A DNA stretch of 64,000 nt, taken from the NCBI GenBank assembly GCA_964570065.1, contig CAZMVZ010000001.1, forward strand, positions 41,652 through 105,651, given 5' to 3'. The translations under genes and the position numbers were made by a program. This stretch comes from an uncultured Candidatus Poseidoniales archaeon. GTDB lineage: Archaea > Thermoplasmatota > Poseidoniia > Poseidoniales > Thalassarchaeaceae. This document shows positions 1 through 64,000 of the stretch, in pieces. Numbering within the stretch: the stretch's first letter is position 1; each line of letters begins with the position of its first letter. Below the pieces are notes generated by a model. It had not been told where the DNA came from, made no database searches, and saw only the letters and a program-made list of their open reading frames with translations.

Positions 1-42
1 CGTAGGCTTCGTCTCAAGAAGTCACTTGCGGAACTATCCGGA

Positions 43-1221
43 ATGAAGGGCATGGGAACCGAGTTGGTTACTGTCATAATCCCACCTGACAGAATGATTA
101 GCGATGTTCGCCATCATCTCGGAAATGAGGCCGGTCAAGCAGCAAACATCAAGTCAAAATCCACGAAGAAGCATGTTACTGATGCCATAGAATCAGCAAT
201 TTCTACACTTAATCGATACAAGACGCCAGGAGAGGGCGGAATCGCAATTTTCGTCGGTCACGTTATCGTCGGAAATAACAAATCAAGGCTGATGTCGACT
301 GTGATCGACGATCCTCCTGAGCCATTTCCGTCCTTCAGATACAGGTGTGACTCAACCTTCGAGATCAGTCAGCTGGAAGAGATGCTCATCGATAGAACTT
401 CATATGCTCTTTTTGTCATCGATAGATCGGAGGCAGCTTATGGGTTGGCTTCAGGAAAAAGACTTCATTGTCAAGAGCATATCACATCACTAGTCCCTTC
501 GAAGCATGGCAGAGGTGGGCAATCTGCACAAAGGTTCGAGAGGCTGATTGAGGAGGCAGCTCATAACTTCTTCAAGAAAGCAGCAGAAAGAGCGTCAAAC
601 TACTGGCTCCCGATGGTCCAGGATCTGAAAGGGGTAATTATCGGTGGGCCAGGGGCGACAAAGGACTTCGTTGTGAAGAATGACTATTTCCATCACGAAA
701 TCAAGAAACTGATCGCTGAACCTTTCTTTGATGTGGGCTATTCGAATGAGAGTGGCCTGAGGGAGTTGATTCAACGTGCCGGCTCAACAATGGATCAGAT
801 AGAGTTAGATGTCGAACGCACAATCGTCGATGAATTCTTGCAGGAGGTGATGAAGTCAAACCCAAAGGCGACTTATGGGGAGGTGATGATTCGTTCCGCA
901 TTGGACCAAGGTGCAGTTTCCACCCTTCTTCTCTCCGAGGCACTAACAAAGAGGAGGGTCACCTGGTTTTGTAAGGGGTGCAAGAATGAGTGGGTAACCA
1001 CTCATGAAAAGTCATCCGCAATCCCTATTTGCCCTGAGTGCAAATCTGAAAAGGTCATTGAGGACGAGGACAATTCAATGGATATCATCGATGAACTAAC
1101 GATATTGGCCGGACACACTTCTGCAAAGGTTCGACTAATCTCACTGGATACCGAGGAGGGTTCGACCCTCCATACTTCTTTCGGCGGAATCGCCGCACTG
1201 TTGAGGTACCAAATTTCTTGA
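43..1221 (+). CDS. prf1: Peptide chain release factor aRF1
   Basis: Contains the NIKS decoding motif (AANIKSKS) and the GGQ peptidyl-hydrolase motif (HGRGGQSAQRFERL). Length of 392 aa is typical for aRF1. Domain 3 carries a CxxC-x17-CxxC zinc-ribbon insertion. Confidence 0.9.
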   Translation: MKGMGTELVTVIIPPDRMISDVRHHLGNEAGQAANIKSKSTKKHVTDAIESAISTLNRYKTPGEGGIAIFVGHVIVGNNKSRLMSTVIDDPPEPFPSFRYRCDSTFEISQLEEMLIDRTSYALFVIDRSEAAYGLASGKRLHCQEHITSLVPSKHGRGGQSAQRFERLIEEAAHNFFKKAAERASNYWLPMVQDLKGVIIGGPGATKDFVVKNDYFHHEIKKLIAEPFFDVGYSNESGLRELIQRAGSTMDQIELDVERTIVDEFLQEVMKSNPKATYGEVMIRSALDQGAVSTLLLSEALTKRRVTWFCKGCKNEWVTTHEKSSAIPICPECKSEKVIEDEDNSMDIIDELTILAGHTSAKVRLISLDTEEGSTLHTSFGGIAALLRYQIS

Positions 1222-1252
1222 GGTGATTTGAATTAGAGATCTAATTGATGAG

Positions 1253-2971
1253 ATGGCCCCAACCTTCTCCAAAGCCATGAAATCACTGGAAGTAGATGAC
1301 TCAGTCTGGCTTCCGTTAATCGGAAGAGCAACGGTTGAGGATCACGGGGACGTAGCGCTTCCATGCCATTCTCTGGCAAGTAGGTTGAGAAAATCCCCCC
1401 AGGATATTGCAGAGCAAATCTGCATGCTCGTCAAGGAAGATCTAGATCCGTTTGCAACCGTCTCATCAATTAGTGGATTCGTGAACGTTAGTGCAAAACC
1501 AGCATGGCTATCAAATTCACTTTCCACTCTCATCTCCGATCACAGATTGGGCATCGAGTTGGAAAAACCACTCACATTCGCTATCGACTATTCGGCTCCA
1601 AACGTCGCTAAGGAGATGCACGTCGGTCACCTGAGGTCGACTGTAATAGGGGATTCAATTGTCAGAATGCTCGAATTCAAGGGACATAGGGCGATTAGGG
1701 AGAATCACGTAGGTGACTGGGGTACCCCATTCGGTATGTTGATCGAGCATCTTCTAGATCTCGGCGAGGATCAGGCGGCAAATGAGTTGGGCGTTGGTGA
1801 TCTGGACTCATTCTACAAACAGGCCAGGGTCAAATTTGTCTCTGATGATGAGTTTGCTGATCGATCGAGAAGCAGGGTTGTTCTCCTTCAAGGAGGAGAT
1901 CCAGAGACGCTTCGGCTCTGGAGGGTTCTGGTTGACGAATCAATGAGGTATTTCAACGAGGTTTACTCAATGCTAGGAGTTCTACTAACCGATGAAGACA
2001 TCAGAGGGGAGTCAAGCTACCATAACTTGCTTCCAGAGGTCGTTGAACGACTCAAGAAAGTGGGGATCCTGGAGGAGAGCGAGGGTGCAGATGTTGTTTT
2101 CCCGGGCGGATGGGTCAATCGCGAAGGGGAGCCACTTCCAATGATAATCAGGAAGGCAGATGGGGGCTACAACTACAGCACTTCAGATCTGGCATGTATT
2201 ATCGATAGAGTCGAGAGACTGGGCTGCGATGGATTCCTGTATGTAGTAGGTACTCCCCAGAAGCAGCACTTCGAGATGGTCTTCCAAGTCGCAAAGCAAG
2301 CTGGGTTCATGAACGATAATCATCAAGCTGTGCACGTTAATTTCGGCTCGGTTCTTGATACAGATGGAAAGGTTCTGAAGAGCAGGGAGGGGGAGGTCAT
2401 CAAACTCCATGATCTCCTAGAAGAAGCAATCAGGAGGGCAGATGATGCAATCAATGAGAAGAATCCAGAATTGGTCGGGGATGAAAGGGACCAGGTTGCT
2501 CGGACCGTGGGTATTGGCGCCGTCAAGTACGCCGACCTCTCCACCGAGAGAACGAAAGACTACGTTTTTGATTGGGAAAGGATGCTATCTTTCGATGGAA
2601 ACACGGCCCCATATCTTCAATATGCATATGCCAGGATATGCAGCATTTTCAGAAAATGGGGTGGTGACCGGGAATCCCTCCGTGACGTTGTTTTTGTCCT
2701 ATCCAATGCACAAGAATTGACTCTTTCCAGAAGGCTTGCAGAGTTCCCCTCAATTTTTGATAACTCATTTGACACATTCAGCCCTCACAAACTTTGTACT
2801 CACTTGCATTCAATCGCCTCAGCATTCGCTTCATTTTACGAGAATTGCAATGTTCTGAAGGAGGAGGATGAGGATATTGCCAACAGCCGTCTAGCATTGT
2901 GTGAGCTAACTGCTCGAGAACTCCAACTGGGATTGGGGATAATGGGAATCGATGTTCCGGAGAGAATGTGA
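1253..2971 (+). CDS. argS: Arginyl-tRNA synthetase
   Basis: Class I HIGH-like motif (MHVGHLRST). The domain order matches ArgRS. The conserved C-terminal Met (…VPERM*) is diagnostic of ArgRS. Confidence 0.9.
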   Translation: MAPTFSKAMKSLEVDDSVWLPLIGRATVEDHGDVALPCHSLASRLRKSPQDIAEQICMLVKEDLDPFATVSSISGFVNVSAKPAWLSNSLSTLISDHRLGIELEKPLTFAIDYSAPNVAKEMHVGHLRSTVIGDSIVRMLEFKGHRAIRENHVGDWGTPFGMLIEHLLDLGEDQAANELGVGDLDSFYKQARVKFVSDDEFADRSRSRVVLLQGGDPETLRLWRVLVDESMRYFNEVYSMLGVLLTDEDIRGESSYHNLLPEVVERLKKVGILEESEGADVVFPGGWVNREGEPLPMIIRKADGGYNYSTSDLACIIDRVERLGCDGFLYVVGTPQKQHFEMVFQVAKQAGFMNDNHQAVHVNFGSVLDTDGKVLKSREGEVIKLHDLLEEAIRRADDAINEKNPELVGDERDQVARTVGIGAVKYADLSTERTKDYVFDWERMLSFDGNTAPYLQYAYARICSIFRKWGGDRESLRDVVFVLSNAQELTLSRRLAEFPSIFDNSFDTFSPHKLCTHLHSIASAFASFYENCNVLKEEDEDIANSRLALCELTARELQLGLGIMGIDVPERM

Positions 2972-3011
2972 ATCTAGGCATGTTCAAAATATGCAGCCTC
3001 TTGCCGTCTCC

Positions 3012-3476
3012 ATGGTTAAAGTAGGCGATAAGGCCCCTGATTTTACATTGAAGAACACCTCAAAGGAAGCAGTAACACTATCCGACTATCGTGGAAAGAC
3101 TGTGATTTTAGCATTCTATCCGGGAGCATTTACGGGGGTTTGCGACAAAGAGATGTGCTCATTTCAAGAAAACCTTACCATTCTGAACGATTGCAATGCG
3201 ACTGTATTTGGAATCAGCGTAGACTCCCCTTGGGCCAACGCAGAGTTCGCGAGTAGATACAACTTAGAATTTGAATTACTTTCAGATCTGGATAGGGATG
3301 TCGTCGAGTCATACGATGCAAAATTTGTCGGGCTCGGTGGTCTCGATGGTTATGTCAGTGCAAACCGAGTAGTCATAATAATCGATACTCAGGGAACAGT
3401 CCAGTATCGTTGGGTCGCTGAAAATCCAGGGGTCGAGCCAGATTACGAAGCAGTGGTTTCTTTCTGTGCTGCTTAG
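3012..3476 (+). CDS. Peroxiredoxin (AhpC/TSA, Bcp-type thiol peroxidase)
   Basis: MVKVGDKAPDFTL…GKTVILAFYPGAFTGVCDKE is the redoxin peroxidatic-Cys motif (T-x-x-C). Alternative ATG starts at 2991 and 2952 would overlap the end of argS. Confidence 0.85.
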   Translation: MVKVGDKAPDFTLKNTSKEAVTLSDYRGKTVILAFYPGAFTGVCDKEMCSFQENLTILNDCNATVFGISVDSPWANAEFASRYNLEFELLSDLDRDVVESYDAKFVGLGGLDGYVSANRVVIIIDTQGTVQYRWVAENPGVEPDYEAVVSFCAA

Positions 3477-5029
3477 CCCCATGCTAGGTGACGAACCAGA
3501 GAACCGTAGATGATCCCCGAAACAGCTAGGCTCTCTTCGTTGAATCGATCCATGTTGTCCAAGTAGGTGTGGTATTCTGACGAGCCGGAGCCATAGCACA
3601 TCATTGCCAATCCAAACTCATCCATCTCTTCCTGGTGTATTCCAAAAACGAATGGCGCATGGTCAGAGTTGTATGGCATCTGCTCCGATGCAAGCTCCCT
3701 AACGCTAATGCTGTATCTTTCGTACAGTTCTGGGTGGGACTCAGCAAACTCGTCAACCAAACCCTCTATGTGTTTAACATCCGTTGCACTGTTCCCCTGC
3801 AGAATCACTCCGGAGTTCCTCTCGGCATCTACATGGTTCATATCGAGGTTGATGTACAGTCTTAGGTTATCCTCCAGCATTTCCCTATGCTTGCTGACCC
3901 ATTCCGAGGAGCCCCAGAGGCCTTCTTCTTCCCCACCCCATGTGCAGAAGTAGATCGTCAATCCAGGTTCTCCCAGTTCTTCTTGCAACAAGCCGAATTG
4001 CCTAGCCATCTCCATCACAGTGGCGGTTCCTGCCGTATTGTCCACAGCTCCTTGCCCATTGTATACGGTGTCATGATGGGAACCAATTACGACCAACTCA
4101 TCGGTCTCGCCCTCGATAATCCCGCAAGGGACATGGATGTTGCCATTGTTCTGGTTGTCAACCTCAATTCGGAATTCTAGCATCCCTTCTGAGTTGACTA
4201 CCTGGTCACGGATAGACTCACCGACGCTCCTCGAGACCATTACGAACCCGATGTCGTAGGGCCTTTCCTCAAACTGAGTGATATCCAGAGATTTAGAGTA
4301 GGGGACGCAATCACCAGATACCAACTCATCACAATTTTGTCTGGAATTTACCGTAATCAGGCCTCTCAGTCCATTCTCTTGGGCCCGCGTCATCAGTATT
4401 GTGTTGCTCTCGGTTCCCGGCTGACCATTCTCGCCATCCAACAGCCATACCAATCCAATGCCATTACTGGCAGCACTCCAATCCTGTGTTTGATTCCCCA
4501 TGGCCAAGTCAATCACGTGGACATCACTGCTCGCTGGAATATTCACGCTTCCGCTGTATCCCTGGACGACGAAATCTGACCTGTGCTCGAATTGCACCTC
4601 ATCTCTGTCCAAGTCCGCAACAGAGCAAGGTGCTGGACCCCCGAAAATTCCCCCAACGTTACCAGGTAGGCAGATCATCATTTCGAATGTGTTGCCCATG
4701 TAGTATAGTGGAACCTCGAACTCTTCGAGAGTAGAGGGCAATCCGCTGTTCGAGAAATTGGTCTTGATCGATTGTGCAGCATTCTCCTCTTCCACAGTTC
4801 CAGAAAGCCTCCCCCCCCAGTCAGGATCTCCGAGGTCAACCAGCCCTTGGGCATACGCCCTAGTTTGGTTGGTGTCGAAGTCAATTAACTCGTATTCTTG
4901 CTCTCCCTTGATCCATCTTGCTAGGTCTTCCCCGAACAAAACCCCGCCTCCCGCCGCACCGAGGACGATCATACCTACGACGATAATTGTGGAAGCCGGC
5001 TTACCAAAACTAGGCGACCATTCAGTCAT
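3473..5029 (-). CDS. M28-family Zn aminopeptidase with N-terminal membrane anchor and PA-like domain
   Basis: HHDTVYNGQGAVDNTAGTATVMEMARQF and GGEEEGLWGS are M28 metal-binding and catalytic motifs. The N-terminus has a hydrophobic helix (IIVVGMIVLGAAGGGVLF). Confidence 0.8.
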   Translation of the reverse strand: MTEWSPSFGKPASTIIVVGMIVLGAAGGGVLFGEDLARWIKGEQEYELIDFDTNQTRAYAQGLVDLGDPDWGGRLSGTVEEENAAQSIKTNFSNSGLPSTLEEFEVPLYYMGNTFEMMICLPGNVGGIFGGPAPCSVADLDRDEVQFEHRSDFVVQGYSGSVNIPASSDVHVIDLAMGNQTQDWSAASNGIGLVWLLDGENGQPGTESNTILMTRAQENGLRGLITVNSRQNCDELVSGDCVPYSKSLDITQFEERPYDIGFVMVSRSVGESIRDQVVNSEGMLEFRIEVDNQNNGNIHVPCGIIEGETDELVVIGSHHDTVYNGQGAVDNTAGTATVMEMARQFGLLQEELGEPGLTIYFCTWGGEEEGLWGSSEWVSKHREMLEDNLRLYINLDMNHVDAERNSGVILQGNSATDVKHIEGLVDEFAESHPELYERYSISVRELASEQMPYNSDHAPFVFGIHQEEMDEFGLAMMCYGSGSSEYHTYLDNMDRFNEESLAVSGIIYGSLVRHLAWG

Positions 5030-5092
5030 GTTATGGCAATTGAACTCTTTCCACCACTATTGAACCCATTCCAGAGTCGGTCATGTTGGGCA

Positions 5093-5695
5093 TCAATCTT
5101 CAGCTCCGACCTCTTCGCCAGTCCATCTTTTTCCCAAGGAGTGCTCAATGTCTAACTGGTCCAGTATCCTTGCCACTACAAAGTCAACTAGATCCCCAAT
5201 GCCTCTAGGTGAGTGGTAGAATCCTGGACTTCCAGGAAGGATGACGACTCCCCACTCGGAGAGGTTGTACATCGCTTTCAGATGAGGAGTGGAGTAAGGG
5301 GCCTCCCTTGGAACTACGATCAGTTTCCTCCTTTCCTTCATTGCCACCAAAGCACTCCTGGTTGCAAGGTTGTCACTAATTCCGGCAGCGATTTTCCCAA
5401 TGGTTGTGCCACTGGCCGGACAAATAACATACGCATCGAATCTAGCAGACCCCGATGCTGCTCTAGCAGCAAGGTTCGCATTATCTTCGAGATTCACACC
5501 TTCTCTATCAGCCAATTCGCGAGGGGTGATGCCGCATTCAAGATCCAGATTAATGGCACCAGTGCTAGTGACTATCAGGTTCACAGACCACTTGTGTTCG
5601 ACCAGCGCTTCAATCAGTCTGACGCAGTACTGCGCTCCCGATGCCCCAGTAAGTGCGACAACGGCCTCAGGCATGCCATCGCGGCATACCCCCAT
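5093..5695 (-). CDS. ubiX: Flavin prenyltransferase UbiX/Pad1 family
   Basis: MPEAVVALTGASGAQY… is an FMN-binding Rossmann fold typical of UbiX/Pad1, and length is ~190 aa. The true start may be the internal Met at 5674. Confidence 0.8.
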   Translation of the reverse strand: MGVCRDGMPEAVVALTGASGAQYCVRLIEALVEHKWSVNLIVTSTGAINLDLECGITPRELADREGVNLEDNANLAARAASGSARFDAYVICPASGTTIGKIAAGISDNLATRSALVAMKERRKLIVVPREAPYSTPHLKAMYNLSEWGVVILPGSPGFYHSPRGIGDLVDFVVARILDQLDIEHSLGKRWTGEEVGAED

Positions 5696-5716
5696 CCATT
5701 CAATGGTTTCCCAACC

Positions 5717-6868
5717 TCACATCGACTGTTCCAGGCACTCTGCAAGGAACTCATACTCTTCGACGCTGTTGTAAAGTTGCGCTGATATTCTGATGTATCT
5801 CCTACCATGGTGCCTCCATGGGAAAACAGGGACTTGTATCCCAAACTCATCTAGAAGGTAGTTGTGATAGGGGTCGCCCTCCATGCTCATCGGCCCCACC
5901 TCTTCCTCCCCGGGCATCTCCACTGAAGCTATCGATGAGACCAATGAGTCAGGAACTGGCTCCGTGGTCCCGAGTGCCTCGCAGAGAATCTTCCTCCCCT
6001 CTAGTGCCAATGACCGGTTTCTTTCCATTATCTCCGGCCATCCGCCTTCGACGAGGGCACCTAGGAAATCAATCGCTAGTGGTATGCATAGCCAAGGGGT
6101 CGGGTCTTGGGTCCCCGGCCACCCAAACTCAAACTCGAACTTTTCTTGGTCGGTGCCTTCGAAGCTGGCACCGTGGCTTATGCTTAACGGCCTCACCACA
6201 TTCTTGAGATCAGACCTAATGTGGAGGAAGGCAGAACCCTTCGGAGTGCAGAGCCATTTGTGGCAATTCCCTGTGCAATAAGCAGCATCAAGATCCCTGA
6301 GATTCAGAGGAACAATGCCGGGCCCATGTGCCGCATCAAGGAGCACATCAACTCCTGATGACTGCAACTCTAAGACGAGCCTTTCGAAGGGCATCCTTAG
6401 ACCTGTGGCGCTAGTCACGGTATCCACCATGGCTAGGACTGTTCGTTCGGTAACAGAACTCATCATCAGGTCTACGATTTCATCCTCTTCCTTTATTCTG
6501 AATGGGACTTCTACAACCACTGTCTTCGCACCCGCTCTTTCCGTAACGAAGTCGACAGCATTCCAACATGCCTGGTAGCTGTGGTTGGTGACTAGTATCT
6601 CATCACCGGGATTTAGGACAAGGCTTCTGAGTACCGTGTTCACCCCTTCTGTGGTATTCTTCACGAATGCCATCCCCTCTGGATCCGCATTCATGAATTC
6701 TGCAAGTTTTTTTATCGAGGAATTGATCATAGGGATGTAATCTCTTTCAAAGAACCTGACCGGGTCACTCTCGATGGTTTCCCTAAGTCTACTTTGCTCT
6801 TCAAGAACTGCTATGGGCGTTGCTCCGAAGGAGCCATGATTCAGAAAACAGGTTTCTTTGGATAGCAT
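5717..6868 (-). CDS. Class V aminotransferase (cysteine desulfurase / isopenicillin-N epimerase-like, PLP-dependent)
   Basis: FLNHGSFGATP N-terminal motif and the PLP-lysine context NCHKWLCTPKGSAF. The start was chosen at the internal Met (MLSKETCFLNHGSFG). The longest ORF (to 6928) would overlap lipB by 25 nt. Confidence 0.75.
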   Translation of the reverse strand: MLSKETCFLNHGSFGATPIAVLEEQSRLRETIESDPVRFFERDYIPMINSSIKKLAEFMNADPEGMAFVKNTTEGVNTVLRSLVLNPGDEILVTNHSYQACWNAVDFVTERAGAKTVVVEVPFRIKEEDEIVDLMMSSVTERTVLAMVDTVTSATGLRMPFERLVLELQSSGVDVLLDAAHGPGIVPLNLRDLDAAYCTGNCHKWLCTPKGSAFLHIRSDLKNVVRPLSISHGASFEGTDQEKFEFEFGWPGTQDPTPWLCIPLAIDFLGALVEGGWPEIMERNRSLALEGRKILCEALGTTEPVPDSLVSSIASVEMPGEEEVGPMSMEGDPYHNYLLDEFGIQVPVFPWRHHGRRYIRISAQLYNSVEEYEFLAECLEQSM

Positions 6869-6903
6869 CCAGTGCTCAGCCAAATCACTTCTCGGGGGCC
6901 TGT

Positions 6904-7590
6904 TCACACCAGCATCTCCGGACTCCAATCCACAGGGTTATTCGGTACCCTTCCAAGATTTTCCTCGCAAGTCAGTATCAGGCTCTCCTCAACTCTCTCG
7001 AAGTTAATTGTAAGCCCCCGGTCGTCTTTATTATACCCCAGTTTCGAAAGGCTGGTGTGAGTGCCTGCGGGAATGCCACAGCATTCCAAGTCCTGCACTC
7101 TGGACCCGGGAGTGTCTATGTTGATCGACATCCCATGGCGACTAACCCAATGGAGGAATGATAGACCGATTGAGCAAATCTTGTGCCCATCGACCCATGC
7201 TCCTTGCATCGCATCATCCCTGTATGCGGAAACCCCGCATCCGGCAAGGGCCGCAATCGCCCAAGATTCCAGCCTCCCAATTATCCCTCTGATGCTCTGA
7301 TCACCGACTTCCCACTTTACAATCGGATATACGACAAGTTGACCCGGTCCATGCCAAGTAATACCCCCGCCTCTGTCTGTGAGGCAAGTTGGATACCCAT
7401 CAACGACGACATTGTCACGGACTGCCTTGGGTCCAATCGTCACTACCTCTGGGTGCTGTACGAAGATTAAGGTGTCACCAACCTCGTCTGCAATCCTCCT
7501 TTTCTGGAGATCCTTCATTGACTCAGCCATTACTTGATAGTCTACTATCCCGCACCTTAGTACGTCGATTCCGCCCATTCGACCCCTCAA
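6904..7590 (-). CDS. lipB: Lipoyl(octanoyl) transferase LipB
   Basis: LIFVQHPEVVTIGPKA…GGGITWHGPGQLVVYPIV are LipB signature motifs. It overlaps the lpdA stop by 4 nt, consistent with an operon. Confidence 0.85.
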   Translation of the reverse strand: MRGRMGGIDVLRCGIVDYQVMAESMKDLQKRRIADEVGDTLIFVQHPEVVTIGPKAVRDNVVVDGYPTCLTDRGGGITWHGPGQLVVYPIVKWEVGDQSIRGIIGRLESWAIAALAGCGVSAYRDDAMQGAWVDGHKICSIGLSFLHWVSRHGMSINIDTPGSRVQDLECCGIPAGTHTSLSKLGYNKDDRGLTINFERVEESLILTCEENLGRVPNNPVDWSPEMLV

Positions 7591-9023
7591 TTGATGTGGA
7601 TGGCATGCCCTAGGGTCTTGAGTACGCTCTCGTGGAATGCCTCTGACATCGTTGGATGGGCATGAACAGTCCCTGCCACGTCCTCAAGTAACGCTCCCAT
7701 TTCCAGGGCCAACACGAACTCAGCGTGCAACTCCGCCACGTGGCTGCCCACTGCTTGAACTCCTAGGATAACGTGATCCGACTCTCTGGCTGTCACTCGG
7801 ATGAAACCCCCCGTCTTCTCGGCCTCTAGGCTCAATGCTCTCCCATTTGCAGCAAGCGGGAACTTCCCGACAATGATTTCCTCGCCCCTTTCTTTGGCTT
7901 CATCAGGAGTAAGGCCGACAGACACTATCTCAGGTTCCGTAAAGACGATTGCGGGGATGGCTACCTTGTCGAATTCTCGTTTATGACCAGCGATAATCTC
8001 CGCCACCATCTCCCCTTCTGCACTAGCCTTGTGTGCAAGCATCGGCTCTCCTGCGACGTCCCCAATTGCGAATACCCCTGGAACCGATGTTCTGCATCGC
8101 CTATCGGTTCTTATGAAACGCCCCGAACCATCCATCCTAATCCCGGTGTTTTCCAATCCCCATCCTTTGGTATTGGGCTTCCTTCCCACCGTGACTAGAA
8201 CCTTGTCCACCTTCACCTTGTGCTCAGTTCCATCTTTCTCAAATGTCAACTCGACCTTTTTCGATGCCCCCTTGCCCTTGATTTCGACACCTCTGGCCAG
8301 TGAATCGGTGTGGACTGAAACCTTGTGCTTCTTCAGCCATAGTTCCAGTGGCCTCCTGATCTCCTTGTCCATAATCGCCAAGATGCTACTCATGCCCTCT
8401 ACTACAGTAATCTCAGAACCCAGCTTAGCGAACGCGCACCCCAATTCGAGGCCAATATATCCTCCTCCTACAATTGCAACACTCTTCGGCAGTGATTCTA
8501 GGTCCAATGCCCCGGTAGAGGATAGGACAAACTCCTCGTCACATGGCATGAATGGCAAATCTATGTGGCTAGAACCAGTAGCGATGATGATGTTCTCTGC
8601 TTCTATCTTCACACTGTCGTCACCAGTATCGACGGTGCAACTCTTGGGGCCATCGAAACTGGCCCATCCCTTGATCAAGTCAGCTCCAGCTGCTTTGAGA
8701 AGACCCTCCACGCCCTTGTTCAATCTATCAACAATGGAGTCCTTCCAAGATACTAGCCCCCCCATGTCAACTTCAGCATCACCTTTGACAAACAGGCCCA
8801 TGTGGCCCCCTTCAGCAGAGTGCTGGCGAAGGGACTCAAACCTCTCTGCAGCGTGGATGATTGCCTTGCTTGGAATACACCCTCTGATTAGGCAAGTCCC
8901 TCCTGCCTTGTCACCCTCCACGACAATCGTGTCAAGCCCCAGTTGTGCTGACCGTATTCCCGCCACGTATCCTCCCGGTCCAGCTCCAATTACCAAGACC
9001 TGGCACTTGCGTGATTCTGCCAT
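7587..9023 (-). CDS. lpdA: Dihydrolipoyl dehydrogenase (E3)
   Basis: VLVIGAGPGGYVAGIRSAQLG is the FAD motif. GGTCLIRGCIPSKA is the redox-active disulfide. The HAHPTMSE C-terminal interface motif is present. Confidence 0.9.
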   Translation of the reverse strand: MAESRKCQVLVIGAGPGGYVAGIRSAQLGLDTIVVEGDKAGGTCLIRGCIPSKAIIHAAERFESLRQHSAEGGHMGLFVKGDAEVDMGGLVSWKDSIVDRLNKGVEGLLKAAGADLIKGWASFDGPKSCTVDTGDDSVKIEAENIIIATGSSHIDLPFMPCDEEFVLSSTGALDLESLPKSVAIVGGGYIGLELGCAFAKLGSEITVVEGMSSILAIMDKEIRRPLELWLKKHKVSVHTDSLARGVEIKGKGASKKVELTFEKDGTEHKVKVDKVLVTVGRKPNTKGWGLENTGIRMDGSGRFIRTDRRCRTSVPGVFAIGDVAGEPMLAHKASAEGEMVAEIIAGHKREFDKVAIPAIVFTEPEIVSVGLTPDEAKERGEEIIVGKFPLAANGRALSLEAEKTGGFIRVTARESDHVILGVQAVGSHVAELHAEFVLALEMGALLEDVAGTVHAHPTMSEAFHESVLKTLGHAIHIN

Positions 9024-9032
9024 CTGAGTCCC

Positions 9033-10283
9033 TCACATGAAAATGAGTGCTGGATTTTCCAGCATTCTCTTGAGGTGCTGAATCAGGGAAGCCCCGTCTG
9101 CCCCATCGACCACACGATGGTCAAATGCGCTTGAGAGATTCATAATCCTCCTAACAACTATCTCCCCCTCCCTGACAACAGGCATCTCTCTGGCCTTGTG
9201 TACGCCGAGGATAGAGACCTCTGGATGATTAATTATCGGAGTAGCCCCCAAGCCACCCTCGCGCCCCAGGCTTGTGATTGTGAAAGTGGATCCGGTAAGC
9301 TCGTCTAGACTGGCACTCCCATCTCTCGCAGATCCGGTTACTCTCTGCATTTCTGATGCAGCGTGCCAGATGTCCATAGCCTCAACATGCTTTACCACAG
9401 GGACATACAAGCCACGCTCAGTCTGGGTCGCAATTCCCAGGTTCACTGCTCCCTGCCTGTTAACAACGCCACCCTCGTCATCGAAGTGTGCATTGCATTC
9501 GGGATGTTCAGGCATAATCTTCGCGAGAGCCAGCATGATGAATGGCAGGTAGGTCAATTTCGGTTGCGACTCATCTCTTGTCGAGTTGAGAACTTGCCTC
9601 AAAGACTCTAGCTCAGTAATGTCGACCTCTTCGAAATATGAGAAGTGCGGAATCCTGCTCTTTGATAGGCTCATTTGCTCAGAGATCTTACGCCTCAGTC
9701 CTACAACCTTCACTGGTGTGACTTCTGTCCTCCTAACTGAGTAGGCCATAGGCGGGGCACCCGAAATTGCTCCACCAGCGGCTATGAATGCATCCAAATC
9801 AGCATGCCTGATCCTTCCAGCCGGACCCGACCCTCTAACGGTTGACAGATCCACGTCGTTCTCTCTTGCACGCTTCCTAACTGCAGGACTCGCCAGGACT
9901 CGTCCGGTTGACGGCTGAGTTGGCACCTTGGGAGCAGGGGCCGGAGCGGGAGCAGGGGCCGGAGCGGGAGCAGGGGCCGGAGCGGTATCCGATGTGCCGC
10001 CATCACCGTCGGCCACTTCCTTTTCACTTGCTGACTCTTCCCCCCCAGTGTCGATCTCGAGTAGAGTCGTCCCGACTGCAATCATGTCGCCAACTCCTCC
10101 GCTTAGGGAATCGACTACTCCGCTCTTCGGGGATGGAATTGTCACGGTTGCCTTGTCAGTCATCACATCGACAATAGGATCGTCCTCGGAGACCGAATCG
10201 CCAACCGAGACGTGCCATTGAACTACCTCCCCTTCTACTACTCCCTCTCCTATATCGGGCAACTTAAACACGAAATTTCCCAT
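9033..10283 (-). CDS. Dihydrolipoamide acyltransferase (E2) of a 2-oxoacid dehydrogenase complex
   Basis: N-terminal lipoyl domain (VMTDKATVTIPSP, lipoyl-Lys), an (AP)n flexible linker, and a C-terminal catalytic domain with the DHRVVDG active-site motif. Confidence 0.9.
   Translation of the reverse strand: MGNFVFKLPDIGEGVVEGEVVQWHVSVGDSVSEDDPIVDVMTDKATVTIPSPKSGVVDSLSGGVGDMIAVGTTLLEIDTGGEESASEKEVADGDGGTSDTAPAPAPAPAPAPAPAPAPKVPTQPSTGRVLASPAVRKRARENDVDLSTVRGSGPAGRIRHADLDAFIAAGGAISGAPPMAYSVRRTEVTPVKVVGLRRKISEQMSLSKSRIPHFSYFEEVDITELESLRQVLNSTRDESQPKLTYLPFIMLALAKIMPEHPECNAHFDDEGGVVNRQGAVNLGIATQTERGLYVPVVKHVEAMDIWHAASEMQRVTGSARDGSASLDELTGSTFTITSLGREGGLGATPIINHPEVSILGVHKAREMPVVREGEIVVRRIMNLSSAFDHRVVDGADGASLIQHLKRMLENPALIFM
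9933..9986. repeat. Three tandem copies of an 18-nt unit (agcaggggccggagcggg) encoding the (Ala-Pro)n inter-domain linker of E2
   Basis: Direct reading: the unit repeats at 9933-9950, 9951-9968 and 9969-9986, with the last copy diverging by 1 nt. Confidence 0.9.
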
Positions 10284-10284
10284 C

Positions 10285-11295
10285 TTACTCCTCCTGTGTT
10301 TTCACTATCGCCGCTGCGATTCTAGATGGTCCGGGCATGTAATCCCATTCAGTAGTATGGGGGAATGGCGTGTCCCATCCAGTGACCCTCTCGATGGGAG
10401 CCTCAAGGTGGTAGAAGCACCTCTCCTGTATCGAAGCCGCCATTTCCGCACCGAAACCACTGGTCTTAGGAGCTTCATGGACAATCACACACCTACCCGT
10501 CTTCTCGACCGAACTTACGATCGCCCCCCTGTCCCAAGGAATCAGAGTCTGCAGGTCAATTAGATCGCATGATACCCCGCTGTCACTGATTGCTTGCTCG
10601 CAAACATGGACCATGGCACCCCATGAGATTACTGTGCAATCGCTTCCTTGTTGTGCCAACCTCGCCTCGCCAAGGGGGATTCTATATTGGCTCTCGGGAA
10701 CTTCGGCCTCTGGATGATCAGCCCATGTGGGTACGTTGTGGGGGTCTCCGTAGAATGGCCCACGATAACACCTCTTCGGCTCGAAGAAAACGACAGGATC
10801 ATTGCACTCAATTGCACTAATCAGTAGACCCTTTGCATTGTAAGGGGTTGAGCAGTAAACCACCTTTAGTCCGGGCGTATGGGTGAATTGAGACTCTGGG
10901 GACTGTGAATGGTGGTGCCCGCCCCTAATGCCACCACCTGCTGGGGTCCTGAGTGTGACCGGGGACCAGAACTCCCCTCCCGACCTGTGCCTTATCTTGG
11001 CCATCTCGTTCACAATCTGATCATAAGCCGGGAAGATGTAGTCAGCAAACTGAATTTCCACTACTGGCCTGAGTCCATTTAATCCCATTCCAAACGCGGT
11101 TGCAGCAATGCCCCCTTCCGAAAGAGGCGAGTCGAAAACACGATGATCCCCATGCTTCTCTTGCAACCCATCAGTTGTTCTGAATACCCCTCCAAAGTAT
11201 CCGACGTCTTCCCCGAAGATGATTACATTAGGATCGCTATCCAGCATATTGTCGAGAGCGCTGTTTAGTGACTGAATCATATTCATGTTTGCCAT
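10285..11295 (-). CDS. 2-oxoacid dehydrogenase E1 beta subunit (transketolase-like)
   Basis: IFGEDVGYFGGVFRTTDGL and EIQFADYIFPAYDQIVNE motifs of E1-beta. Sits directly between E1alpha and E2. Confidence 0.9.
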   Translation of the reverse strand: MANMNMIQSLNSALDNMLDSDPNVIIFGEDVGYFGGVFRTTDGLQEKHGDHRVFDSPLSEGGIAATAFGMGLNGLRPVVEIQFADYIFPAYDQIVNEMAKIRHRSGGEFWSPVTLRTPAGGGIRGGHHHSQSPESQFTHTPGLKVVYCSTPYNAKGLLISAIECNDPVVFFEPKRCYRGPFYGDPHNVPTWADHPEAEVPESQYRIPLGEARLAQQGSDCTVISWGAMVHVCEQAISDSGVSCDLIDLQTLIPWDRGAIVSSVEKTGRCVIVHEAPKTSGFGAEMAASIQERCFYHLEAPIERVTGWDTPFPHTTEWDYMPGPSRIAAAIVKTQEE

Positions 11296-11297
11296 AT

Positions 11298-12533
11298 TCA
11301 GCCTCCCATCATCTCGTCATGCTGCTCTCTCAGGTGCCAAGGCATTTCTTCGTACACCTCTGTGAAAATAGTTTCCGCAGAGGGATATGGTCCGTTTGCC
11401 AGATCTCCGAATTTTACCGCCTCCTTGTAAGCATCAATAACCTCTGAGTCGATCCTTTCCTCCAGTTCTTTGTGTCGCTCCTCACTCCACTCTCCCAATT
11501 TTATCAGGTGTCCTTTCAGCCTATCCACAGGATCGCCACCAGGCCACTTAGTATGCTCTTCCTTGGGCCTATATCTGCTAGGATCGTCACTGCTGCTGTG
11601 TGCTCCCGTTCTGTAAGTTAGAACCTCGATGTGAGTGGCCCCAGAACCTGCAGCAGCTCTCTCTCGTGCCCACTTGGTCACTGAATATAGCGCTAGGAAA
11701 TCGTTTCCGTCTACCCTAATTGAAGCAAGCCCGAAAGGGATACCCCTCGATGCGAAATCCCCCATCCCAGAAGCGAAGTTGGAATGAGTCGAAATTGCCC
11801 ATTGGTTGTTTACCACATTCAGAATTACAGGGGCCTTGAACACACTTGCGAAGTTTAACGCATAGTGATAATCCCCCTCAGCGCTCGCCCCATCTCCTAT
11901 CCAGGTAATCGTCACCTCATCCAGTCCTTTGTACCTTGATGCCAACCCCACCCCTACGGCCTGGCTGAACTGTGTTCCAACAGGGCTGGAAACAGAAATG
12001 AACCGCCCCTCACGATACGAATAGTGTACTGGCATCTGTCTTCCCTTGATGTTGTCTTCTACGTTTCCAATGCAGTGGCAGATCATGCTAACCATCCCCC
12101 TGCCTCTGACGAATTGAGCTCCCGGCTGCCTGTAAGTTGGAAAAATCCAGTCTTGCTCCTCCAAAGCCATTGTTTGGGCGATAGCAACTGCCTCCTCTCC
12201 CAATGAACGCATGTAGAATGACAGTAGACCAGTCCTCTGCATTTTCATCATCCTATCGTCGAAGATCCTCAATCTGACCATGTGTTCCAAGCCGGTTCGG
12301 AGTTTATCTGCAGAGAGTCCTGGGTCCCATTCCCCAGAGGCATTTCCATCGTCATCAAGGACCCTGACTAGGCCCTTTGCTAGGTCCACTGTATCTTGGA
12401 AATGACAATTCTTGGGATCGGGCATCGGGTAATCGCCAGGTTTCCATGGCCAGTTTTCGAAACTAGATTCCTCCCCTGGCCTGAATGGGGCGTCTGGAAC
12501 GTGGATTTTCCCACCAGTGCCCTTAGTGGTCAT
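11298..12533 (-). CDS. 2-oxoacid dehydrogenase E1 alpha subunit (TPP-dependent)
   Basis: TPP-binding GDGASAEGDYHYALNFA motif. Phosphorylation-loop-like YRTGAHSSSDDPSRYR. Operon position upstream of E1beta. Confidence 0.9.
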   Translation of the reverse strand: MTTKGTGGKIHVPDAPFRPGEESSFENWPWKPGDYPMPDPKNCHFQDTVDLAKGLVRVLDDDGNASGEWDPGLSADKLRTGLEHMVRLRIFDDRMMKMQRTGLLSFYMRSLGEEAVAIAQTMALEEQDWIFPTYRQPGAQFVRGRGMVSMICHCIGNVEDNIKGRQMPVHYSYREGRFISVSSPVGTQFSQAVGVGLASRYKGLDEVTITWIGDGASAEGDYHYALNFASVFKAPVILNVVNNQWAISTHSNFASGMGDFASRGIPFGLASIRVDGNDFLALYSVTKWARERAAAGSGATHIEVLTYRTGAHSSSDDPSRYRPKEEHTKWPGGDPVDRLKGHLIKLGEWSEERHKELEERIDSEVIDAYKEAVKFGDLANGPYPSAETIFTEVYEEMPWHLREQHDEMMGG

Positions 12534-12550
12534 GTTTCACTCCTCCCTTA

Positions 12551-13645
12551 TCATGAATTATCAACCTCTGCAACAACCAATCTCTTCTGTGACAGGACGT
12601 GACTAACCGCAGAACCCGTAGAGTCTCGTGTGACCACCGGCTCGCCACCCATTGCTTCCTCCCAAAGAAGTCCTGCTCTGTAGCTAGACCTAACCAGGGG
12701 TCCGCTAGCCACAGCACTGAAACCAAGATCCCTGGCGAGGCCATCCCAGTCTGCAAACCTGTCTGGCTCGGGAAACCTGTCTACTGGGAGGTGCCTGAAA
12801 CTAGGCTGCAGATACTGCCCTAGCGTAATCATGTCTACTCCAGCCTCGCGAATCATCCCCATGGCCTCTTCAATCTCTTCATCCGTTTCTCCTAGTCCGA
12901 CCATCAGGCTAGTCTTCGTAAGCAGGTCTGGGCGGATTTCCTTTGCTTTCCTGAGAATTTCTAGAGATTGCCCGAAGGAGGCCCTTTGATCTCGAACTAT
13001 TTTGTCTAGACGAGGCACGCACTCGACATTGTGTGCGAAAACCCTCAGAGGCAGACCATCCAGCATTTTCTCGAGTGCGTCGAGATTTCCGTCTAGATCC
13101 GAACAAAGCAATTCCAAACCAACATCTGGATTCTTGTTGGAAACCTCTACGATGCAGTCTCTGTAGTGCATTGCTCCTCCGTCTTGAAGGTCATCCCTGT
13201 TTACCACAGTAATAACTGCAAAGCTAAGACCCATCCTGAGAACTGCATCAGCCAACTCTTTGGGCTCTTGCGCATTTAGTTCTGGAGGAGTCTTAACGGT
13301 CCCGACCGCGCAGAATCTACAACCTCTAGTGCAAACTTCACCCGCCACCATGAAGGTCGCAGTTCCTCGACCCCAGCAGTCGTGAACGTTCGGGCACCGG
13401 GCCTCCTCGCAGACAGTATTCAATCCATGAGCCACCACATTGCCCTTGGTGGCATTGTATCTCGACTGAGACTGACCAGTCGGCAGCGACGTCTTGAACC
13501 ATGAGGGAAGCCTCTTCCTCATGTTTTTCCTTTTTTCCAGGGGGCTAATCTCACTGGTGCTGTCACAACCTCCGGACGACTCTACTTCGGAATCGATGAT
13601 TGGCAACCGCCTCTCCATCGTTATCAGCGGATAGAAGAACGACAT
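12551..13645 (-). CDS. lipA: Lipoyl synthase (radical SAM)
   Basis: CEEARCPNVHDCW (auxiliary cluster) and CTRGCRFCAV (radical-SAM CxxxCxxC). Confidence 0.9.
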   Translation of the reverse strand: MSFFYPLITMERRLPIIDSEVESSGGCDSTSEISPLEKRKNMRKRLPSWFKTSLPTGQSQSRYNATKGNVVAHGLNTVCEEARCPNVHDCWGRGTATFMVAGEVCTRGCRFCAVGTVKTPPELNAQEPKELADAVLRMGLSFAVITVVNRDDLQDGGAMHYRDCIVEVSNKNPDVGLELLCSDLDGNLDALEKMLDGLPLRVFAHNVECVPRLDKIVRDQRASFGQSLEILRKAKEIRPDLLTKTSLMVGLGETDEEIEEAMGMIREAGVDMITLGQYLQPSFRHLPVDRFPEPDRFADWDGLARDLGFSAVASGPLVRSSYRAGLLWEEAMGGEPVVTRDSTGSAVSHVLSQKRLVVAEVDNS

Positions 13646-13715
13646 TAACCGTTCTCATTGTGAAGTCCCACTTCTTGTGAGCAATCGGTAAAGTGTGTGG
13701 TCCCCTGCGGAATGT

Positions 13716-14474
13716 ATGCGCGGGACGGTATTGGTAACTGGGGGGGCCAAAAGGATAGGCCGAGAAATCTGTCTGAGGCTTTCAAAAGAGGGATTCTCAA
13801 TCGCCATCCACTACAGAACTTCCGAACAAGAGGCGAACCAACTGGTCGGGGATATCGAGTCCAATGGTGGAAAGGCCAAGTCTCTACAATGCGATCTAAA
13901 TGATTCTGATTCCGTGAGGGGATTAATTCACAAGGCAAACGAATCACTTGGCACTGTAGTGGGAGTTGTAAACAACGCCTCCTTCTTCTCTTTCGACAGG
14001 ATTGAAAGCCTCTCAGAAGAACTGTGGACTGAACACATGAAGGTAAACGCATTTGCCCCCCTTGTCCTAATCGCCGAGTTGTCAAAGTCTCACCAAGAAG
14101 CCTCATGGGTCGTGAACGTTTTGGATTTCAAGGTCGAATCACCAAATGCAGATTATCTCTCATATACGGGTTCAAGATTCACAATGTACGGATTGACCTC
14201 CGCACTTGCAATTGATCTCGCCCCAAGAATCAGAGTTAACTCGGTTGCACCAGGGCACGTTCTAACCAGTGACGTTCTAGACGCAGATTCGCTCAAGGTA
14301 GTGCAGTCCCAATCCCCACTTGGGTTCGGACCTTCTGCAAATGACGTGTCCGAAGCAGTATTCTTCCTGGCGAACTCCCCTTCAATCACAGGTCAAACCA
14401 TCTTCGTTGACTCGGGTGAGCGCTTTAGACAGATGGGAAAGGATCCGGCATTTGACAAGGAGGGAGAAAATTGA
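13716..14474 (+). CDS. Short-chain dehydrogenase/reductase (pteridine-reductase-like SDR)
   Basis: VLVTGGAKRIGREI is the TGxxxRIG coenzyme motif, with a YxxxK catalytic dyad downstream. ATG at 13716; the longer ORF begins at a GTG at 13695. Confidence 0.8.
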   Translation: MRGTVLVTGGAKRIGREICLRLSKEGFSIAIHYRTSEQEANQLVGDIESNGGKAKSLQCDLNDSDSVRGLIHKANESLGTVVGVVNNASFFSFDRIESLSEELWTEHMKVNAFAPLVLIAELSKSHQEASWVVNVLDFKVESPNADYLSYTGSRFTMYGLTSALAIDLAPRIRVNSVAPGHVLTSDVLDADSLKVVQSQSPLGFGPSANDVSEAVFFLANSPSITGQTIFVDSGERFRQMGKDPAFDKEGEN

Positions 14475-14890
14475 CAATCACAACTCACCATCTTAGTCCC
14501 ATAATCGGAAACCTCGAGTCTAATGGATGGACAACATTACGACTCGAAGACGTGGTAATGGATCTGGACATAGGTGCACACGATTACGAGAAGGGGGTGA
14601 AGCAACCGGTGAGATTTGATATCGAAGTTTTGCTCGAGGGCGCAGACTCCCCAATCAATGATCAAATTGGAGACGTTCTAGACTACGAGTATCTCTATCG
14701 CTCAATAGAAACAGCCACTTCTAAGAGGAATACCCTCATGGAGACAATTGCCTCTTCAATACTGGATTCCATACTACTTCCAGAGAGTGTTGTAGCCGGA
14801 GTGGTGTGCTTGACCAAGACTTCCCCCATGGGCTTTGATGGTAAGTTTGGCTGCACTCTGGCAAGAGTAAAACGCGAATTTGAGAATTAA
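14471..14890 (+). CDS. folB: Dihydroneopterin aldolase (FolB-like)
   Basis: LRLEDVVMDLDIGAHDYEKGVKQPVRFDIEVLL matches the FolB core (GxxxxE…Q-x-x-x-D). It begins at a TTG that overlaps the SDR stop (TTGA), suggesting translational coupling. Confidence 0.6.
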   Translation: MTITTHHLSPIIGNLESNGWTTLRLEDVVMDLDIGAHDYEKGVKQPVRFDIEVLLEGADSPINDQIGDVLDYEYLYRSIETATSKRNTLMETIASSILDSILLPESVVAGVVCLTKTSPMGFDGKFGCTLARVKREFEN

Positions 14891-14976
14891 TGGTGCAGGG
14901 GATGGGATTCGAACCCATGAAGCACTAAGCACCGGAGCTTAAGTCCGGCCCCTTTGACCAACTCGGGTACCCCTGC
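14891..14976 (-). tRNA. tRNA-Leu (anticodon UAA), long variable arm, genomically encoded CCA
   Basis: Reverse complement gives acceptor stem GCAGGGG/CCCCTGC, anticodon stem-loop CCGGA-CUUAAGC-UCCGG (anticodon TAA), long variable arm, T-arm GGGTTCGAATCCC and 3' A-CCA. Confidence 0.8.
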
Positions 14977-15077
14977 AGCCTAACGAGCATCGACTTTCGA
15001 TTTCAACCGAGCGGACAATAACGTGCTATAACCGACGCATCCACCACTCTAGACTCCCGAACTCTTTAACATCCCGG

Positions 15078-18032
15078 ATGCGGCGCACAATCGTGCGAAA
15101 TCGCAACTCCCGCCTCTCTGTACGTAAAACTACACTGATCTCACTGTCATTGGTGTTATTGATGCTTATTCCCACTGGCTTCGATTTGGAATCTCCAGAA
15201 CTTCCCGATTACAAGGTATTCAATTCCTCAGAAAGTGCACCAGATGCCAACTTGTACAAGCTATACTTCGTACAACCGGGACAGAACCAGACTGCTGGAA
15301 TGGACGGATTGATCAGTACTAAACCGCCTGAGGGGAACGCGGATCAGGAAGTGGCAAGCGCATTGGATGACGATGTCCAATTCATGACCATTTCATTGAT
15401 GTCATCGATGGAATTCTTTGGGAGGAAGTTCCATGCAAATGACTCGTACTACATACCAGTTGAGCTATTCCTCAAGTCTGAAGGATCTCAGAATTCAAAT
15501 GTCGATTGGACAGTTTCCGTTATGACTTCTGAGAGAACCATTGGCTCCACAACTTATTCCGGTTCCGTATGCTCTTCATCATTTGGCAGCAGTTGCGATT
15601 TTGATCACGAGATTATCGACGTAGGGATAGGCAATTCCGAATCATTCCAAGTTGGGAAGAACGAGCGACTGATAATCAGGGTTAGAGCCAGCATGTCGGG
15701 GTGCGACAGTAGCGACAGCCCGTTCGGCGGATCTAGCTGTTCTGCAGATGTCGCATTCAACAACATCGATAATGAGCCAAACAAATTCTCCAAGATGGAG
15801 GCAAATGGAAATGCACTGATGAATAGCATCATCGTAGTCCAGAGGGAAGGTGCAAACATTGCTGATGGTTCCGTGATAGATTGGTACCCGAATGACATTG
15901 TCGAGGACAGGGAGATGCAGTTCTCAATAGATGCAATCAGCGCATTTGGGAGGGCGGATATTTCAAGGGTTGACATCCTGATGAGGGGCCCGGATGGGAA
16001 CTATGAGGTCGATGAAAGAATAACTGGTGACATGGAGGAAATAGAGGATTCCAGCACAGGAGTCTTTGGCAAATTCCTTTTCACCTACGATAGTGGACTT
16101 TCTCCCGGGGAGTATACTGTATTTCTCAGGGTCCGGGATGTCGGTGGTAACGAAATTGAAATCGAGCACGAACCAATAGAGATGCATCAGTTCGGAGTGT
16201 CACTGAAGCACAGGTTCGATCGTTCAGTTGAGTACTTCGCCCCGGGTAAGGTCACCCCCGTCCCGATGGTTCTTGTCCATAGGGGGGACTCCACCAAGTC
16301 GATGAACGTAGAACTTGAAGTTTTGACCAATTTGGGCAGCTCTTGGTTGGTTGAGTTCGACTCCCCAGCAGGATACGAGATGAGCTCTGGGGGTACGGTG
16401 ATTAATCCAACTGTGACTCTCACAGCACCCGATGATCTGACCGGGATGCCGAAGAAGATTGAGATTCGAGCAGTCGCTGAGGCCGATGTGGATGGGGTTA
16501 TCTCGGTTGTCCATCAGGATACGCTCGTACTAAACGTGGAGAAGATTGACGTCTACCAGCCCCCGGTAGTTTCAGTCTGGTCCGAGGATCACAAAACACC
16601 GATAGCTAACTCTTCCAGAGGTGATGCCCTGGATTCGACCATCCCCAGATTCGCCGAGTACGGGGAATTCAACCCATTTATTTTGGAGATTTTCAATACT
16701 GGTTTTGATGCCGATACATTCAGGATCGACATTCTGAAGAGGTCGAAATCAATCTTCCAATTGCACGATAATCTAACTGGGCAGAGGATACTTCAAGATG
16801 AGGGTGATGGGACTTTCCACACTCCTTTACTGGAGAGGCACAGCACCAAGGTCCTGATTCTGGGGGTTAAGCCAAGCCTAGACAGGGAGGATGAGGATAT
16901 CGGGGAGATTGAGATAGAAGTAATCAGTGGAGGAAATGCCTCTACCACAACTACTGTTTCATTCACAATCCAGAGAACATTTGGGATAAGGGGGGAGGTC
17001 TCACAGGATTGTGATGGGACGCCTCTAGGCCACATGAAGGTGGCACTTTGTGCGCCCGGTCAGGATAGGCCTGAATTGGACTTCAGGGCGCGATTGACGA
17101 ATAGTGAGACGAATCTGGAAGCAGCATCATGGTGGTTGCTTCAGAACCCCGCATCGTTGAAGGAAAATACCGACAGAAACTCTGCTTATGGCCAATGGGA
17201 TTTCAGAATAACAAATTCGGATGGAGAATCAGTTCCTCGAGTATCCCTTGGGCCCGGAGACTTCACAGAGGTCTTCATCAGCGTAACCCTGACTAATCAG
17301 GTAGAGGTTGGGAATCATACTGTCTACCTGAGGATTGTTGAGGATATAGAAGAAGACGAACCAAGATATTTCGATCTTCCTATGACCTTCGAAATTGAAG
17401 CCGACCAACCAATGTTGGAGATTGTTCAGGTTTCCCAGAATACTAAACTTGCACCTGGAAATGACTATTCTATCCAGATGAAAGTGAAGAATGAAGGAAA
17501 CAGTCCAATGACCGTTCTGCTTGAAGCTGACGTAGACGAGAGTGGGTGGGATGTGAGCATCGGTGGCCTTTCGGGTTCCCCCTTGATAGAAATTGAAGCA
17601 TTTGACGAGGCCACATTTACTGTCGAGGTTTCTGTGTCTAGTTCGGCAAACAACGGAGATTCAATTCCGATTTCAGTTACTGCCACCCCACTAGACACAG
17701 AGCAGAGTTTCCCGGAGTCTCTAACCGCCAAGTTCACTCTTACGGCAATAGTAGAGATCGGGTCTTTCGTCGATATAATTGTTAACGAAATGGCCCATCC
17801 TAGGCCAATCACTCTTGTTCTGGTATTGGTCAGTGTTCTATTGCTGTTCGCTGGTATTCAGAGCAGGCTCAATAGGAGAAGGTGGGCAGCACAGATGAGG
17901 ATGCTGGAGACTCTATCTGACGATGAGGTTGAAGTCCAAGAAAACACTCCTGAGATTCCCGCACCAGTAACCGTAGAGGAAGAACATAGGGGCGTAGATA
18001 AGTACGACGATGACGATGTCGAGCTGATATAG
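15078..18032 (+). CDS. Large type-I membrane surface protein (984 aa) with CARDB/Ig-like beta domains, C-terminal TM anchor and acidic cytoplasmic tail
   Basis: N-terminal signal/TM (LISLSLVLLMLIP), long beta-rich ectodomain with CARDB-like segments, C-terminal TM (ITLVLVLVSVLLLFAGI), and tail DDEVEVQENTPEIP…DDDDVELI. Confidence 0.8.
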   Translation: MRRTIVRNRNSRLSVRKTTLISLSLVLLMLIPTGFDLESPELPDYKVFNSSESAPDANLYKLYFVQPGQNQTAGMDGLISTKPPEGNADQEVASALDDDVQFMTISLMSSMEFFGRKFHANDSYYIPVELFLKSEGSQNSNVDWTVSVMTSERTIGSTTYSGSVCSSSFGSSCDFDHEIIDVGIGNSESFQVGKNERLIIRVRASMSGCDSSDSPFGGSSCSADVAFNNIDNEPNKFSKMEANGNALMNSIIVVQREGANIADGSVIDWYPNDIVEDREMQFSIDAISAFGRADISRVDILMRGPDGNYEVDERITGDMEEIEDSSTGVFGKFLFTYDSGLSPGEYTVFLRVRDVGGNEIEIEHEPIEMHQFGVSLKHRFDRSVEYFAPGKVTPVPMVLVHRGDSTKSMNVELEVLTNLGSSWLVEFDSPAGYEMSSGGTVINPTVTLTAPDDLTGMPKKIEIRAVAEADVDGVISVVHQDTLVLNVEKIDVYQPPVVSVWSEDHKTPIANSSRGDALDSTIPRFAEYGEFNPFILEIFNTGFDADTFRIDILKRSKSIFQLHDNLTGQRILQDEGDGTFHTPLLERHSTKVLILGVKPSLDREDEDIGEIEIEVISGGNASTTTTVSFTIQRTFGIRGEVSQDCDGTPLGHMKVALCAPGQDRPELDFRARLTNSETNLEAASWWLLQNPASLKENTDRNSAYGQWDFRITNSDGESVPRVSLGPGDFTEVFISVTLTNQVEVGNHTVYLRIVEDIEEDEPRYFDLPMTFEIEADQPMLEIVQVSQNTKLAPGNDYSIQMKVKNEGNSPMTVLLEADVDESGWDVSIGGLSGSPLIEIEAFDEATFTVEVSVSSSANNGDSIPISVTATPLDTEQSFPESLTAKFTLTAIVEIGSFVDIIVNEMAHPRPITLVLVLVSVLLLFAGIQSRLNRRRWAAQMRMLETLSDDEVEVQENTPEIPAPVTVEEEHRGVDKYDDDDVELI

Positions 18033-18107
18033 TCTGCAAATGTACGAACGACGCTCCATTCTTCTTAAGACCCAAAGTTAGCGGCCTACAAAACGAGACT
18101 GGCATCT

Positions 18108-21100
18108 ATGCATTTAGCAAATCCAAATTATGGAGAATCTGGGCCCGCGGCCAAGAAGAGATCAGCCTCACTTCTGACCTTCTTGATACTAATGTCAGGG
18201 GGGGCCTCCATGCAATTAGCCGTCTTCGAGGCCTCTGCTACTGTGAACGACCAGGATGCAGACGGACTCCCGTATGGGATTGAGTTCCTGATCAACACTC
18301 AGCCACAGGATTGGGACTCGGATAACGATGGGCTCCCTGATGGATGGGAATGGCAATATGGTTTAGACCCCCTATCGTCATCTGGAGATAACGGCTCCAC
18401 CGGAGATCCCGACTCCGACGGACTCACAAATCTGAACGAGTATCTTTACGGAATCCCCTCGGGTTGGGATGAGCCATCCACTACGAACGTCCTGGACAAT
18501 GGAGTTTGGTGGAATGGAACTATTCCTGTTTCGAACTGGGACGAGGAGAGCGCCATGCAAGTGATTCAGGGTTCTGGTTCAGACGGTGCAGACGAGGATC
18601 CGGTAGGAAACATCTGCACAGATACGTTCGACAACGATCACGATGGAATGGTTGATTCCAATGATCCAGACTTCGATGGGGATGCCGATTGCAGCTCCAA
18701 TGATGATGATGGAGACGGAATCGAAGATGAGGATCCCAATGGTTGGGATACCGATGGAGACGGGATGCCAGATGGGTGGGAGGCAGCAAATGGCCTTGAT
18801 CCGACCTCGAACTCAAACCAAGATGGGACTTTTGGGGACCCAGACTCAGACGGGCTATCAAACATTTACGAGTACGTCAACCCTGCATGGGGGACTAGGA
18901 ATGGGACGACATTCCCACCAACACAATACTTCAGACCCGGGCCAATCAACATGACGATAACTGAGTCACCCTGTAATCCAGTACTTTCCCTCGGCCCTGG
19001 GGGGTGTGGAATCTTTACCGCCGAGGTCGATGGCATTACCCAGACCGACCCACAGAACAACGACACCGATGGAGATGGCCTGAATGACTCCCTGGAGGGA
19101 CTCATCTTACTTACTGACCCAACCTCTCCGGATACTGACTCGGATGGAATTCTCGATGGAATCGAATACAATGGCTCGTATGGTGATCCGGCCCAGGGAT
19201 CAGACCCTAGGGATAACAACACGGACGGAGACCATTTGGATGATGGAGACGAAGATCTGAATGGCAATGGGGTGGTTGATCCAGGTGAGACAGATCCAAC
19301 GAGAATCAACGACGAGGGCGATTTCGATGGTGATGGGCTGCAAAACTGGGAGGAGAACAACTCCTGCACTCTATGGAACGTTTCCGACTCAGATGGAGGT
19401 GGAATAAGTGATGGAGACGAAGGCTTCCCCGGGCAGACCGATCCGTGTACATCCATTTTCGAACTTGTTTTCACAATTATTTCCTGGGATGGAGATGCCG
19501 ACACGCTAACCATCAACTCCACAGAAGGGATCAATCCAGATCCGGTGGATTGGAGGGGAAATGCGCCAATGGCTTACTTCGTATCCCCCAATGGAACTCG
19601 GACCCCATTCAGCTATGCCTCCCTGGAGGCGCCATCCTTCCTGAAAGGGGTGGATACAGAACCCCCAACAGGCGCAGCAACGATTCTGTTCACCAACGGC
19701 TCTTGGTGTTGGGATGCTTCTGTCAATGCCACAAACGACCCATGGTGCGATGATGACTACAAGGACTCGGATGGAGATGGTCTCGCAGACTGGGAAGAAT
19801 TGACAGCAGCTTGGGGGTTCCTATCTGACCCGACACTATACGATTCCGATGGAGACGGCGTCAATGACCTATCCGAAACTCTGAATCTAACTGACCCAAG
19901 AGAGCCCTGTCACAATCTCCTAGATTCCGATGAGGATGGCCTCAACAACTACTTCGAGAATACAACGGGATGCTCAATGATTTTTGGAATCGGGGGTTTT
20001 GGATTCGGAGGCAATTTCACATCTGACGTTTGGTTCACTCTCTGGAACGTAGCAGATACCGACAATGGAGGGGTCGAGGACGGGCAGGAATATCTAGACG
20101 GGACAAACCCTCAAGACAATCCTGATGACGACATCAACCCCCTCGATACTGATGGCGATGGCATACCTGACATAATCGAGCAGGATATAGGAACTGACTG
20201 GCTTGACCCAGATTCCGATGGAGGGGGAATCCCTGATGGGGAAGAATGCCCCGAGGATTTCTGGGTTCTGGACTGCATAGGGTCTCCCGGCGATCCTTTC
20301 GATCCTATTGATGACATACAAGAGAACGCACTGATGTTCACTGCTACCAATAGTTCCGAGGGACTAGATCCAACTGTCAAACACTACTGGAGGTGGCATA
20401 CCTATGACTTCTACACCGGGGTTTCGTGGGGCGTGAATAGCACCCTCGTGGGCAATACCCAAGTTACTCCGGAATTCTCAACAGAACAAGGGGTGGCAGA
20501 CCAGTCTTTCTGGAATCACTCAGGACCACTATCTTGGGAGATAGTTTTCGATGAAGCTGGATACATCGGTCCCGGACAGGAACTAATACAACCTCACAAT
20601 GTGGTGAATTACACGGCATGGGTGGATAGTTCCGCCGGTCTCAACTTCTCGAACTACACTCGTGACATAATCGTCGATAGTGCCGTCATCGAAGCTCTAT
20701 ACGTCAACGCTCCGGAGGTGGTATTATCCGCTGTAATTCGTGAGAATTCGACAGCATTCGCCGATTCCGATTACGGCAAGGATCTACCTCCGGACTTCAT
20801 GAACAACTCAGGTTTCGTCGCTAACCTTACTCAGGATGTCATAGACCAGTCGGGGGCTATCTCAGCATGGGACAAGGTCACTGCTATCCAGAATTTCATA
20901 GTGAACGGTAATGAAACAATTTCTTTCCTAAGGAATCACTACGGTTCGGGTAGGGAAAGCGGTCTTGGGATAGATAGTGATGTTTCACATTGGATTCTAA
21001 ATTCATCTAGGGAAGGAGACTGTGATGAGTTTACCTCGGTCTTTGTGACTATGCTTAGGATGGCAGGTATCCCTGCACGCAAGGTCACTGGCTTTTCAGG

Positions 21101-24100
21101 TGGCTCATGGGATGGCAAGGCATTCAAAGTGTACGGAAAAGACTTCACTAGATGGGCCGAGGTTCATCTCCAGACCAATCAGAACCAGGGTGAGCTAGAT
21201 CTTGGTTGGATTCCCTTCGAAGCTTGTCCCCCGATGTCTGAAGTAAGGATTAATGTGGAGTCTTGGGGGCCAACGTCAGTTGAGAGGAATACAACGACAT
21301 CAGAACACATCTGGGTCGAGGGGACCTTGGAGTTTGTAGAGAACCAGACTCTGGTGGATAACATATCACTCTCAATGTACCTTGTCGAACCCAGTCAATC
21401 CGAAGAGGTGCCCGGAAGTGCCGCCATTCTGGAGCACGTGGTGGCCAATGTTACAACGAATGAAAATGGCTCATTCAATCTAACAGGACTTCCTCCTCAA
21501 ATAATACAACCAGGTTTCGGATCTCTGGTGATCCTTACCACCGAGATGGGATATGTCGGCATCCAGGGAATTTCCATGCCGTGGCAAGTCAATATCACAG
21601 ATGACGTATCCTTGTCTATTACCAGTCCAATTCCAGTAGGTCAACCAATGCTTGGGATTGGGGTCAATTCTTCAATAACCGGACAACTTTCTTGGGCAAG
21701 TTCACCTTTCTTGGACCCTTCAATTGTGGATGACCTGCAGGTCGTTCTGAACTACTCTTCGGATGTAGATGGCGAAGTTTCGGTTGTTTCCGGTGTATCC
21801 GGAGGGGGATATTACGAGTTCATAGTACCAATCGACGAGACAGAACCTCTTGGATTAATGGATGCTGCTATTTCATTCCAGGGTTGGCATTTCGAAGATC
21901 TGAACAATGCCACCCTCCCTTCTTACCACGCGCTTCCGGGTATCCTGCCCTTCAAGCTGAACATCACGCTATCTCCAAACCTAACAGTAGGGATTCAGTC
22001 CCAAGGACAGAATAACTCGATTCTGGAGATTGGAAGCAATATCTATCTGAACGGAACAGTACTCAGTAGAGGCCCGTCTCCTTCTCCGCTGAATGGGACA
22101 TTGATTCTAGAGATGCGAAGAGCTGATCTCTCTGGACCATTCCAAGAGTTGACCACATGGTACCTCAATGACTCCTCATGGGGCTCCACTCCGGGGGATT
22201 TCTCAATCGCTTGGCCCTTCTCTGCCTCTGACGTCCCCCTCCCTGCGGGGCCGGTTGATGTACGTCTGCAGTTCGACTCCGATGACTTGAATTCGAATGA
22301 CCAAGAACAATTTGTCGATGTCTACGGAATACGGAGCTTCGTTGTTTTCGATTACGAACTTGCCTTCGCCATCAGGGGCAGGGAGTATGCCGTTGACGTA
22401 TTACTAGAGGATCACACTGGCTCGTCTTTTGCTCCATTTGATGGCGAATATACCTTACTTTTTGATGGGGACCTCGTTTGGAACGAAACCGATCCTGACG
22501 CTGGACGGGTAACTCCAACCTTCACTCCATCTTTTGGCATGATCCCGGGGGACTATTTTTGGAACCTCAGCTATGGTGGCTCCACTTGGCTCAGCCCCAA
22601 TTCTACATCAGGTCTTCTAAGGGTCCGAGGAATGGGCAATGCATCCGCAAGTGTCTCTAATGATTGGTCCGTCAGAGGATCGACAAACTGGATCTCTGGA
22701 TTCGCAAGAGATATGGTGCTGCAGAACCAGATTACCGGAAACAACACTTCCGTAACTGTGCAGCTTCTGGTACCCTCGACCCTACCTCCCACTCCAGGCG
22801 GATTCCCAGCAGCCCCCACGATCTACAATATCGCAAACGGTTGGGTGGACGAAGCAACAGGTGCATACAATCTTTCATTCGAGATTCCACAGGGTATTCC
22901 TTCTGGCGTATACGAGATTGATGTCACTTTGAGTTTCTCTGGTAACCCTCCAGAAGGAGGAAGCTACTACAACGCAGGAGATCCAACAACAATCAGTTTA
23001 GGCGTGCAGACGGAGTTTGTAGTCGAGACCGACCCCCAGTCTTCGATAGTTACTGCCGGGGAAGAATTGCTCCTCCAGTCTACTGTAACGGATGTTGAGG
23101 ACCCAAATGCAGAACTGTCTGGTGTGTCTTTGGATCTCTACTTCGACTGGGGTGGGCCTCTCCAGACAATACTCCAATCTGGAACTACTAACTCTGGAGG
23201 AATTGTCTCCTTCGATCCAATTGTCCCGTCCACCGCTCCACCCGGATATTACGACATTAGGGTTCACGCGGCTGACGATCTTTCTGATAACCTCACAACG
23301 CCCGGAGCGGGAAGATGGCTCGGGAACGAGAGTTTCGTGAATCTAACTGTACAGGTTGTCAGCTCAGTTGAGATTACCTCAATTCCTTCCCAAGTTACTG
23401 CACTACAATCCTTCAACTTAGTGGGCAATGTGATGGATTCAGTAGTTGCCAATAGAACCGTAGACGGACCAGTTGGCATCAATGTATTCTTCCTTGACGA
23501 ACCAGAAGAACTTCTAATTAATAATCAAACTACGAATATTACTGGAGCGTTCAACCTCATAGTTCCAACCGATACCCTCGGAAACGGTGTCCTCAGAGGA
23601 GACAGGACCCTAGTCGTTAGCGTAGTCAATGGCTCGACACCGTTCTACCTGACTGGCAACGGGGATGCATCGATACTAGTGGTGGGGGTTTCCCAATTCG
23701 TAGACTCAAATCCGTTTGTGAATACCATTGTGGACCGTGGCGAATCAATCACCATTACGACTAGGCTAGTAGAGTTCAGCAACAACGAGAATCCACTTTC
23801 AGGCTTCGAAGTGTGGGCTCGTTTCCACGATACTTGGCTCGATCCGGGCGTAACTGCTGCTGATGGAAGTATTGCCTTCGAATTCGAAGTCCCTCATGAC
23901 CACCCTCTGGGGCTCGTTAATGTCACCTTTGTCTTCAACGGTTCCGTTGACCTCCACCAAGCAGTGCTGACTCTGAATACCATCACAGTGAGATCTACAG
24001 CTACCATGGTAATAGATCCGATAACTGCAAACCCGCTTCCAGGAGAATTCTTCAACGTCACAGGCTCTTTGACATCTAGTAACGGATCGGGACTATCTGA

Positions 24101-27068
24101 CAGTTCTGGCAATCCTCTGAATCCAACACTGACATTCTCAATTGACGATGAATCCAGTACGTTCATAGTTTCCCAGGTTACATTCAATGCCGATGGAACT
24201 TGGTCAGCAGAACTTAGACTCGACTTGTCATTCCCCCGAGGACCACATGGATTGGGTGTTTCTTTTACACCCCAGGTGACATATTTCTCCTCAGCATCTG
24301 GATTTGCTACCTTCGATAGCAGGGGCTTTTCGGTTCTAACAATAGAAAGCCCAGATGACCTTGATCCCGACAACAGGACAATCAGAGGGGAAACTTTCGA
24401 TATCTCTCTCTCCCTGATAGATAACGCGGGCGGGCCTGTGATATCTGCCACCATAGTGGTAAGAATTGACAATATCACCGTATGGGGCGGTCTGACTGAT
24501 CCTAACGGTACCGCTTCAGCATCAATACTGGTTAGGCCAGACAGAGACCCTGGGCCAATGGTGGTCACAGCAACATTCTCAGGAATCAATGGTACTATTG
24601 GCCTTCTTGGTGATGTGTCTTGGACAAGGCTAATCGTCCTGGCCCCCACGAATCTAGTGCTGAAAGAAGCATCCTCTCCCTCCATAGCCGGTGGGTCTGT
24701 AACTCTGGTCGGTTCACTTTTGGATGAAAGGGGGCAACTCCTGAAGTCCGAGGGCAACACCAGTGGTGGGCTGATTCATCTGTACATTGATGGGATTGAC
24801 GTTGGGCCTGCTTACACCACTTTCTCCAATGCTACCACGGGGCAGTGGTCTATCACATACCTAATTCCTTCAGAGATGGACTTCGGGCCCCATACAGCTC
24901 GAGTAGATTTCCTAGGCGGATTTTCTTGGGTAGATCCTATGGGCCAAGGTGACTCCCTCAATCCAGAATACTACTTGGGTTCCTCTGACACAATGGCATT
25001 CAATGTGACTCAACCAACTCAAGTGGTAATTTCCACACCCCCTGAAGAAATTGACAGGACAGAGGTAGCAGTAGTAGAAGGCGTTCTGACGGATGGCGTC
25101 GGCCGAGCCATCCCAAGTAGAGATCTCATCATGTCGGTAGATGGGCAGGAAATAACATCAATATCGGTGGACGGAAATGGTTCGTTCACAGGTTTTGTCC
25201 CAATTGCGTCAGACATGTCACTGGGGCCGATTGTTATCGGCATAGCTTTCGCCGGGGAGGATTTCCTACTTCCATCAGAATCATCAGTGGTATTCACTGT
25301 CTTTTCCCCAGTTTTCGTCACAATGGATCCAATAGGGCCAATTGCCGTGGGTGACTCCTTGTTGATTTCGGGTTCTGCCAAGGATAACTTGGAGGATGGT
25401 TGGTTAGGGAGCCAAACAATCGAGATCTTTGTTGATGGTGTACTGGTGGGGATAACTAGTAGTCAGGAGACCGGCAATTGGTCATTGGAGTGGACGATCC
25501 CCGATTCAATGGATATTGGGAACCATTCGATTTCTGCAATTTCTCCAGCACAAGGGTTCTACAGGCAGGGCATAATAGAGTCGAATTTCACCGTCTCTTA
25601 CCACACCTCAATTTCACACCAGGTCGAACAGACGTATGTGACCAGAGGGGGGCATTGGAACTTCAGTGGCAGACTTTTCGAATCTGACACTGGTTTTGAG
25701 CAAGGACTTGAGGGTAGGGAGATTTCAGTATTATTGGATGGAGCCCCTGTCGAATTGGTAGTTACCGAAGAGGGCGGTTTCTTCTCCTACAGCCATAGGG
25801 TGCAATACGCATTGAGCAGAGGTTCTCATAACGTCTCTTTCCTGTTCGGTGGCGAGTTCCTCTACCTCTCCACAGGTTCCGTGTCGCAGGTGTTTGTCCT
25901 GTCAGACATCGTAGTCGAGGTACAACCAATCACCAACACGATTATTCGAGGCGATGCATCTCCATCCAGCTCGATAATGATACAGGGGCTTGTAAGGGAG
26001 TTGGGAGGCGAATCCGCAATCTTCGCCAACCTTTCCATGAGCCTAACATGGGGTGAATCTGACCTTCCAATCACTTCCGGGCCTTGGGATAATCCGAGTA
26101 CGATGAACTTCCAGATCAGAGCAAAGGCCCAGGAATTCATGCATCCAGGTGAGAATGTCATCACTATAGTAGTCGATTCAGACCAGTCCAGGTTCCTGAA
26201 TGGTGTTTCCAAGGAAATCGAGATTCTCGTGATGATAGAGGTTGACTTCGTATACTCTGAATTGGACCTCTCAAACGGCCAGAGGGTGATTAGGGGGACT
26301 GTAAACGCCACTGCTAGGGATACCGGCGCTCCACTGGAGGGACTTTCCCTAACCGCTAGCCTGATGAATGGCAGTACTACTCATTTTTCGGTTTCTAAGC
26401 TAACCGGGGAAGATGGTGTCTTTCAGTACGAATTCAAGTCAATGGCCCCATTGCCCGCCTTGTCTGAACAATCTCTTCCACCAGAGGGATGGGGTCTCCT
26501 AAGCGTGATGATTGGCTCGGACTCAGAGTTCATCGATCCGGGAAGCCTCGCTCTGCTGCCCTCTTCTGGCGTCCCAATAACTTACGAGAAACAAGAGGGT
26601 GACTCTCTCTTTGGCAGTACATATGTTGCACTCGGTGCTCTGTTGGTAGCAGCAATCGCCATCGCAATCGGCGCCATGGCTTTCAATACGAAGAGGAAAT
26701 CAACAATCAGGGATCTAGCCAAGGTTCTGGGCCAGACCGCAGAGATGCTGGCAGCTGGCGATGAATATCGCCGAGCCATCTTCCTATGCTACGAGAATAT
26801 GTGTTCAGTCCTAATGCGCCGGGGTTTCCTACGAAGGAACTTCGAGACAGTTCGAGAGTTCGAGTACGCAATCAGAGAGGCTCTGCCAATCAGCGAGGCT
26901 TCCTTGGTGCCCCTGGATAGAATTTTCGAGGAGGCCAGATACTCAAGTCACGTTCTTGGGGACTCTCATAGGGACAACGCACAACTAGCTCTCTCTTCGG
27001 TCATGCAGGAGATTGAGGCGATTCAAGACATTCCAACGAGGGATTTACAGTTGGAGATTGAGGAGTGA
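18108..27068 (+). CDS. Giant surface protein (2986 aa): TSP3/EF-hand-like Ca-binding repeats, transglutaminase-like cysteine-protease core, Ig-like stalk, TM anchor, cytoplasmic DUF4129-like domain
   Basis: Signal peptide, ~20 DxDxDGxxDxxE loops with PDGWE…GLDP spacing, GDCDEFTSVFVTMLRMAGIPARKVTGF…RWAEVHL…WIPFEAC (TGase-like core), one TM (ALGALLVAAIAIAIGAMAF), then a ~125-aa tail resembling DUF4129. Confidence 0.85.
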   Translation: MHLANPNYGESGPAAKKRSASLLTFLILMSGGASMQLAVFEASATVNDQDADGLPYGIEFLINTQPQDWDSDNDGLPDGWEWQYGLDPLSSSGDNGSTGDPDSDGLTNLNEYLYGIPSGWDEPSTTNVLDNGVWWNGTIPVSNWDEESAMQVIQGSGSDGADEDPVGNICTDTFDNDHDGMVDSNDPDFDGDADCSSNDDDGDGIEDEDPNGWDTDGDGMPDGWEAANGLDPTSNSNQDGTFGDPDSDGLSNIYEYVNPAWGTRNGTTFPPTQYFRPGPINMTITESPCNPVLSLGPGGCGIFTAEVDGITQTDPQNNDTDGDGLNDSLEGLILLTDPTSPDTDSDGILDGIEYNGSYGDPAQGSDPRDNNTDGDHLDDGDEDLNGNGVVDPGETDPTRINDEGDFDGDGLQNWEENNSCTLWNVSDSDGGGISDGDEGFPGQTDPCTSIFELVFTIISWDGDADTLTINSTEGINPDPVDWRGNAPMAYFVSPNGTRTPFSYASLEAPSFLKGVDTEPPTGAATILFTNGSWCWDASVNATNDPWCDDDYKDSDGDGLADWEELTAAWGFLSDPTLYDSDGDGVNDLSETLNLTDPREPCHNLLDSDEDGLNNYFENTTGCSMIFGIGGFGFGGNFTSDVWFTLWNVADTDNGGVEDGQEYLDGTNPQDNPDDDINPLDTDGDGIPDIIEQDIGTDWLDPDSDGGGIPDGEECPEDFWVLDCIGSPGDPFDPIDDIQENALMFTATNSSEGLDPTVKHYWRWHTYDFYTGVSWGVNSTLVGNTQVTPEFSTEQGVADQSFWNHSGPLSWEIVFDEAGYIGPGQELIQPHNVVNYTAWVDSSAGLNFSNYTRDIIVDSAVIEALYVNAPEVVLSAVIRENSTAFADSDYGKDLPPDFMNNSGFVANLTQDVIDQSGAISAWDKVTAIQNFIVNGNETISFLRNHYGSGRESGLGIDSDVSHWILNSSREGDCDEFTSVFVTMLRMAGIPARKVTGFSGGSWDGKAFKVYGKDFTRWAEVHLQTNQNQGELDLGWIPFEACPPMSEVRINVESWGPTSVERNTTTSEHIWVEGTLEFVENQTLVDNISLSMYLVEPSQSEEVPGSAAILEHVVANVTTNENGSFNLTGLPPQIIQPGFGSLVILTTEMGYVGIQGISMPWQVNITDDVSLSITSPIPVGQPMLGIGVNSSITGQLSWASSPFLDPSIVDDLQVVLNYSSDVDGEVSVVSGVSGGGYYEFIVPIDETEPLGLMDAAISFQGWHFEDLNNATLPSYHALPGILPFKLNITLSPNLTVGIQSQGQNNSILEIGSNIYLNGTVLSRGPSPSPLNGTLILEMRRADLSGPFQELTTWYLNDSSWGSTPGDFSIAWPFSASDVPLPAGPVDVRLQFDSDDLNSNDQEQFVDVYGIRSFVVFDYELAFAIRGREYAVDVLLEDHTGSSFAPFDGEYTLLFDGDLVWNETDPDAGRVTPTFTPSFGMIPGDYFWNLSYGGSTWLSPNSTSGLLRVRGMGNASASVSNDWSVRGSTNWISGFARDMVLQNQITGNNTSVTVQLLVPSTLPPTPGGFPAAPTIYNIANGWVDEATGAYNLSFEIPQGIPSGVYEIDVTLSFSGNPPEGGSYYNAGDPTTISLGVQTEFVVETDPQSSIVTAGEELLLQSTVTDVEDPNAELSGVSLDLYFDWGGPLQTILQSGTTNSGGIVSFDPIVPSTAPPGYYDIRVHAADDLSDNLTTPGAGRWLGNESFVNLTVQVVSSVEITSIPSQVTALQSFNLVGNVMDSVVANRTVDGPVGINVFFLDEPEELLINNQTTNITGAFNLIVPTDTLGNGVLRGDRTLVVSVVNGSTPFYLTGNGDASILVVGVSQFVDSNPFVNTIVDRGESITITTRLVEFSNNENPLSGFEVWARFHDTWLDPGVTAADGSIAFEFEVPHDHPLGLVNVTFVFNGSVDLHQAVLTLNTITVRSTATMVIDPITANPLPGEFFNVTGSLTSSNGSGLSDSSGNPLNPTLTFSIDDESSTFIVSQVTFNADGTWSAELRLDLSFPRGPHGLGVSFTPQVTYFSSASGFATFDSRGFSVLTIESPDDLDPDNRTIRGETFDISLSLIDNAGGPVISATIVVRIDNITVWGGLTDPNGTASASILVRPDRDPGPMVVTATFSGINGTIGLLGDVSWTRLIVLAPTNLVLKEASSPSIAGGSVTLVGSLLDERGQLLKSEGNTSGGLIHLYIDGIDVGPAYTTFSNATTGQWSITYLIPSEMDFGPHTARVDFLGGFSWVDPMGQGDSLNPEYYLGSSDTMAFNVTQPTQVVISTPPEEIDRTEVAVVEGVLTDGVGRAIPSRDLIMSVDGQEITSISVDGNGSFTGFVPIASDMSLGPIVIGIAFAGEDFLLPSESSVVFTVFSPVFVTMDPIGPIAVGDSLLISGSAKDNLEDGWLGSQTIEIFVDGVLVGITSSQETGNWSLEWTIPDSMDIGNHSISAISPAQGFYRQGIIESNFTVSYHTSISHQVEQTYVTRGGHWNFSGRLFESDTGFEQGLEGREISVLLDGAPVELVVTEEGGFFSYSHRVQYALSRGSHNVSFLFGGEFLYLSTGSVSQVFVLSDIVVEVQPITNTIIRGDASPSSSIMIQGLVRELGGESAIFANLSMSLTWGESDLPITSGPWDNPSTMNFQIRAKAQEFMHPGENVITIVVDSDQSRFLNGVSKEIEILVMIEVDFVYSELDLSNGQRVIRGTVNATARDTGAPLEGLSLTASLMNGSTTHFSVSKLTGEDGVFQYEFKSMAPLPALSEQSLPPEGWGLLSVMIGSDSEFIDPGSLALLPSSGVPITYEKQEGDSLFGSTYVALGALLVAAIAIAIGAMAFNTKRKSTIRDLAKVLGQTAEMLAAGDEYRRAIFLCYENMCSVLMRRGFLRRNFETVREFEYAIREALPISEASLVPLDRIFEEARYSSHVLGDSHRDNAQLALSSVMQEIEAIQDIPTRDLQLEIEE

Positions 27069-27069
27069 C

Positions 27070-27522
27070 TCAATCCAACTTGATTGCAATGAATTCCCCT
27101 TCCCAAATTGCCCCTGAAACACGCCTCTCCTTTGGTAGCCGGAATGACCTGATCAATCCTCCAAACCTCTCTGGGGAAATAACTCTGACAACCTGAGAAT
27201 CATTGTCGTTCGTAGTCTCGATGGTAAACTCATTCTTGTTGGTAGTTGGCAAGGGGATCCTAATCTCAGATTCCGACCATTCTCCTCCGAACTCAGAGAC
27301 AAACTCACCCAAAGTGGAAACAGACTCGCTCAGGACTCTCGACTCGATTTCAGAGACTACCGAGTCATGCATCCCCATTACTTCAGAGAGATGGGGCAAC
27401 TCATTTAGGAATCCTCGATGCATGGACTCTGCATCTGTATCAAGGCCTACTTTCAGATCGGCCAGACCACCAATTGACTCTATTTCTGCATCAGATTGGA
27501 CATCAACCCTGGTCCACTCCAT
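27070..27522 (-). CDS. Small heat-shock protein (Hsp20/alpha-crystallin-like), tentative
   Basis: The C-terminal half (…EIRIPLPTTNKNEFTIE…VVRVISPE…LIRSFRLPKE…GAIWEGEFIAIKL) follows the alpha-crystallin-domain beta-strand pattern. Similarity is weak, so treat as a hypothesis. Confidence 0.45.
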   Translation of the reverse strand: MEWTRVDVQSDAEIESIGGLADLKVGLDTDAESMHRGFLNELPHLSEVMGMHDSVVSEIESRVLSESVSTLGEFVSEFGGEWSESEIRIPLPTTNKNEFTIETTNDNDSQVVRVISPERFGGLIRSFRLPKERRVSGAIWEGEFIAIKLD

Positions 27523-27562
27523 GCATTGCCCAGTTACCCGACTCGCATGAACCCATTGTAGG

Positions 27563-29599
27563 TCAAATCTCGAAGAACGCCTTGACTCGTTCTGCAGTTC
27601 TTTCGGGTTTCGATGTTCGCATCTTCTGCATCGAAGGCATACAATCGCTGACCCTCCTCTCTAGAAGCCTCTTCTCCAGAAGTACCACAATCGCCCTGTC
27701 CTCCTTCTTCCTAATTGGCCTTCCAAGTGCCTGAAGAATACTGTTTACAGCTGGCTGTAGACTTGCGTACTTCCATGCCCTATTCCTGTCATACTTCTTC
27801 GAATAGTACTCTAGCAAGGCATCTTGTTTGGCGCTTGGAGGTGGCAAAGGCAGACCAACGCAAACCAGAGCACTCAGAACATTTTCCGAGTAATCAACCC
27901 CCTCGGAAAGCTTCCCACTCAGGACTCCAAATAGAGCAGATCCTCCCATTTGCTTATGCTCATAGAGTTTAGAGATCAAACTCTCTACTCCCGACTTACT
28001 CATTCGCTGCTCTTCCTTGATAATTTTCTTTGGGCTCCAACTATTCTCAAATTCCCCATGAATCCTATCAAGCATAGAATAGCTGGGGGCGAAAATTGCA
28101 ACATTTCCTTTCGTGTTGTCTATTACCGACTTTACATGGCTAATTATTGATGAAAAACTCTCCTCTCTTTCAGTGTACTTGCTTGTCACATCACTTGCAA
28201 TTAGTACTGGCCTATTGCCCAAGGGGAAACCAGAAGAATACTCAATGCATGAAGAACGAATCCTCGGTATTCCTAGTATCTCTGCGTACATTTCTGGCGG
28301 GAATAGCGTTCCAGACATCAGTATGGAACCTAGACATTGTTCGAAGATTGGTTCGCCAACAACACTCGGGTCAAGTAGATGACTAGTCACCCTTGGCTCA
28401 TCAAGAAGTTCATCGAAGACTAAGGCCAATGCGGAATTTTTTCTATATCTGATACAAATTTCCAATATCTCAGCAAGCCTCGTGCAGTCGTTCTGTTCAT
28501 CTTCCTCCGAATCCTCATCTTCTTCGATTACGACCGACAACAATCGTGCAATCATCATCCTCAGAAGAGATATATCGTCTTCGGGATCCTCTTCTAGAAT
28601 CCCACCTATGGCCTTTGAAACAACATCTAGGAAATCCTGAGTAGCCACCCTTACGTCGTCTCCTTTTGTCCGTTTATTCTCGGCTTTCTTTTCTTCGAAC
28701 CATTCCCTCAGACCTGCATCATCCCTCAATGCTCTGATTTGCTTCTCCAGAGATTTCGCTTCTCTAAGCTGATTTGATTCAGGCATCTCCAAATCCGCCT
28801 CCCTTTTCTCCATGCTCTCTTTGTATTCTTCGACATCCGACAAAGCTCTTTGGAAAACTCTCTCGGTAACTCTCCTCTCAAGGCCACTCCTAATTCGATC
28901 CGGAAGGTTATGTGCCTCATCGACGATAAGAATTGTATTTTCCAAATCTATGCCCATTACTGGGAGTGAAGCATCTCTGACGCCCTCTACGAAAACATGG
29001 TTGTAGTCGCAGACGATTACTCTAGTGTTTTTTGCCGCCTCTCTTGCAGTTGCCCATGCGCACACATCCGTCTTCCTGACTCGCTTTAGAACCTGATCAA
29101 CATGCCGTGGCTCAGAATGGATGAATTCTTCCAAATCCCCCCTTAGGAACCTCCTCTCTGACTCAGTTACTCCTATTTCGCAATTGCATTTCCCCGTGGA
29201 CCTGTCCACTACTTTGCACATGCCCTCTCTCCCAATGATATCAACTACTTTCACTCTGGAGAATCCAGGTGGCAGCCTCTTGTTGATTTCACGAATTGTG
29301 TCAACAACAATCCTGTGTTGGGATTGCCTCCCTGTCAGAAACATAATCTTTGGAATTTCTGTGTTCTCACTTTGATTTGCAGCATTGAGTGCGGATGCCA
29401 GTGCTGCCGCAGTCTTGCCAATCCCCGTAGGTGCTGCCGCAAGTAGGAACCCCCTGCCCTTCAATGCGTCAATACCATCCGAGATCATCCCTATCTGGGA
29501 CTCTCTAGGAGTATCATGAGCGAAGAAAAGACTGCTATTGGACACTCCTCCACCAGACATGGAGATGTACTGGGAAATTGACCGTCCATAAGTTTGCAT
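27563..29599 (-). CDS. XPD/Rad3-family (DinG-like) ATP-dependent DNA helicase
   Basis: Walker A AAPTGIGKT, DEAH box LIVDEAHNL, a four-Cys cluster domain between helicase motifs (CKVVDRSTGKCNCE…VCAWA…VCDYNH), and C-terminal helicase motifs. Confidence 0.85.
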   Translation of the reverse strand: MQTYGRSISQYISMSGGGVSNSSLFFAHDTPRESQIGMISDGIDALKGRGFLLAAAPTGIGKTAAALASALNAANQSENTEIPKIMFLTGRQSQHRIVVDTIREINKRLPPGFSRVKVVDIIGREGMCKVVDRSTGKCNCEIGVTESERRFLRGDLEEFIHSEPRHVDQVLKRVRKTDVCAWATAREAAKNTRVIVCDYNHVFVEGVRDASLPVMGIDLENTILIVDEAHNLPDRIRSGLERRVTERVFQRALSDVEEYKESMEKREADLEMPESNQLREAKSLEKQIRALRDDAGLREWFEEKKAENKRTKGDDVRVATQDFLDVVSKAIGGILEEDPEDDISLLRMMIARLLSVVIEEDEDSEEDEQNDCTRLAEILEICIRYRKNSALALVFDELLDEPRVTSHLLDPSVVGEPIFEQCLGSILMSGTLFPPEMYAEILGIPRIRSSCIEYSSGFPLGNRPVLIASDVTSKYTEREESFSSIISHVKSVIDNTKGNVAIFAPSYSMLDRIHGEFENSWSPKKIIKEEQRMSKSGVESLISKLYEHKQMGGSALFGVLSGKLSEGVDYSENVLSALVCVGLPLPPPSAKQDALLEYYSKKYDRNRAWKYASLQPAVNSILQALGRPIRKKEDRAIVVLLEKRLLERRVSDCMPSMQKMRTSKPERTAERVKAFFEI

Positions 29600-29814
29600 C
29601 CCAATTCATAGCATTCCATCTGGTAAGATTCGGGTTGCCCCGCACGCGTGGTGCGGGACGGTGTGTGTGTTGAGTTCTAACTCTGATCTGCTTTCCTGGG
29701 GATACGAGGGGCTTCGCTGGGGTCGTAACCAACTGCGTTGCTAAGCTTCTTCGCCCTGTTTCTGATGTTTCTCAGCCCGTTGCCAAATCTCCTGGCATCG
29801 CTTGATTGGTGGTT

Positions 29815-29839
29815 GGGGGAGCGGACACGCCGCTCCCCC
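29815..29839. terminator. Perfect 10-bp stem / 5-nt loop hairpin (GGGGGAGCGG-acacg-CCGCTCCCCC) ~45 nt downstream of the RHH regulator stop
   Basis: The palindrome is read directly. Its position is consistent with a transcript-end structure. Archaeal termination usually uses oligo-T, so the function is inferred. Confidence 0.4.
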
Positions 29840-29882
29840 GAGTTCTCTCTGTGCATCCCAACTTCGCCCATATCTCTCTCTC

Positions 29883-30230
29883 CTAAGCGTTTGAATCCTC
29901 ATCGTGTCTGAAGCGCAACTCATCCATGCGCTTTCTCAGTAGGTCCACTACCGTGGCCCCTTCGATCATCTCCTTGCGGATCATCTCCCTTGCCGATTGT
30001 CTTAGGACAACATCCGCCGGCTCACCAACAATCTTGCAGTAGTCTCTCAGCCTGACAGTTAACTCCGGGCCTAGGTCCACTTCCACTCGATCCCCCTTTC
30101 CAGGAAGGGGTGTCGACAGCATCCTCCTCACTGCCTCTCTAATCACGTCGGACCTGTTTCTCATCCCATCGAAGCCCACGAGTCTGTCTAGTTCCAGGAG
30201 GTGATCCTCTGGAATCCTCATCGAGACCAT
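29883..30230 (-). CDS. Ribbon-helix-helix (CopG/NikR-N-like) transcriptional regulator
   Basis: MVSMRIPEDHLLELDRLVGFDGMRNRSDVIREAVRRML is a canonical RHH beta-alpha-alpha. The start was chosen at this Met because the sequence upstream (30231-30349) is AT-rich promoter-like DNA. Confidence 0.6.
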   Translation of the reverse strand: MVSMRIPEDHLLELDRLVGFDGMRNRSDVIREAVRRMLSTPLPGKGDRVEVDLGPELTVRLRDYCKIVGEPADVVLRQSAREMIRKEMIEGATVVDLLRKRMDELRFRHDEDSNA

Positions 30231-30290
30231 TGGACTGTTGCCGGGCACCTCCTGTTCCTCCTGAGTCTGCCAGAGACGCGTACAGGATAT

Positions 30291-30349
30291 AATTGTATTG
30301 CAATTGAAATGCAAATGAAATACAATAACGATATTATTGAAACATCCTA
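30291..30349. promoter_or_regulatory. AT-rich divergent promoter/operator region between the RHH regulator and the HD hydrolase, containing palindrome ATTGCAAT and TGCAA direct repeats
   Basis: aattgtATTGCAATtgaaaTGCAAatgaaatacaataacgatattattgaaa is the only strongly AT-rich tract nearby. It holds an 8-bp perfect palindrome and TATA-like atattatt ~20 nt upstream of the HD ATG. Confidence 0.4.
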
Positions 30350-30352
30350 TTG

Positions 30353-31726
30353 ATGGCCCCTAACGAGCGATTCAAGGCACATGGTCTTCTGGCATCGCAT
30401 GGTGTATCTGTGAAAGTCATCAATGATGCCATACATGGCCAATTCAAACTGAAGGGAGTTGCCCAAGATCTCCTTTCCACTCCTGAGATGAACAAACTAA
30501 GTCACATTAAGCAACTGGGTTTGGCTCATTTGGTTTTCCCCGGCGCTCACCATACTAGGTTTGAGCACTCACTTGGGGCCTCGCACATCGCAGGAAGAAT
30601 GGCCGACTCCCTTTCAATGGAAGATATCGACACGGACACCCTGCAGGTTGCTGCTATGCTCCATGACGTTGGTCACGGCCCCTACTCACACACATTGGAG
30701 CATATTCTGGCCGATAGAGGGGGGATGGATCACATGGAGGTTACGAAAGGAATCATCCTCGGGGAATATGACGTAATCGTTGATGGAGAAGGGGAGTCAA
30801 TAGACGAAAGGAAATCAATTCCTGGTATCCTGGAGGATCACGGCCTAGATCCAAAGCTAGTTTCCTCACTTATCACCGGTCCCGACGCATCAGGAACAGA
30901 GAGATCGTTGCTTAGTTGGACGGAGGGCAGAGAGGATTTCTCTGGGGAGGATAAGACATTGGCACAACTTGTTCACGGGCCCGTAGATTGCGATCAACTG
31001 GACTATTTGCTGAGAGACTCACATTTCACAGGAGTAAAGCATGGGGTGGTTGACCACAACCGTCTAATTGAGTGCCTACGTAGTCAGGGTGGAGACATTG
31101 TTGTCAAGCAGGGCGGCCTTTCGGCACTAGAGGGAATGTTGGTGGCCAGAGGGCTAATGTACAGCGCGGTTTACTTCCATAGAGTTACACGAGTAACCGA
31201 GGTAATGCTTTCTCGTGCCGTTGAGAGGGCAGGGGATGCATTGCCAGACTCTATCGATCTTCAGAGGAGAGTCGACGCGGAGATTTGGGGGGCTCTTGAC
31301 AAGGCGGGTGGTTTTTCCAGGGACATGATTACACGACTCAAGTATCGGAACCTGCTGAAAGTTTGCCTGAGTCGTAGGAAGGACGATCTGAGTCCTGAGC
31401 AGATTGAAAGACTCGCATCAATAGCCAATGAATTGAGTGTTAGGAGGGAGATAGAGGATGACATAGCATTCCGTGCAGGTATGGAACCAGGATATGTTGC
31501 AATCGATGTCCCAAGTGTGAAACTCCTTCTCTCAGAGCCTAGAATGGCCCAAGTCGATGTCAAGGTAGTTGGCGATGATGGCAAGACGCGATGGCTCAAG
31601 GAGGTCACCCCCATGGCCGAAGCACTGAGAAAGAGGCAGGTCAGTCAAGAAGCAGTCTACGTGATGACTTTGCCAGGGAACGAGAAAAGAGTAGCCGAAA
31701 TCGCTAATCAGATACTGTTCGAATAA
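30353..31726 (+). CDS. HD-domain dNTP triphosphohydrolase-like protein (dGTPase/SAMHD1 family)
   Basis: H…RFEHSLGASHIAGRMA and LLHDVGHGPYSHTLEH are HD motifs arranged as in dGTP triphosphohydrolases. ATG at 30353 (the track's 30350 is a TTG). Confidence 0.8.
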   Translation: MAPNERFKAHGLLASHGVSVKVINDAIHGQFKLKGVAQDLLSTPEMNKLSHIKQLGLAHLVFPGAHHTRFEHSLGASHIAGRMADSLSMEDIDTDTLQVAAMLHDVGHGPYSHTLEHILADRGGMDHMEVTKGIILGEYDVIVDGEGESIDERKSIPGILEDHGLDPKLVSSLITGPDASGTERSLLSWTEGREDFSGEDKTLAQLVHGPVDCDQLDYLLRDSHFTGVKHGVVDHNRLIECLRSQGGDIVVKQGGLSALEGMLVARGLMYSAVYFHRVTRVTEVMLSRAVERAGDALPDSIDLQRRVDAEIWGALDKAGGFSRDMITRLKYRNLLKVCLSRRKDDLSPEQIERLASIANELSVRREIEDDIAFRAGMEPGYVAIDVPSVKLLLSEPRMAQVDVKVVGDDGKTRWLKEVTPMAEALRKRQVSQEAVYVMTLPGNEKRVAEIANQILFE

Positions 31727-31796
31727 CGCCACATTACCTGATTGCTTACTTGGAACATTCAAAAGGGGAACAAAGGCAGGGGCGCTCGCCCAATAA

Positions 31797-34879
<3,083 letters not shown>

Positions 34880-34997
34880 TGCCAATCCGTCCCGACGGAA
34901 GGACATGAATATCACCCCTCCGGGCTCAATCAATCCACAGATTTTCCACTCCCACAATCGTGCGAAGGTTCATCCTCCGATTTTCACTGCCAGAGGC

Positions 34998-35681
34998 ATG
35001 TCATCGGATTCACTTCCTTGGGATGACCCCCTAATCGCTCCCCTTCTGGTGCTCTGGCTATACCTCCCAGGATATCTTTCCAACACTGCAGCAATGCTAG
35101 GGGGGAAGTGGATTCCAGATTTGACAGGAATCCCCGTTTTCACTATTGATGGAGGCAGGGTGATGTCAGATGGGAACAGAGTTTTGGGTGATGGAAAGAC
35201 CTGGAATGGCCTAATTGGAGGGACTATAGGAGGTGGTCTATTGGGGATCCTAACTCATTCAATTGCGAATGGAAATACGGTTGATTCTGCTCCATTCCTC
35301 GACCCCCTCTCGACATATGGGACGAACTCATCGGAGATCTCGGATGCGTGGTTCTACTTTGGAGGGGAATCGGTTGCCGCATTTACCATCGGATGCGTAC
35401 TTGGATTGGGGTGCATGGTGGGTGACTCAGCGGGTTCCTTCGTCAAGCGAAGACTCGGGCACAAGAGGGAAGGAAGCGTCAGCTCAAAGGCCCCGCTGCT
35501 TGACACAATCCCTTTCGCGGCCTCTGCTTTCGTCTTCGGGCAATTCCTACTCGCACCATCCATTGTGGGTAGCCCCGAACTACTGATGGGGATGGTAGTA
35601 CTCCTATTTGCAACGCCAATTCTACACAGGTCCTTCAACATCATTGGATTTCGATTGGGGCTCAAGTCAGTACCATACTAG
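34998..35681 (+). CDS. carS: CDP-archaeol synthase (CarS, CTP:2,3-di-O-geranylgeranylglyceryl phosphate cytidyltransferase family)
   Basis: Polytopic membrane protein with the conserved FTIDGGRVMSDGNRVLG and SFVKRRLG…DTIPF motifs. The longer ORF from 34668 would overlap the convergent gene by ~290 nt and adds non-homologous sequence, so the internal ATG is preferred. Confidence 0.7.
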   Translation: MSSDSLPWDDPLIAPLLVLWLYLPGYLSNTAAMLGGKWIPDLTGIPVFTIDGGRVMSDGNRVLGDGKTWNGLIGGTIGGGLLGILTHSIANGNTVDSAPFLDPLSTYGTNSSEISDAWFYFGGESVAAFTIGCVLGLGCMVGDSAGSFVKRRLGHKREGSVSSKAPLLDTIPFAASAFVFGQFLLAPSIVGSPELLMGMVVLLFATPILHRSFNIIGFRLGLKSVPY

Positions 35682-35730
35682 GCAACATCTCATGTGCAAT
35701 CCATTATCACTAGAATAGCGAGCGCGAATC

Positions 35731-37002
35731 ATGGTCGGAATGGAAGTAATGGTGGTTGGTTCCGGTGGCCGAGAACACGCATTGGCGCTGGGGCTTTCTC
35801 AGAGTGATTCCGTTTCTTCAGTCCACTGCACACCTGGAAACGCTGGGACATCGATGGTTGCTACCAATCACGATATCTCGGTTTCTGACATCGAGGGAAT
35901 CGTCAGTCTAGCAAAGGAGTTGATGGTATCATTGGTTGTTGTTGGTCCCGAGGCACCACTAGTGAATGGACTATCAGATAGGCTAAGACAGGAATCAATA
36001 CCCAGCTTCGGACCTCATTCCGAAGGGGCACTCCTAGAAGGATCCAAGACTCATGCAAAGACGATTATGGAGTCACTCGGAGTTCCAACAGGGAGATTCG
36101 AGAGGATTGACGAAATTGACTCAATAGAGTCCAGCTTGGAATCATTTGTACCTCCATGGGTCATCAAGAGAGACGTACTCGCGGGAGGGAAGGGAGTAAC
36201 TGTTACCTCTTCAAGAAAAGAGGCGCATGAAGCACTGAGAAATGGGATTGAAACAGATGGTTTTGTCCTCATGGAAGAGCATCTTTCAGGAGAGGAGGCC
36301 TCAGTCCTAGTGATTATGGACGAGTCTGGTTATGTGATGCTTCCAGCAAGCCAGGACCACAAGAGAGTCGGAAATAATGACGAAGGCCCAAACACCGGGG
36401 GGATGGGTGCATATGCGCCCGCTCCAGTCGCAACACCATCAGTATTGGCCAGGACAAGGGAAGAGATAGTAGAACCAATGCACCACCACCTAAGAAATTC
36501 CGAGATACCCTATCGTGGCTGCCTATACGTCGGCCTGATGATCGATGAGAATGGAGCTCCGAATGTTGTCGAGTTCAATGTGAGGCTGGGAGATCCGGAG
36601 GCTCAGGTCACCATTCCGTTGTTCCAGTCAGATTTGGGACTGGTTCTTCTTGCAGTTGCGCAGGGAAATCTTGCAGACATTGACGTTGAATTCAAAAAAG
36701 TCCACGCTGCAACAGTTGTCTTAGCAGCAGAGGGATATCCTGGGGATGTTGTTTCGGGTAGGCTGATCGAGGGCTGGGATGCAACAATAGAAGAAGGACA
36801 GGTTCTCGGCTTTGTCCATCTCGCCGGAGCAAACAGGAAGGATTCAGGAGAACTAATCTCAACTGGGGGGCGGGTACTCTCGGCAACTGGAATTGCGCCT
36901 ACACTTGGCGAGGCGTTGGAGGCCTCATACCAGATAATCGGAGGAATCGAACTGGAAGGCTCCCATTATAGGGAAGACATCGGTTTCCGTGCACTTCCGT
37001 GA
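35731..37002 (+). CDS. purD: Phosphoribosylamine-glycine ligase
   Basis: VMVVGSGGREHALA N-terminal motif and an ATP-grasp core. Confidence 0.9.
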   Translation: MVGMEVMVVGSGGREHALALGLSQSDSVSSVHCTPGNAGTSMVATNHDISVSDIEGIVSLAKELMVSLVVVGPEAPLVNGLSDRLRQESIPSFGPHSEGALLEGSKTHAKTIMESLGVPTGRFERIDEIDSIESSLESFVPPWVIKRDVLAGGKGVTVTSSRKEAHEALRNGIETDGFVLMEEHLSGEEASVLVIMDESGYVMLPASQDHKRVGNNDEGPNTGGMGAYAPAPVATPSVLARTREEIVEPMHHHLRNSEIPYRGCLYVGLMIDENGAPNVVEFNVRLGDPEAQVTIPLFQSDLGLVLLAVAQGNLADIDVEFKKVHAATVVLAAEGYPGDVVSGRLIEGWDATIEEGQVLGFVHLAGANRKDSGELISTGGRVLSATGIAPTLGEALEASYQIIGGIELEGSHYREDIGFRALP

Positions 37003-37080
37003 TGAAAAATAGCACCAATCTATGGGTTATCTTTCCAATCCGTTCTACGAACGGTTAAAACAAGCGTTTTGGTCGGCGCG

Positions 37081-40000
37081 ATGCTGAGTCATTGGCAAAT
37101 AGGTCCGGTGGATGGGATGGAACAGGAGAAAGATACCCTTCAAGTTGTTCAATTCAACAACCTTGCCGCGCCTGTTGCTATCACTCTGGCACTACTTGGT
37201 TTGACTATCGTCGCTTCCACTCTGGAAGGCAGAGAAGTAGGCGGCGATTTCCTCTATACAGCCATCCTGATCTCACTATCAGTGTTAATTCCAGCATGTA
37301 TTGGCAGGTCTTCCTGGCTGATTCCTCTTGATTCCGGATCCCTGCGTGTCGGCGCTATCACTCTCGCGGTATCGCTCATAGGAATAATCGCAAATTCAGC
37401 AGATCCAGAAAATTTCAACCATATGTTCGTTGCCACATTCGTCTTCGTTGGATTCGCTTCAGCCGCCTTAAACGAATCAGAACGATTTGAAGAGTCTGCA
37501 ACTCTCCTCTCAATAGTTCTGGGGATGCGTCTTGCGGCATTCTATGCAGGAGGACTCATCATCGCTCAAAGTGACTCTCTTGCTGTGATAGACACCGTCA
37601 GGGAAGCAATCGGAGCTGCATTCTTCTCATTCTGGCTCTCTTCAATATCACTCGGTTTCCTTGTGATGGTCGGACTAAGGGGGGCAATCGAGAATCGGGG
37701 CAAGGGGAATCTAATGGCCAATCTTCCAAACATTAGGGAGAATCCAGAGGTGGGAATATACGCGTCACTAGTATTCGCTAGTTTCTTGGTTCCACTAATC
37801 TGGATCAGCCAGATTGACTCTCTCCAGGATTTCTCTCAGCAGAACCACATTGGATTGGCATGGGCATCATTCTCTGCATTAGTGATCTTCATTCATGCAT
37901 TCTTCAGAGCAGAGGGATGGCACGTATTGGGTGCACTTCTGGCAGTGAACTGGATTCTTTACTCCATTGGCCATATTCATGAGATTGGTAACGAACTACC
38001 ATCCTTATTCTCCGAGGACGGATTCATTGGCTCCTTCACCTGGTTCTTCCTGTGGTTCTGGATGACCTTCTTCACACTCTTCTTTGCTTCCAGAGGGGTT
38101 TTCGGAGATATCGCCCCTAGAAGGGAGAGGAGTGGATTCAGAGTCTGGTGGGATGTCAACTCCTACGTAGTGATGGTTACTCTTGCCTTCTTGATAGCAC
38201 TCATCGTGAGAACCGCATGGAACGTAATCCCGGCAATGAATGCGAATGGAACCGGGCTATGGGACATGACCGGTGGTTCCGATCCTTGGTACATGAAGAG
38301 AGTAGTGGACTACGTTATTGCTGAGAGGAGCCATCTGATTTTCGATCATGATAGGGCTTACCCAGCCGGGGGGATTAATCCAAGGCCCCCGCTCTTCTCT
38401 TGGTCCCTAGCACTAGGTGGTTTGGCTCTCTCTTGGATCCTTGAGATCCCAGCCGACCAAGCAGTGTGGTGGTCCATGTCTGCTCTACCAGCAGTCTACG
38501 GCGCCCTCATAGTCCTCCCAATTGCTGGGATAGCCTCACGCGCACACAGCAGGAGGGCTGGCATAATTGCAGCATGGCTGATAGCACTAATGCCGGGTCA
38601 CATGAGCCGCTCAACATTCGCGATGTCGGACCACGACTCCTTCGCAATGCTTTTCCTGGCCATAGCATTCTACTACTGGATCAGGGCGATCGGGCATATC
38701 GATCACAATAGAATCTTCAAGTCAACTAGCACAAACCCTCTGTACATTATTGCAGGAATGAGGGAGACGTGGAAGAGGAACCCTTCATTGATGGCGAATG
38801 CATCAATGGCCGGAATCGCTTTCTCAATCATGGCCCTTGGGTGGAAAGGATTCGTTTACGGCCCGGGAATCCTCTTCCTTGCTTACTCATTCCAAGTTGC
38901 GATTAACATTTTCAAAGGAAGGGACAGCCTTCAATTCACCTCTGCGGCTCTTCAAATGATGCTAGTCGCAATCCTCATTCCGACTCCATTCTATGCCTGG
39001 CCGGGGATGAATCTCCTTTTCGCACCCAGTGGAATGCAGCCTATGTTCTACATAATCGGGTTCACATTCGCGATGGGATGGGTGTCTAGCTCATTCAGGG
39101 ACAAGCCTTGGCTGTTGGTAGTCCTAGGGGGAAGCGCATTATTCGGTTCGATACTCGCTTTGCTATACATTCTCCAAGTTAGGGATCTTTTCAATGGGTG
39201 GGACATTCTCTTTACCGGTGGTTTCTACTTCTCCAAGAACAAGATATTCGGCACTATCGGTGAGGCTCAAGCTCCCGAGAGGGGCGTTCTTTTCGCATCC
39301 TACGGCCCCATAGTGGCTCTAATCGCAATAGGTTGCGCATTCTTGCTACTGTGGAGGGGCAGTAGGAAGAACAAGTCAGATCTAACTCTTCTTGGACTCT
39401 GGACCATTATCGCCACATACATGGCATGGTCAGCCGGCCGTTTCATAATCAACGCCACCCCAGTAGTCGCAGTAGTGGGTGGAATCGGTATTTCCATGCT
39501 ATGGGGGTCAGCAAGTTTGCCCGCCTTCACCAAGGTATGGAGGAACTCCGGGATCGGAACTCCAAGGACCCGTTTCAAGTCCCTATGGCCGGCCACCAAA
39601 GCACGTCCAGGGGTTCCGGCCATGGTCATGGTTTTGCTCCTCATCACATCTCAACACGCGACTTATGGGATCGATGCTGGAATCCCAAGAGGTGATCAGT
39701 CTGCGAACGAAATCGACCAGAGCCTATACGACATTGTCCCGGACATACTGAGGCAAGACTTGCTAGGTCTCTTTTCAGTCATGAATAGCGATACGTACGA
39801 CCAAAGCGATTCTGGTCTATGGTACATGGGTACTTTCGGCCCAAGCTTCAATTCACAGGGCTGGAACGAGGCATACGACTGGCTCTCCCAGCAAGATAGC
39901 GAAACACCATTCAGCGATCGTCCCGCCTTCGTTTCCTGGTGGGACTATGGTTTCCAAGCCCTGGCTTCCGGACAGCATCCCACGGTTGCCGACAACTTCC

Positions 40001-43000
40001 AGTCTGGAATACCAAACAGTGGGGCAATGCTACTATCAGGGGGCCAAGAAGATACACTATCTCTGTTCATAACAACCCTGGCGATGGGAGACAAGAGCAT
40101 CAACAACGGCCAACTCGGTGAATCCTTCCTATCCGTCCTAGAGGGCCACATGACTCCAGAACAGGTCCAGGAGTTCGAAGCCATCACTTCCAACACCAAC
40201 AAGGGGTTTGTCCAAGACCGCCTGATGGCCGTAGTTGCGGAATATGGAGATGCCGAATTGCTCCAGGGTGAACCCCTGGACAGCAATGGGCTGACATGCC
40301 CCGATCCTTGTTCGGATACCTATGTTGTACTGGTAAACGGGGAACCATTCGGTGAAGCCACCACCAATTCATCCGAGGCAATGGTAATCTTCGATCAGGC
40401 TCGCGGGTCATCATCCGAATTCGAATTGGCAGAATTCGATGACGCAAGTCACTACGATATGGCAGGATACCGATATACCAGAGACATCATTGACGACTAC
40501 GATGATCTCTCGACCGCGCTCCACAGGACCAATGCCAGGTTCGGATTGGCTCGTGCGTTCCTAATAACTGCCTTCTCGCTCGATGATCTCGTACAGATAT
40601 ATGATGGAATCTCATCAATCGACACGTATGAGGTCTCAGATTACGAAGAGTCGCATGGGAGCACGACCTCGAGGAACCACGAGATTCGGTACTTCGCTGT
40701 AGATAACCGGCTATATCCACTTGGAGGGATGTACTACCAGGACTATCAGTCGTACCATAGGGGGCAGACTACTGGAATCTTCCATGCTCCAACCCATCTT
40801 TCTGGACTCGACATCGACTCATACATTACAACAACTTACGAAACAAACCAGGGAGATCATACGCCTGAGGAGTTCCAAAGCACGTACTTAGAGGACCTCA
40901 AGGCTCAGGCTTCCGGAGCATCTACTGCCGAGGACATGATTCAGATGACGGATATGAACTATCAGCATCTGGACAGTTTCTTCGAAACGATGATCGCAAG
41001 GACATATGTCGGCTACGGGACTTCCACGTTGGGGCTTCCATCGATAAGCGGCCAAGTAGGGGATGCCGACACGCCTTCTACTTGGATTCTACCAAACTCA
41101 ATTACGGGAACCCCAGGGAGCTATTTGCAGGGGGCAATGGCACTTCCAGGGGCAATGATGAACCACTTCGTACTATCCAACTGGTACGATCCGACAAACG
41201 GTACTTCCTGCGAAGAAATTCAGATTACAGGCTCTGCTTCAACAGTAGCGGGCAGTTCTCAATTGTCGGACGTCTCACTCTATTCAGATGACAGCCTCTC
41301 ATCAGGATGGTCCCAGATTCAATCAGGAGGCCCTTGGAAGATGTCCCAAGTGGAAGAAGGGGTCATTCCCATGAACGCTTCAACTACCAATTATGACCCC
41401 GACGAAGAGACGCTCTCGATCACTTCAGCAGCTTCGTCTTCTGCTAATGATACTGAATTCACCCTAACAGGAAAGGTGGACAAGTACTGCGGCTCGATTT
41501 ATGACTCCAACAGAAATGTAAAGATTCTGAAGTACTACAGCGGCGCAACACTACAGGGCACTGTCTCGCTAGAAGGAGTCGGACCAGTGCCCAATGCAAG
41601 GATCCTAATCGAGAGAGACGCTTTCAGCGGAGATGAGTCTGCGGACGAAGACGGCAATGTCGTCGACAACGACTCCAGAACATACTGGATACCCATTGGC
41701 AGTACACAAGCAGACGAGGATGGCCACTTCTCTTTCACCGCTCCAGCTGGAAAGATCCGCGTCTCCGCTTTCACAGGCGATCCAGACTTGGATGCGGCCA
41801 GAACATCACTGTTATCAGGTTCCGCCAACCTGATGTCAGAACTTTTCTCAGAGACATCCCAGAACCGCGCCGTAAACCCAGTAACTGGAATCCTGGGCAA
41901 CGTCTACGGGTCAACATGGCTCTCTGAGACGATAGTGAACATTTCTGGGTCGGATGGACACAGCAATGGGCAATCCGTCATCGAGGCACCAATATCGGTA
42001 TCGCCATCAACCGCTTCAGGGATACTCTCATGGTCTGGCGAGCTCGATTTCGACGGTGACCCTGTTCTTTCTGCCAACATTACCCTCACTCCTTCCTCAG
42101 AAGAAGTAGCAATCCAGCCCTATGAGGTCATTACTTCTGATGGGGGCATGGTGGGGGAAGACCTGAGATTCAGTGGTACCGGAGAAGTCACATTCCTAGG
42201 GGAGGGGACTATGGAGAGCATGGGGGCAGTATCTGTTTACGACTTCACTGGCACCCATACTCAAGCTGTATTCGATAACCACAGCATTACTGGAGAAGGG
42301 CAATTCTCTGGAAAGGGTATGATCGATGGCACACTATCTGGCGACTTCCCAGATTGCTCTGGCCATTCAGTACCCGAGGGTTCTGATGCATGCATTAACG
42401 AAGATGGCTACTATCTCTTGGAAGGCATAGCAAACGGATCTGGAAAGTTCACATCACACGGAGTCAGTGAATTCACCAGGGAACTCTCCCAGGCAACATT
42501 CATCGGTTCAGGCAACTTTGCCACGTCCCCTTCAGATGACCTTGCCACATTTGGGACAATTAATGGAACTGGGATTTTCTCGGGGCACGGATCGTTCAGT
42601 GGGTCTATGGTACGACCAGGTTCCTTCCACATCGTCGACGCCCTCCCTGGCGAGTACGTCGTTTCAGTGGATTTCGGAACCGGGGATCCTGTGGTGATCC
42701 CGCAACCATTCGTAATCCCCCTGTCTTCTTCTGAGATTCAGACTCCTGTATCTATCACTGGAGGCGCGATCAAGGGTACTGTATCGATTTTCACGGGTAG
42801 GCCATTGTCGAGTGAGGTTTCGATTTTCTCAATCAATGGCTCTAGTGAGGATTCCAATGAACAGTGCCAAGGCGTCATCACTCAACCATGTTTCGTCACT
42901 CCTGACGAAAGCGGTTCTTTCGAGGTCGGACCAATAGTCCCAGGCTCTTACATAGCAGAGGTAGATATCGATGACGACGGATTCCCTGAGATCTCCCATG

Positions 43001-46000
43001 CATTCGCGTTCGAATCCGGATTGGCATCTCTAGTGTCCTTCCCTTCTGAAGTACCTCAGACATCAGATATCACATTCACACTCTCCGATGATGGAACCAG
43101 TGTTGATGACCTTCAATTGCAATTTATACCCGAGGATCTTTCCAGAAGTGAAGTAACGGTAATGTTTGACAATGAGTCAAAGACTTACCATGCCGAGTTG
43201 AACCCGGGCAATTGGATACTCAATTACACACTTAGCGATGAGAAGCAACTGTGGCAGCGCATATCTATCGGGAGTATCGATGTAAGCGACTCTTTCGAGT
43301 TCCTGGTTAGCCAGGTCGTAAGTGGGGTTGTGATCGACTCAGTTAAGGGTGACGAAATTTCAGATCCACTGTTGTCCAGAGTGACCAATCAGGAGGTTTT
43401 GTTCCAATGGCAGGGCTTCACTCTAAAATCCGTAACCGACTCATTCGGAGAATTCAGCGTAATCCTCCCTCAAGGTGCCTTTGTCCATGCAACCGTGGAG
43501 AGAATGGTCGGAGCAGGCGGATTCTTCTCCAACGGCACGAGCTTCCAAGTGACAGATTCGATGGAAAATATCACAATCCAACTCACTGACTCAACAATGG
43601 TCCTCGGAGAAGTAAGTCTCAATCGTGAAGGAAACACGTACAATCAAGGATTCTCCGGATGGACTCCAGTATTTGCCAAAGCAAACAACTTGGACGGAAC
43701 AACAGACGCCGTTTGGAGGGAGGAGGTGGATGACCTCGGGCGATTTGACATGCTGCTGCCTCTGGGCAACTGGTCTTTCACATTGGAAGCCGGCAGCGAG
43801 ATGGCTGCCAATGCCGTAGTGAAGGAGATCAACACCACATCAGAGCCGATGGTCGAGCTCCTGGTACTTCCAACAAATATTACTGTGGAGATAGATTTCT
43901 TCATCGATCATTTAGGCGATAACAACGCATCCAATGGGACTCCGGTTTCCTATCCATTCGAGATCAAGCCACTGTCGCCCAATGGTGCCGGTTACACGGT
44001 CCCAAGAGATGGTTCTGAGTGGACTCAAACAGGATTGGCGGAAGTATCTCTTGAACCGGGAAGGTACCGAATAGTCGTCGAGAGGGCCAACTCTTCAGCA
44101 GACGATCCATTCGACACCCTATATGACACAAATGACATCTTCGAAGTCGAGATCGGGTCTTCTACAGTCAAGCGTTCTGTAGGGTTCGAACCAAGATGGC
44201 TAGTTAACATCACATTCAGGAATGAGAGCGGCCAATTACTAGACAACCACGAAGTTAAACTCGAGAATGTCGAAAATGGTTGGATACAAACTTACATGAC
44301 CAACGAAGATGGTGTGTTGGTAGAGTACATTGAAGAGGGAGATTGGATCGTAATTGTAGATGAATTCGAGACAAACTCGGGAGTGTATGAGGGGCTGCGA
44401 AGGTCGATTTCTACTTCTCAATCATCGGCAGGATCCAGGTCGAACTTCCAGACAGCCGAACTTGCATTAGTTACTGTGACCCTCCAATCAACTTCGGATG
44501 TGGCAGCACCCGAGTTGGTTGATCTCACGATATCTTCACAAGAAGGCCTTGGATCATTCGTAAGTTCGATCGGAGGATTTGATCAACCACTGGAAATAAG
44601 GCTTGTACCCGGGTTCTGGAACGTTGAGATTAACCAGACCAACCAAGACGGCATCATGACTCTATTGGAGAATTCTTCGTTGGTTGAATCAGGTGTCACC
44701 GTAGGACCCAATCACCAAGTATTCCTGACCGTACAGAAACTAGTCAGCCTTAGTGGCAAGGTTTTCTGGGACCTCGATGATGATGGTGCCCCTGGTTTCT
44801 CAGAGGGCCTTTCTAATGCCTCTGTAAACATTACCGGAGACCTTGACTCTCCAACTCATCACTTAATATCAGATAATGACGGAGTCTGGTCCACATTCCT
44901 TCCCGTCCAAAGCTCATGGAACATCACCGTAGAGAGGGAGGGCTTCGGTACGCAGACTTCTCCAGTCCAAATCGGGGAAACCTCGGTTACTGAAAATATC
45001 GAGATTTCAGCCGGCGAGGTTGAAATATCCGGCAGCATTTCGTATCCCGACCAGACTTGTATTTCCAGCGGTGAGTGGCAAGTTCAGATGATTCCATCTC
45101 ATGGAATTTCAAGAGAACGCGTCACAGTACCTGGAAACGCTCTGGGTGAGTGGTCTGCCATGATCCAACCAGGCAGTTGGGTGGCAATGGCAACATCTAC
45201 ATCTGAGGCTTCCGAATGCATCGATCTGATTTCGATCGAACCTCTGGAAGTTGGGGTCGATGGGGGCTCAGTCGAATCAGAACTAACAGTTGGAGGGACT
45301 CTCAGGCTTGAGACCAGTTGGTTGGACTTCGATGGTAGTGCTCACGATCTTACCGAGGTTGAGGATTATGACCTAGTCATAGAATACGGCCCGATTTCAT
45401 GGTCCGAGGAGCTAGGAAGCGATGGAGTCCTGAATCTGTTAATAATGCCGGGAACGGTACAAGCCTCCAGTACTTTCGAGTTGAACGAGGGCGTTCGGAA
45501 CGTGTCCTATTCCGGCGGAAAGGGAATCTCAATCAGAGCAGGACAGGTAAGTCCGATGAATACCCTGAGCATCGATAGGGTCTCCAAGCAGAGCGTCACT
45601 ACAACAGTTCAAGGGCTCGATAGGGTCGAGGTTCAAGAGGTCGATACCACTTGCACCAACGACGATGACGGTGACGGCGTAATCAATGGCGAAGATGCAT
45701 TCCCGACCGACCCCACCGAAAGCTCGGACAATGACAATGACGGAAAAGGTGACAATCAAGATCCTGATGACGACAACGATGGCGATCTTGACGACGATGA
45801 CGAATTCCCTCTGGGGCAAGGGCTGCCTACAAACTCAGCAGAGGGCTGCAAGTACCAGAACGCTGCGTTCAATGTCTCAGTCGAATACGAGGGGCACAAC
45901 TCCTTCGACGAATACACGGTCGTCGGGACAGTCCCCAGTGCCGACGGGGTGGATTGGAGTGTCCAGTTCCAGAATTCATCAGGGGAATGGTTGGATTCCT

Positions 46001-47001
46001 TAACTTTCGACTTAGGCCTGACCGATTCAGACCTTACTGAACAAATCAGTGTTCGCGTGGTTCCGGCCAATGTCGGTGTTGCACATCACTTCCCAGATGG
46101 TCACTTGGTCCTAATCAAGATGTCAACCGATCAAGGATATTCAACCCAAGTAGAATTGGGGGTGGATGTTCCAGAATACAACGGAATTGAACTCAATGAA
46201 CCAGAAAACCTGTTCTTCAGCAGAGAGGACACCACCATTACGATTAATATTCCATTCAAGAACACTGGTAACTCAGACGAGTTGTTCTACTTCGAATTCG
46301 ACAGTTCAGAGTGGTGGCAATTCGCTGGACCTACAACCCAACCGGCATCCCCATTCTCCGATGGTTCCGCCACCTTCACACTAGTCAGGCCCTCTGAACC
46401 GGAACTGCCTTCCCCCTATGCCGAAGAAATCACATTCACTGTTTCGGATCAGGACAACAATACTTACTCGGGCTCAACTATGGTGGAGACAGACTCGCCA
46501 GTTCTCTCCATAGTGGGAGATACGGCAAGGATCCTCGGAGGCAATAAATTCGCTTCTTATGGCCAAATAGAGAGTTATTCCGTGAATATCTCCAACAGCG
46601 GGAATGTGGATGCTGAGGCTGTCATCTTAGTGGCTACTCTGTGTTCCGACATTCTTTGTGAAAATGAGCTAGGCGTCAACTCCACTTCCAGTGGCTCAGT
46701 GTCAGCAATGAGCGAATCAACATTCTACATCAACATGGACTACACCCAGTTTACCGAGTCCAAGAATTATTGGATAATGTTCTCAATAGAGGGTGAATTG
46801 ATAGATGGAAAGTCAGAGCCTTGCAGCTTGACATTGAAGTCAGATGGAAAGGCATCCTGCGTCTTCGAGGCTCAGCTATGGACCAGCTCCGAAGAGAATG
46901 ACGATCTGAAGTACTTGGCATACGCATTCCTGATAATGCTAATTGCAGCACTTCTTTACTTTACTAGAAGGCCGGGTAGACGAGTCAGCGCCCCGTTCTA
47001 A
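37081..47001 (+). CDS. aglB: Giant AglB/STT3-type oligosaccharyltransferase fusion (~3300 aa)
   Basis: STT3 first-loop motif DPWYMKR…FDHDRAYPAGG…PPLF, TIxE (TIGE) motif, WWDYG catalytic motif, an Arg-containing last TM, then ~2300 extracellular residues with an acidic D-x-D-x-D-G cluster and a terminal TM + RRPGRR tail. Domains are listed in the separate finding. ATG at 37081 (the track's 37069 is a TTG). Confidence 0.85.
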   Translation: MLSHWQIGPVDGMEQEKDTLQVVQFNNLAAPVAITLALLGLTIVASTLEGREVGGDFLYTAILISLSVLIPACIGRSSWLIPLDSGSLRVGAITLAVSLIGIIANSADPENFNHMFVATFVFVGFASAALNESERFEESATLLSIVLGMRLAAFYAGGLIIAQSDSLAVIDTVREAIGAAFFSFWLSSISLGFLVMVGLRGAIENRGKGNLMANLPNIRENPEVGIYASLVFASFLVPLIWISQIDSLQDFSQQNHIGLAWASFSALVIFIHAFFRAEGWHVLGALLAVNWILYSIGHIHEIGNELPSLFSEDGFIGSFTWFFLWFWMTFFTLFFASRGVFGDIAPRRERSGFRVWWDVNSYVVMVTLAFLIALIVRTAWNVIPAMNANGTGLWDMTGGSDPWYMKRVVDYVIAERSHLIFDHDRAYPAGGINPRPPLFSWSLALGGLALSWILEIPADQAVWWSMSALPAVYGALIVLPIAGIASRAHSRRAGIIAAWLIALMPGHMSRSTFAMSDHDSFAMLFLAIAFYYWIRAIGHIDHNRIFKSTSTNPLYIIAGMRETWKRNPSLMANASMAGIAFSIMALGWKGFVYGPGILFLAYSFQVAINIFKGRDSLQFTSAALQMMLVAILIPTPFYAWPGMNLLFAPSGMQPMFYIIGFTFAMGWVSSSFRDKPWLLVVLGGSALFGSILALLYILQVRDLFNGWDILFTGGFYFSKNKIFGTIGEAQAPERGVLFASYGPIVALIAIGCAFLLLWRGSRKNKSDLTLLGLWTIIATYMAWSAGRFIINATPVVAVVGGIGISMLWGSASLPAFTKVWRNSGIGTPRTRFKSLWPATKARPGVPAMVMVLLLITSQHATYGIDAGIPRGDQSANEIDQSLYDIVPDILRQDLLGLFSVMNSDTYDQSDSGLWYMGTFGPSFNSQGWNEAYDWLSQQDSETPFSDRPAFVSWWDYGFQALASGQHPTVADNFQSGIPNSGAMLLSGGQEDTLSLFITTLAMGDKSINNGQLGESFLSVLEGHMTPEQVQEFEAITSNTNKGFVQDRLMAVVAEYGDAELLQGEPLDSNGLTCPDPCSDTYVVLVNGEPFGEATTNSSEAMVIFDQARGSSSEFELAEFDDASHYDMAGYRYTRDIIDDYDDLSTALHRTNARFGLARAFLITAFSLDDLVQIYDGISSIDTYEVSDYEESHGSTTSRNHEIRYFAVDNRLYPLGGMYYQDYQSYHRGQTTGIFHAPTHLSGLDIDSYITTTYETNQGDHTPEEFQSTYLEDLKAQASGASTAEDMIQMTDMNYQHLDSFFETMIARTYVGYGTSTLGLPSISGQVGDADTPSTWILPNSITGTPGSYLQGAMALPGAMMNHFVLSNWYDPTNGTSCEEIQITGSASTVAGSSQLSDVSLYSDDSLSSGWSQIQSGGPWKMSQVEEGVIPMNASTTNYDPDEETLSITSAASSSANDTEFTLTGKVDKYCGSIYDSNRNVKILKYYSGATLQGTVSLEGVGPVPNARILIERDAFSGDESADEDGNVVDNDSRTYWIPIGSTQADEDGHFSFTAPAGKIRVSAFTGDPDLDAARTSLLSGSANLMSELFSETSQNRAVNPVTGILGNVYGSTWLSETIVNISGSDGHSNGQSVIEAPISVSPSTASGILSWSGELDFDGDPVLSANITLTPSSEEVAIQPYEVITSDGGMVGEDLRFSGTGEVTFLGEGTMESMGAVSVYDFTGTHTQAVFDNHSITGEGQFSGKGMIDGTLSGDFPDCSGHSVPEGSDACINEDGYYLLEGIANGSGKFTSHGVSEFTRELSQATFIGSGNFATSPSDDLATFGTINGTGIFSGHGSFSGSMVRPGSFHIVDALPGEYVVSVDFGTGDPVVIPQPFVIPLSSSEIQTPVSITGGAIKGTVSIFTGRPLSSEVSIFSINGSSEDSNEQCQGVITQPCFVTPDESGSFEVGPIVPGSYIAEVDIDDDGFPEISHAFAFESGLASLVSFPSEVPQTSDITFTLSDDGTSVDDLQLQFIPEDLSRSEVTVMFDNESKTYHAELNPGNWILNYTLSDEKQLWQRISIGSIDVSDSFEFLVSQVVSGVVIDSVKGDEISDPLLSRVTNQEVLFQWQGFTLKSVTDSFGEFSVILPQGAFVHATVERMVGAGGFFSNGTSFQVTDSMENITIQLTDSTMVLGEVSLNREGNTYNQGFSGWTPVFAKANNLDGTTDAVWREEVDDLGRFDMLLPLGNWSFTLEAGSEMAANAVVKEINTTSEPMVELLVLPTNITVEIDFFIDHLGDNNASNGTPVSYPFEIKPLSPNGAGYTVPRDGSEWTQTGLAEVSLEPGRYRIVVERANSSADDPFDTLYDTNDIFEVEIGSSTVKRSVGFEPRWLVNITFRNESGQLLDNHEVKLENVENGWIQTYMTNEDGVLVEYIEEGDWIVIVDEFETNSGVYEGLRRSISTSQSSAGSRSNFQTAELALVTVTLQSTSDVAAPELVDLTISSQEGLGSFVSSIGGFDQPLEIRLVPGFWNVEINQTNQDGIMTLLENSSLVESGVTVGPNHQVFLTVQKLVSLSGKVFWDLDDDGAPGFSEGLSNASVNITGDLDSPTHHLISDNDGVWSTFLPVQSSWNITVEREGFGTQTSPVQIGETSVTENIEISAGEVEISGSISYPDQTCISSGEWQVQMIPSHGISRERVTVPGNALGEWSAMIQPGSWVAMATSTSEASECIDLISIEPLEVGVDGGSVESELTVGGTLRLETSWLDFDGSAHDLTEVEDYDLVIEYGPISWSEELGSDGVLNLLIMPGTVQASSTFELNEGVRNVSYSGGKGISIRAGQVSPMNTLSIDRVSKQSVTTTVQGLDRVEVQEVDTTCTNDDDGDGVINGEDAFPTDPTESSDNDNDGKGDNQDPDDDNDGDLDDDDEFPLGQGLPTNSAEGCKYQNAAFNVSVEYEGHNSFDEYTVVGTVPSADGVDWSVQFQNSSGEWLDSLTFDLGLTDSDLTEQISVRVVPANVGVAHHFPDGHLVLIKMSTDQGYSTQVELGVDVPEYNGIELNEPENLFFSREDTTITINIPFKNTGNSDELFYFEFDSSEWWQFAGPTTQPASPFSDGSATFTLVRPSEPELPSPYAEEITFTVSDQDNNTYSGSTMVETDSPVLSIVGDTARILGGNKFASYGQIESYSVNISNSGNVDAEAVILVATLCSDILCENELGVNSTSSGSVSAMSESTFYINMDYTQFTESKNYWIMFSIEGELIDGKSEPCSLTLKSDGKASCVFEAQLWTSSEENDDLKYLAYAFLIMLIAALLYFTRRPGRRVSAPF

Positions 47002-47022
47002 TACTACTTGCCTCAGCGCACA

Positions 47023-48279
47023 ATGGGGACAAACATGCGTGGAATCTCACGTCTCGAATTGATGCCTGAACCTGGAGACCCTAGTCTACTTACAGCCGTA
47101 GACAGTGATGCACCCGGCTATCCAGGAGAGGCCTATGGCATCAGTGACGAAGAGGCTAGGAAGCTAAGGTGGCCAATGGGGCCACTTATGAGGTTCTTAT
47201 GGCCTTGGGGAGCAGTCGGATTCTCCGCAATAGTTGTCTCTATTTTGCTCCTATATCCCTCGATATACTCACTTATTGGCGAGGTTCTTGATTCGGAGTG
47301 GGCCTTCGAAGATAGCGGCATCAGGGATCTACAGGAATCTGGAAGCCTAGGTGAAGGAGTCAGAGTATGTATGGTTGACACCGGAATAGACATCTCTCAT
47401 CCAGACCTATCGCATCTAACATTATCTGGATTTCGTGACTTCTATAGCGAAAAAGACTCTCCAGTCAGAGACATCGGAACAAATAGTCACGGAACTTTGA
47501 TGGCGGGACTTCTTGCTGCCAATGGCTCATTCACTGGTGCTTCCCCAAGCGTTTCACTTTCGATTGCGATTTCTCTCGGGCCAGACGGAAAGTCTGCAAA
47601 TGAGAGGATGGTCTCCCAAGCGATTAGGTGGTGCCGCATTTCTCAGGAATCTGACATAATTTCTCTAAGTCTGGGAACTGCTCCCGGATCTAGCTTCTCA
47701 GCTTCATCTGACACCCTTGATGCCGTAAGAGAGGCATTAGGCGATGGGATTTTCGTAATCGCAGCCGCTGGAAATAGTGACCCAAGGCAGAACCTCTCCG
47801 ACGTCTCTTCCCCTGCTAGTCTATCTGGTGTGATTGCAGTTGGGGCACATGATAGAAATGGGGATCCGTGGGTTGACAGTGCTGAAGGTGCCAAAAACGA
47901 TCCAGAAACTGGTGAGGAACGAATATTTCCCAACCAGAAACCCGAGATCGTAGCCCCCGGTGTCGATCTATGGTCTTGCAGAGACAGTGGCCGTGACCCG
48001 CCATACGCATTCTCAACCGGTACCAGTGATTCTACGGTATTGGTTACAGGGGCCCTCGCCTTGATCCTCTCAGTGTATCGTGAGGAAATTGCGGGAGAAA
48101 ACGGAATCATCGACCAACATGAAATGGACTTAGTCAAGGTAGCGCTTGCAAACTCGGCACGAACCGACTCAAGCCAATCTGAAAGCCACGATTCGAAGAA
48201 AGGATACGGTCTCCTTGATGCCCAAGAATGGTCTAGACAAGTAGAAATTGAATTCGGTATCAACCAAGAAAACATATGA
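47023..48279 (+). CDS. Membrane-anchored subtilisin-like serine protease (S8 family)
   Basis: Catalytic triad motifs VCMVDTGID (Asp), HGTLMAGLLAANG (His), GTSDSTVLVTGALAL (Ser). N-terminal TM helix. The ATG lies 22 nt after the aglB-fusion stop. Confidence 0.85.
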   Translation: MGTNMRGISRLELMPEPGDPSLLTAVDSDAPGYPGEAYGISDEEARKLRWPMGPLMRFLWPWGAVGFSAIVVSILLLYPSIYSLIGEVLDSEWAFEDSGIRDLQESGSLGEGVRVCMVDTGIDISHPDLSHLTLSGFRDFYSEKDSPVRDIGTNSHGTLMAGLLAANGSFTGASPSVSLSIAISLGPDGKSANERMVSQAIRWCRISQESDIISLSLGTAPGSSFSASSDTLDAVREALGDGIFVIAAAGNSDPRQNLSDVSSPASLSGVIAVGAHDRNGDPWVDSAEGAKNDPETGEERIFPNQKPEIVAPGVDLWSCRDSGRDPPYAFSTGTSDSTVLVTGALALILSVYREEIAGENGIIDQHEMDLVKVALANSARTDSSQSESHDSKKGYGLLDAQEWSRQVEIEFGINQENI

Positions 48280-48345
48280 ATTGACGATAATTGACGAAAC
48301 TCCTTGTCCCTATGGTTAAATTGTCTAGATGTAGTCCGATGGATT

Positions 48346-51300
48346 ATGGCGCGGGAAGAAAAATTGAGGTCATTCTCATTAACAGGACTATTCTTGTTGA
48401 GCATATTACTTTCATTGGCCTTGCCAGCAGGTACTGTTTCCGCATCAAACGAGACAACAACGGGGACAATTACCGGTACTGAGACTTGGGCAGGCGTACA
48501 CACCCTTACCGGAGATGTCACGATAGCCCCCGGTGCAAAATTGATCATTAATCCAGGGGCGACGATTGAGTTCCCCAACGGAACCCATCTGGATGTACGG
48601 GGGAGCCTGTGCGCCGGCGTCTCTTCATGTGGTGCTTCTTCGAACGCTGGGCCTGCAATGAGAATAACCCTGAGGTGGAGTGAACCCCTCAATTCGAGTG
48701 CTATAGGGGAATGCTATGGAATGAGTTCTGGCAACCAAGAAATATGGATAGATGACCCTTCATGCAGCGAGGGCGTGCTAATGAGGAGTTCGATAGATCT
48801 TTCTGAAACAGGCCTCAGATATGTCACATTCGATAGTGCTTGGGGGATTCCTCAGTATGTCTCTGCAGTGGGCGAATTCCGATATGGGGCCCTAGTTCTA
48901 GATGGAGCTAGCCCAACTCTTACCGAACTTTCTTTCAATCAGATAAACACCTCCAGTGTCCTGACAACCAACCTCGCTCAACCAACTTTCAATGGGGGGG
49001 AATTCGTCGTAGGGGCCGATGCGAGTAGGGGCATCGTTGGAGCAGCATTGCAGATTTACTCCTCTGGATCCTCAGTAAGCCCATTCTCTCTGTCTGATAT
49101 TTCACTCACAGGAACTGACAATGGATGCGGTAATAGAGATGGGGGGAGGCACACAATTTGGGCCGAGGACTCATTTATCGAGATAGATAACGCTGAAATC
49201 TCATCAGGAGATTTTGGAATCGGGCTTTGGACATCAGCAGGAAGCGTGACAAACACTCAGATAAATGTGAACTGTAACGGAATCGATCTAAATGGAAAGA
49301 AGGCAGTAGGCGGGACTTCATTCGATTTCGATATCTCTAACAATGAAATTACTACGGCCGACGGAGCAGGAGTTTTTGCATCAGCCGGGGCACTAGTGTA
49401 CTTGGTTGACAACGATATTGGTGGAGCAGCATCTGGTTCCGGAATAGCTGTTTACAATAGCGAGGCCCACATTCACGAAAACGAAATTGGACCAATAGGG
49501 GGCTACTTTGGATTGTGGCTGGGTGGCTCGTACGACGTAATCGCTGAGAATAACTCGATTTTCGACACCACCCTAACCCCAGTGGTTGCTGGGATGTACT
49601 CATACGCCATTCAAGCAGCCTCTAGGCTATACCTAGCAAACAACTCAATCTCCTATGATGGTACTGGGACCTGCAGTAGTGAAACCAATTGGGGGGGAGA
49701 TTTTTCTTGTCCAGTCTTGCATGCATACGTGACAGGCGTAACCATGTATGACAACATCATCACTGCGGGTGGTACAGCCGATGGGATTCGAGCAGTGGGG
49801 TCTCTGTTGGATATTCAGAGGAACTCATTTGATGTGCAAAAGACTGGTGCTGTGATCAAGAACTACGACAGCGGTTATGCCGAATCCCAGCAATTCGGGT
49901 CACTAGCATACTTCTCTGAAAACGACTGGAACCAGGCCGAGACAGTGTACAACGTGACAAAAAGCTCCGTTACTGCCCAGTCAGAGTACATACCCTCACC
50001 TCCCAGCGGGGAATACCCAGTCCGCCTATCATGGCCAGACCAGGAGGCTTGGCCAGACAATGAATTCCAAGGTGCGATTATCCCAACACCAGTAAAGGAC
50101 TGCAACAATTGCCAGAACATGACGCCGAGGAACTTCCCATTGGGTGTCAGCATGGATAACAACTCAACGGTATTTACATTTGCAGATTTGACGAACCTGG
50201 ACTTGTCCAAGGTCAAGATTGCAACACAGCCAACCCACTTCGCAGTACAGGTCAGCAGAGCCGAACTCGTCCGATTCCAGGCACTAATTGGCGGTGAAAA
50301 GGTAAGCGATGCATTGGTCATTGTGGAGGATGCACTCGGTAACGACCTGTATCGTGTAAAAACTGGTGGCGATGGTTTCACTCCATGGGTCGCCCTCCCA
50401 TCTAACTTTCACCTCGACTTCAGAGGACTTGGAGGAGGAGATAACCCGGATGGGTTTGCGGATGATGAGTACGAGGACTCTTGTTCAGACGGGATTGACA
50501 ACGATGGCGATCTTACCATCGACATCGCAGATTCCAGTTGTGATTATTCTGCAGGAACTAGGGAACTATCACTTTACAGATATACTGCCTATAGATTTGG
50601 ATATGGCTACTACTCCGGGCAGTTCACCCTTGAGGAGAACTCGCTCGAGGAGACTGCACACCTTGAGAACGAAGCTCCAACGGTGATAGTTACCGAGAAT
50701 GATGGACACTCATTCAGAAGAGTGGTCAACATCACTGGAAGCGCTCACGACGGGACATTGGCAAACAGTTACCTGACTGACGAGAGGGCCCAGTGGGACC
50801 AAGGTGGCTATGTTCATGCCGTCCAAGTGAGGAACCCATTCACCGGTTCTTGGGAGGATGCCGAATTGGCGATTGATACTAGCGGTGCAGATGAGGGCGA
50901 GGTGACACGCTTCAACAGGCCTTTCAGCTCGTGGTACTACAATATTGACATGACGGGACTCGCAGGTGAAGGCGATTTCACATTCGAATTCAGGGCATTT
51001 GATGGGATAGATCACAGCCCTGTCGTTTCACGAACAATCAAACTCAATACTCAACCCCCCAGCATTTTCGTTACCACACCCAGCTCATTCTCATCTCATG
51101 ATGAGGGTTCGGTAGTCTTCGATGGCTATTCCCAGGATCCCTACGGATGTCCGGACAATTGCAACACCGACATTGGTCTAGTATACATGCAGATTTCGGG
51201 ACCAAATTACCAAGTTACTAGCCCAGTTGAGACTAATTCCGATGGAACTTGGGATTGGGAGTGGGACTTCAGCACCCGGCCCAGGGAACTTACGACTTAC

Positions 51301-52608
51301 ACCTTCACAATTTGGGCATCTGATTCAGATTTTTGTAATGGAGAAGTGGACGAGTGCCAGCCAGTAGTTCTGACCCTAACAATCGATAACAGGAATAGCC
51401 AACCCACAATTAGCGTCAATCAGCCATTTTCAGGAACAAGAATTTCCTCCTCATTGGATACTGCTCTAACCGGGGTGGCTAGGGACTTCGACGGAGGGGT
51501 TACAAGGGTAGATCTGGAAGTAAAGGACGTATCAAATGACTATGTTTCAGTTTTCGAAACCAGCACCAGTGAATTTTCTGAAGATGGAATCTGGGAGATT
51601 GAGTGGGACACGACACAACTTCGTCATGATGCGGAATATCTGCTAAGATTCCGCTCGTATGACGGAATTGACTACAGCAGCTGGACCGAAGTAACCATTG
51701 TGGCCGACAATCCACCAAATGCAGGGAATAATCAACCCGAATTCGATTCATCCGGCTGGCAAAGTGAAATCACTCTTTATTGTGACTCAGAATCAAACTC
51801 TGTCGACAAGTGCACCACAGTGGAGATAGATCTGAAGGAGTTTTTCTCCGACGCAGACAACGACATACAGTTCATCTCCGTTTACAACGACACATCAATC
51901 GACTCGGACGATAGGCACGCTCTTGTCGTCGGTGTCGGAACAGATGGAATTGCTCGTTACGACCCCGCAGACATGTTGTTTTTCGACGATGACATGGAGT
52001 CTTGGACTCTGAATAATGTGATTTTCATCGCCACCGATGCATGGGATTCTCGAATCAACTCAGATCCTGTCAACTTCAGAGTCGTCCCCCTTCAGTTCAC
52101 GATTCAGGAGCCCGAGCAGTCTTGGGTCGAAGAAGATGAAATGGCAATATATTCCGGCATCGGACTTCCCGGTAAGCAAGTTTCTGTTTTGATAGATGGT
52201 AATCCAGTCAACAACACAATTGTCTCTGAAGACGGAACATGGGAGTTGGGTATACCGGCCTCTAGGATTAAGGGAGACTCATCAATACCAAAATTCACTT
52301 ATGCAGGCCAAACCACAGAAGTTAGCGCGATAAGCAAGGGAGAGCCAACGCCTGAATCAACAAACTGGGGAACGATTGGAGCAGTTTCTGTTTTGGCCAT
52401 ACTGTCACTGGCTGCTCTTGCTTACTTCACTGGATTCATAGGAATTGAGATTGATGAAGAAGATGAGTACAAGACCCCTGCCCAAATACCGAAGAACTAC
52501 GGTGACGAGGAAGAAGAGAGTTCTCTGGAGAGGTATGATGACCACCCCGGTTGGCTTTGGGATGCAGCTTCCGAGGAATGGGTCCCAGATCCGGATTTCG
52601 AAGAATAA
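48346..52608 (+). CDS. Large surface protein (~1420 aa) with right-handed parallel beta-helix (PbH1) repeats, Ig-like domains, C-terminal TM anchor and acidic tail
   Basis: Signal peptide (LTGLFLLSILLSLALPAGTVSA), repeated NN-I/GG beta-helix rungs (…ISNNEITTADGAGVFASAGALVYLVDNDIGG…), C-terminal TM (VSVLAILSLAALAYFTGFIGI), and tail IDEEDEYKTPAQIP…DPDFEE. Confidence 0.8.
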   Translation: MAREEKLRSFSLTGLFLLSILLSLALPAGTVSASNETTTGTITGTETWAGVHTLTGDVTIAPGAKLIINPGATIEFPNGTHLDVRGSLCAGVSSCGASSNAGPAMRITLRWSEPLNSSAIGECYGMSSGNQEIWIDDPSCSEGVLMRSSIDLSETGLRYVTFDSAWGIPQYVSAVGEFRYGALVLDGASPTLTELSFNQINTSSVLTTNLAQPTFNGGEFVVGADASRGIVGAALQIYSSGSSVSPFSLSDISLTGTDNGCGNRDGGRHTIWAEDSFIEIDNAEISSGDFGIGLWTSAGSVTNTQINVNCNGIDLNGKKAVGGTSFDFDISNNEITTADGAGVFASAGALVYLVDNDIGGAASGSGIAVYNSEAHIHENEIGPIGGYFGLWLGGSYDVIAENNSIFDTTLTPVVAGMYSYAIQAASRLYLANNSISYDGTGTCSSETNWGGDFSCPVLHAYVTGVTMYDNIITAGGTADGIRAVGSLLDIQRNSFDVQKTGAVIKNYDSGYAESQQFGSLAYFSENDWNQAETVYNVTKSSVTAQSEYIPSPPSGEYPVRLSWPDQEAWPDNEFQGAIIPTPVKDCNNCQNMTPRNFPLGVSMDNNSTVFTFADLTNLDLSKVKIATQPTHFAVQVSRAELVRFQALIGGEKVSDALVIVEDALGNDLYRVKTGGDGFTPWVALPSNFHLDFRGLGGGDNPDGFADDEYEDSCSDGIDNDGDLTIDIADSSCDYSAGTRELSLYRYTAYRFGYGYYSGQFTLEENSLEETAHLENEAPTVIVTENDGHSFRRVVNITGSAHDGTLANSYLTDERAQWDQGGYVHAVQVRNPFTGSWEDAELAIDTSGADEGEVTRFNRPFSSWYYNIDMTGLAGEGDFTFEFRAFDGIDHSPVVSRTIKLNTQPPSIFVTTPSSFSSHDEGSVVFDGYSQDPYGCPDNCNTDIGLVYMQISGPNYQVTSPVETNSDGTWDWEWDFSTRPRELTTYTFTIWASDSDFCNGEVDECQPVVLTLTIDNRNSQPTISVNQPFSGTRISSSLDTALTGVARDFDGGVTRVDLEVKDVSNDYVSVFETSTSEFSEDGIWEIEWDTTQLRHDAEYLLRFRSYDGIDYSSWTEVTIVADNPPNAGNNQPEFDSSGWQSEITLYCDSESNSVDKCTTVEIDLKEFFSDADNDIQFISVYNDTSIDSDDRHALVVGVGTDGIARYDPADMLFFDDDMESWTLNNVIFIATDAWDSRINSDPVNFRVVPLQFTIQEPEQSWVEEDEMAIYSGIGLPGKQVSVLIDGNPVNNTIVSEDGTWELGIPASRIKGDSSIPKFTYAGQTTEVSAISKGEPTPESTNWGTIGAVSVLAILSLAALAYFTGFIGIEIDEEDEYKTPAQIPKNYGDEEEESSLERYDDHPGWLWDAASEEWVPDPDFEE

Positions 52609-52663
52609 TGTAGATTCCAAGTTCTACTAACATTTGTATATTGAGTGAGATAGTGTTGAGTAT

Positions 52664-55192
52664 ATGGCAACGAGTGCTTCATCACGTCCAGGAGTTCAGG
52701 AGAGGATTTTCCTTCACCTTAGTGACTACGTAGACCATAGTGACAAGGTCGAAGTCCCATTTGCATTGTCCCAGATGGGGATAGCCAACGCTGTGTCAAT
52801 CGCTCGCTCTAATGTGCCTCGTGCAATTTCTGGAATGAAGGAGGAAGGACATCTGATCGAAAGACAGGCACATGTAACTGGGGTATCTCGGAAAAGGAAG
52901 GCATACTTCCTCACTGATGAGGGAGCCAAGGTTGCAGACGAGATATGGGCAAGGGTTTCAGAGACAAATGTCAGGGTAGTCTTCTCCGACGGTCGTTCTG
53001 AGAATACATCCCTGGCCGAAGCAATCGAGTCCTCAGTCCTACCTCTAAGGCATGTCGATATGCTGAGATATATGGATGATTCCGGCACTATCGACCTATC
53101 GGGACTGACTCCCGAGTTGGTCGAGAGAGATCTATCGAAACACATTGAGAAGCAGTTAGTTTCGTATCTGAACGACCTTCCAAGAACAAGAAGATTCTAT
53201 GGGAGGGAAAAGGAACTAGATGTGATGGCAAATCTCCTGGAAGCCAATTCCGCTTCTATCCTTGTTCCAGGAATAGCCGGAATCGGAAAGACCTCTCTTT
53301 CGACAAAAATACTCGACAGATTCACTCACAGGAGAAATCTGCTCTATCATCGGTGCCAGGATTGGGAGGGTTCCCGAGCATTCCTCGAGGCATGCGCAGA
53401 ATGGCTCTCTGCGGTGGGAAATAACGACCTTTCTGACTATCTTGCGTCATCACCAGTACCACAAACGAACATGGCCGTCAATCTAATCGCTGACGGTTTG
53501 TCTGAAGCTCCATCTTTGATAGTAATAGACGATCTGCATAAGGTTGGTGATGAAACCCTTTACTCCATTCTCAGGGAACTTACTCTTAGGATAAACACAC
53601 TGAAGGAAGTTGGGCTAGTAATGTTCTCGCGTTCCTTCAGGATGGTAGTCCCAGAATCTGACCAGTCGGGGAATATCGTAACCCTAGTAATGCCCCTTCA
53701 AGGATTGGATGCCGAGTCAAGTAGGCAGATTCTGACAGCAATGCCAAAAATGGATTCGGACCAGTTCACTCACATATATTCTCTATCTAGGGGCCACCCA
53801 CTGATTCTAGAGTTGATCAATAGAGGAAATGTGGCTGAGACATTCCATGCCACACTGGAGGCCTTCGTTGAAAAGGAGATTTTCAGTAGACTCTCAGGTC
53901 CTGAGAAACGCCTACTAGGTGCCATTGCAGTTTTCCGTGAGCCCATTCCAGTACAGGCAATCCATCAAGCAGAGGGAAGCGTAGACCTACTGGATGACTT
54001 AGTCGAGAAGGGCTTGGCACGACAATCTGATGCTGAGAATTTTGATGTTCACGATCTCGTCCGTGAATTCTTGTTAAGATCGATGGACAAGGAAATGAAG
54101 AACTCCTTACATTCCTCGGCTGTGAATTGGTACAGGGAAAAGAAGGATGATGCTGCAGATCGTATTGAGTTTATCTACCACCTTAGCCATACAGGAGACG
54201 AGGATGGCATTGCCGAGGTCCTAGTTTCGGAGGGCCATGGATTGGTTAGCACCGGTCACACCGAATTACTAAGTATTCTAAATTCTCTCGAAAGCAGTGA
54301 TTTTGATTCCAGTAGCAGAGGCCTAATTAGGGAACTAAAGGGTGATATTCTGACTATCCAAGGTAGGTGGGATGAAGCCGAAGAAGAATACGATGCCGCA
54401 ACAAAACACATTGGCGGAGGTACCCCGGGCCACGAACTTGCCCGCCTGCTTTCAGCAAGGGCAGATATTGCGGTAAAGAGGGGAGCAATGGACGATGCCC
54501 TCGAACTACACCGAAAAGCCCTGGAGATCCAGATAGGCATTAGGGATGCTGTCGGAGCAGCAAGAAGCTACAACAATATGGGGCATATATTCCGTCGAAG
54601 GAGGGACACTCGTAGAGCACTAGAGGTGTATGGGAATGTCGAGAATCTTCTGGAAAAGGAGAAAGACCCAGATCTGAATGACGCTAGAATAAGGCTTGCA
54701 TCGGCCTTCATAGAAATGGGGGAGTTAGACAGGGCAAGGGAGCACGCTCTTTCTGCTTATGAGAATACTAAGGATTCAAACCAAGATTTCACCCATGCTA
54801 GATCAAGAGCAGTCCTAGGGAGGTACTATGCCAAGATCTCAGATAACGACCTTGCACTTTTCCACTACTCCGGGGCCCTGGATACTCTCTCCGACCAAAA
54901 CGACCCCCAAAGTACAGTGGAGGTCGAGATGCTGCTAGGACAGGTGCTAATTGATGCAGGTCGTAGGGAGGAGGCTGCAGAGCACTATCTCAATGGCCTA
55001 GCAGTCGCTGAATCAAACGACTTCCGCATGCTTCAAGGTGAATTACTAGCAAGGCTAGGTGAGGTGGAGTCCGATCGCTCCCAGAGGATGGATTATCTTC
55101 AGAGGTCCCTTTCTCTATTCAGAGACCTAGGCGCTGTAGGGAGGATGAAAGAAGTACAGAATTCAGTCCACAGAGCGGTGATGGGGAGATAG
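52664..55192 (+). CDS. STAND-type regulator: N-terminal winged-HTH, P-loop NTPase (NB-ARC/AAA-like), C-terminal TPR repeats
   Basis: N-terminal wHTH (…PFALSQMGIANAVSIARSNVPRAISGMKEEGHLIE…KRKAYFLTDEG), Walker A ILVPGIAGIGKTSL, Walker B LIVIDDLH, C-terminal TPR-like helical repeats. An AT-rich TATA-like element (tttgtatatt) lies ~25 nt upstream. Confidence 0.8.
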   Translation: MATSASSRPGVQERIFLHLSDYVDHSDKVEVPFALSQMGIANAVSIARSNVPRAISGMKEEGHLIERQAHVTGVSRKRKAYFLTDEGAKVADEIWARVSETNVRVVFSDGRSENTSLAEAIESSVLPLRHVDMLRYMDDSGTIDLSGLTPELVERDLSKHIEKQLVSYLNDLPRTRRFYGREKELDVMANLLEANSASILVPGIAGIGKTSLSTKILDRFTHRRNLLYHRCQDWEGSRAFLEACAEWLSAVGNNDLSDYLASSPVPQTNMAVNLIADGLSEAPSLIVIDDLHKVGDETLYSILRELTLRINTLKEVGLVMFSRSFRMVVPESDQSGNIVTLVMPLQGLDAESSRQILTAMPKMDSDQFTHIYSLSRGHPLILELINRGNVAETFHATLEAFVEKEIFSRLSGPEKRLLGAIAVFREPIPVQAIHQAEGSVDLLDDLVEKGLARQSDAENFDVHDLVREFLLRSMDKEMKNSLHSSAVNWYREKKDDAADRIEFIYHLSHTGDEDGIAEVLVSEGHGLVSTGHTELLSILNSLESSDFDSSSRGLIRELKGDILTIQGRWDEAEEEYDAATKHIGGGTPGHELARLLSARADIAVKRGAMDDALELHRKALEIQIGIRDAVGAARSYNNMGHIFRRRRDTRRALEVYGNVENLLEKEKDPDLNDARIRLASAFIEMGELDRAREHALSAYENTKDSNQDFTHARSRAVLGRYYAKISDNDLALFHYSGALDTLSDQNDPQSTVEVEMLLGQVLIDAGRREEAAEHYLNGLAVAESNDFRMLQGELLARLGEVESDRSQRMDYLQRSLSLFRDLGAVGRMKEVQNSVHRAVMGR

Positions 55193-56053
55193 TCACGCCG
55201 CTACAATGCTATTCGGCTCAGACTGTCCAGTCCAATAACTAAATTCGGGACCAAGTTGCTTAGAAATAGAGATATTTCCAGCAAACTCATCGCCAATTGC
55301 CATCAGAACCTCGCTCTCAGCCAAATGGGGTGCGTTATTCTTCTCTGAAAGGTGACAAAGGACAATACTCTCCAAATCGTCGTGTAAAACTTCCAGTAGT
55401 ATCTCTCCAGCTTGCCTATTTGAAAGGTGCCCACCTCTTCCTGAAATCCTCCTCTTCAGAGAGTCGGGATAAGGCCCTCCAACTAATCTTTGATGGTCGT
55501 AGTTTGATTCAATAGAAATGTGGTTGCAACCAGATAAATGTTTGATTAGGTCTTGCGGTGCTTCTCCCAAATCTGTAACAATTGCAGCCCGACCCCCATT
55601 CCTATCACTGGCAATTAGCGCCACATTATCTGCATCATCATGAGGTACGGGGACCGGCAGCATACTCAGCTCTGATGAGAACTGAACCCTCTCTAGATTA
55701 CCAAATGTCATACACTCTTCCACTAAATCCCAACCCATTTTCGATGCAGTTCCTAGATTACAGTGTAGTCTGGAATCCCACTTCTTTGAGGCCCTAAGTG
55801 CCGAACAAGAGTGATCCTTGTGATGATGAGTAACCACAATAGAATCAATAGAACTCGGCTCAAATCCTGCTATGCCAAGTCTCTTTTCTGTCTGTTTGAG
55901 ACTGAAACCACAATCGACTAGGACATTACAGTCCCCAGAACTGACAATAGTCGCATTTCCACGACTGCCAGAACCCAAGTGAGTAATCCCAATCCCCATT
56001 GATTCACGTGCGGTTACAGACGACCTTTCAACAAATCCATGCCCATAGGCCAA
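55193..56053 (-). CDS. Metallo-beta-lactamase-fold hydrolase
   Basis: VVTHHHKDH (HxHxDH zinc motif) plus downstream His/Asp ligands. Convergent with the STAND gene, with stops abutting. Confidence 0.8.
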   Translation of the reverse strand: MAYGHGFVERSSVTARESMGIGITHLGSGSRGNATIVSSGDCNVLVDCGFSLKQTEKRLGIAGFEPSSIDSIVVTHHHKDHSCSALRASKKWDSRLHCNLGTASKMGWDLVEECMTFGNLERVQFSSELSMLPVPVPHDDADNVALIASDRNGGRAAIVTDLGEAPQDLIKHLSGCNHISIESNYDHQRLVGGPYPDSLKRRISGRGGHLSNRQAGEILLEVLHDDLESIVLCHLSEKNNAPHLAESEVLMAIGDEFAGNISISKQLGPEFSYWTGQSEPNSIVAA

Positions 56054-56171
56054 TTATTGCTATTTTCAAACATCAGAAACCATTCTAGGCCCTTCTAATG
56101 ACATATGTCCGAACGACGCTCCATCATCATGATAAATCTCTGAACCCGGGATTTTGCATAGAGGTGGGCGG

Positions 56172-59100
56172 ATGCGTAGGAAGCAAACAGCTTTACTAGT
56201 CACAATGTTGATTTTTTCTAGCCTCGCATTCGTCTCTCAGACTCGTCCACAATCTCCCGTATCCTCCACAGATCCAAATATGGCCGAGGGTGCAGAATCT
56301 CCGGTTACCGACCAAGACGGAGACTTAATGCCCGATCTATTTGAGGTAATTTTTGGAGAATCTGTAGAAATTGAGACTGCAACATTCCAGGGCACCATAC
56401 CCGGCCTCAATCCATCCGATTCTACTGATAATTCAACCGATTACGACAGGGATGGATTAACTGCCCTGCAAGAATACTGCTGGCCTTATACTTTGGATAA
56501 CTGCTTCGAAGAACGCAATACACTAACGGGAAAATCTCCAGAGGAAAGCGAATCTGGATTGAGAGAGTATCTTGACCCCAGATCTTCGGATACCGATGGC
56601 GATGGCTTGCCTGATGGATACGAAGTACACATGTGCACTTTGGGTGGCCTATACAAAAAAGATCCAAATGACCCTTTGAATCCAAACAATTTCTGGGAAT
56701 GCCGATATTTCGATCCACTCGATCCTAGCGATATCAATATCGATTTTGACAGGTGTGAGGCGGACTTCAGTTGGGGTTGCGGGGATGGATTCGATTTCAA
56801 TAGTGATGGGAACATTGACCTTGGAGAAATGTTCACCAATGTGGAGGAATACTCACTGGGAATTCCTGATGACTGGATTACCGAGAGGGACGGACTCTGG
56901 TGCTGGGGTTCAATTCAAGGACTCTCTGAAGACTCGTGTCAGACCCAGTTTGAGAGGCCAACTGGAGAATCAGGATGGATGGGATCTGACCCTAGATTCT
57001 CCGACTCAGACTACTTCTACTGGGATGAAATAGCCCCTGCTCCATTAGATGTATTGGGAGATGGAATTCCTGATGGTTGGGAGGCCCAATATGGGCTGGA
57101 TCCTTTGAATTCCAGCGATGCGATAATTGACAGCGATTTAGATGGATGGGACAAAGACAAGGACGGTTTCATTACGGAGGATGTAACTATAGGGACATCC
57201 CAGTGGGGCGAGTCATTCAGTAATTTCGAAGAGTACTCAGTGGACTTCGATGAAAACTCAGGAGTTATTCCTGGAGTGAGGGGAATTGAGATTTCTTCCG
57301 ATTCCAATAACCTGATTAATTTCGATCATTCAACCGCAATAAGGCTAGTCGACTCTGCCGTACATAGTATAATTTCAGACCAATCAAGAGAGAGGTTGTT
57401 GGTTGGAAGTAAATATGGGATTACGGCATTAGATCCATTCAGAGGAATTTCGACGTCATTTGAATTCCCCCCGGGAATTGAATTACACACAATGGAAAGG
57501 AACTCAGTAGGAAACATAGATTTCCTGATGTTGGGGTCAAATTTGGGCCTACACACGGTAATTCTAGAAAACGGACTCCCAGTTATGGATTCTCTAACTA
57601 CTCATGAACTGGGAGAAGCAACTGTTCTATTTCGACTCGCCTCTGACTCATTTGATCCAGGAATCCTGATTATGGGCAAGGATGGAGTCTGGCGGACGAC
57701 ATTCTCTGAGGATGAACAATCTCTTTCCACTTCTGAAATGATTTTCGTAGAGTCGCTCTCATCAATGCTAAGAAAGTCAAACGCGACAGCAACTTCTGCA
57801 GGGCATGCCAAGATTTTTGGAAGAACACCAATTCTACTAATAGGGACAGATTTCGGCCTAATTGCCTGGAATTCTACAGATGGCTCTGACAACAATGGGA
57901 TGCCATGGTGGGTTTTCACAAGAAATAATGCCGATGAATTCGTTAGCCCAGATATCCTGGACACCACTAAGACTGCAACTGTCAATTCCATAATGGTAGA
58001 AATTTCTGAACAGGGCTCTGACGATGTGTGGTTGGGGATGGGAGGGGGACTCCATCTAATCACAATGGACCTATTTATTTCCCAACCGAAGGAGGCTATC
58101 GGCAACGAGAGAATGCTCAATCTAGAGGGTCTACTAACTGGTGCTAATGATATTCGCTCTATCCTTCCTCTTGAGGGGATGATCGTTCTAGGTTCTTCAG
58201 ACGGAACTTGGTGTCTAGAAGGGAGTTCGGATGGAATTCTGGATATCCGTCAGAACCAGACAGATATCCCCGGTCTGGTTACCTCACTCACTACTCTGGA
58301 AAGAGAAGGTCAAATCTGGGTTTTCGCCGGCGTCTCACCTGGACGATTCATGAATATAGCTCCGATGAACCCACATTCCCATGATTCTGACCTTGATGGG
58401 ATTCCTGACGGTTGGGAGTTCGCATACGGTCTCGACCCAACGGATCCATTTGACGCCTCTAGAGATCATGATGCCGACGGAGTCTCCATCGGCGGTGGCA
58501 GCGGTCCTGGATTCGACAGATTGTGGACTAACTTGGAGGAGTATAGGTTCGTCACTCCCTCGAATTTTGGACAAAACGGAACCGACCCCAGAATTGCAGA
58601 CTCGGACGGAGACGGATTAACTGATGGCGAGGAGTACTGGGGTTGGTTCGTTGACTCAACATCATTCGAGTGCTACTACCTCAATCAGAATTATCTGTGC
58701 GATTCCGGCGTTGGTACATCTGCAGAGGAAGTTCACCTCGGTGGATGGACCGGAACAGGTTCGAGTGGCGGCAGTGATCTACCGACCGATCCGACGAACC
58801 CAGACTCAGATGGAGATGGTATGCCCGATGGATGGGAAATCAAACATCGTCGATGGATTGGAGACATCTACACCGGGGGTAATGAATGGACATTGGACCC
58901 CAATAATCCCAACGATGCTTATGGTGATGCCGATGGAGACGGACTAACCAATCTATGCGAGTATGAGTGGGAAAGACTGCTCGATAGGTCAATTTCCACC
59001 GGTATCATCTCTCATGGTGAATCTCCTGATTCAGTGCAAAATTGGACCCCAACCGATCCAAATTCTGTAGATTCAGATTCGGACTCACTGCCCGATGGTT

Positions 59101-61883
59101 GGGAAGCTCGCTATTCATGCAACTGGCCATCTTCGGATTCAGGAATCAATCCTATGAATGGCTCTGATGCATTGAATAATCCTGATGGGGATGGATTTGA
59201 TGTCAACAAGAACGGGATTATTGAATCCGAAGAAGCATTTGTTAATTGGATGGAATATCATATTAAATCCGACATCTTGCTTTCTGATTCAATATATTCA
59301 GGAACCATGTATCCAGATAATCATACATCATCATTGCCACATCATTCATGGCAAGGTCTGGCTGACGAATCATTCGGAGAAAGAACGGGGGAGTACTACC
59401 TATCTCTGTGGACAGGATTGCCAAACGAAGACATCGGCTCCTCAGATCCGTTAAATTCCGACTCTGATAACGACGGCATGCCTGATGGGTGGGAGGTCTT
59501 CCATGCAAGATGGAGTCTTTTCGATAGTGATTGGACACTCAATCCAGTCAATGGGGGGGATGGTCTTGGAGATCCCGACTTGGATGGGATGTCAAATTGG
59601 GAAGAGTACAATGCAATCGATAGTGATATTAGCGAATCAGACCCTACCATCTCATCGCCCCAGTTCTACCTAACCGATGCTGCCGGGGCTCTCCTCGAGA
59701 CTCCATGGATTGGTGCCGACTCGGCTCTTTCGTTTGGCCATTTTTTGACTGAAGAGCAATCCAATCTGACAGGAACTTCTGCTGACCCTAACAATCCAGA
59801 TACTGACGGAGATGGTTTGCTGGATGGGATTGAAGTGATTTTCACCACTTGGAATTCAAGCGCTGGCGTTTGGACCCTTAATCCACTAATACCCAATCAG
59901 GGTGGTTTCGACTCGGATGGCGATGGTATTGGTGATCTGGTCGAACTAAACCTTACTGCAAACCTCCCTATAAACGGGGAATCTTATCCTATGGGGGCAC
60001 CAACATTTGGCGTAGAATCGAGAGAAATAGATGAGATGGCTTTCGAAAACAGGATATTTAGGATCCTATTCAGTAAAGAAGGAAGGGCCGAGCTAGGAAT
60101 GGAGCAATACTTGGAGTGGAAATCTGGTTTGCCAGCAAAGCCGATGCTCCAGGCAATCTTTGGAATCACGGATCCAAAGGATCAGGATACTGATAGGGAT
60201 GGGATGAGCGATGGATACGAGTACTGGTTCTCGGAGTGGGATCTAGAGGAAAACCAGTGGACGATGAACCCTCTGACTGATTCAGACGTAGATTTCGACT
60301 CCGACGACGACTCATTCGATTGCAACGGAGACGGAGAAATCTCCGACTCTGAATCTTTCGACAATTTGGCAGAGTACGACTCTAGGTGGTATGGGAAGAG
60401 GTTGGAGGTAGGAAACGTCCCAAACGGGACTTCTGCTGTCTCATATGGTGCCGATGCAGCCAATGCCTTCATTGAAGAGGATGGCCTTTCCAATAAATCC
60501 GCATGGGGCCAACTTTACTCTCTGTTCTCATCCAAGAGCCTCAGTTCTTCTGAAAAGATCGGCCTGATCAACCAGGTCGACCCAGACAACTTCAACAAAT
60601 CCCTAATTGGAATCAGTGACCCCACTCACGATGACTCGGATGGAGACGGAATGCCAGATGGTTGGGAATACTGCTACTCAATTTACGACGAGGTCTTACC
60701 AGTCAACTCATTCCGTTGGTCATTAAACCCTCTCAACCCACTTGATGTTAATTATGATCCAGATGCAGATGGTTGGTTGGACAGGGAGATATTAGATACA
60801 CCTGCAGTCCAAGGAAATTGGGATTCCAGAACATTCACACCACTCTCGGAAGACCAGCAATTCGAAAATGGCGCTAGCTCACTTTATTTCACAAATATAA
60901 TGGAATATGATAACGGAACCGGACCATTGGATCCAGATTCAGACTCCGATTCAATTATTATGACCCCAGTCATAGTAGATGGTGTGGTAATTGACTATCG
61001 CCAAGACATGAGTCTATCAGACGGAAGAGAGATGTTCAAGTATGGGACAAATCCACTTGACAATGATTCTGATGGAGACATGATGCCTGACTTCTATGAG
61101 TATTATAGAGGTTGGAATGAGACCAACGATAACTGGTCTTCTTTCATGAAAATCAAAGTTCAGTGGACCGAGGTGACACCCCAGAACTGGAAGCCAATAA
61201 AATTTTCAGACGGTGAGATTACAAGGCCGGATTTGGACTGGATATGGTTTACTCATGATCCAACAGATCCATCGGATGCGACACAAGACGCAGATAATGA
61301 TGGCGAGTGGGACTGTACGGGGAGCAGTTGCGATTACGTCCCATACAACAATTTCCAAGAGTATTACGCAGTTGTCAATGCGACGCTATCTTCACCTTCG
61401 ATTGTCAGGGCTTCAACTTTGTTCGACTGCTCCGGAGAAGAGGTGGAAGAATGGTGGCAACTTCGTGAGACTCTCCTTGGCACCTGTTCAGGTTCAAGCT
61501 CACTATCTTCCAACTATCTGCGAATTAACAAAATCAATGACGACGACTCACTCTATGCTTTGATAGTTCAAGATAATGACTTGACATACTTAGATGTAAA
61601 CTCTAGTGATGATATTATTCATGTCAATGGAGAATGGACGGATGAATTCAACAGGCTCGCAGGAGATAGAAATCACTTGCCAAATCCTGGGCTAGGGGAA
61701 TATGCATTTGGTTGGTGGATTCTAGATATTGATGGAGATTTGGTTGCTGAAGGTACCGACCCAACAAATTGGGATACCGATGGCGATTGGTTGAATGACT
61801 TCTTCGAGATCGACGATGATCTACTTGACGGAATTAGGGGCAATAGCGGTTCACCGATTCGCTACGATGATAGGACTTCATGA
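56172..61883 (+). CDS. Giant secreted protein (~1900 aa) built largely of TSP3/EF-hand-like Ca-binding repeats, no C-terminal TM
   Basis: Signal peptide (LLVTMLIFSSLAFVSQT). About 20 copies of D-x-D-x-D-G-[LMI]-P-D-G-[WY]-E followed by GLDP/NPL spacers. Central beta-propeller-like segment. No hydrophobic C-terminal helix. Confidence 0.85.
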   Translation: MRRKQTALLVTMLIFSSLAFVSQTRPQSPVSSTDPNMAEGAESPVTDQDGDLMPDLFEVIFGESVEIETATFQGTIPGLNPSDSTDNSTDYDRDGLTALQEYCWPYTLDNCFEERNTLTGKSPEESESGLREYLDPRSSDTDGDGLPDGYEVHMCTLGGLYKKDPNDPLNPNNFWECRYFDPLDPSDINIDFDRCEADFSWGCGDGFDFNSDGNIDLGEMFTNVEEYSLGIPDDWITERDGLWCWGSIQGLSEDSCQTQFERPTGESGWMGSDPRFSDSDYFYWDEIAPAPLDVLGDGIPDGWEAQYGLDPLNSSDAIIDSDLDGWDKDKDGFITEDVTIGTSQWGESFSNFEEYSVDFDENSGVIPGVRGIEISSDSNNLINFDHSTAIRLVDSAVHSIISDQSRERLLVGSKYGITALDPFRGISTSFEFPPGIELHTMERNSVGNIDFLMLGSNLGLHTVILENGLPVMDSLTTHELGEATVLFRLASDSFDPGILIMGKDGVWRTTFSEDEQSLSTSEMIFVESLSSMLRKSNATATSAGHAKIFGRTPILLIGTDFGLIAWNSTDGSDNNGMPWWVFTRNNADEFVSPDILDTTKTATVNSIMVEISEQGSDDVWLGMGGGLHLITMDLFISQPKEAIGNERMLNLEGLLTGANDIRSILPLEGMIVLGSSDGTWCLEGSSDGILDIRQNQTDIPGLVTSLTTLEREGQIWVFAGVSPGRFMNIAPMNPHSHDSDLDGIPDGWEFAYGLDPTDPFDASRDHDADGVSIGGGSGPGFDRLWTNLEEYRFVTPSNFGQNGTDPRIADSDGDGLTDGEEYWGWFVDSTSFECYYLNQNYLCDSGVGTSAEEVHLGGWTGTGSSGGSDLPTDPTNPDSDGDGMPDGWEIKHRRWIGDIYTGGNEWTLDPNNPNDAYGDADGDGLTNLCEYEWERLLDRSISTGIISHGESPDSVQNWTPTDPNSVDSDSDSLPDGWEARYSCNWPSSDSGINPMNGSDALNNPDGDGFDVNKNGIIESEEAFVNWMEYHIKSDILLSDSIYSGTMYPDNHTSSLPHHSWQGLADESFGERTGEYYLSLWTGLPNEDIGSSDPLNSDSDNDGMPDGWEVFHARWSLFDSDWTLNPVNGGDGLGDPDLDGMSNWEEYNAIDSDISESDPTISSPQFYLTDAAGALLETPWIGADSALSFGHFLTEEQSNLTGTSADPNNPDTDGDGLLDGIEVIFTTWNSSAGVWTLNPLIPNQGGFDSDGDGIGDLVELNLTANLPINGESYPMGAPTFGVESREIDEMAFENRIFRILFSKEGRAELGMEQYLEWKSGLPAKPMLQAIFGITDPKDQDTDRDGMSDGYEYWFSEWDLEENQWTMNPLTDSDVDFDSDDDSFDCNGDGEISDSESFDNLAEYDSRWYGKRLEVGNVPNGTSAVSYGADAANAFIEEDGLSNKSAWGQLYSLFSSKSLSSSEKIGLINQVDPDNFNKSLIGISDPTHDDSDGDGMPDGWEYCYSIYDEVLPVNSFRWSLNPLNPLDVNYDPDADGWLDREILDTPAVQGNWDSRTFTPLSEDQQFENGASSLYFTNIMEYDNGTGPLDPDSDSDSIIMTPVIVDGVVIDYRQDMSLSDGREMFKYGTNPLDNDSDGDMMPDFYEYYRGWNETNDNWSSFMKIKVQWTEVTPQNWKPIKFSDGEITRPDLDWIWFTHDPTDPSDATQDADNDGEWDCTGSSCDYVPYNNFQEYYAVVNATLSSPSIVRASTLFDCSGEEVEEWWQLRETLLGTCSGSSSLSSNYLRINKINDDDSLYALIVQDNDLTYLDVNSSDDIIHVNGEWTDEFNRLAGDRNHLPNPGLGEYAFGWWILDIDGDLVAEGTDPTNWDTDGDWLNDFFEIDDDLLDGIRGNSGSPIRYDDRTS

Positions 61884-62401
61884 CCTCAACAATTCATTTG
61901 CTTCCTTCTCCTCAGATATTCATGACCGAGGGCACGCGAAACGTTCCCGGGCCCGAAGAACCCGTGAACGAAAAGCTCCTTTTCCTCAGAGAGAACATGG
62001 TTCACTTGACAAATCAACTCAGCATGCCAATAATAGAAGTCGCCCTTGTCATCTCGAAGTACATCCGCATCGTAATGGATTCTCTCCACAAAGCCGCCAC
62101 CGAGGAAGGAGAGGAATTGCCTGACATACTCCTCAATCCACTTCCTAGTAATTCTCCACAGTCTGAAACGACCTCTGGAATTGCTTCATTCCCACTTGAG
62201 AAGTTAATTGACAGAGTCGATCAGGATAGGATGGACATACTGGATACTCTCGTTAGGACAATACTCAATGAGAGCCAATTGGAGTTTGTTTCAGCACTTC
62301 GAGAGTTTAGAGATTGGGAACTCGAAATCCGAAATCAACTATCAGACGTTTCAAGTCCCGGGGGACTGTTTAGCCCACTCTCACTAGATGATGACTTCTA
62401 G
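61880..62401 (+). CDS. Hypothetical cytoplasmic helical protein (173 aa), start overlapping the stop of the upstream giant gene (ATGA)
   Basis: The ATG overlaps the TGA of the 1909-aa ORF. No recognisable motif. Coding-like composition. Confidence 0.5.
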   Translation: MTSTIHLLPSPQIFMTEGTRNVPGPEEPVNEKLLFLRENMVHLTNQLSMPIIEVALVISKYIRIVMDSLHKAATEEGEELPDILLNPLPSNSPQSETTSGIASFPLEKLIDRVDQDRMDILDTLVRTILNESQLEFVSALREFRDWELEIRNQLSDVSSPGGLFSPLSLDDDF

Positions 62402-62730
62402 CCATTCATTGATTCCGAAGATGCTACTATCCCACTGGAAACCCACCAAGCATCTGCTATTGACCAAACGAAAAGAAAAGGCCACAGAAATGCTGGAATT
62501 AGTGGGAACTGAATTAGAAACCACTCACCTGCCTTCCTATGTTGGCGATTGAAATGTTGCCCTAGGAAGAGGAAGGGAACAAGTGAAAGTGACACGGCAA
62601 AGAGTGGACGTATTGCACCCCATGGCCCAACGCCCCCACTCAACTCGTCCCAAATAGTAGAAACCACGCCCAGGGGCCTGGAACCATCGTCTTCTGCAGA
62701 CTCGACTTTGACTACGAACTCCCCTTCCAC
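62398..62730 (-). CDS. Hypothetical small membrane protein (110 aa), tentative
   Basis: Two predicted hydrophobic helices (FAVSLSLVPFLFLG; FPLIPAFLWPFLFVWSIADAWWV). Only ORF-based support; competes with a 69-aa plus-strand ORF. Confidence 0.3.
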   Translation of the reverse strand: MEGEFVVKVESAEDDGSRPLGVVSTIWDELSGGVGPWGAIRPLFAVSLSLVPFLFLGQHFNRQHRKAGEWFLIQFPLIPAFLWPFLFVWSIADAWWVSSGIVASSESMNG

Positions 62731-62815
62731 ATTGCTTGCGATGATTGTAAGCGGATGAATTTGCCGACCAAAATATCATAGAAAACGAGAACAATAGATA
62801 GCGACTGCGAAAACC

Positions 62816-63403
62816 ATGCATGAGGGCATCTTAGTCACTGGATTTGAGCCATTTTCAAATTATAAGAGAAATATATCTCAACAGGTCGTACAATTAATTT
62901 CTAGATCACCAATCTTCGATTTCAATATCAGTACTTCGATCCTAGCAGTAGACGAAACCGGCTCAAGGGAGATTTCCGACAAGATAGAATGTGGAGAAAA
63001 AATTGGAGCAGTACTACATCTCGGTTTCTCTGAAAATGCAAATGAAATACTTCTCGAGAGATACGCTAGAAATCATTTTCAGATGAAAATTGCAGATAAC
63101 TCTGGAAGGAGACTCTCTTCTGGAAAGGTGTCCCCAGGAAAATCAATTCTTGAAACAAAGGTCCCAAGAAACTTCATCGAAAATTATCTAGAGGGCATTT
63201 CAAAAATCAGATGGAACGAAGACGCGGGGGGTTTTGTATGCAATGAGACATATTTTCGTTCACTATTAGCATCCTCAGGAAGACGACTACCGATTGTACT
63301 TTTCATTCACCTACCAAGTGAGAAAATACTCCCTCTTGAAGAACAATATTCCATCATTATTTCGATATGTGAATCTCTGAATAGGATACTTGACTCGAAC
63401 TAA
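62816..63403 (+). CDS. pcp: Pyroglutamyl-peptidase I (pyrrolidone-carboxylate peptidase, C15)
   Basis: N-terminal LVTGFEPF motif, catalytic Cys context GGFVCNETYF, His context LFIHLP. ~195 aa. Confidence 0.85.
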   Translation: MHEGILVTGFEPFSNYKRNISQQVVQLISRSPIFDFNISTSILAVDETGSREISDKIECGEKIGAVLHLGFSENANEILLERYARNHFQMKIADNSGRRLSSGKVSPGKSILETKVPRNFIENYLEGISKIRWNEDAGGFVCNETYFRSLLASSGRRLPIVLFIHLPSEKILPLEEQYSIIISICESLNRILDSN

Positions 63404-63405
63404 CT

Positions 63406-63906
63406 TTATCTTCCCCCTCTTCTAGATCCGAACCATTCCGAGGCCTCTCCAGTTTCCGTCATTGATAACTCGTCACCAACTTCCCTTGGCACAATGTCCC
63501 TCCCGTTATGCCAGGTAGCCTGCTCTAGCCATAGAACAATGTCTCGTCCAGTCAAAGAAATATCCATGGTACCTCCAAGGGGGCCCTCTTCCAAAACAAA
63601 GGAGGCCTTACCTATGGATGCAGACTGCCTCGAGAGGCTGAACATAGTCCCTTCTTCATCAGCCTGCATTGCCATAGCATCAAGAGCTGTGTCAAGTACT
63701 CGGTTTTCCCTCAATATAGATATCAGATTGTCGAGTGAGTCTGCTTTTCCACTTATTACCTCAGAGTCTCTAATTATCGGGAAATCCGAATTTTCTGGGG
63801 TATTCTTCGGACTCCAATCTGGAAAGATTGAGCGAACGGAATCAATAACTTTGCCGGGGTCATCATGACTTCTGACAATTGTTGAAACTAAGATCTCTGG
63901 CTCCAC
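63406..63906 (-). CDS. Hypothetical conserved archaeal protein (166 aa)
   Basis: Clean ORF with coding-like composition. No motif I can assign confidently. Confidence 0.5.
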   Translation of the reverse strand: MEPEILVSTIVRSHDDPGKVIDSVRSIFPDWSPKNTPENSDFPIIRDSEVISGKADSLDNLISILRENRVLDTALDAMAMQADEEGTMFSLSRQSASIGKASFVLEEGPLGGTMDISLTGRDIVLWLEQATWHNGRDIVPREVGDELSMTETGEASEWFGSRRGGR

Positions 63907-64000
63907 ATGACCTCGAACAAATGGAAACTAATAGTGCTAACCGGTCAGAAATCGGTTTGCGCGAATATTCAAACCACTACCAATCGCCGATTAGATGTGG

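Follow-up and report, generated by a model that had tools for sequence, protein, structure and literature searches.

Syntenic modules of giant predicted envelope proteins and a giant AglB-type oligosaccharyltransferase in Candidatus Poseidoniales

The 64,000 nt of DNA analysed here (the window) originate from an archaeon of Candidatus Poseidoniales (Marine Group II, MGII), with Thalassarchaeaceae as the nearest family. Marine Group II comprises abundant, uncultured archaea of the ocean. Positions 15078-61883 had been predicted to form one island of about 47 kb, dominated by giant surface-protein genes. ORF calling confirmed six large ORFs of 984, 2986, 3310, 1434, 1909 and 597 aa, which cover 33,678 of the 46,806 nt (72%; about two-thirds had been estimated). 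As expected, most of the products carry a C-terminal TM anchor or TSP3 repeats (a TM anchor in five of the six, TSP3 in the 2986-aa and 1909-aa proteins), and a single-TM S8 subtilase, a wHTH-AAA_16-TPR protein of the STAND type and an MBL-fold hydrolase are interspersed between them. Five of the large proteins show an N-terminal hydrophobic segment in hydropathy plots, consistent with a signal peptide. The assumption that all of them have signal peptides does not hold for the 3310-aa ORF, which begins with about 14 TM helices and encodes a polytopic enzyme.

The view of a surface-protein island had to be given up, since housekeeping genes for XPD helicase, two RHH-type proteins, an HD phosphohydrolase, glutamate dehydrogenase (GDH), CDP-archaeol synthase (CarS) and PurD interrupt the interval, about 7.8 kb in all. 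Nor is it a single 47-kb unit, as two related loci (L009 and L010) have the left module without the right module after it. The interval rather consists of at least two separable modules that are syntenic across the order, with housekeeping genes between them. Module A comprises the genes for the 984-aa and 2986-aa proteins, and module B has the order CarS-PurD-AglB-S8-1434aa-STAND-MBL-1909aa.

A tRNA-Leu(TAA) gene (14891-14976, minus strand), detected by ARAGORN and Rfam, marks the left boundary. The first gene of module A (15078-18032, plus strand) encodes a 984-aa product predicted to be a type-I membrane protein: it has a hydrophobic segment at the N-terminus, a TM helix (residues 911-929) and, behind it, an acidic tail on the cytoplasmic side; Pfam searches gave only weak Ig-like matches. 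Its ortholog precedes that of the 2986-aa gene in every one of the 29 classified metagenomic contexts and in L009-L011, with identities of 31-56% in distant loci. The second gene (18108-27068, plus strand) encodes a candidate membrane glycoprotein of 2986 aa. After an N-terminal hydrophobic segment, its Ca-binding TSP3 region spans about residues 70-690 and its transglutaminase-like core residues 922-1039; β-sandwich domains of the MG/Ig-like type follow, and behind the TM helix at 2840-2858 lies DUF4129 (2894-2960) on the cytoplasmic side. The Pfam scores were 49.8 bits for PF01841 (cut-off 23), 25.3 bits for DUF4129 (cut-off 24.8) and 23.5 bits for the TSP3 family PF18884, the last just under its cut-off of 25; strict and loose motif definitions gave 8 and 15 TSP3 copies. 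Homologs of 2937-3017 aa align over their full length down to 40% identity, and the nearest solved relative is TgpA (6G49). In 16 sequences of this family the transglutaminase Cys is invariant, and 15 of them carry E or D at the acidic position. The position of the canonical His, two residues before a conserved Trp, is occupied by T, S, Q, D, A or N. Because this catalytic His is not conserved, the domain may be non-enzymatic.

Counting of sequons revealed 78 in the 2986-aa protein versus 28.6 expected (2.7-fold, z = 10.4), none of them in the cytoplasmic tail. All 14 homologs analysed are likewise enriched (z 5.5-13.6), and the 984-, 1434- and 1909-aa proteins show no enrichment. Between the 2986-aa gene and XPD there is always a gene for a conserved acidic protein, here of 150 aa (27070-27522, minus strand) and of 139-173 aa in L001-L011, which has no match in Pfam, NCBIfam or PADLOC.

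The genes that follow were assigned by Pfam and by the gene tables of eight related loci (L001-L008). On the minus strand these are the XPD helicase (27563-29599) and the two small RHH-type ORFs (29677-30314), and on the plus strand the HD phosphohydrolase (30350-31726), GDH (31824-33179), CarS (about 35000-35681) and PurD (35731-37002). This spacer of mixed strands (27563-37002) also includes the gene for the 597-aa protein (33164-34957, minus strand), which is predicted to be a type-I membrane protein and matches CARDB weakly. No other gene of the locus evolves as fast; the 597-aa protein is 34-64% identical in relatives whose PurD is 60-85% identical.

By its sequence, the largest ORF (37069-47001, plus strand, 3310 aa) is an AglB/STT3 oligosaccharyltransferase with intact catalytic motifs. 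We considered the label of a surface protein or adhesin for this ORF and rejected it, since STT3 profiles, active-site motifs and fold matches all identify AglB. Pfam STT3 (PF02516) scored 42.8 bits (cut-off 24.5), and TIGR04154 matched residues 368-990 with E = 1.8e-48, at 165 bits under the equivalog cut-off of 450 bits. The chain starts with an extra bundle of about eight TM helices (residues 1-355; 37069-38133) that matches no known family in Pfam and for which AF2 gave a pLDDT of 85-90 over residues 30-300. The true start is probably M17, and gene callers take the start of a 3294-aa product. The GT-C/STT3 catalytic core and an extracellular globular domain follow (residues ~356-1300; 38134-40965), then a predicted extracellular stalk of tandem β-sandwiches (residues ~1300-3279; 40966-46905) and, at the C-terminus, a TM anchor (residues 3280-3298; 46906-47001) with a short basic tail that closes with a conserved R..R...APF. 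The STT3/AglB domain, as well as the transglutaminase core and DUF4129 of the 2986-aa ORF, had been overlooked in the original prediction.

Alignment to A. fulgidus AglB (3WAJ, a chain of 875 residues) places D405 within GGSDPWY opposite GGNDPWY, and S-D521-H522-D523 opposite N-D-H-H. D405, D521-H522-D523 and the WWDYG motif (W957-G961; nt 39937-39951) show no variation in the 22 sequences compared. Behind WWDYG, where a DK or MI motif for the Ser/Thr pocket was looked for, inspection by eye revealed an invariant D995-T996...F1000-I1001, which fits neither the DK pattern DxxKxxx(M/I) nor the MI pattern MxxIxxx(I/V/W). With an AF2 model of the core of moderate quality (pLDDT 64), the top 16 Foldseek matches were AglB and STT3 chains (5GMY, 3WAK and 7E9S first), and PglB appeared at ranks 17, 19 and 20. 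For the stalk, AF2 predicted an all-β structure (residues 1501-2700, pLDDT 76) that matches CnaB, Ig and MG stalks in Foldseek. The stalk is sequon-enriched in 12 of 12 homologs (z 2-8), contains two to three TSP3 motifs near residues 2870-2900, and is nearly gapless with a conservation of 0.40-0.67. Among 1.84 billion representatives, the ~2,300-aa stalk occurs only fused to AglB proteins of ~3,150-3,230 aa, and every named carrier belongs to Poseidoniales. Giant AglB proteins of 2,944-3,338 aa make up more than 120 protein clusters. In GTDB species-representative genomes, 51 of 54 complete AglB genes encode 3,147-3,326 aa, and the giant form is the usual one in this set.

The S8 subtilase gene (47008-48279, plus strand) begins 6 nt past the AglB stop codon and is found downstream of AglB in all loci that extend far enough. 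Its product has one TM helix (residues 72-90) and would be membrane-anchored; the triad D124, H161 and S340 is intact, together with N256. After another 24 nt, a gene for a predicted type-I membrane protein of 1434 aa follows (48304-52608, plus strand). The protein combines a NosD-like, right-handed β-helix (residues ~279-466) with Ig-like domains, and its TM helix at 1363-1381 precedes an acidic tail. This is the best-conserved giant (56-89% identity and 1414-1471 aa in relatives, MGIIa included). The next gene (52664-55192, plus strand) encodes a STAND NTPase and candidate regulator with AAA_16 (37.6 bits, cut-off 32.6), Walker A GIAGIGKT, Walker B LIVIDD and a TPR array (TPR_12, 65 bits). 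Its N-terminal winged-helix-like region matched HTH_Crp_2 at 21.5 bits, under the cut-off of 27. With 72-90% identity in relatives and a fixed position, it is the best-conserved gene of the module. The MBL-fold hydrolase (55193-56053, minus strand), with the motif HHHKDH, is divergent from the 1909-aa gene and syntenic in L002-L008, L012 and L013. The sequence motifs of the active sites are intact in S8, STAND and MBL alike. The last large gene (56154-61883, plus strand; start probably at ATG 56172, giving 1903 aa) encodes an acidic TSP3-rich protein (19% Asp+Glu), predicted to be secreted because it has an N-terminal hydrophobic segment without a TM anchor. TSP3_bac (PF18884) scored 42.9 bits against a cut-off of 25, the motif count being 9 (strict) or 14 (loose), and homologs of 1884-1943 aa align over their full length down to 42% identity, including Candidatus Poseidoniaceae. 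A 173-aa ORF (61880-62401, plus strand) overlaps its stop codon by 4 nt. Metatranscriptomic data, one of the checks suggested with the original prediction, are available (Damashek 2021 supplement): aglB, the closely spaced S8 and β-helix genes and STAND are transcribed in situ, in the same samples and with similar coverage.

Our analysis also revealed a promoter-proximal element shared by the TSP3-rich giants, which is a new observation. The first promoter block (18040-18073, plus strand) consists of the 20-nt element ATGTACGAACGACGCTCCAT (18040-18059), 5 nt and a TATA-like box TTAAGACCC (18065-18073), with 48 nt between the end of the element and ATG 18108 of the 2986-aa gene. In the second block (56105-56138, plus strand) ATGTCCGAACGACGCTCCAT (56105-56124) is separated by 6 nt from the TATA-like box GATAAATC (56131-56138), and a Shine-Dalgarno-like GAGGTG and ATG 56172 of the 1909-aa gene follow. 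The element is found upstream of only these two genes, with two matches in the window versus 0.01 expected; both copies score 30-31 bits, and the next best site scores 14 bits. It is conserved across the order, and 101 of 120 metagenomic matches sit in the same two gene contexts. The two giants would be co-regulated via this element, on which the wHTH-STAND-TPR protein possibly acts, as its adjacency and conservation suggest.

The locus had been regarded as core rather than mobile, and native composition, conserved gene order and an ancestral tRNA agree with this. The tetranucleotide correlation between 15-62 kb and 1-15 kb is 0.90 (0.87 when one half of the flank is compared with the other), and gene order and lengths are kept down to 40-45% protein identity in both MGII families. 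Module A occurs in L009-L011 and in all 29 metagenomic contexts, and module B in L001-L008, L012, L013 and 51 of 54 genome loci, and the lengths of the complete AglB genes given above show that the giant ORFs are neither disrupted nor absent in relatives. The substitution rates of the giant proteins do not exceed those of adjacent housekeeping genes such as PurD and XPD (56-89% identity for the 1434-aa protein and 72-90% for STAND, compared to 60-85% for PurD and 39-82% for XPD). A horizontally acquired or mobile island, an assembly chimera or a STAND/MBL anti-virus defence island is effectively refuted and has next to no likelihood. The tRNA gene at the left edge could suggest integration, but it holds the identical place in the distant relatives L009, L010 and L011, so it is an ancestral syntenic feature and not an integration scar. 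GC drops slightly toward the right end, but tetranucleotide usage is native and synteny order-wide. Domain and repeat searches again found no integrase, transposase or CRISPR array in the window; they also yielded no other CRISPR-like or tandem array, and no Rfam element besides the one tRNA. The identical AglB gene on 11 contigs examined, from JGI and ENA assemblies, also counts against these readings. STAND NTPases and MBL proteins (Apyc1-like) are known from defence systems and there are weak precomputed Pfam matches, but PADLOC gave only generic TPR, subtilase and LmuA-fragment matches, and the strong conservation of STAND at a fixed position is unlike that of defence genes.

The interval had also been considered an adhesion locus, and the giants may be Ca-dependent adhesins that tie MGII cells to particles or phytoplankton, with AglB, protease and STAND merely supporting them. 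TSP3 Ca-binding repeats occur in two proteins and, together with β-sandwich stalks, are typical of adhesins; in Foldseek the stalk model resembles the stalks of pilin, Cna/Sdr and MpIBP adhesins. CglD and MtsD profiles (Myxococcus adhesion/cohesion) match the TSP3 regions, but far under their cut-offs and confined to these repeats. Thrombospondin and adhesion genes are indeed reported for MGII and read as attachment factors, but this role was drawn from domain names only (Rinke 2019, PMC6461757; Orsi 2015, PMC4511931). The evolutionary pattern does not indicate adhesion: the proteins have a fixed length, order-wide synteny and substitution rates like those of PurD and XPD, and BLASTP self-comparison and a search for tandem DNA repeats revealed no internal repeats. 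Near-identical tandem repeats, RTX motifs and secretion partners are all absent from the window, the largest ORF is an enzyme, and the locus is carried by mainly free-living MGIIb lineages. Adhesion is a possible function that can coexist with a structural role; as the main one we consider it rather unlikely. Even less probable is a degradative machinery in which the S8 protease, the giant with the transglutaminase-like core and the β-helix protein, tethered to the cell surface, hydrolyse high-molecular-weight organic matter. The S8 triad is intact, the transglutaminase-like core has a cysteine-protease fold with invariant Cys, β-helix/NosD folds are common among polysaccharide-active enzymes, and an M28 peptidase is encoded nearby (3473-5029). 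MGII are known degraders of protein and lipid (PMC6336850). Against degradation, less than 5% of the giant proteins consists of recognisable catalytic domains, the transglutaminase core lacks a conserved canonical His, and profile searches of the locus proteins matched no glycoside hydrolase or lyase families. The tight linkage to AglB and the strong sequon enrichment favour envelope biogenesis.

We therefore favour, with a probability of roughly 0.6, the view that the interval holds two ancient, vertically inherited cell-envelope modules amid housekeeping genes and is a core locus for biogenesis of a glycoprotein envelope, for which we infer a structural rather than an adhesive role. The active site of AglB would face outward, and its chain would continue as the ~2,300-aa β-sandwich stalk and return to the membrane via the C-terminal TM helix. 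AglB may N-glycosylate the emerging 2986-aa protein and its own stalk, for which the sequon enrichment in both is indirect evidence. The S8 subtilase may trim or mature envelope proteins, and the membrane-anchored giants and the secreted Ca-binding 1909-aa protein could form the glycoprotein coat of cells of a wall-less lineage. A further-reaching version of this envelope model, which we put forward only tentatively, is an order-specific coat in which AglB is itself a wall component that scaffolds and glycosylates the 2986-aa protein, and STAND runs a regulon of two genes. If this were true, a 2,300-aa β-sandwich arch of a 3,300-aa AglB, held in the membrane at both ends, would stand at the site of envelope assembly, and a dedicated STAND regulator would control two Ca-binding giants through a conserved 20-nt promoter element.

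Several known systems resemble parts of this locus. S-layer glycoproteins (Sulfolobus SlaA; Haloferax SLG with PGF-CTERM/ArtA) may serve as an analogy, being likewise large, secreted or anchored, acidic and sequon-rich, and dependent on AglB as we propose for the envelope proteins of this locus; SlaA has 31 sites, a density comparable to the 2.6 per 100 aa of the 2986-aa protein (PMC2948927). However, the giants share no sequence similarity with them, the PGF-CTERM motif is absent from the last 60 residues of every protein with NCBIfam models unmatched, and here the oligosaccharyltransferase itself bears a long extracellular array. Giant Ca2+-dependent adhesins (Marinomonas MpIBP, 4P99; RTX/Bap-type) are also very large, acidic and Ca-binding with β-sandwich stalks, whereas the giants of this locus have C-terminal TM anchors and are conserved in length and sequence like core genes; RTX nonapeptides are missing from the locus proteins, and T1SS ABC/MFP genes from the window. 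Like the 2986-aa protein, TgpA of Pseudomonas aeruginosa combines an external Transglut_core with conserved Cys, a TM helix and a cytoplasmic DUF4129. The 2986-aa protein differs by a single hydrophobic signal-like segment in place of the N-terminal DUF3488 TM domain, by the non-conserved His, by its richness in sequons and by TSP3 and MG/Ig-like domains that add about 2,500 residues. The STAND protein shares a P-loop NTPase, a TPR sensor array and a putative DNA-binding domain with MalT/AfsR-type regulators, but the profile matches are weak, far under the family cut-offs, and its HTH is N-terminal and winged-helix-like instead of a C-terminal LuxR type.

In eukaryotes, ribophorin I/OST1 and OST48/WBP1 place luminal β-rich domains beside STT3 and have a C-terminal TM anchor. 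They were not among the top Foldseek results for the AglB stalk, and we regard the likeness as a topological analogy only, with the domains of the giant AglB fused in cis and far larger. The best match in both sequence and fold is A. fulgidus AglB-L (3WAJ/5GMY/7E9S; GT66/STT3), in which a GT-C membrane domain is also followed by an external globular domain, and which shares the GGxDPWY Asp, the SDHD metal-binding motif and WWDYG. In the window the giant AglB has no visible archaeosortase or PGF-CTERM partner. Compared to the A. fulgidus protein of 868 aa, the giant AglB is about 3.7 times longer, and it adds an N-terminal TM bundle of about 355 aa, a β-sandwich extension of about 2,300 aa and a C-terminal membrane anchor.

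The interval 15078-61883 had been described in the original prediction as a single ~47-kb island dominated by giant surface-protein genes. Six large ORFs lie at the predicted positions and cover 72% of the interval: those of 984 aa (15078-18032, +), 2986 aa (18108-27068, +), 597 aa (33164-34957, -), 3310 aa (37069-47001, +), 1434 aa (48304-52608, +) and 1909 aa (56154-61883, +). The S8 subtilase (47008-48279, +), STAND protein (52664-55192, +) and MBL hydrolase (55193-56053, -) are also present, all three with intact catalytic motifs. The description of the content was right for the surface ORFs but passed over XPD, two RHH-type ORFs, an HD hydrolase, glutamate dehydrogenase, CDP-archaeol synthase and PurD. 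By hydropathy, the 984-, 2986-, 597- and 1434-aa proteins have a lone N-terminal hydrophobic segment and a C-terminal TM helix, and the 1909-aa protein has the N-terminal segment and no C-terminal TM helix; we infer signal peptides for these five. The claim that all the large proteins have one is wrong for the 3310-aa ORF, which has about 14 N-terminal TM helices and one at the C-terminus.

Comparison with homologous loci demonstrated that the interval consists of at least two modules and is not one island. Module B has the order CarS-PurD-AglB-S8-β-helix protein-STAND-MBL(-)-~1,900-aa protein and is kept in eight loci (L001-L008) with AglB identities from 100% down to 45%, and also in MGIIa (L013). 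Module A, with the order LipA-SDR-tRNA-~960-1,095-aa protein-~2,950-aa protein-~150-aa protein(-)-XPD(-), is kept in three loci (L009-L011), and in two of these (L009, L010) module B does not come next. The sole structural variation seen within module B is the insertion of three or four minus-strand genes between STAND and MBL in MGIIa-type loci (three in L013, 5100-8943; L012, 5173-8865), one of which has a faint DUF7289 match. In module A, a 150-aa acidic protein (27070-27522, -; 139-173 aa in relatives) without a family match is always encoded between the 2986-aa gene and XPD; it is convergent with the 2986-aa gene, the stops being 1 nt apart. A 173-aa ORF (61880-62401, +) has a 4-nt overlap (ATGA) with the stop codon of the 1909-aa gene, suggesting translational coupling; the 1909-aa ortholog of L012 is followed by a different gene.

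The largest ORF is AglB by sequence. The archaeal STT3 model matches residues 368-990 (E = 2e-48), and the alignment with A. fulgidus AglB, which starts at residue 355, spans GGSDPWY (D405), SDHD (521-523) and WWDYG (957-961), all invariant in the 22 diverse AglB sequences compared; a DK/MI motif was not identified in the giant AglB. Modelled with AF2 (pLDDT 64, pTM 0.60), residues 1-1200 retrieve AglB first, STT3 second and PglB third. Residues 1-355 are modelled with confidence as an extra helical TM bundle, which fits no known family and gave nothing significant in a Pfam search. Residues ~1300-3279 are predicted to be all-β, and in the model of residues 1501-2700 (pLDDT 76) they look like stalks built from CnaB, Ig and MG domains. 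A search of 1.84 billion representative proteins with this stalk segment gave just 157 matches; all full-length matches are proteins of ~3,150-3,230 aa with the segment at the same position, and every named carrier belongs to the Poseidoniales. In 15 diverse homologs the extension aligns nearly gaplessly at 40-67% identity to the query. A short conserved basic tail follows the C-terminal TM helix, and because of this helix the extracellular part would be tethered at both ends.

The giant AglB, several times the usual size and with a built-in extracellular stalk, seems to be present throughout the order. A complete AglB ORF was available from 54 species-representative genomes. It is 3,147-3,326 aa long in 51 of them; PurD lies upstream in all 54, and the S8 and β-helix genes lie downstream in 51, the sequence of the other three ending too soon. 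For two of the short ORFs (L055, L068) the remainder of the gene is still present ahead of S8, which indicates frameshifts, and the third (L046) runs past the end of the available sequence. The STAND gene of L012 (2981-5171) is likewise split into shorter ORFs with the remaining coding sequence still there. Such split ORFs in a few MAGs, some of them long-read and polished, are probably assembly frameshift errors, and less probably genuine pseudogenes.

The 2986-aa protein contains a Transglut_core domain, MG/Ig-like domains, TSP3 repeats, which are its most conserved region, a TM helix and a cytoplasmic DUF4129 domain. The nearest solved relative of the Transglut_core domain is P. aeruginosa TgpA, a weak match obtained with the isolated segment only; the catalytic Cys is invariant, and the canonical His position is not. 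Homologs of 2,937-3,017 aa align over the full length down to 40% identity. The 1434-aa protein combines a NosD-like β-helix with Ig-like domains, and the 1909-aa protein is very acidic, TSP3-rich and without an anchor, with homologs of 1,884-1,943 aa in both MGII families. A PDB sequence search with these three proteins gave no match at E <= 0.01. Assignment to the NCBIfam families CglD, MtsD or MtsC was rejected, as the matches are far below the cut-offs and cover TSP3 repeats only. No paralogy among the giant proteins besides the TSP3 stretches and no internal repeats in them were found.

Sequence composition points to likely substrates of AglB. The 2986-aa protein contains 78 N-X-S/T sequons versus 28.6 expected by shuffling (z = 10.4), with none in its cytoplasmic tail, and it is enriched in 14 of 14 homologs (z = 5.5-13.6). 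The AglB stalk (40966-46905) shows a moderate enrichment, seen in all 12 homologs examined (z = 2-8), and the remaining large proteins checked are not. Since the enrichment is limited to these two, they are the prime predicted AglB substrates, and the sequon-rich giant protein offers a specific prediction open to marine glycoproteomics.

The window contains exactly two copies of a 20-nt element, ATGT[AC]CGAACGACGCTCCAT (0.01 expected). Together with a TATA-like box it forms a block at 18040-18073, with the element 48 nt ahead of the start codon of the 2986-aa gene, and at 56105-56138, with the element 47 nt before ATG 56172, the probable true start of the 1909-aa gene. With a weight matrix both sites score 30-31 bits and the next best in the window 14 bits; this 14-bit match (31715-31734), within the end of the HD-hydrolase ORF and 90 nt ahead of where glutamate dehydrogenase starts, is probably due to chance. 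The 20-mer was not found before the 984-aa, AglB, S8, 1434-aa, STAND and 597-aa genes. In L001-L008, L010 and L011 the orthologs are preceded by it as well, and MGIIa (L012, L013) has diverged copies. A metagenome scan for the motif yielded 120 loci (L094-L213): the motif is followed by a 1909-aa ortholog (identity down to 31%) in 67 and by a 2986-aa ortholog in 29, and five show the same contexts truncated, so that the two giant-gene contexts account for 101. The other 19 fall in unrelated sequence and match by chance (L161, L170 and L171, for example, lie within unrelated bacterial genes), and no third regulon member was found among the 120. In the unique sequences (66 of the 1909-aa type, 29 of the 2986-aa type) the conserved part comprises only the 19/20-mer, 5-6 variable nt and the TATA-like box ([GC]ATAA[AG]T at the 1909-aa gene, CTTAAGACCC at the 2986-aa gene), with the start codon 28-67 nt past the motif.

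These comparisons identify an order-wide, two-gene promoter element. The block has the layout of an archaeal promoter with a putative upstream or BRE-overlapping factor site, the TATA and BRE positions being those we assume from general knowledge of archaeal promoters. We also considered a role of the CTCC core in RNA structure or as anti-Shine-Dalgarno sequence, but did not adopt it as the main reading, since the TATA-like box comes after the element. The wHTH-STAND-TPR protein always adjoins the 1909-aa gene and is the most conserved of its module, which makes it the obvious candidate for a regulator acting at the element. Cis-regulatory sites kept across an uncultured archaeal order are rare; this one provides a direct handle for STAND DNA-binding assays and transcript mapping.

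Transcripts of module B are documented in a published MGIIb bin, SIMO 19-2, which has the order carS, purD, aglB (9,537 nt), S8 'halolysin', a 4,173-nt hypothetical gene, STAND and MBL (PMC9723583). There, aglB, S8, the β-helix gene and STAND are covered by transcripts to a similar degree within the same samples, and aglB is among the transcripts enriched when the genus is active (log2FC 2.05) (PMC9723583). In the supplement of Damashek et al. 2021, STAND (SIMO Bin 19-2 gene 308) is named 'signal recognition particle receptor FtsY', MBL (gene 309) 'Ribonuclease BN' and PurD (gene 304) 'pyruvate carboxylase subunit A', which are likely misannotations.

By its homologs the host belongs to Ca. 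Poseidoniales (Marine Group II), with Ca. Thalassarchaeaceae as nearest named relatives; L026 is 97% identical across the first 1200 AglB residues. An assembly chimera is excluded, because the AglB gene occurs in identical form on 11 contigs from JGI and ENA assemblies. Tetranucleotide usage in 1-15 kb correlates with that in 15-62 kb at 0.90, compared with 0.87 between the flank halves. GC declines gradually rightward from 0.52 to 0.44 across 52001-64000 (GC3 0.38-0.49 in the STAND, MBL and 1909-aa genes), and since this runs on beyond the interval it is not an island boundary. Among side features, the gene for E2 (dihydrolipoamide acyltransferase) contains at 9930-9985 a perfect tandem repeat of an 18-nt unit (GGGAGCAGGGGCCGGAGC, 3.1 copies), which presumably codes for an inter-domain linker rich in Ala, Pro and Gly, and a 153-aa Arg/Leu-rich ORF (13645-14106, -) opposite the SDR gene (13695-14474, +) looks like a spurious antisense ORF.

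Taken together, the results are better explained by a core locus for envelope biogenesis than by a group of variable adhesins, by degradative machinery on the cell surface, or by a mobile island or defence island. The divergence of the giant proteins is equal to or lower than that of housekeeping neighbours: identities in relatives are 56-89% (1434-aa protein), 72-90% (STAND), 45-82% (AglB) and 40-58% (2986-aa protein), compared with 60-85% for PurD and 39-82% for XPD, and fast evolution is restricted to the 597-aa protein (34-64%). An envelope coat could mediate attachment too. Thrombospondin and adhesion domains are mentioned in the MGII literature (PMC6461757, PMC4511931); the locus cautions against taking such domain labels as proof of particle attachment in MGII ecology. 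As to a mobile or defence island, PADLOC found no defence system, and the predicted lack of CRISPR arrays and mobile-element genes was borne out: Rfam and tRNA searches and scans for tandem and other repeats detected no RNA element besides tRNA-Leu(TAA), and CRISPR arrays, tandem arrays and mobile-element genes are absent from the interval. Repeated DNA is confined to the TSP3 motif inside two ORFs. The tRNA-Leu (14891-14976) keeps its place in three loci with just 40-58% protein identity. The original observation is thus partly confirmed, and its interpretation as a core adhesion/cell-envelope locus partly supported.

Marine Group II is among the most abundant archaea of surface oceans and is uncultured; a core envelope-biogenesis locus supplies concrete, order-wide candidates for the main components of its cell envelope. 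Our literature searches found no description of the promoter element or of the giant transglutaminase-like protein, and the giant AglB annotated (as aglB in a supplementary table) with no discussion of it. The architecture of this AglB is conserved and unprecedented, and is of interest for archaeal glycosylation and for the evolution of multi-subunit OST complexes.

Follow-up and report, generated by a model that had tools for sequence, protein, structure and literature searches.

AglB-L of Archaeoglobus fulgidus (AfAglB-L), the long archaeal oligosaccharyltransferase (OST) of 868 aa known from the structures 3WAJ, 3WAK, 5GMY and 7E9S, is the reference for the enzyme described here. For the eukaryotic STT3A and STT3B, scaffolding on the luminal side comes from ribophorins, OST48 and other subunits that are proteins in their own right. 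Archaeal S-layer and surface glycoproteins, for example those of Haloferax volcanii, are acidic, rich in N-X-S/T sequons, contain a Ser/Thr-rich stretch and are anchored to the membrane at the C-terminus. The Poseidoniales, which are uncultured, rank among the most abundant archaea in surface seawater. For long chains of beta-sandwiches, NOMO1 offers a precedent: its domains form a rod of ~24 nm, like "beads on a string", the length of which sets the intermembrane spacing in the ER (PMC8327139). In the literature we found no description of a giant AglB in MGII or Thermoplasmatota; the only related item was a transcriptomic mention of the MGIIb aglB gene, which was among the field-enriched transcripts (PMC9723583 and its supplement).

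The protein analysed here is an STT3-type oligosaccharyltransferase, the AglB of an archaeon that belongs to Marine Group IIb and is Thalassarchaeaceae-like. Its gene lies in the window, i.e. the whole analysed stretch of 64,000 nt, in a single open frame on the plus strand (37069..47001, 3,310 codons counted from TTG 37069). Candidate start codons are ATG 37081, which gives 3,306 aa and was adopted for the residue numbering, and ATG 37117, which agrees with the length of P0001, a database protein of 3,294 aa and 100% identity. Horizontal transfer was rejected, since the GC content of 0.49-0.52 matches the remainder of the window. The names that proteins of this kind currently bear in databases are for the most part "hypothetical", "GT39" or "carboxypeptidase regulatory-like".

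The giant frame is one real single gene. Among the complete ORFs of species-level Poseidoniales genomes (from a genome scan in which the best 80 loci were kept, one per genome), 56 of 57 encode 3,124-3,310 aa, with the WWDYG motif at residues 933-1021. All of the best 120 homologues are 2,696-3,338 aa long. Shorter relatives of 2,000-2,800 aa, here called class ii, are STT3 proteins of other Thermoplasmata/Thermoplasmatota MAGs (e.g. MFA5772382.1 and MCL5785875.1); a profile search for class-ii relatives in a set of 5.8 billion sequences returned almost solely MGII proteins. The giant AglB is the universal form in Poseidoniales and not a one-off. An artefact of assembly, frameshift or gene fusion joining two or three genes has nothing in its favour except the unusual length, and we regard its probability as negligible: hundreds of contigs, SAGs and MAGs obtained independently of one another have the same collinear ORF, the gaps in the orthologue alignment are confined to two insert sites, and purifying selection acts on the whole length, all junctions included (dN/dS 0.03-0.09). 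Measured against L008, dN/dS was 0.094 for the N-terminal module, 0.029 for the STT3 core, 0.050 for the external catalytic domain and 0.066-0.084 for the extension. The preliminary description had already argued that the frame is no artefact, and the orthologue lengths and the selection bear this out. The membrane-embedded and catalytic parts of the gene are as follows.

37081..47001, + strand, whole giant aglB gene (open frame, identity to P0001, orthologue lengths)
37081..38115, + strand, N-terminal module with ~10 TM helices in aa 1-345, starting on the inside (hydropathy, loop charges)
38116..39570, + strand, catalytic core of STT3/AglB with 13 TM helices, aa 346-830 (contains D401, D422/D424, D517-H518-D519, TIGE, R787)
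38281-38283, + strand, D401 at the start of DPWYMKR, acidic residue of the first loop (EL1), aligned with AfAglB-L D47
38629-38637, + strand, D517-H518-D519 in SDHDSF, second metal-binding motif, aligned with AfAglB-L D161-H-H163
39253-39264, + strand, TIGE, aa 725-728, in loop EL5, aligned with AfAglB-L TIAE
39439-39441, + strand, R787 in the Arg-bearing TM helix (SAGRFIINATP), aligned with AfAglB-L R426
39571..41115, + strand, external catalytic domain, aa 831-1345 (WWDYG, insert, conserved block, kinked helix)
39937-39951, + strand, WWDYG, aa 953-957, aligned with AfAglB-L WWDYG
40045-40617, + strand, alpha/beta insert in the external domain, aa ~989-1179, confidently modelled by AF2

Hydropathy and loop charges give a self-consistent topology of 10 + 13 + 1 TM helices with the basic loops and the basic tail inside. 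The N-terminal module is specific to MGII and has no match in Pfam or PDB; in the class-ii relatives the core begins at residue ~5-137. We considered whether it duplicates the TM region of STT3 and rejected this (hhalign probability 0.4%). In its final two helices (aa ~280-345), conservation equals that of the core, on which they probably pack. Additional helices ahead of the core had been noted before, although as ~370 aa with ~11 TM helices instead of ~345 aa with 10.

Residues ~346-1565, the middle third of the protein, make up a full AglB-L-type enzyme. Pfam STT3 (PF02516) matches with 42.8 bits (cutoff 24.5, E 6.4e-11), and a profile comparison with AfAglB-L gave E 2e-38 with D401, D517-H518-D519, TIGE, R787 and WWDYG aligned. 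With NCBIfam TIGR04154 (archaeo_STT3) the score was 165.5 bits, under the 450-bit cutoff, which places the protein close to, but outside, the archaeosortase A-associated subfamily. The external domain holds a conserved IRYFAVDNRLYP...GIFHAP block and a kinked helix, FFETMIARTYVGYG. An AF2 model built from an alignment mixing MGII and class-ii sequences reached pLDDT 86.9 and pTM 0.88 and shows the 13-TM GT-C fold of STT3 with an external C-terminal domain; a run with 45 MGII sequences alone (aa 340-1400) had a pLDDT of 54 and was discarded in favour of the mixed alignment. The best Foldseek matches of the model are AfAglB-L, STT3A/B and PglB, and the structures 3VU0 and 3VGP of AglB C-terminal domains match near WWDYG. 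The preliminary description, which had proposed a complete and apparently catalytic STT3/AglB core in a single frame with a long extracellular part, thus agrees with these data; it located DPWYMKR, TIGE and WWDYG correctly and also recognized the Arg-containing TM helix. Of its acidic motifs, DHDRAYP turned out to be a separate conserved EL1 motif, while the second metal motif, SDHDSF, was not listed.

Based on the sequence and the model, the protein is very probably an active OST. According to the mechanism of the family, it would work at the external membrane surface and transfer a lipid-linked glycan to the Asn of N-X-S/T; D401, D517 and D519 would hold the metal, E728 of the TIXE motif would sit on the mobile loop EL5, and WWDYG would bind the +2 Ser/Thr. 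A catalytically dead STT3, reused as a membrane base that binds glycan or lipid, could be suspected from the archaeo_STT3 score of 165 bits, far under 450, and from the DK/MI motif (+2 Ser/Thr pocket), which is not recognizable: its region could not be aligned by sequence to the solved AglB structures, and a single-sequence PDB search of it found nothing meaningful. A candidate for the DK/MI helix is the conserved broken helix FFETM(I/V)ARTYVGYG (H959-962/H965-968 in the model). However, the metal-binding residues, including the acidic D401, D517 and D519, the TIXE and the WWDYG residues show no variation among 45 sequences from MGII, and the catalytic residues remain invariant or at least 90% conserved when the class-ii proteins are added (T and E of TIGE are invariant in 97 sequences of both classes, WWDYG is at least 90% conserved overall). 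Moreover, the core is under the strongest purifying selection of all regions, and its fold matches that of active OSTs very closely. In addition, surface proteins of the window are enriched in sequons (e.g. 78 versus 28.5 expected in the ORF 18108-27068), which argues that N-glycosylation is in use. We therefore consider a dead enzyme highly improbable. The related suggestion of an OST repurposed as a glycan-binding module is disfavoured, because the tested catalytic motifs are invariant in MGII and the dN/dS of the core is the lowest.

Downstream of the catalytic domain, the following parts were distinguished.

41116..41457, + strand, Ser/Thr-rich linker of low conservation, aa ~1346-1459, with gaps in as many as 76% of orthologues
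41458..41787, + strand, first beta-sandwich (KILKYYSGATLQGTV...), aa 1460-1569, highly conserved (profile alignment)
41788..42777, + strand, Gly-rich region, aa 1570-1899, with five conserved xGxGxF(S/T)GxG copies (motif count)
42778..45627, + strand, array of ~ten beta-sandwich modules of ~90-95 aa each, aa 1900-2849 (periodicity, hhalign, Pfam)
45628..45867, + strand, acidic Asp-rich insert with TSP3-like DxDxDG repeats visible by eye, aa 2850-2929
45868..46893, + strand, ~three further beta-rich modules, aa 2930-3271 (NTGNxDE / NSGNVDA motifs, weakly DUF11/CARDB-like)
46906..46998, + strand, C-terminal TM anchor, aa 3276-3294 (nt 46906-46962), with the basic cytoplasmic tail RRPGRRVSAPF (hydropathy)

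The first beta-sandwich aligns with the one at the C-terminus of AfAglB-L (chain residues ~770-834), is conserved in the class-ii proteins and has a weak CarboxypepD_reg match (aa 1490-1563, E 1.2e-3). The canonical AglB part therefore extends to aa ~1565, and the true addition is ~1,700 aa; of the ~2,300-aa extension proposed in the preliminary description, ~600 aa are the ordinary periplasmic domain of AglB-L. For the Gly-rich region no Pfam match was found. The array modules each close with a PGxY/W-type motif at a spacing of 88-98 aa and are mutually related (module-versus-module hhalign probabilities of 50-94%). This kinship is revealed by profile-profile comparison only: in BLASTP searches neither internal repeats nor a resemblance to other giant ORFs in the window appeared, Pfam scans of single modules gave almost nothing, with most modules failing individually, and a single-sequence PDB search of the extension returned nothing meaningful. 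In a scan of the whole protein, CarboxypepD_reg (PF13620) matches at aa 2575-2635 with 36.7 bits (cutoff 32.3). As regards the Ig/carboxypeptidase-regulatory-like domains of the earlier reading, Pfam CarboxypepD_reg recognizes only two of the modules, and the kinship of the rest shows at profile level only. The final modules are of a type for which there are DUF11 matches in Pfam scans of orthologues and CARDB matches in class-ii proteins.

The acidic insert is lineage-specific; fewer than half of the orthologues have it. It has no Pfam TSP_3 or TSP3_bac match and a weak NCBIfam match of the MtsC type (E 0.0094); of the TSP3/EF-hand cluster noted earlier, the Asp-rich pattern remains, neither as a TSP_3 domain nor as a conserved element. 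The C-terminal TM anchor was placed correctly in the preliminary description, and the R..APF terminus is almost invariant in MGII. Anchoring by PGF-CTERM and archaeosortase was rejected, as the C-terminus ...SSEENDDLKYLAYAFLIMLIAALLYFTRRPGRRVSAPF has no PGF ahead of the helix. With the TM core at one end and this anchor at the other, the external part is tied to the membrane at both ends. Periodic motifs, the two Pfam matches and the profile comparisons suggest that ~17 diverged beta-sandwich modules probably form a rod. The module chain appears to have expanded by repeated duplication of the terminal beta-sandwich of AglB-L, since the first module aligns there and the modules are interrelated and periodic.

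The extension is acidic (D+E 15.5% versus K+R 3.6%) and contains 33 sequons as compared to 19.1+-3.9 in shuffled sequences. Across the extensions of 61 orthologues, the density of sequons is 2.13 per 100 aa, or 1.9 times that of shuffled sequences, and at least 10 sites are kept in at least 85% of orthologues, a conservation which is partly inherited relatedness. The class-ii extensions (n=80) have 2.2 times the shuffled value, whereas the catalytic external domain is depleted (0.47 times shuffled). Because of the acidic composition, the roughly twofold excess of sequons over chance and the many conserved sites, the extension is probably a glycoprotein, and its own N-glycosylation seems rather likely to us. 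The glycans could be attached by the catalytic domain of the same chain or by a neighbouring one.

Taken together, the interpretation to which we incline, with moderate confidence, is that of an active AglB fused to a self-anchored, glycosylated structural rod, which comes near to the "glycosyltransferase tethered to its own stalk" of the preliminary description. The extension would be a structural glycoprotein of defined length in the cell envelope, shaped as a rod or an arch and placed beside the site of glycosylation as a spacer or scaffold and not as an adhesin. This structural role is argued by analogy to S-layer glycoproteins and NOMO, and a function as spacer or scaffold is put forward tentatively. 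Of the two genes that follow aglB, the first bears on one of the alternatives and the second is listed for context.

47008..48279, + strand, subtilase S8, possible partner, one TM helix (aa 63-85), catalytic domain predicted outside
48304..52608, + strand, 1,434-aa beta-helix/Big_7 surface protein with C-terminal TM, conserved third gene of the block

The protein could also be a precursor polyprotein that is cut in the linker (aa ~1346-1460), plausibly by the downstream S8 subtilase, into an AglB of canonical size, which would keep the N-terminal module, and a second protein of ~1,850 aa, a surface glycoprotein with its anchor at the C-terminus. A surface protein would then be made in fixed 1:1 proximity to its glycosylating enzyme. 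In line with this, the S8 gene is directly downstream of aglB in 61 of the 61 Poseidoniales loci having downstream sequence, even where the upstream CarS is inverted, the protease has a single TM helix and a catalytic domain predicted to face outward, the linker is the least conserved and most gapped stretch of the protein, and the extension with its acidic composition, sequons and C-terminal anchor resembles an archaeal surface glycoprotein. But gene order is widely conserved in Poseidoniales, purD included, so that the linkage to S8 is weak evidence, and two class-ii loci have the same fused architecture without an S8 neighbour. Further, the first module past the linker belongs to canonical AglB-L, and a cut at the linker would therefore strip a normal AglB domain. 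We know of no cleavage motif, and altogether we consider processing into two proteins unlikely.

Still less probable, in our opinion, is an adhesin or substrate-capture arm which binds particles, polymers or cells and for which the OST serves as membrane base. Long beta-sandwich arrays are common in adhesins, SdrD_B, SpaA, Big_1 and DUF11 matches occur occasionally in Pfam scans of orthologues, and there are several other giant surface proteins in MGII genomes, this window included. On the other hand, the Pfam search of the extension detected no lectin, CBM or other binding domain, and the tethering at both ends would limit the reach of such an arm. Adhesins typically vary in repeat number and evolve fast, while here the length is nearly fixed, dN/dS is 0.07-0.08 order-wide and there is no recent internal repeat. 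The designation "adhesin-like" in the preliminary description was therefore given up: an adhesion or carbohydrate-binding domain was not detected, and the fixed length and low dN/dS speak against it.

The giant AglB is of interest for several reasons. In the whole order Poseidoniales, AglB is 3-4 times the size of any characterised OST and fused to a conserved, sequon-rich, double-anchored chain of domains. Proteins that now bear the labels named above gain an annotation, an evolutionary route by growth from the terminal beta-sandwich of AglB-L is offered, and enzyme-linked envelope building and cis-glycosylation become testable hypotheses. It is tempting to speculate, admittedly as a long shot, that the giant AglB combines two roles, as the sole OST of Poseidoniales and as a load-bearing component of the envelope, in which a NOMO-like, self-glycosylated, double-anchored rod sets the spacing between membrane and outer layer, with the co-conserved subtilase and the beta-helix protein completing an envelope-assembly module.

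Like AfAglB-L, the giant AglB has a GT-C core of 13 TM helices, with D, DxH/DxD, TIXE, Arg and WWDYG at equivalent positions, and an external domain with a beta-sandwich; the one that closes AfAglB-L is aligned with aa ~1477-1565 here. However, it is ~3.8 times longer and only 14-18% identical, carries D instead of H at the third position of the metal motif, and adds the 10-TM N-terminal module, the inserts in the external domain, ~1,700 aa of beta modules and the second, C-terminal membrane anchor. The class-ii proteins are relatives with an STT3 core 28-37% identical, shared conserved external blocks, the first beta-sandwich followed by a long CarboxypepD_reg/CARDB-type array, a sequon-rich extension, and a C-terminal TM with basic tail; in contrast to the MGII proteins, they have no 10-TM N-terminal module, a shorter extension and, in the two loci seen, no S8 gene downstream.

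With S-layer glycoproteins the giant AglB shares the acidic, N-X-S/T-rich extension, the Ser/Thr-rich stretch and the C-terminal anchoring; it differs from them in that no sequence similarity and no PGF-CTERM signal were detected and in that its rod is covalently continuous with an OST. NOMO, a subunit of the BOS complex (PDB 9C7V), is likewise a chain of prealbumin/Ig-like beta-sandwiches with a single C-terminal TM anchor, but it is not fused to an enzyme. A single-sequence search found no match to NOMO. The MGII profile matched NOMO2 weakly (E 3.8e-4, no stretch passing alone), and the class-ii-dominated profile matched far better (E 1.6e-21). The similarity between the MGII proteins and NOMO may be due solely to a shared, widespread domain of the CarboxypepD_reg type; in a bolder version of the long-shot speculation above, the OST-plus-Ig-rod of Thermoplasmatota would be evolutionarily related to the translocon-associated NOMO of eukaryotes. 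Last, unlike STT3A and STT3B, the giant AglB carries large external domains within the same polypeptide, and it is thus a natural example of an OST with its accessory structure built into the catalytic chain, where eukaryotes use separate subunits.

The giant aglB occupies one uninterrupted frame of 3,310 codons (window 37069-47001, +), as the preliminary description had it, and the positions given there for the STT3 motifs were correct (DPWYMKR with D401 at 38281, TIGE at 39253-39264 and WWDYG at 39937-39951). Residues are numbered from the ATG at 37081, which yields 3,306 aa; the ATG at 37117 is the start of a database protein with 100% identity. Among 5.8 billion proteins, the 120 best homologues all have lengths of 2,696-3,338 aa; their labels include Candidatus Poseidoniales, marine group II/III euryarchaeote, 'STT3 domain-containing protein' and 'dolichyl-phosphooligosaccharide-protein glycotransferase'. 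When one genome was scanned for each GTDB species, the best 80 loci (one per genome) were Poseidoniales throughout, with Thalassarchaeaceae (MGIIb) and Poseidoniaceae (MGIIa) both represented. The window is 93% identical to the MAG SP192 and 72% to a MAG labelled MGIIb-O3. The contig JAOMAZ010000025.1 bears the name 'Deltaproteobacteria bacterium AH-558-G13', although its giant aglB is typical of MGII and is preceded by purD; the single-cell assembly was probably mislabelled or contaminated.

The similarly long orthologues which the preliminary description proposed to seek do exist: 56 of the 57 complete ORFs in Poseidoniales encode 3,124-3,310 aa and place WWDYG at residue 933-1021, and relatives in other Thermoplasmatota reach 2,000-2,775 aa. 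The sole short 'complete' orthologue (DAUV01000054.1; 1,809 aa) ends at a stop 38 nt from the contig end, probably an assembly-end error and not a truncated gene. The orthologue alignment is collinear, with gaps at two insert sites only, and dN/dS is low throughout:

dN/dS along the giant aglB (Nei-Gojobori, against the 93%-identical relative)
N-terminal module: 0.094
TM core: 0.029
external catalytic domain: 0.050
extension: 0.066-0.084

This pattern was repeated with two relatives at ~88%. Orthologue lengths, collinearity and dN/dS together rule out both an artefact and a recent fusion by accident, in agreement with the earlier view of the frame, and we regard the chance of an artefact as negligible.

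The enzyme core was recognized by Pfam STT3 (aa 399-635, 42.8 bits, cutoff 24.5), which like CarboxypepD_reg scored above its Pfam cutoff in the HMM check suggested earlier, and by NCBIfam archaeo_STT3 (aa 364-986) at 165 bits, well below the 450-bit cutoff. The structure of Archaeoglobus fulgidus AglB-L (AfAglB-L, 3WAJ) was matched by single-sequence search at E 1e-9 and by the family profile at E 2e-38, the latter with the following correspondences:

STT3 motifs in the family profile alignment
AfAglB-L GGNDPWY, giant AglB GGSDPWY (D401)
AfAglB-L GFNDHH, giant AglB MSDHDS (D517-H-D519)
AfAglB-L TIAE, giant AglB TIGE (E728)
AfAglB-L QNRF, giant AglB AGRF (R787)
AfAglB-L WWDYG, giant AglB WWDYG

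The aligned motif residues are invariant among 45 MGII sequences; with distant relatives included, they are still invariant or conserved to at least 90%. The DK/MI motif could not be placed by sequence comparison; a conserved broken helix, FFETM(I/V)ARTYVGYG, is a candidate for it. AlphaFold reached pLDDT 54 with a shallow MSA, and pLDDT 86.9 and pTM 0.88 for aa 340-1345 with a mixed MSA; Foldseek with the latter model placed AfAglB-L at the top (E 2e-19), followed by STT3A/B, yeast Stt3 and PglB. In the profile, chain residues ~770-834 of AfAglB-L, which form its C-terminal beta-sandwich, align with the conserved module KILKYYSGATLQGTV... (aa ~1477-1565), and therefore the canonical AglB-L equivalent spans aa ~346-1565. 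It contains an alpha/beta insert (aa ~989-1179, well modelled) and a variable Ser/Thr-rich linker (~1346-1459).

The extra N-terminal helices described earlier are present, as ten TM helices within aa 1-345 rather than ~11 in ~370 aa. Hydropathy and loop charge place the N-terminus inside, so that STT3 TM1 keeps its normal orientation. Conservation is weak over the first 250 aa, and in the last two helices it equals that of the core. The module had no match in Pfam or PDB, and comparison with the STT3 membrane domain led us to reject it as a copy of the latter. It is missing from relatives outside MGII, in which the core begins at residue ~5-137.

The long beta-domain region also stands, with the extension proper confined to aa ~1570-3270. 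BLAST detected no internal repeats in it. Between residues 1856 and 2790 a PGxY/W-type motif returns at intervals of 88-98 aa, and profile-profile comparison links about ten modules of ~95 aa with each other and with the first, AglB-L-like sandwich (50-94% probability). One CarboxypepD_reg domain is recognizable. The array is preceded by a Gly-rich region without Pfam match, in which five conserved xGxGxF(S/T)GxG copies (e.g. GEGQFSGKG, GTGIFSGHG; aa 1690-1850, window 41788-42777) may form a small unrecognized repeat or solenoid. The acidic TSP3 cluster reported previously corresponds to an Asp-rich TSP3-like insert after the array, absent from more than half of the orthologues, and about three further modules with weak DUF11/CARDB signals follow. 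The expected C-terminal anchor was found as a hydrophobic helix at aa 3276-3294 with the basic tail RRPGRRVSAPF, whose R..APF end hardly varies in MGII. TM helices number ~24 in total, and the external chain is fixed in the membrane at each end. In NOMO1, ~24 nm accommodate at least 8 domains (PMC8327139); taking from it ~3 nm per domain, the ~17 modules of the extension would give a contour of ~50 nm and a reach of ~20-30 nm.

Housekeeping genes surround the giant aglB (aRF1, ArgRS, 2-oxoacid dehydrogenase complex, XPD helicase, GDH, CarS, PurD), and no agl glycosyltransferase cluster was found in the neighbourhood. Other features of the window are:

15078-18032 (+): large secreted or surface ORF, 984 aa, weak NPCBM_assoc/FixG_C Ig-like matches
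18108-27068 (+): 2,986-aa ORF, transglutaminase-like core, MG2/CarboxypepD_reg/TSP3 fragments, DUF4129
33164-34957 (-): 597-aa ORF without Pfam match, N-terminal signal-like helix, C-terminal TM and acidic tail; located upstream of CarS, a position conserved in 60 related loci
47008-55192 (+): conserved block 3' of the giant aglB (S8 subtilase, beta-helix protein, HTH-AAA-TPR protein)
56154-61883 (+): large secreted or surface ORF, 1,909 aa, bacterial TSP3 repeats similar to the TSP3 region of 18108-27068

In the conserved block, the subtilase has one TM helix and a catalytic domain predicted to face outward; it is followed by a beta-helix/Big_7 surface protein of 1,434 aa, which has a C-terminal TM and an acidic tail, and by an 842-aa STAND/MalT-like HTH-AAA-TPR protein. 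The order is unchanged in loci at 45-52% identity, and the S8 and beta-helix genes follow the giant aglB in all 61 Poseidoniales loci with downstream sequence. In MGIIa the upstream CarS is inverted, yet this linkage persists. An MGIIb aglB transcript, assumed to be that of the giant gene, was enriched when the genus was active in the field (log2FC 2.05; PMC9723583).

The extension is strongly acidic (D+E 15.5%, K+R 3.6%) and contains 33 N-X-S/T sequons compared to 19.1+-3.9 in shuffles. In 61 orthologues its mean is 2.13 sequons per 100 aa (1.9 times that of shuffled sequences), whereas the external catalytic domain is depleted (0.47 times). Those at N1620, N1733, N1785, N1828, N2151, N2282/2285, N2381, N2518 and N2965 are shared by 85% or more of the sequences. 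The strongest enrichment in the window is that of another giant surface ORF, 18108-27068 (78 versus 28.5+-5 expected). Thus, sequons are under selection in the surface proteins of this organism.

The best reading of these sequence data is that the giant protein is a predicted active AglB, the terminal beta-sandwich of which would have been expanded into a long rod anchored in the membrane at both ends. This rod, probably N-glycosylated itself, could serve as a structural or scaffolding element of the envelope beside the site of glycosylation, and the ten-TM N-terminal module would be an addition made in MGII. A dead enzyme, like the repurposed oligosaccharyltransferase considered earlier, is very hard to reconcile with invariant catalytic residues and with the strongest constraint lying on the core. 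It is also unlikely that the extension is an adhesin arm, as the earlier wording 'adhesin-like' implied: its length is fixed, its dN/dS is low, binding domains are lacking and the chain is held at both ends. A further possibility, rather doubtful to us, is that the neighbouring subtilase cuts the variable linker and splits the protein by proteolysis; the S8 gene is absent at both inspected loci of class ii, the shorter STT3 proteins of other Thermoplasmatota.

Class ii was delimited by an exhaustive HMMER search with aa 340-1340 against 1.84 billion cluster representatives, which gave 779 matches (237 below 1e-30) with two prominent groups: the MGII class (3,150-3,230 aa, 45-67% identity) and the large class ii (28-37% identity). 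Class-ii proteins come from MAGs named 'Thermoplasmata archaeon' or 'Candidatus Thermoplasmatota archaeon', and their annotations vary (carboxypeptidase regulatory-like, GT39, OST). Both groups have the conserved external blocks and the first sandwich, and all class-ii proteins end, like the giant AglB, in a TM helix and basic tail. They contain CarboxypepD_reg, CARDB, SdrD_B and faint NOMO1-like domains, and in 80 class-ii extensions sequons are enriched 2.2-fold. In two members (P0174 and P0214), a block of several extra hydrophobic helices separates the last core TM helix from the external WWDYG domain, a different route to added membrane helices than the MGII N-terminal module.

Sequences of the giant AglB are already public under generic or wrong names, and we found no description of it in 7.7 million PMC papers or in bioRxiv. 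This form is shared throughout an uncultured order that is abundant worldwide, and interest in it would rise if the enzyme were an envelope-building element or if the link to NOMO were specific. Human NOMO2 of the BOS complex (9C7V) was matched at E 1.6e-21 by a class-ii-dominated profile, at only 3.8e-4 by an MGII-only profile, and not by the single giant AglB sequence. Therefore, we take NOMO as an architectural analogue, which possibly shares only a common domain type with the extension. The novelty of the giant AglB is one of architecture within a well-known enzyme family; the system as such is of a known kind.

Follow-up and report, generated by a model that had tools for sequence, protein, structure and literature searches.

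A large gene of Poseidoniales probably encodes a surface or extracellular protein that is specific to the order and vertically inherited within it, and the small gene that follows it is most likely a separate gene with its own start; we lean towards this explanation as a whole. Both genes lie in a stretch of 64,000 nucleotides (the window) that belongs to an archaeon of Marine Group II (Poseidoniales, Thalassarchaeaceae), one close to the MAG MED-G35 (NTJS01000006). The features of the large gene are:

56161..56166, + strand: Shine-Dalgarno-like GAGGTG preceding the large-gene ATG by 5 nt, read from the sequence
56172..61883, + strand: large gene, predicted to encode an acidic (pI 4.05) secreted protein with TSP3 repeats and a beta-propeller (ORF, Pfam, hydropathy, homologues)
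56172..56243, + strand: predicted N-terminal signal-peptide-like segment MRRKQTALLVTMLIFSSLAFVSQT (hydropathy; conserved across the family)
56307..57239, + strand: three N-terminal two-loop TSP3-type calcium modules (module HMM, residues 46–97, 134–228 and 287–356; span 46–356)
57273..58334, + strand: seven-bladed beta-propeller (residues 368–721; AF2 and Foldseek)
58362..61811, + strand: about ten more TSP3-type modules, separated by unique inserts (residues 731–1880; module HMM domains 4–15)
61722..61880, + strand: acidic C-terminal tail ending ...GNSGSPIRYDDRTS, the most conserved segment, lacking a TM helix (family alignment)

The ORF listing contains a single long + strand ORF with a TTG start (56154..61883), from which the first-pass annotation had counted 1909 aa. 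The ORF is real, but its orthologues start with MRRKQTALL, matching the ATG at 56172 (also the start coordinate in the first-pass annotation), and this ATG has a GAGGTG 5 nt before it; therefore 1903 aa (56172..61883) is the better length. GGAGG or GAGGTG also precede operon-internal genes elsewhere in the window. All 465 homologues of the large protein belong to Poseidoniales. Throughout the order there are collinear full-length orthologues, about 1900 aa long and with identities as low as 41%, whose alignment is nearly gap-free. Every loop Asp and Gly and most Trp and Cys are invariant in the alignment (46 orthologues), as are the Asp, Gly, Trp and Cys of the N-terminal modules. Conservation peaks at residues 1851–1900, where the mean identity is 0.81 as compared with 0.28–0.73 elsewhere, and is lowest in the propeller region (residues 368–721). 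Over the last 39 codons of the gene, the diversity by codon position is 0.02/0.00/0.37.

The large protein had been described as built almost entirely from D-x-D-x-D-G-[LMI]-P-D-G-[WY]-E units of the EF-hand, dockerin or thrombospondin type-3 kind. The extent was overstated: just 5 units fit the strict pattern, a module HMM finds 15 domains, corresponding to 13–15 two-loop modules that occupy about 750 of the 1903 residues (about 39%), and residues 368–721 form a non-repeat all-beta domain. The loop motif itself is well founded. DxDxDG occurs 18 times as against 0.34 expected from shuffles, and nine loops have the full form DxDxDGxxDxxE. Pfam TSP3_bac (PF18884) scores 42.9 bits with a cut-off of 25 (E 4e-11) over 5 stretches and is also found in the C-terminal part, so that the repeats do match a TSP3 model. 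By this score and by its repeated Asp-rich loops the protein is a member of TSP3_bac, and calcium binding is predicted.

The other classes named for the loops did not hold, since the EF-hand, Dockerin_1 and eukaryotic TSP_3 models give no match to the large protein at E ≤ 0.1 in Pfam. The loop spacing does fit an EF-hand, but in the AF2 model the loops are flanked mostly by coil, with short helices after them only; in view of this departure from helix-loop-helix and of the Pfam result, the EF-hand class was rejected. The dockerin class was rejected as well, the paired 22-residue F-hand segments being unmatched by Dockerin_1 at E ≤ 0.1. Sequence searches of the PDB gave no match for the large protein, and the module profile retrieved just insignificant matches, to the calcium sites of binary toxins. 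In the B components of these toxins (anthrax protective antigen, C2-II) the loop D-x-D-x-D-G-I-P-D-x-x-E is nearly identical, a likeness at the level of the motif that involves a single loop and is not significant (E 0.15–1).

The nearest known relatives of the loops are the bacterial TSP3 proteins (PF18884), such as Myxococcus CglD and MtsD, which are extracellular adhesion or cohesion-type proteins and share the Asp-rich DxDxDGxxDxxE calcium-loop family. NCBIfam matches of the large protein to CglD and MtsD are weak and confined to repeat regions, falling far short of the equivalog cut-offs (22.6 bits as against 400, and 21.1 as against 800). The large protein also differs from them in its archaeal host, in that no VWA domain was detected, and in its position-specific, individually conserved two-loop modules, Trp-rich spacers and embedded propeller. 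Eukaryotic thrombospondin and COMP resemble it in the calcium-loop logic, the interspersed conserved cysteines and the extracellular glycoprotein-type setting. Nevertheless, Pfam TSP_3 has no match in the large protein (E ≤ 0.1), no solved thrombospondin was matched by sequence in the PDB, and the thrombospondin C-terminal lectin-like domain was not detected by sequence; membership in the eukaryotic thrombospondin family was therefore rejected.

The module type recurs in the N-terminal ~720 aa of the neighbouring 2986-aa protein (module HMM E 2e-9), and blastp aligns the two proteins with 27% identity over 367 aa (E 2e-8). The first-pass annotation was thus right that repeats are shared. The paralogy that it proposed on these grounds was rejected because the similarity is limited to the repeat modules; what the two have in common is a module type.

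Between the N-terminal modules and the remaining ones lies the propeller. In the AF2 model of residues 1–1200 (pLDDT 76.3, pTM 0.65), residues 368–721 are all-beta, with blades of about 4 strands. The top Foldseek matches in the PDB (E 8e-9 to 1e-7) are the propellers of two hybrid two-component sensors of Bacteroides, BT4663 and BT4673; WD40 propellers rank next, and the propeller matches include 4a2l, 3ott and 3va6 (E about 1e-8). Seven blades and a repeated hydrophobic-G-x-x-x-G-hydrophobic blade signature in the sequence are shared with BT4663 and BT4673, which are of the Reg_prop type. However, the sequence identity to them is just 13–16%, generic WD40 propellers score nearly as well, and the large protein lacks the Y_Y_Y domain, transmembrane region and kinase of the Bacteroides hybrid sensors. 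Residues 367–743 match no Pfam family at E ≤ 10, and hence not Reg_prop; the region thus has the seven-bladed fold of a Reg_prop-type protein and lacks its Pfam sequence match. The propeller is most likely the part of the protein that would bind a ligand. Glycans are possible ligands by analogy, an analogy being as far as this goes since the propeller has no sequence-level family match.

A hydropathy scan of the large protein finds a sole hydrophobic segment, at residues 6–24, where AF2 places a low-confidence helix (residues 3–22). All four neighbours (the 984-, 2986-, 3310- and 1434-aa proteins) carry a C-proximal TM-like segment, so the earlier statement that the large protein, unlike its neighbours, ends without a TM helix is confirmed, and with it the description of the protein as secreted-type and anchor-less, with calcium loops of the TSP3 type. 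Export probably proceeds via the Sec pathway using the N-terminal signal-like segment. Outside the cell, about 25–30 Asp-rich loops would bind seawater calcium; together with the conserved cysteines and tryptophans they would stiffen the 13–15 TSP3-type modules into a scaffold carrying the seven-bladed propeller. Because a C-terminal membrane helix is absent, non-covalent contacts most likely keep the protein at the cell surface, and the best candidate for the contact site is its invariant acidic C-terminal tail.

The N-terminal segment could instead remain uncleaved and act as a signal-anchor, making the large protein a type II membrane protein. For a cleaved signal peptide, this segment shows unusually high conservation, as do the residues that follow it (FVSQTRP.SPVSS), and a reading of the sequence finds no clear small-x-small cleavage site right before the conserved stretch; the hydrophobic core, however, is just about 15–17 residues long and a possible SLA|F cleavage site is present, and we regard a signal-anchor as unlikely. 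That the protein is the main calcium-dependent, S-layer-like envelope protein of Poseidoniales, its C-terminal tail tethered to a membrane-anchored partner, is doubtful. It is order-wide, of fixed length, very acidic, secreted and anchor-less, its tail is its most conserved part, and anchored giant proteins are encoded nearby; in Poseidoniaceae a different anchored protein of 1800 aa (protein X) is encoded directly after it, between the large and small genes. In Sulfolobales, SlaA is an anchor-less protein tethered by SlaB, and the present case resembles SlaA/SlaB in that a large secreted anchor-less protein is encoded near anchored surface proteins. The likeness is an analogy. The gene after the large gene encodes a predicted cytoplasmic helical protein and not a membrane stalk. 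Moreover, N-glycosylation sequons are not enriched in the large protein (21 as against 17 ± 3.6 expected), S-layer proteins usually diverge faster than it does, and calcium-loop modules and a propeller were modelled, and not the Ig-like beta-sandwich arrays usual in archaeal S-layer proteins. An anchor-less surface or extracellular protein remains our preferred reading.

Downstream of the large gene, the features are:

61880..61883, + strand: ATGA overlap, lineage-specific, probably not a functional start (tcATGAcc at the large-gene stop; junction alignments)
61891..61903, + strand: conserved non-coding element AATTCATTTGCTT, a candidate TATA-like promoter (invariant core TTCATTTG at 61893–61900)
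61922..62401, + strand: small gene for a 159-aa acidic, all-helical protein, 173 aa if counted from 61880 (invariant ATG; AF2)
62398..62730, − strand: convergent, syntenic gene for a 110-aa protein with two TM-like segments (ORF list, hydropathy, synteny)

The small ORF was correctly recognised as a real gene and is kept order-wide, with 337 homologues and occurrence in at least 80 Poseidoniales species genomes. The overlap seen by the first-pass annotation also exists: tcATGAcc at the stop of the large gene contains an ATG that opens a 173-aa ORF ending at 62401. The translational coupling and co-expression that it read from this overlap fared worse. Only 7 of 28 distinct related junctions contain the overlapping ATG in frame, and the remaining junctions carry GTG, TTG, CTG or a shifted frame at the overlap. 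Over codons 2–14 of the 173-aa ORF the diversity by codon position is 0.14/0.16/0.22, with no third-position periodicity, and in the small gene downstream of them it is 0.16/0.11/0.45. The ATG at 61922, 38 nt past the large-gene stop, is invariant in the junction alignment and is where many gene callers place the start; the family alignment starts after residue 15 and the family core begins near residue 30. The invariant TTCATTTG element and the invariant ATG at 61922 favour the 159-aa start, and the small gene is most likely a separate gene starting there and not coupled via the ATGA overlap.

All 28 distinct junctions carry the 8-mer core TTCATTTG unchanged, and it has no 3-base periodicity. 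The element AATTCATTTGCTT ends 18 nt before the ATG at 61922. The only other match to the 13-mer in the 64 kb, AATTCATCCGCTT at 62749–62761, lies upstream of the convergent 110-aa gene with the same 18-nt spacing, and the stop of that gene overlaps the stop of the small gene by 4 nt. Position and conservation make the TTCATTTG element a candidate promoter, although it differs from the canonical archaeal TATA box and its place is taken by other sequences in other clades. As to Marine Group II promoters and start sites, the main text of a metatranscriptome paper (PMC5069720) contains no motif. An invariant TTG inside TTCATTTG was considered as a start codon and rejected as the main reading because the bases around it are equally invariant and it is not preceded by a ribosome-binding site. 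The small gene sits behind a conserved promoter-like element that it has in common with the convergent 110-aa membrane-protein gene. Read-through from the large gene may also occur, since no terminator-like T-run lies between the two genes.

The product of the small gene is predicted to be cytoplasmic, with neither a signal peptide nor a TM segment. Its AF2 model (pLDDT 82.8, pTM 0.76) is all-helical, with residues 1–18 disordered. No Pfam or NCBIfam model matches it, the family profile finds no match among PDB sequences, and Foldseek gives no significant fold, the best E being 1.2 in the PDB and 0.86 in BFVD. A phmmer search over 1.84 billion representatives retrieved no annotated distant family, its only hits being 80 short relatives. 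The small protein represents an orphan family specific to the order, confidently modelled and lacking a significant fold match in PDB or BFVD.

Could the small protein nevertheless be made by ATGA coupling and serve the large protein as a dedicated chaperone or secretion factor? We think this quite unlikely. The overlap is present in the window and its closest relatives, the protein is small, acidic and helical, and its gene always lies on the same strand, 0–40 nt behind a giant secreted-protein gene; in Poseidoniaceae it starts 9–13 nt past the upstream stop with a Shine-Dalgarno overlapping that stop, an arrangement of the coupling type. On the other hand, the start within the overlap is not conserved, and a coding signature is missing from codons 2–14. 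The giant gene directly upstream is not always the same one: in Poseidoniaceae and one Thalassarchaeaceae clade it encodes an unrelated 1800-aa protein free of TSP3 loops. Pfam, NCBIfam, the PDB profile search and Foldseek against PDB and BFVD gave no chaperone similarity by sequence or fold, and none of the window's other giant genes was found to have a paralogue of the small gene next to it. The adjacency of small and large genes alone carries little weight, because housekeeping genes, too, are part of the synteny of this region. A wider variant, in which the large, the small novel-fold helical and the 110-aa two-TM proteins constitute one Poseidoniales-specific envelope module, appears very unlikely. 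The large protein would there be the main calcium-dependent component of the outer envelope, tethered by its invariant C-terminal tail, and the two small proteins, with their common upstream element, would be assembly or tethering factors. We continue to treat the small gene as most likely separate.

In the surface ocean, Marine Group II archaea rank among the most abundant archaea, and to our knowledge none has been cultured. Current views are not overturned by our analysis, as widespread 'thrombospondin' genes in Poseidoniales have already been reported and read as adhesion genes (Rinke et al. 2019, PMC6461757). Its order-wide conservation, fixed architecture and likely ligand-binding propeller single out the large protein as a concrete candidate for mediating the contact of these cells with particles, with algae or with one another, and it might serve as an antigen or marker by which Marine Group II cells could be labelled.

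The large gene lies at 56172–61883 on the forward strand, and its open reading frame is listed from the first TTG as 56154..61883 (+), 1909 aa. The start was taken as the ATG at 56172 because GAGGTG sits 5 nt upstream of it and the orthologues begin with MRRKQTALL and are 1890–1940 aa long; the same type of ribosome-binding site precedes operon-internal genes elsewhere in the window. The frame described in the first-pass annotation is thus real, and its length becomes 1903 aa when counted from that annotation's own coordinate. In a hydropathy scan the protein has a single hydrophobic segment (residues 6–24) and none near the C-terminus, whereas each of the 984-, 2986-, 3310- and 1434-aa neighbours carries a C-proximal TM-like segment, which bears out the noted lack of a C-terminal TM helix.

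DxDxDG occurs 18 times in the large protein against 0.34 expected from shuffled sequence. Nine full DxDxDGxxDxxE loops are present, and the strict loop pattern proposed initially fits five units. The sole Pfam match is TSP3_bac, at 42.9 bits against a cut-off of 25, and EF-hand, Dockerin_1 and eukaryotic TSP_3 are unmatched at E ≤ 0.1; the claim of EF-hand/TSP3 repeats holds for the first model and not for the other three. Seven clear units were used to build an HMM, whose two-loop module spans 55–72 residues and runs from xDPxxxDSDGDGMPDGWE through a Trp-containing spacer ending W-T-L-N-P-L to a second DxDxDG loop and N-x-E-E-Y. This model picks out 15 domains, or 13–15 modules, covering ~750 residues (39%), so that "almost entirely built from" repeats was an overstatement. 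An AlphaFold2 model of residues 1–1200, with 46 orthologues as input (mean pLDDT 76.3, pTM 0.65), gives mostly coil and short helices in the module regions, as would be expected of calcium-wrapped loops.

Within the same model, residues 368–721 form seven four-stranded blades, the last closed by the first strands (368–384). In the PDB, Foldseek matches this domain best to the propellers of Bacteroides hybrid two-component glycan sensors (4a2l, 3ott, 3va6; E 8e-9 to 1e-7), with generic WD40 propellers nearly as good, and no Pfam model matched the domain. Identity is lowest in the propeller (0.28–0.47 per 50-residue block) and highest in the last 50 residues (0.81). Homologues number 465; among the 120 matches listed, full-length collinear ones extend down to 41% identity, and the named ones all belong to Poseidoniales and carry the label hypothetical or "thrombospondin type 3 repeat-containing". 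The family alignment is nearly gap-free; all Asp and Gly of the loops are invariant, as are many of the Trp and Cys. The modules are thus position-specific parts of a fixed architecture and not an expanding and contracting array.

Several other genes of the window accompany the large gene:
18108–27068, forward strand: 2986-aa protein with N-terminal TSP3 modules, a transglutaminase core, an MG2-like (alpha-2-macroglobulin type) region and DUF4129
37069–47001, forward strand: 3310-aa protein with an N-terminal multi-TM STT3/AglB oligosaccharyltransferase region, ~14 TM-like segments
47008–52608, forward strand: directly upstream, a 423-aa S8 subtilase and a right-handed beta-helix protein of 1434 aa whose TM segment is C-proximal
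52664–55192, forward strand: 842-aa protein with an N-terminal HTH-like region, an AAA_16 (STAND-type) ATPase and TPR repeats

In the 2986-aa protein, 16 DxDxDG loops fall within the first ~720 residues, a region that the module HMM recognises (E 2e-9); the best blastp alignment with the large protein covers 367 residues at 27% identity (E 2e-8). The repeats suggested to be common to the two are shared at the level of module type only. The 2986-aa protein has 2.6 sequons per 100 residues, over double the density in the giant proteins around it. In the 3310-aa protein the STT3/AglB region is fused to ~2500 more residues, including CarboxypepD_reg-like domains, and followed by a C-terminal TM helix; this AglB fusion is unusually large. 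The subtilase and beta-helix protein belong to a conserved run of surface-protein genes. The 842-aa gene, always just upstream, is the most conserved of the neighbourhood (96% versus 94% for the TSP3 protein, and 66% versus 61%), which points to a conserved regulator. The window also encodes purD and an RNA-binding protein of the archaeal PF01877 family, and with the STT3/AglB-type fusion this gene content is in keeping with an archaeon.

The small gene downstream (to 62401, forward strand) is real and conserved, as had been asked of it: 337 homologues in a set of 5.8 billion proteins, 80 cluster representatives from an exhaustive search, and relatives in 80 genomes at species level, almost all of which carry the label Poseidoniales, Marine Group II, Thalassarchaeaceae or Poseidoniaceae. 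All homologues are short proteins from marine samples. The nearest relative is MAG MED-G35 (contig NTJS01000006; small protein 98%, large protein 97% identity). Two contigs with this archaeal neighbourhood, L079 and L083, bear the names of bacterial MAGs in the database (Salipiger bermudensis; Rhodobiaceae), most likely through binning contamination. The family alignment conserves QLSMP.IEV.LV, VD.DRMDILDTLIR, LR.WE and a C-terminal PG.LFSPL..[PD][DE][DG][FW]. The protein is acidic (pI 4.3), has no hydrophobic segment at the TM threshold, and is modelled confidently by AlphaFold2 as all-helical (pLDDT 82.8, pTM 0.76) with residues 1–18 disordered. It has no match in Pfam, NCBIfam or PDB sequences and no significant one among PDB or BFVD folds, and is an order-specific helical orphan.

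The stop of the large gene does overlap an ATG in the window (ATGA, 61880–61883), opening a 173-aa frame. Among 28 distinct junctions from Thalassarchaeaceae relatives, 7 have the in-frame overlapping ATG, namely the window itself and the relatives nearest to it; the remainder have GTG, TTG or CTG in its place, or TAA/TAG stops with 1–2-nt indels that shift the frame relation. The ATG at 61922 is invariant, and many gene callers choose this second Met (159 aa).

Nucleotide diversity at codon positions 1/2/3 in the 13-sequence indel-free junction subset
Last 39 codons of the large gene: 0.02/0.00/0.37
Codons 2–14 of the 173-aa reading: 0.14/0.16/0.22
Codons 16–100 of the small gene: 0.16/0.11/0.45

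Codons 2–14 thus lack coding periodicity, and they include an invariant 8-mer, TTCATTTG (61893–61900). The functional product is most likely the 159 aa from 61922, and the overlap most likely a lineage-specific accident; translational coupling is unsupported. The 38-nt spacer between the stop and ATG 61922 has no long T-run, and read-through from the large gene is possible.

A 13-mer, noted as AATTCATYYGCTT, has only two matches in the 64-kb window, given here with the convergent 110-aa gene:
61891–61903, forward strand: AATTCATTTGCTT, ending 18 nt before the small-gene ATG 61922
62749–62761, reverse strand: AATTCATCCGCTT, ending 18 nt ahead of the GTG that starts the 110-aa gene
62398–62730, reverse strand: 110-aa protein with two TM-like segments, its stop overlapping the convergent small-gene stop by 4 nt

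For leaderless mRNAs of archaea, the TATA box is expected as an A/T-rich box centred ~26 nt ahead of the start codon. The 13-mer appears to be positioned like such a box and could be a promoter box common to both genes, or a regulator site. The ATTCAT core before the 110-aa gene is also conserved in relatives at the same distance. That gene matches no family and keeps its syntenic place in virtually all related loci; the shared element suggests a link between the small protein and this convergent two-TM protein.

In every locus with enough upstream sequence, an ORF of 1790–1945 aa ends no more than ~40 nt from the small gene. For Poseidoniaceae and for one clade of Thalassarchaeaceae, this ORF is not the TSP3 protein, which lies immediately upstream, but an unrelated one (X), represented by:
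L087, 15818–21244: ~1800 aa, signal peptide, C-terminal TM helix
L061, 2598–7982: ~1800 aa, signal peptide, C-terminal TM helix

X has no DxDxDG loops and no counterpart in the window. Where it is present, the small gene starts 9–13 nt after its stop, which is overlapped by a GAGG/AGGTG/AAGGAG box, and is followed by a 268-aa secreted HExxH lipoprotein-like protein that the window lacks. Order-wide the genes run beta-helix, AAA/TPR, metallo-beta-lactamase (opposite strand), TSP3 protein, X where present, small gene, 110-aa gene (opposite), pyroglutamyl peptidase and RNA-binding protein (opposite), and on into DnaJ and ribosomal protein S15. Since this synteny is kept across the whole order, adjacency alone is weak evidence for a functional pair. 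That the small protein is made through ATGA coupling as a dedicated chaperone or secretion factor of the large one would suit the overlap in the window; with that overlap in a quarter of the junctions, it is distinctly improbable, and the link between the two proteins is positional only.

The large protein is best read as a scaffold at the cell surface or outside the cell that has no C-terminal anchor. It would be exported via Sec, be stiffened by calcium and display the seven-bladed propeller, and its invariant C-terminal tail probably mediates attachment. Alternatively, the protein may be S-layer-like, the main calcium-dependent protein of the cell envelope, tethered via that tail; its conserved tail speaks for this, N-glycosylation sequons are not enriched (21 versus 17 ± 3.6 expected), and we consider it unlikely. 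An uncleaved N-terminal hydrophobic segment acting as the anchor is another alternative, and quite unlikely. The scaffold reading agrees with the published view of Poseidoniales "thrombospondin" genes, which are widespread and read as adhesion genes (PMC6461757), a statement repeated in PMC8821943. The large protein is a real but ordinary find, a new and well-defined addition to the TSP3-repeat surface proteins of an important, uncultured lineage.
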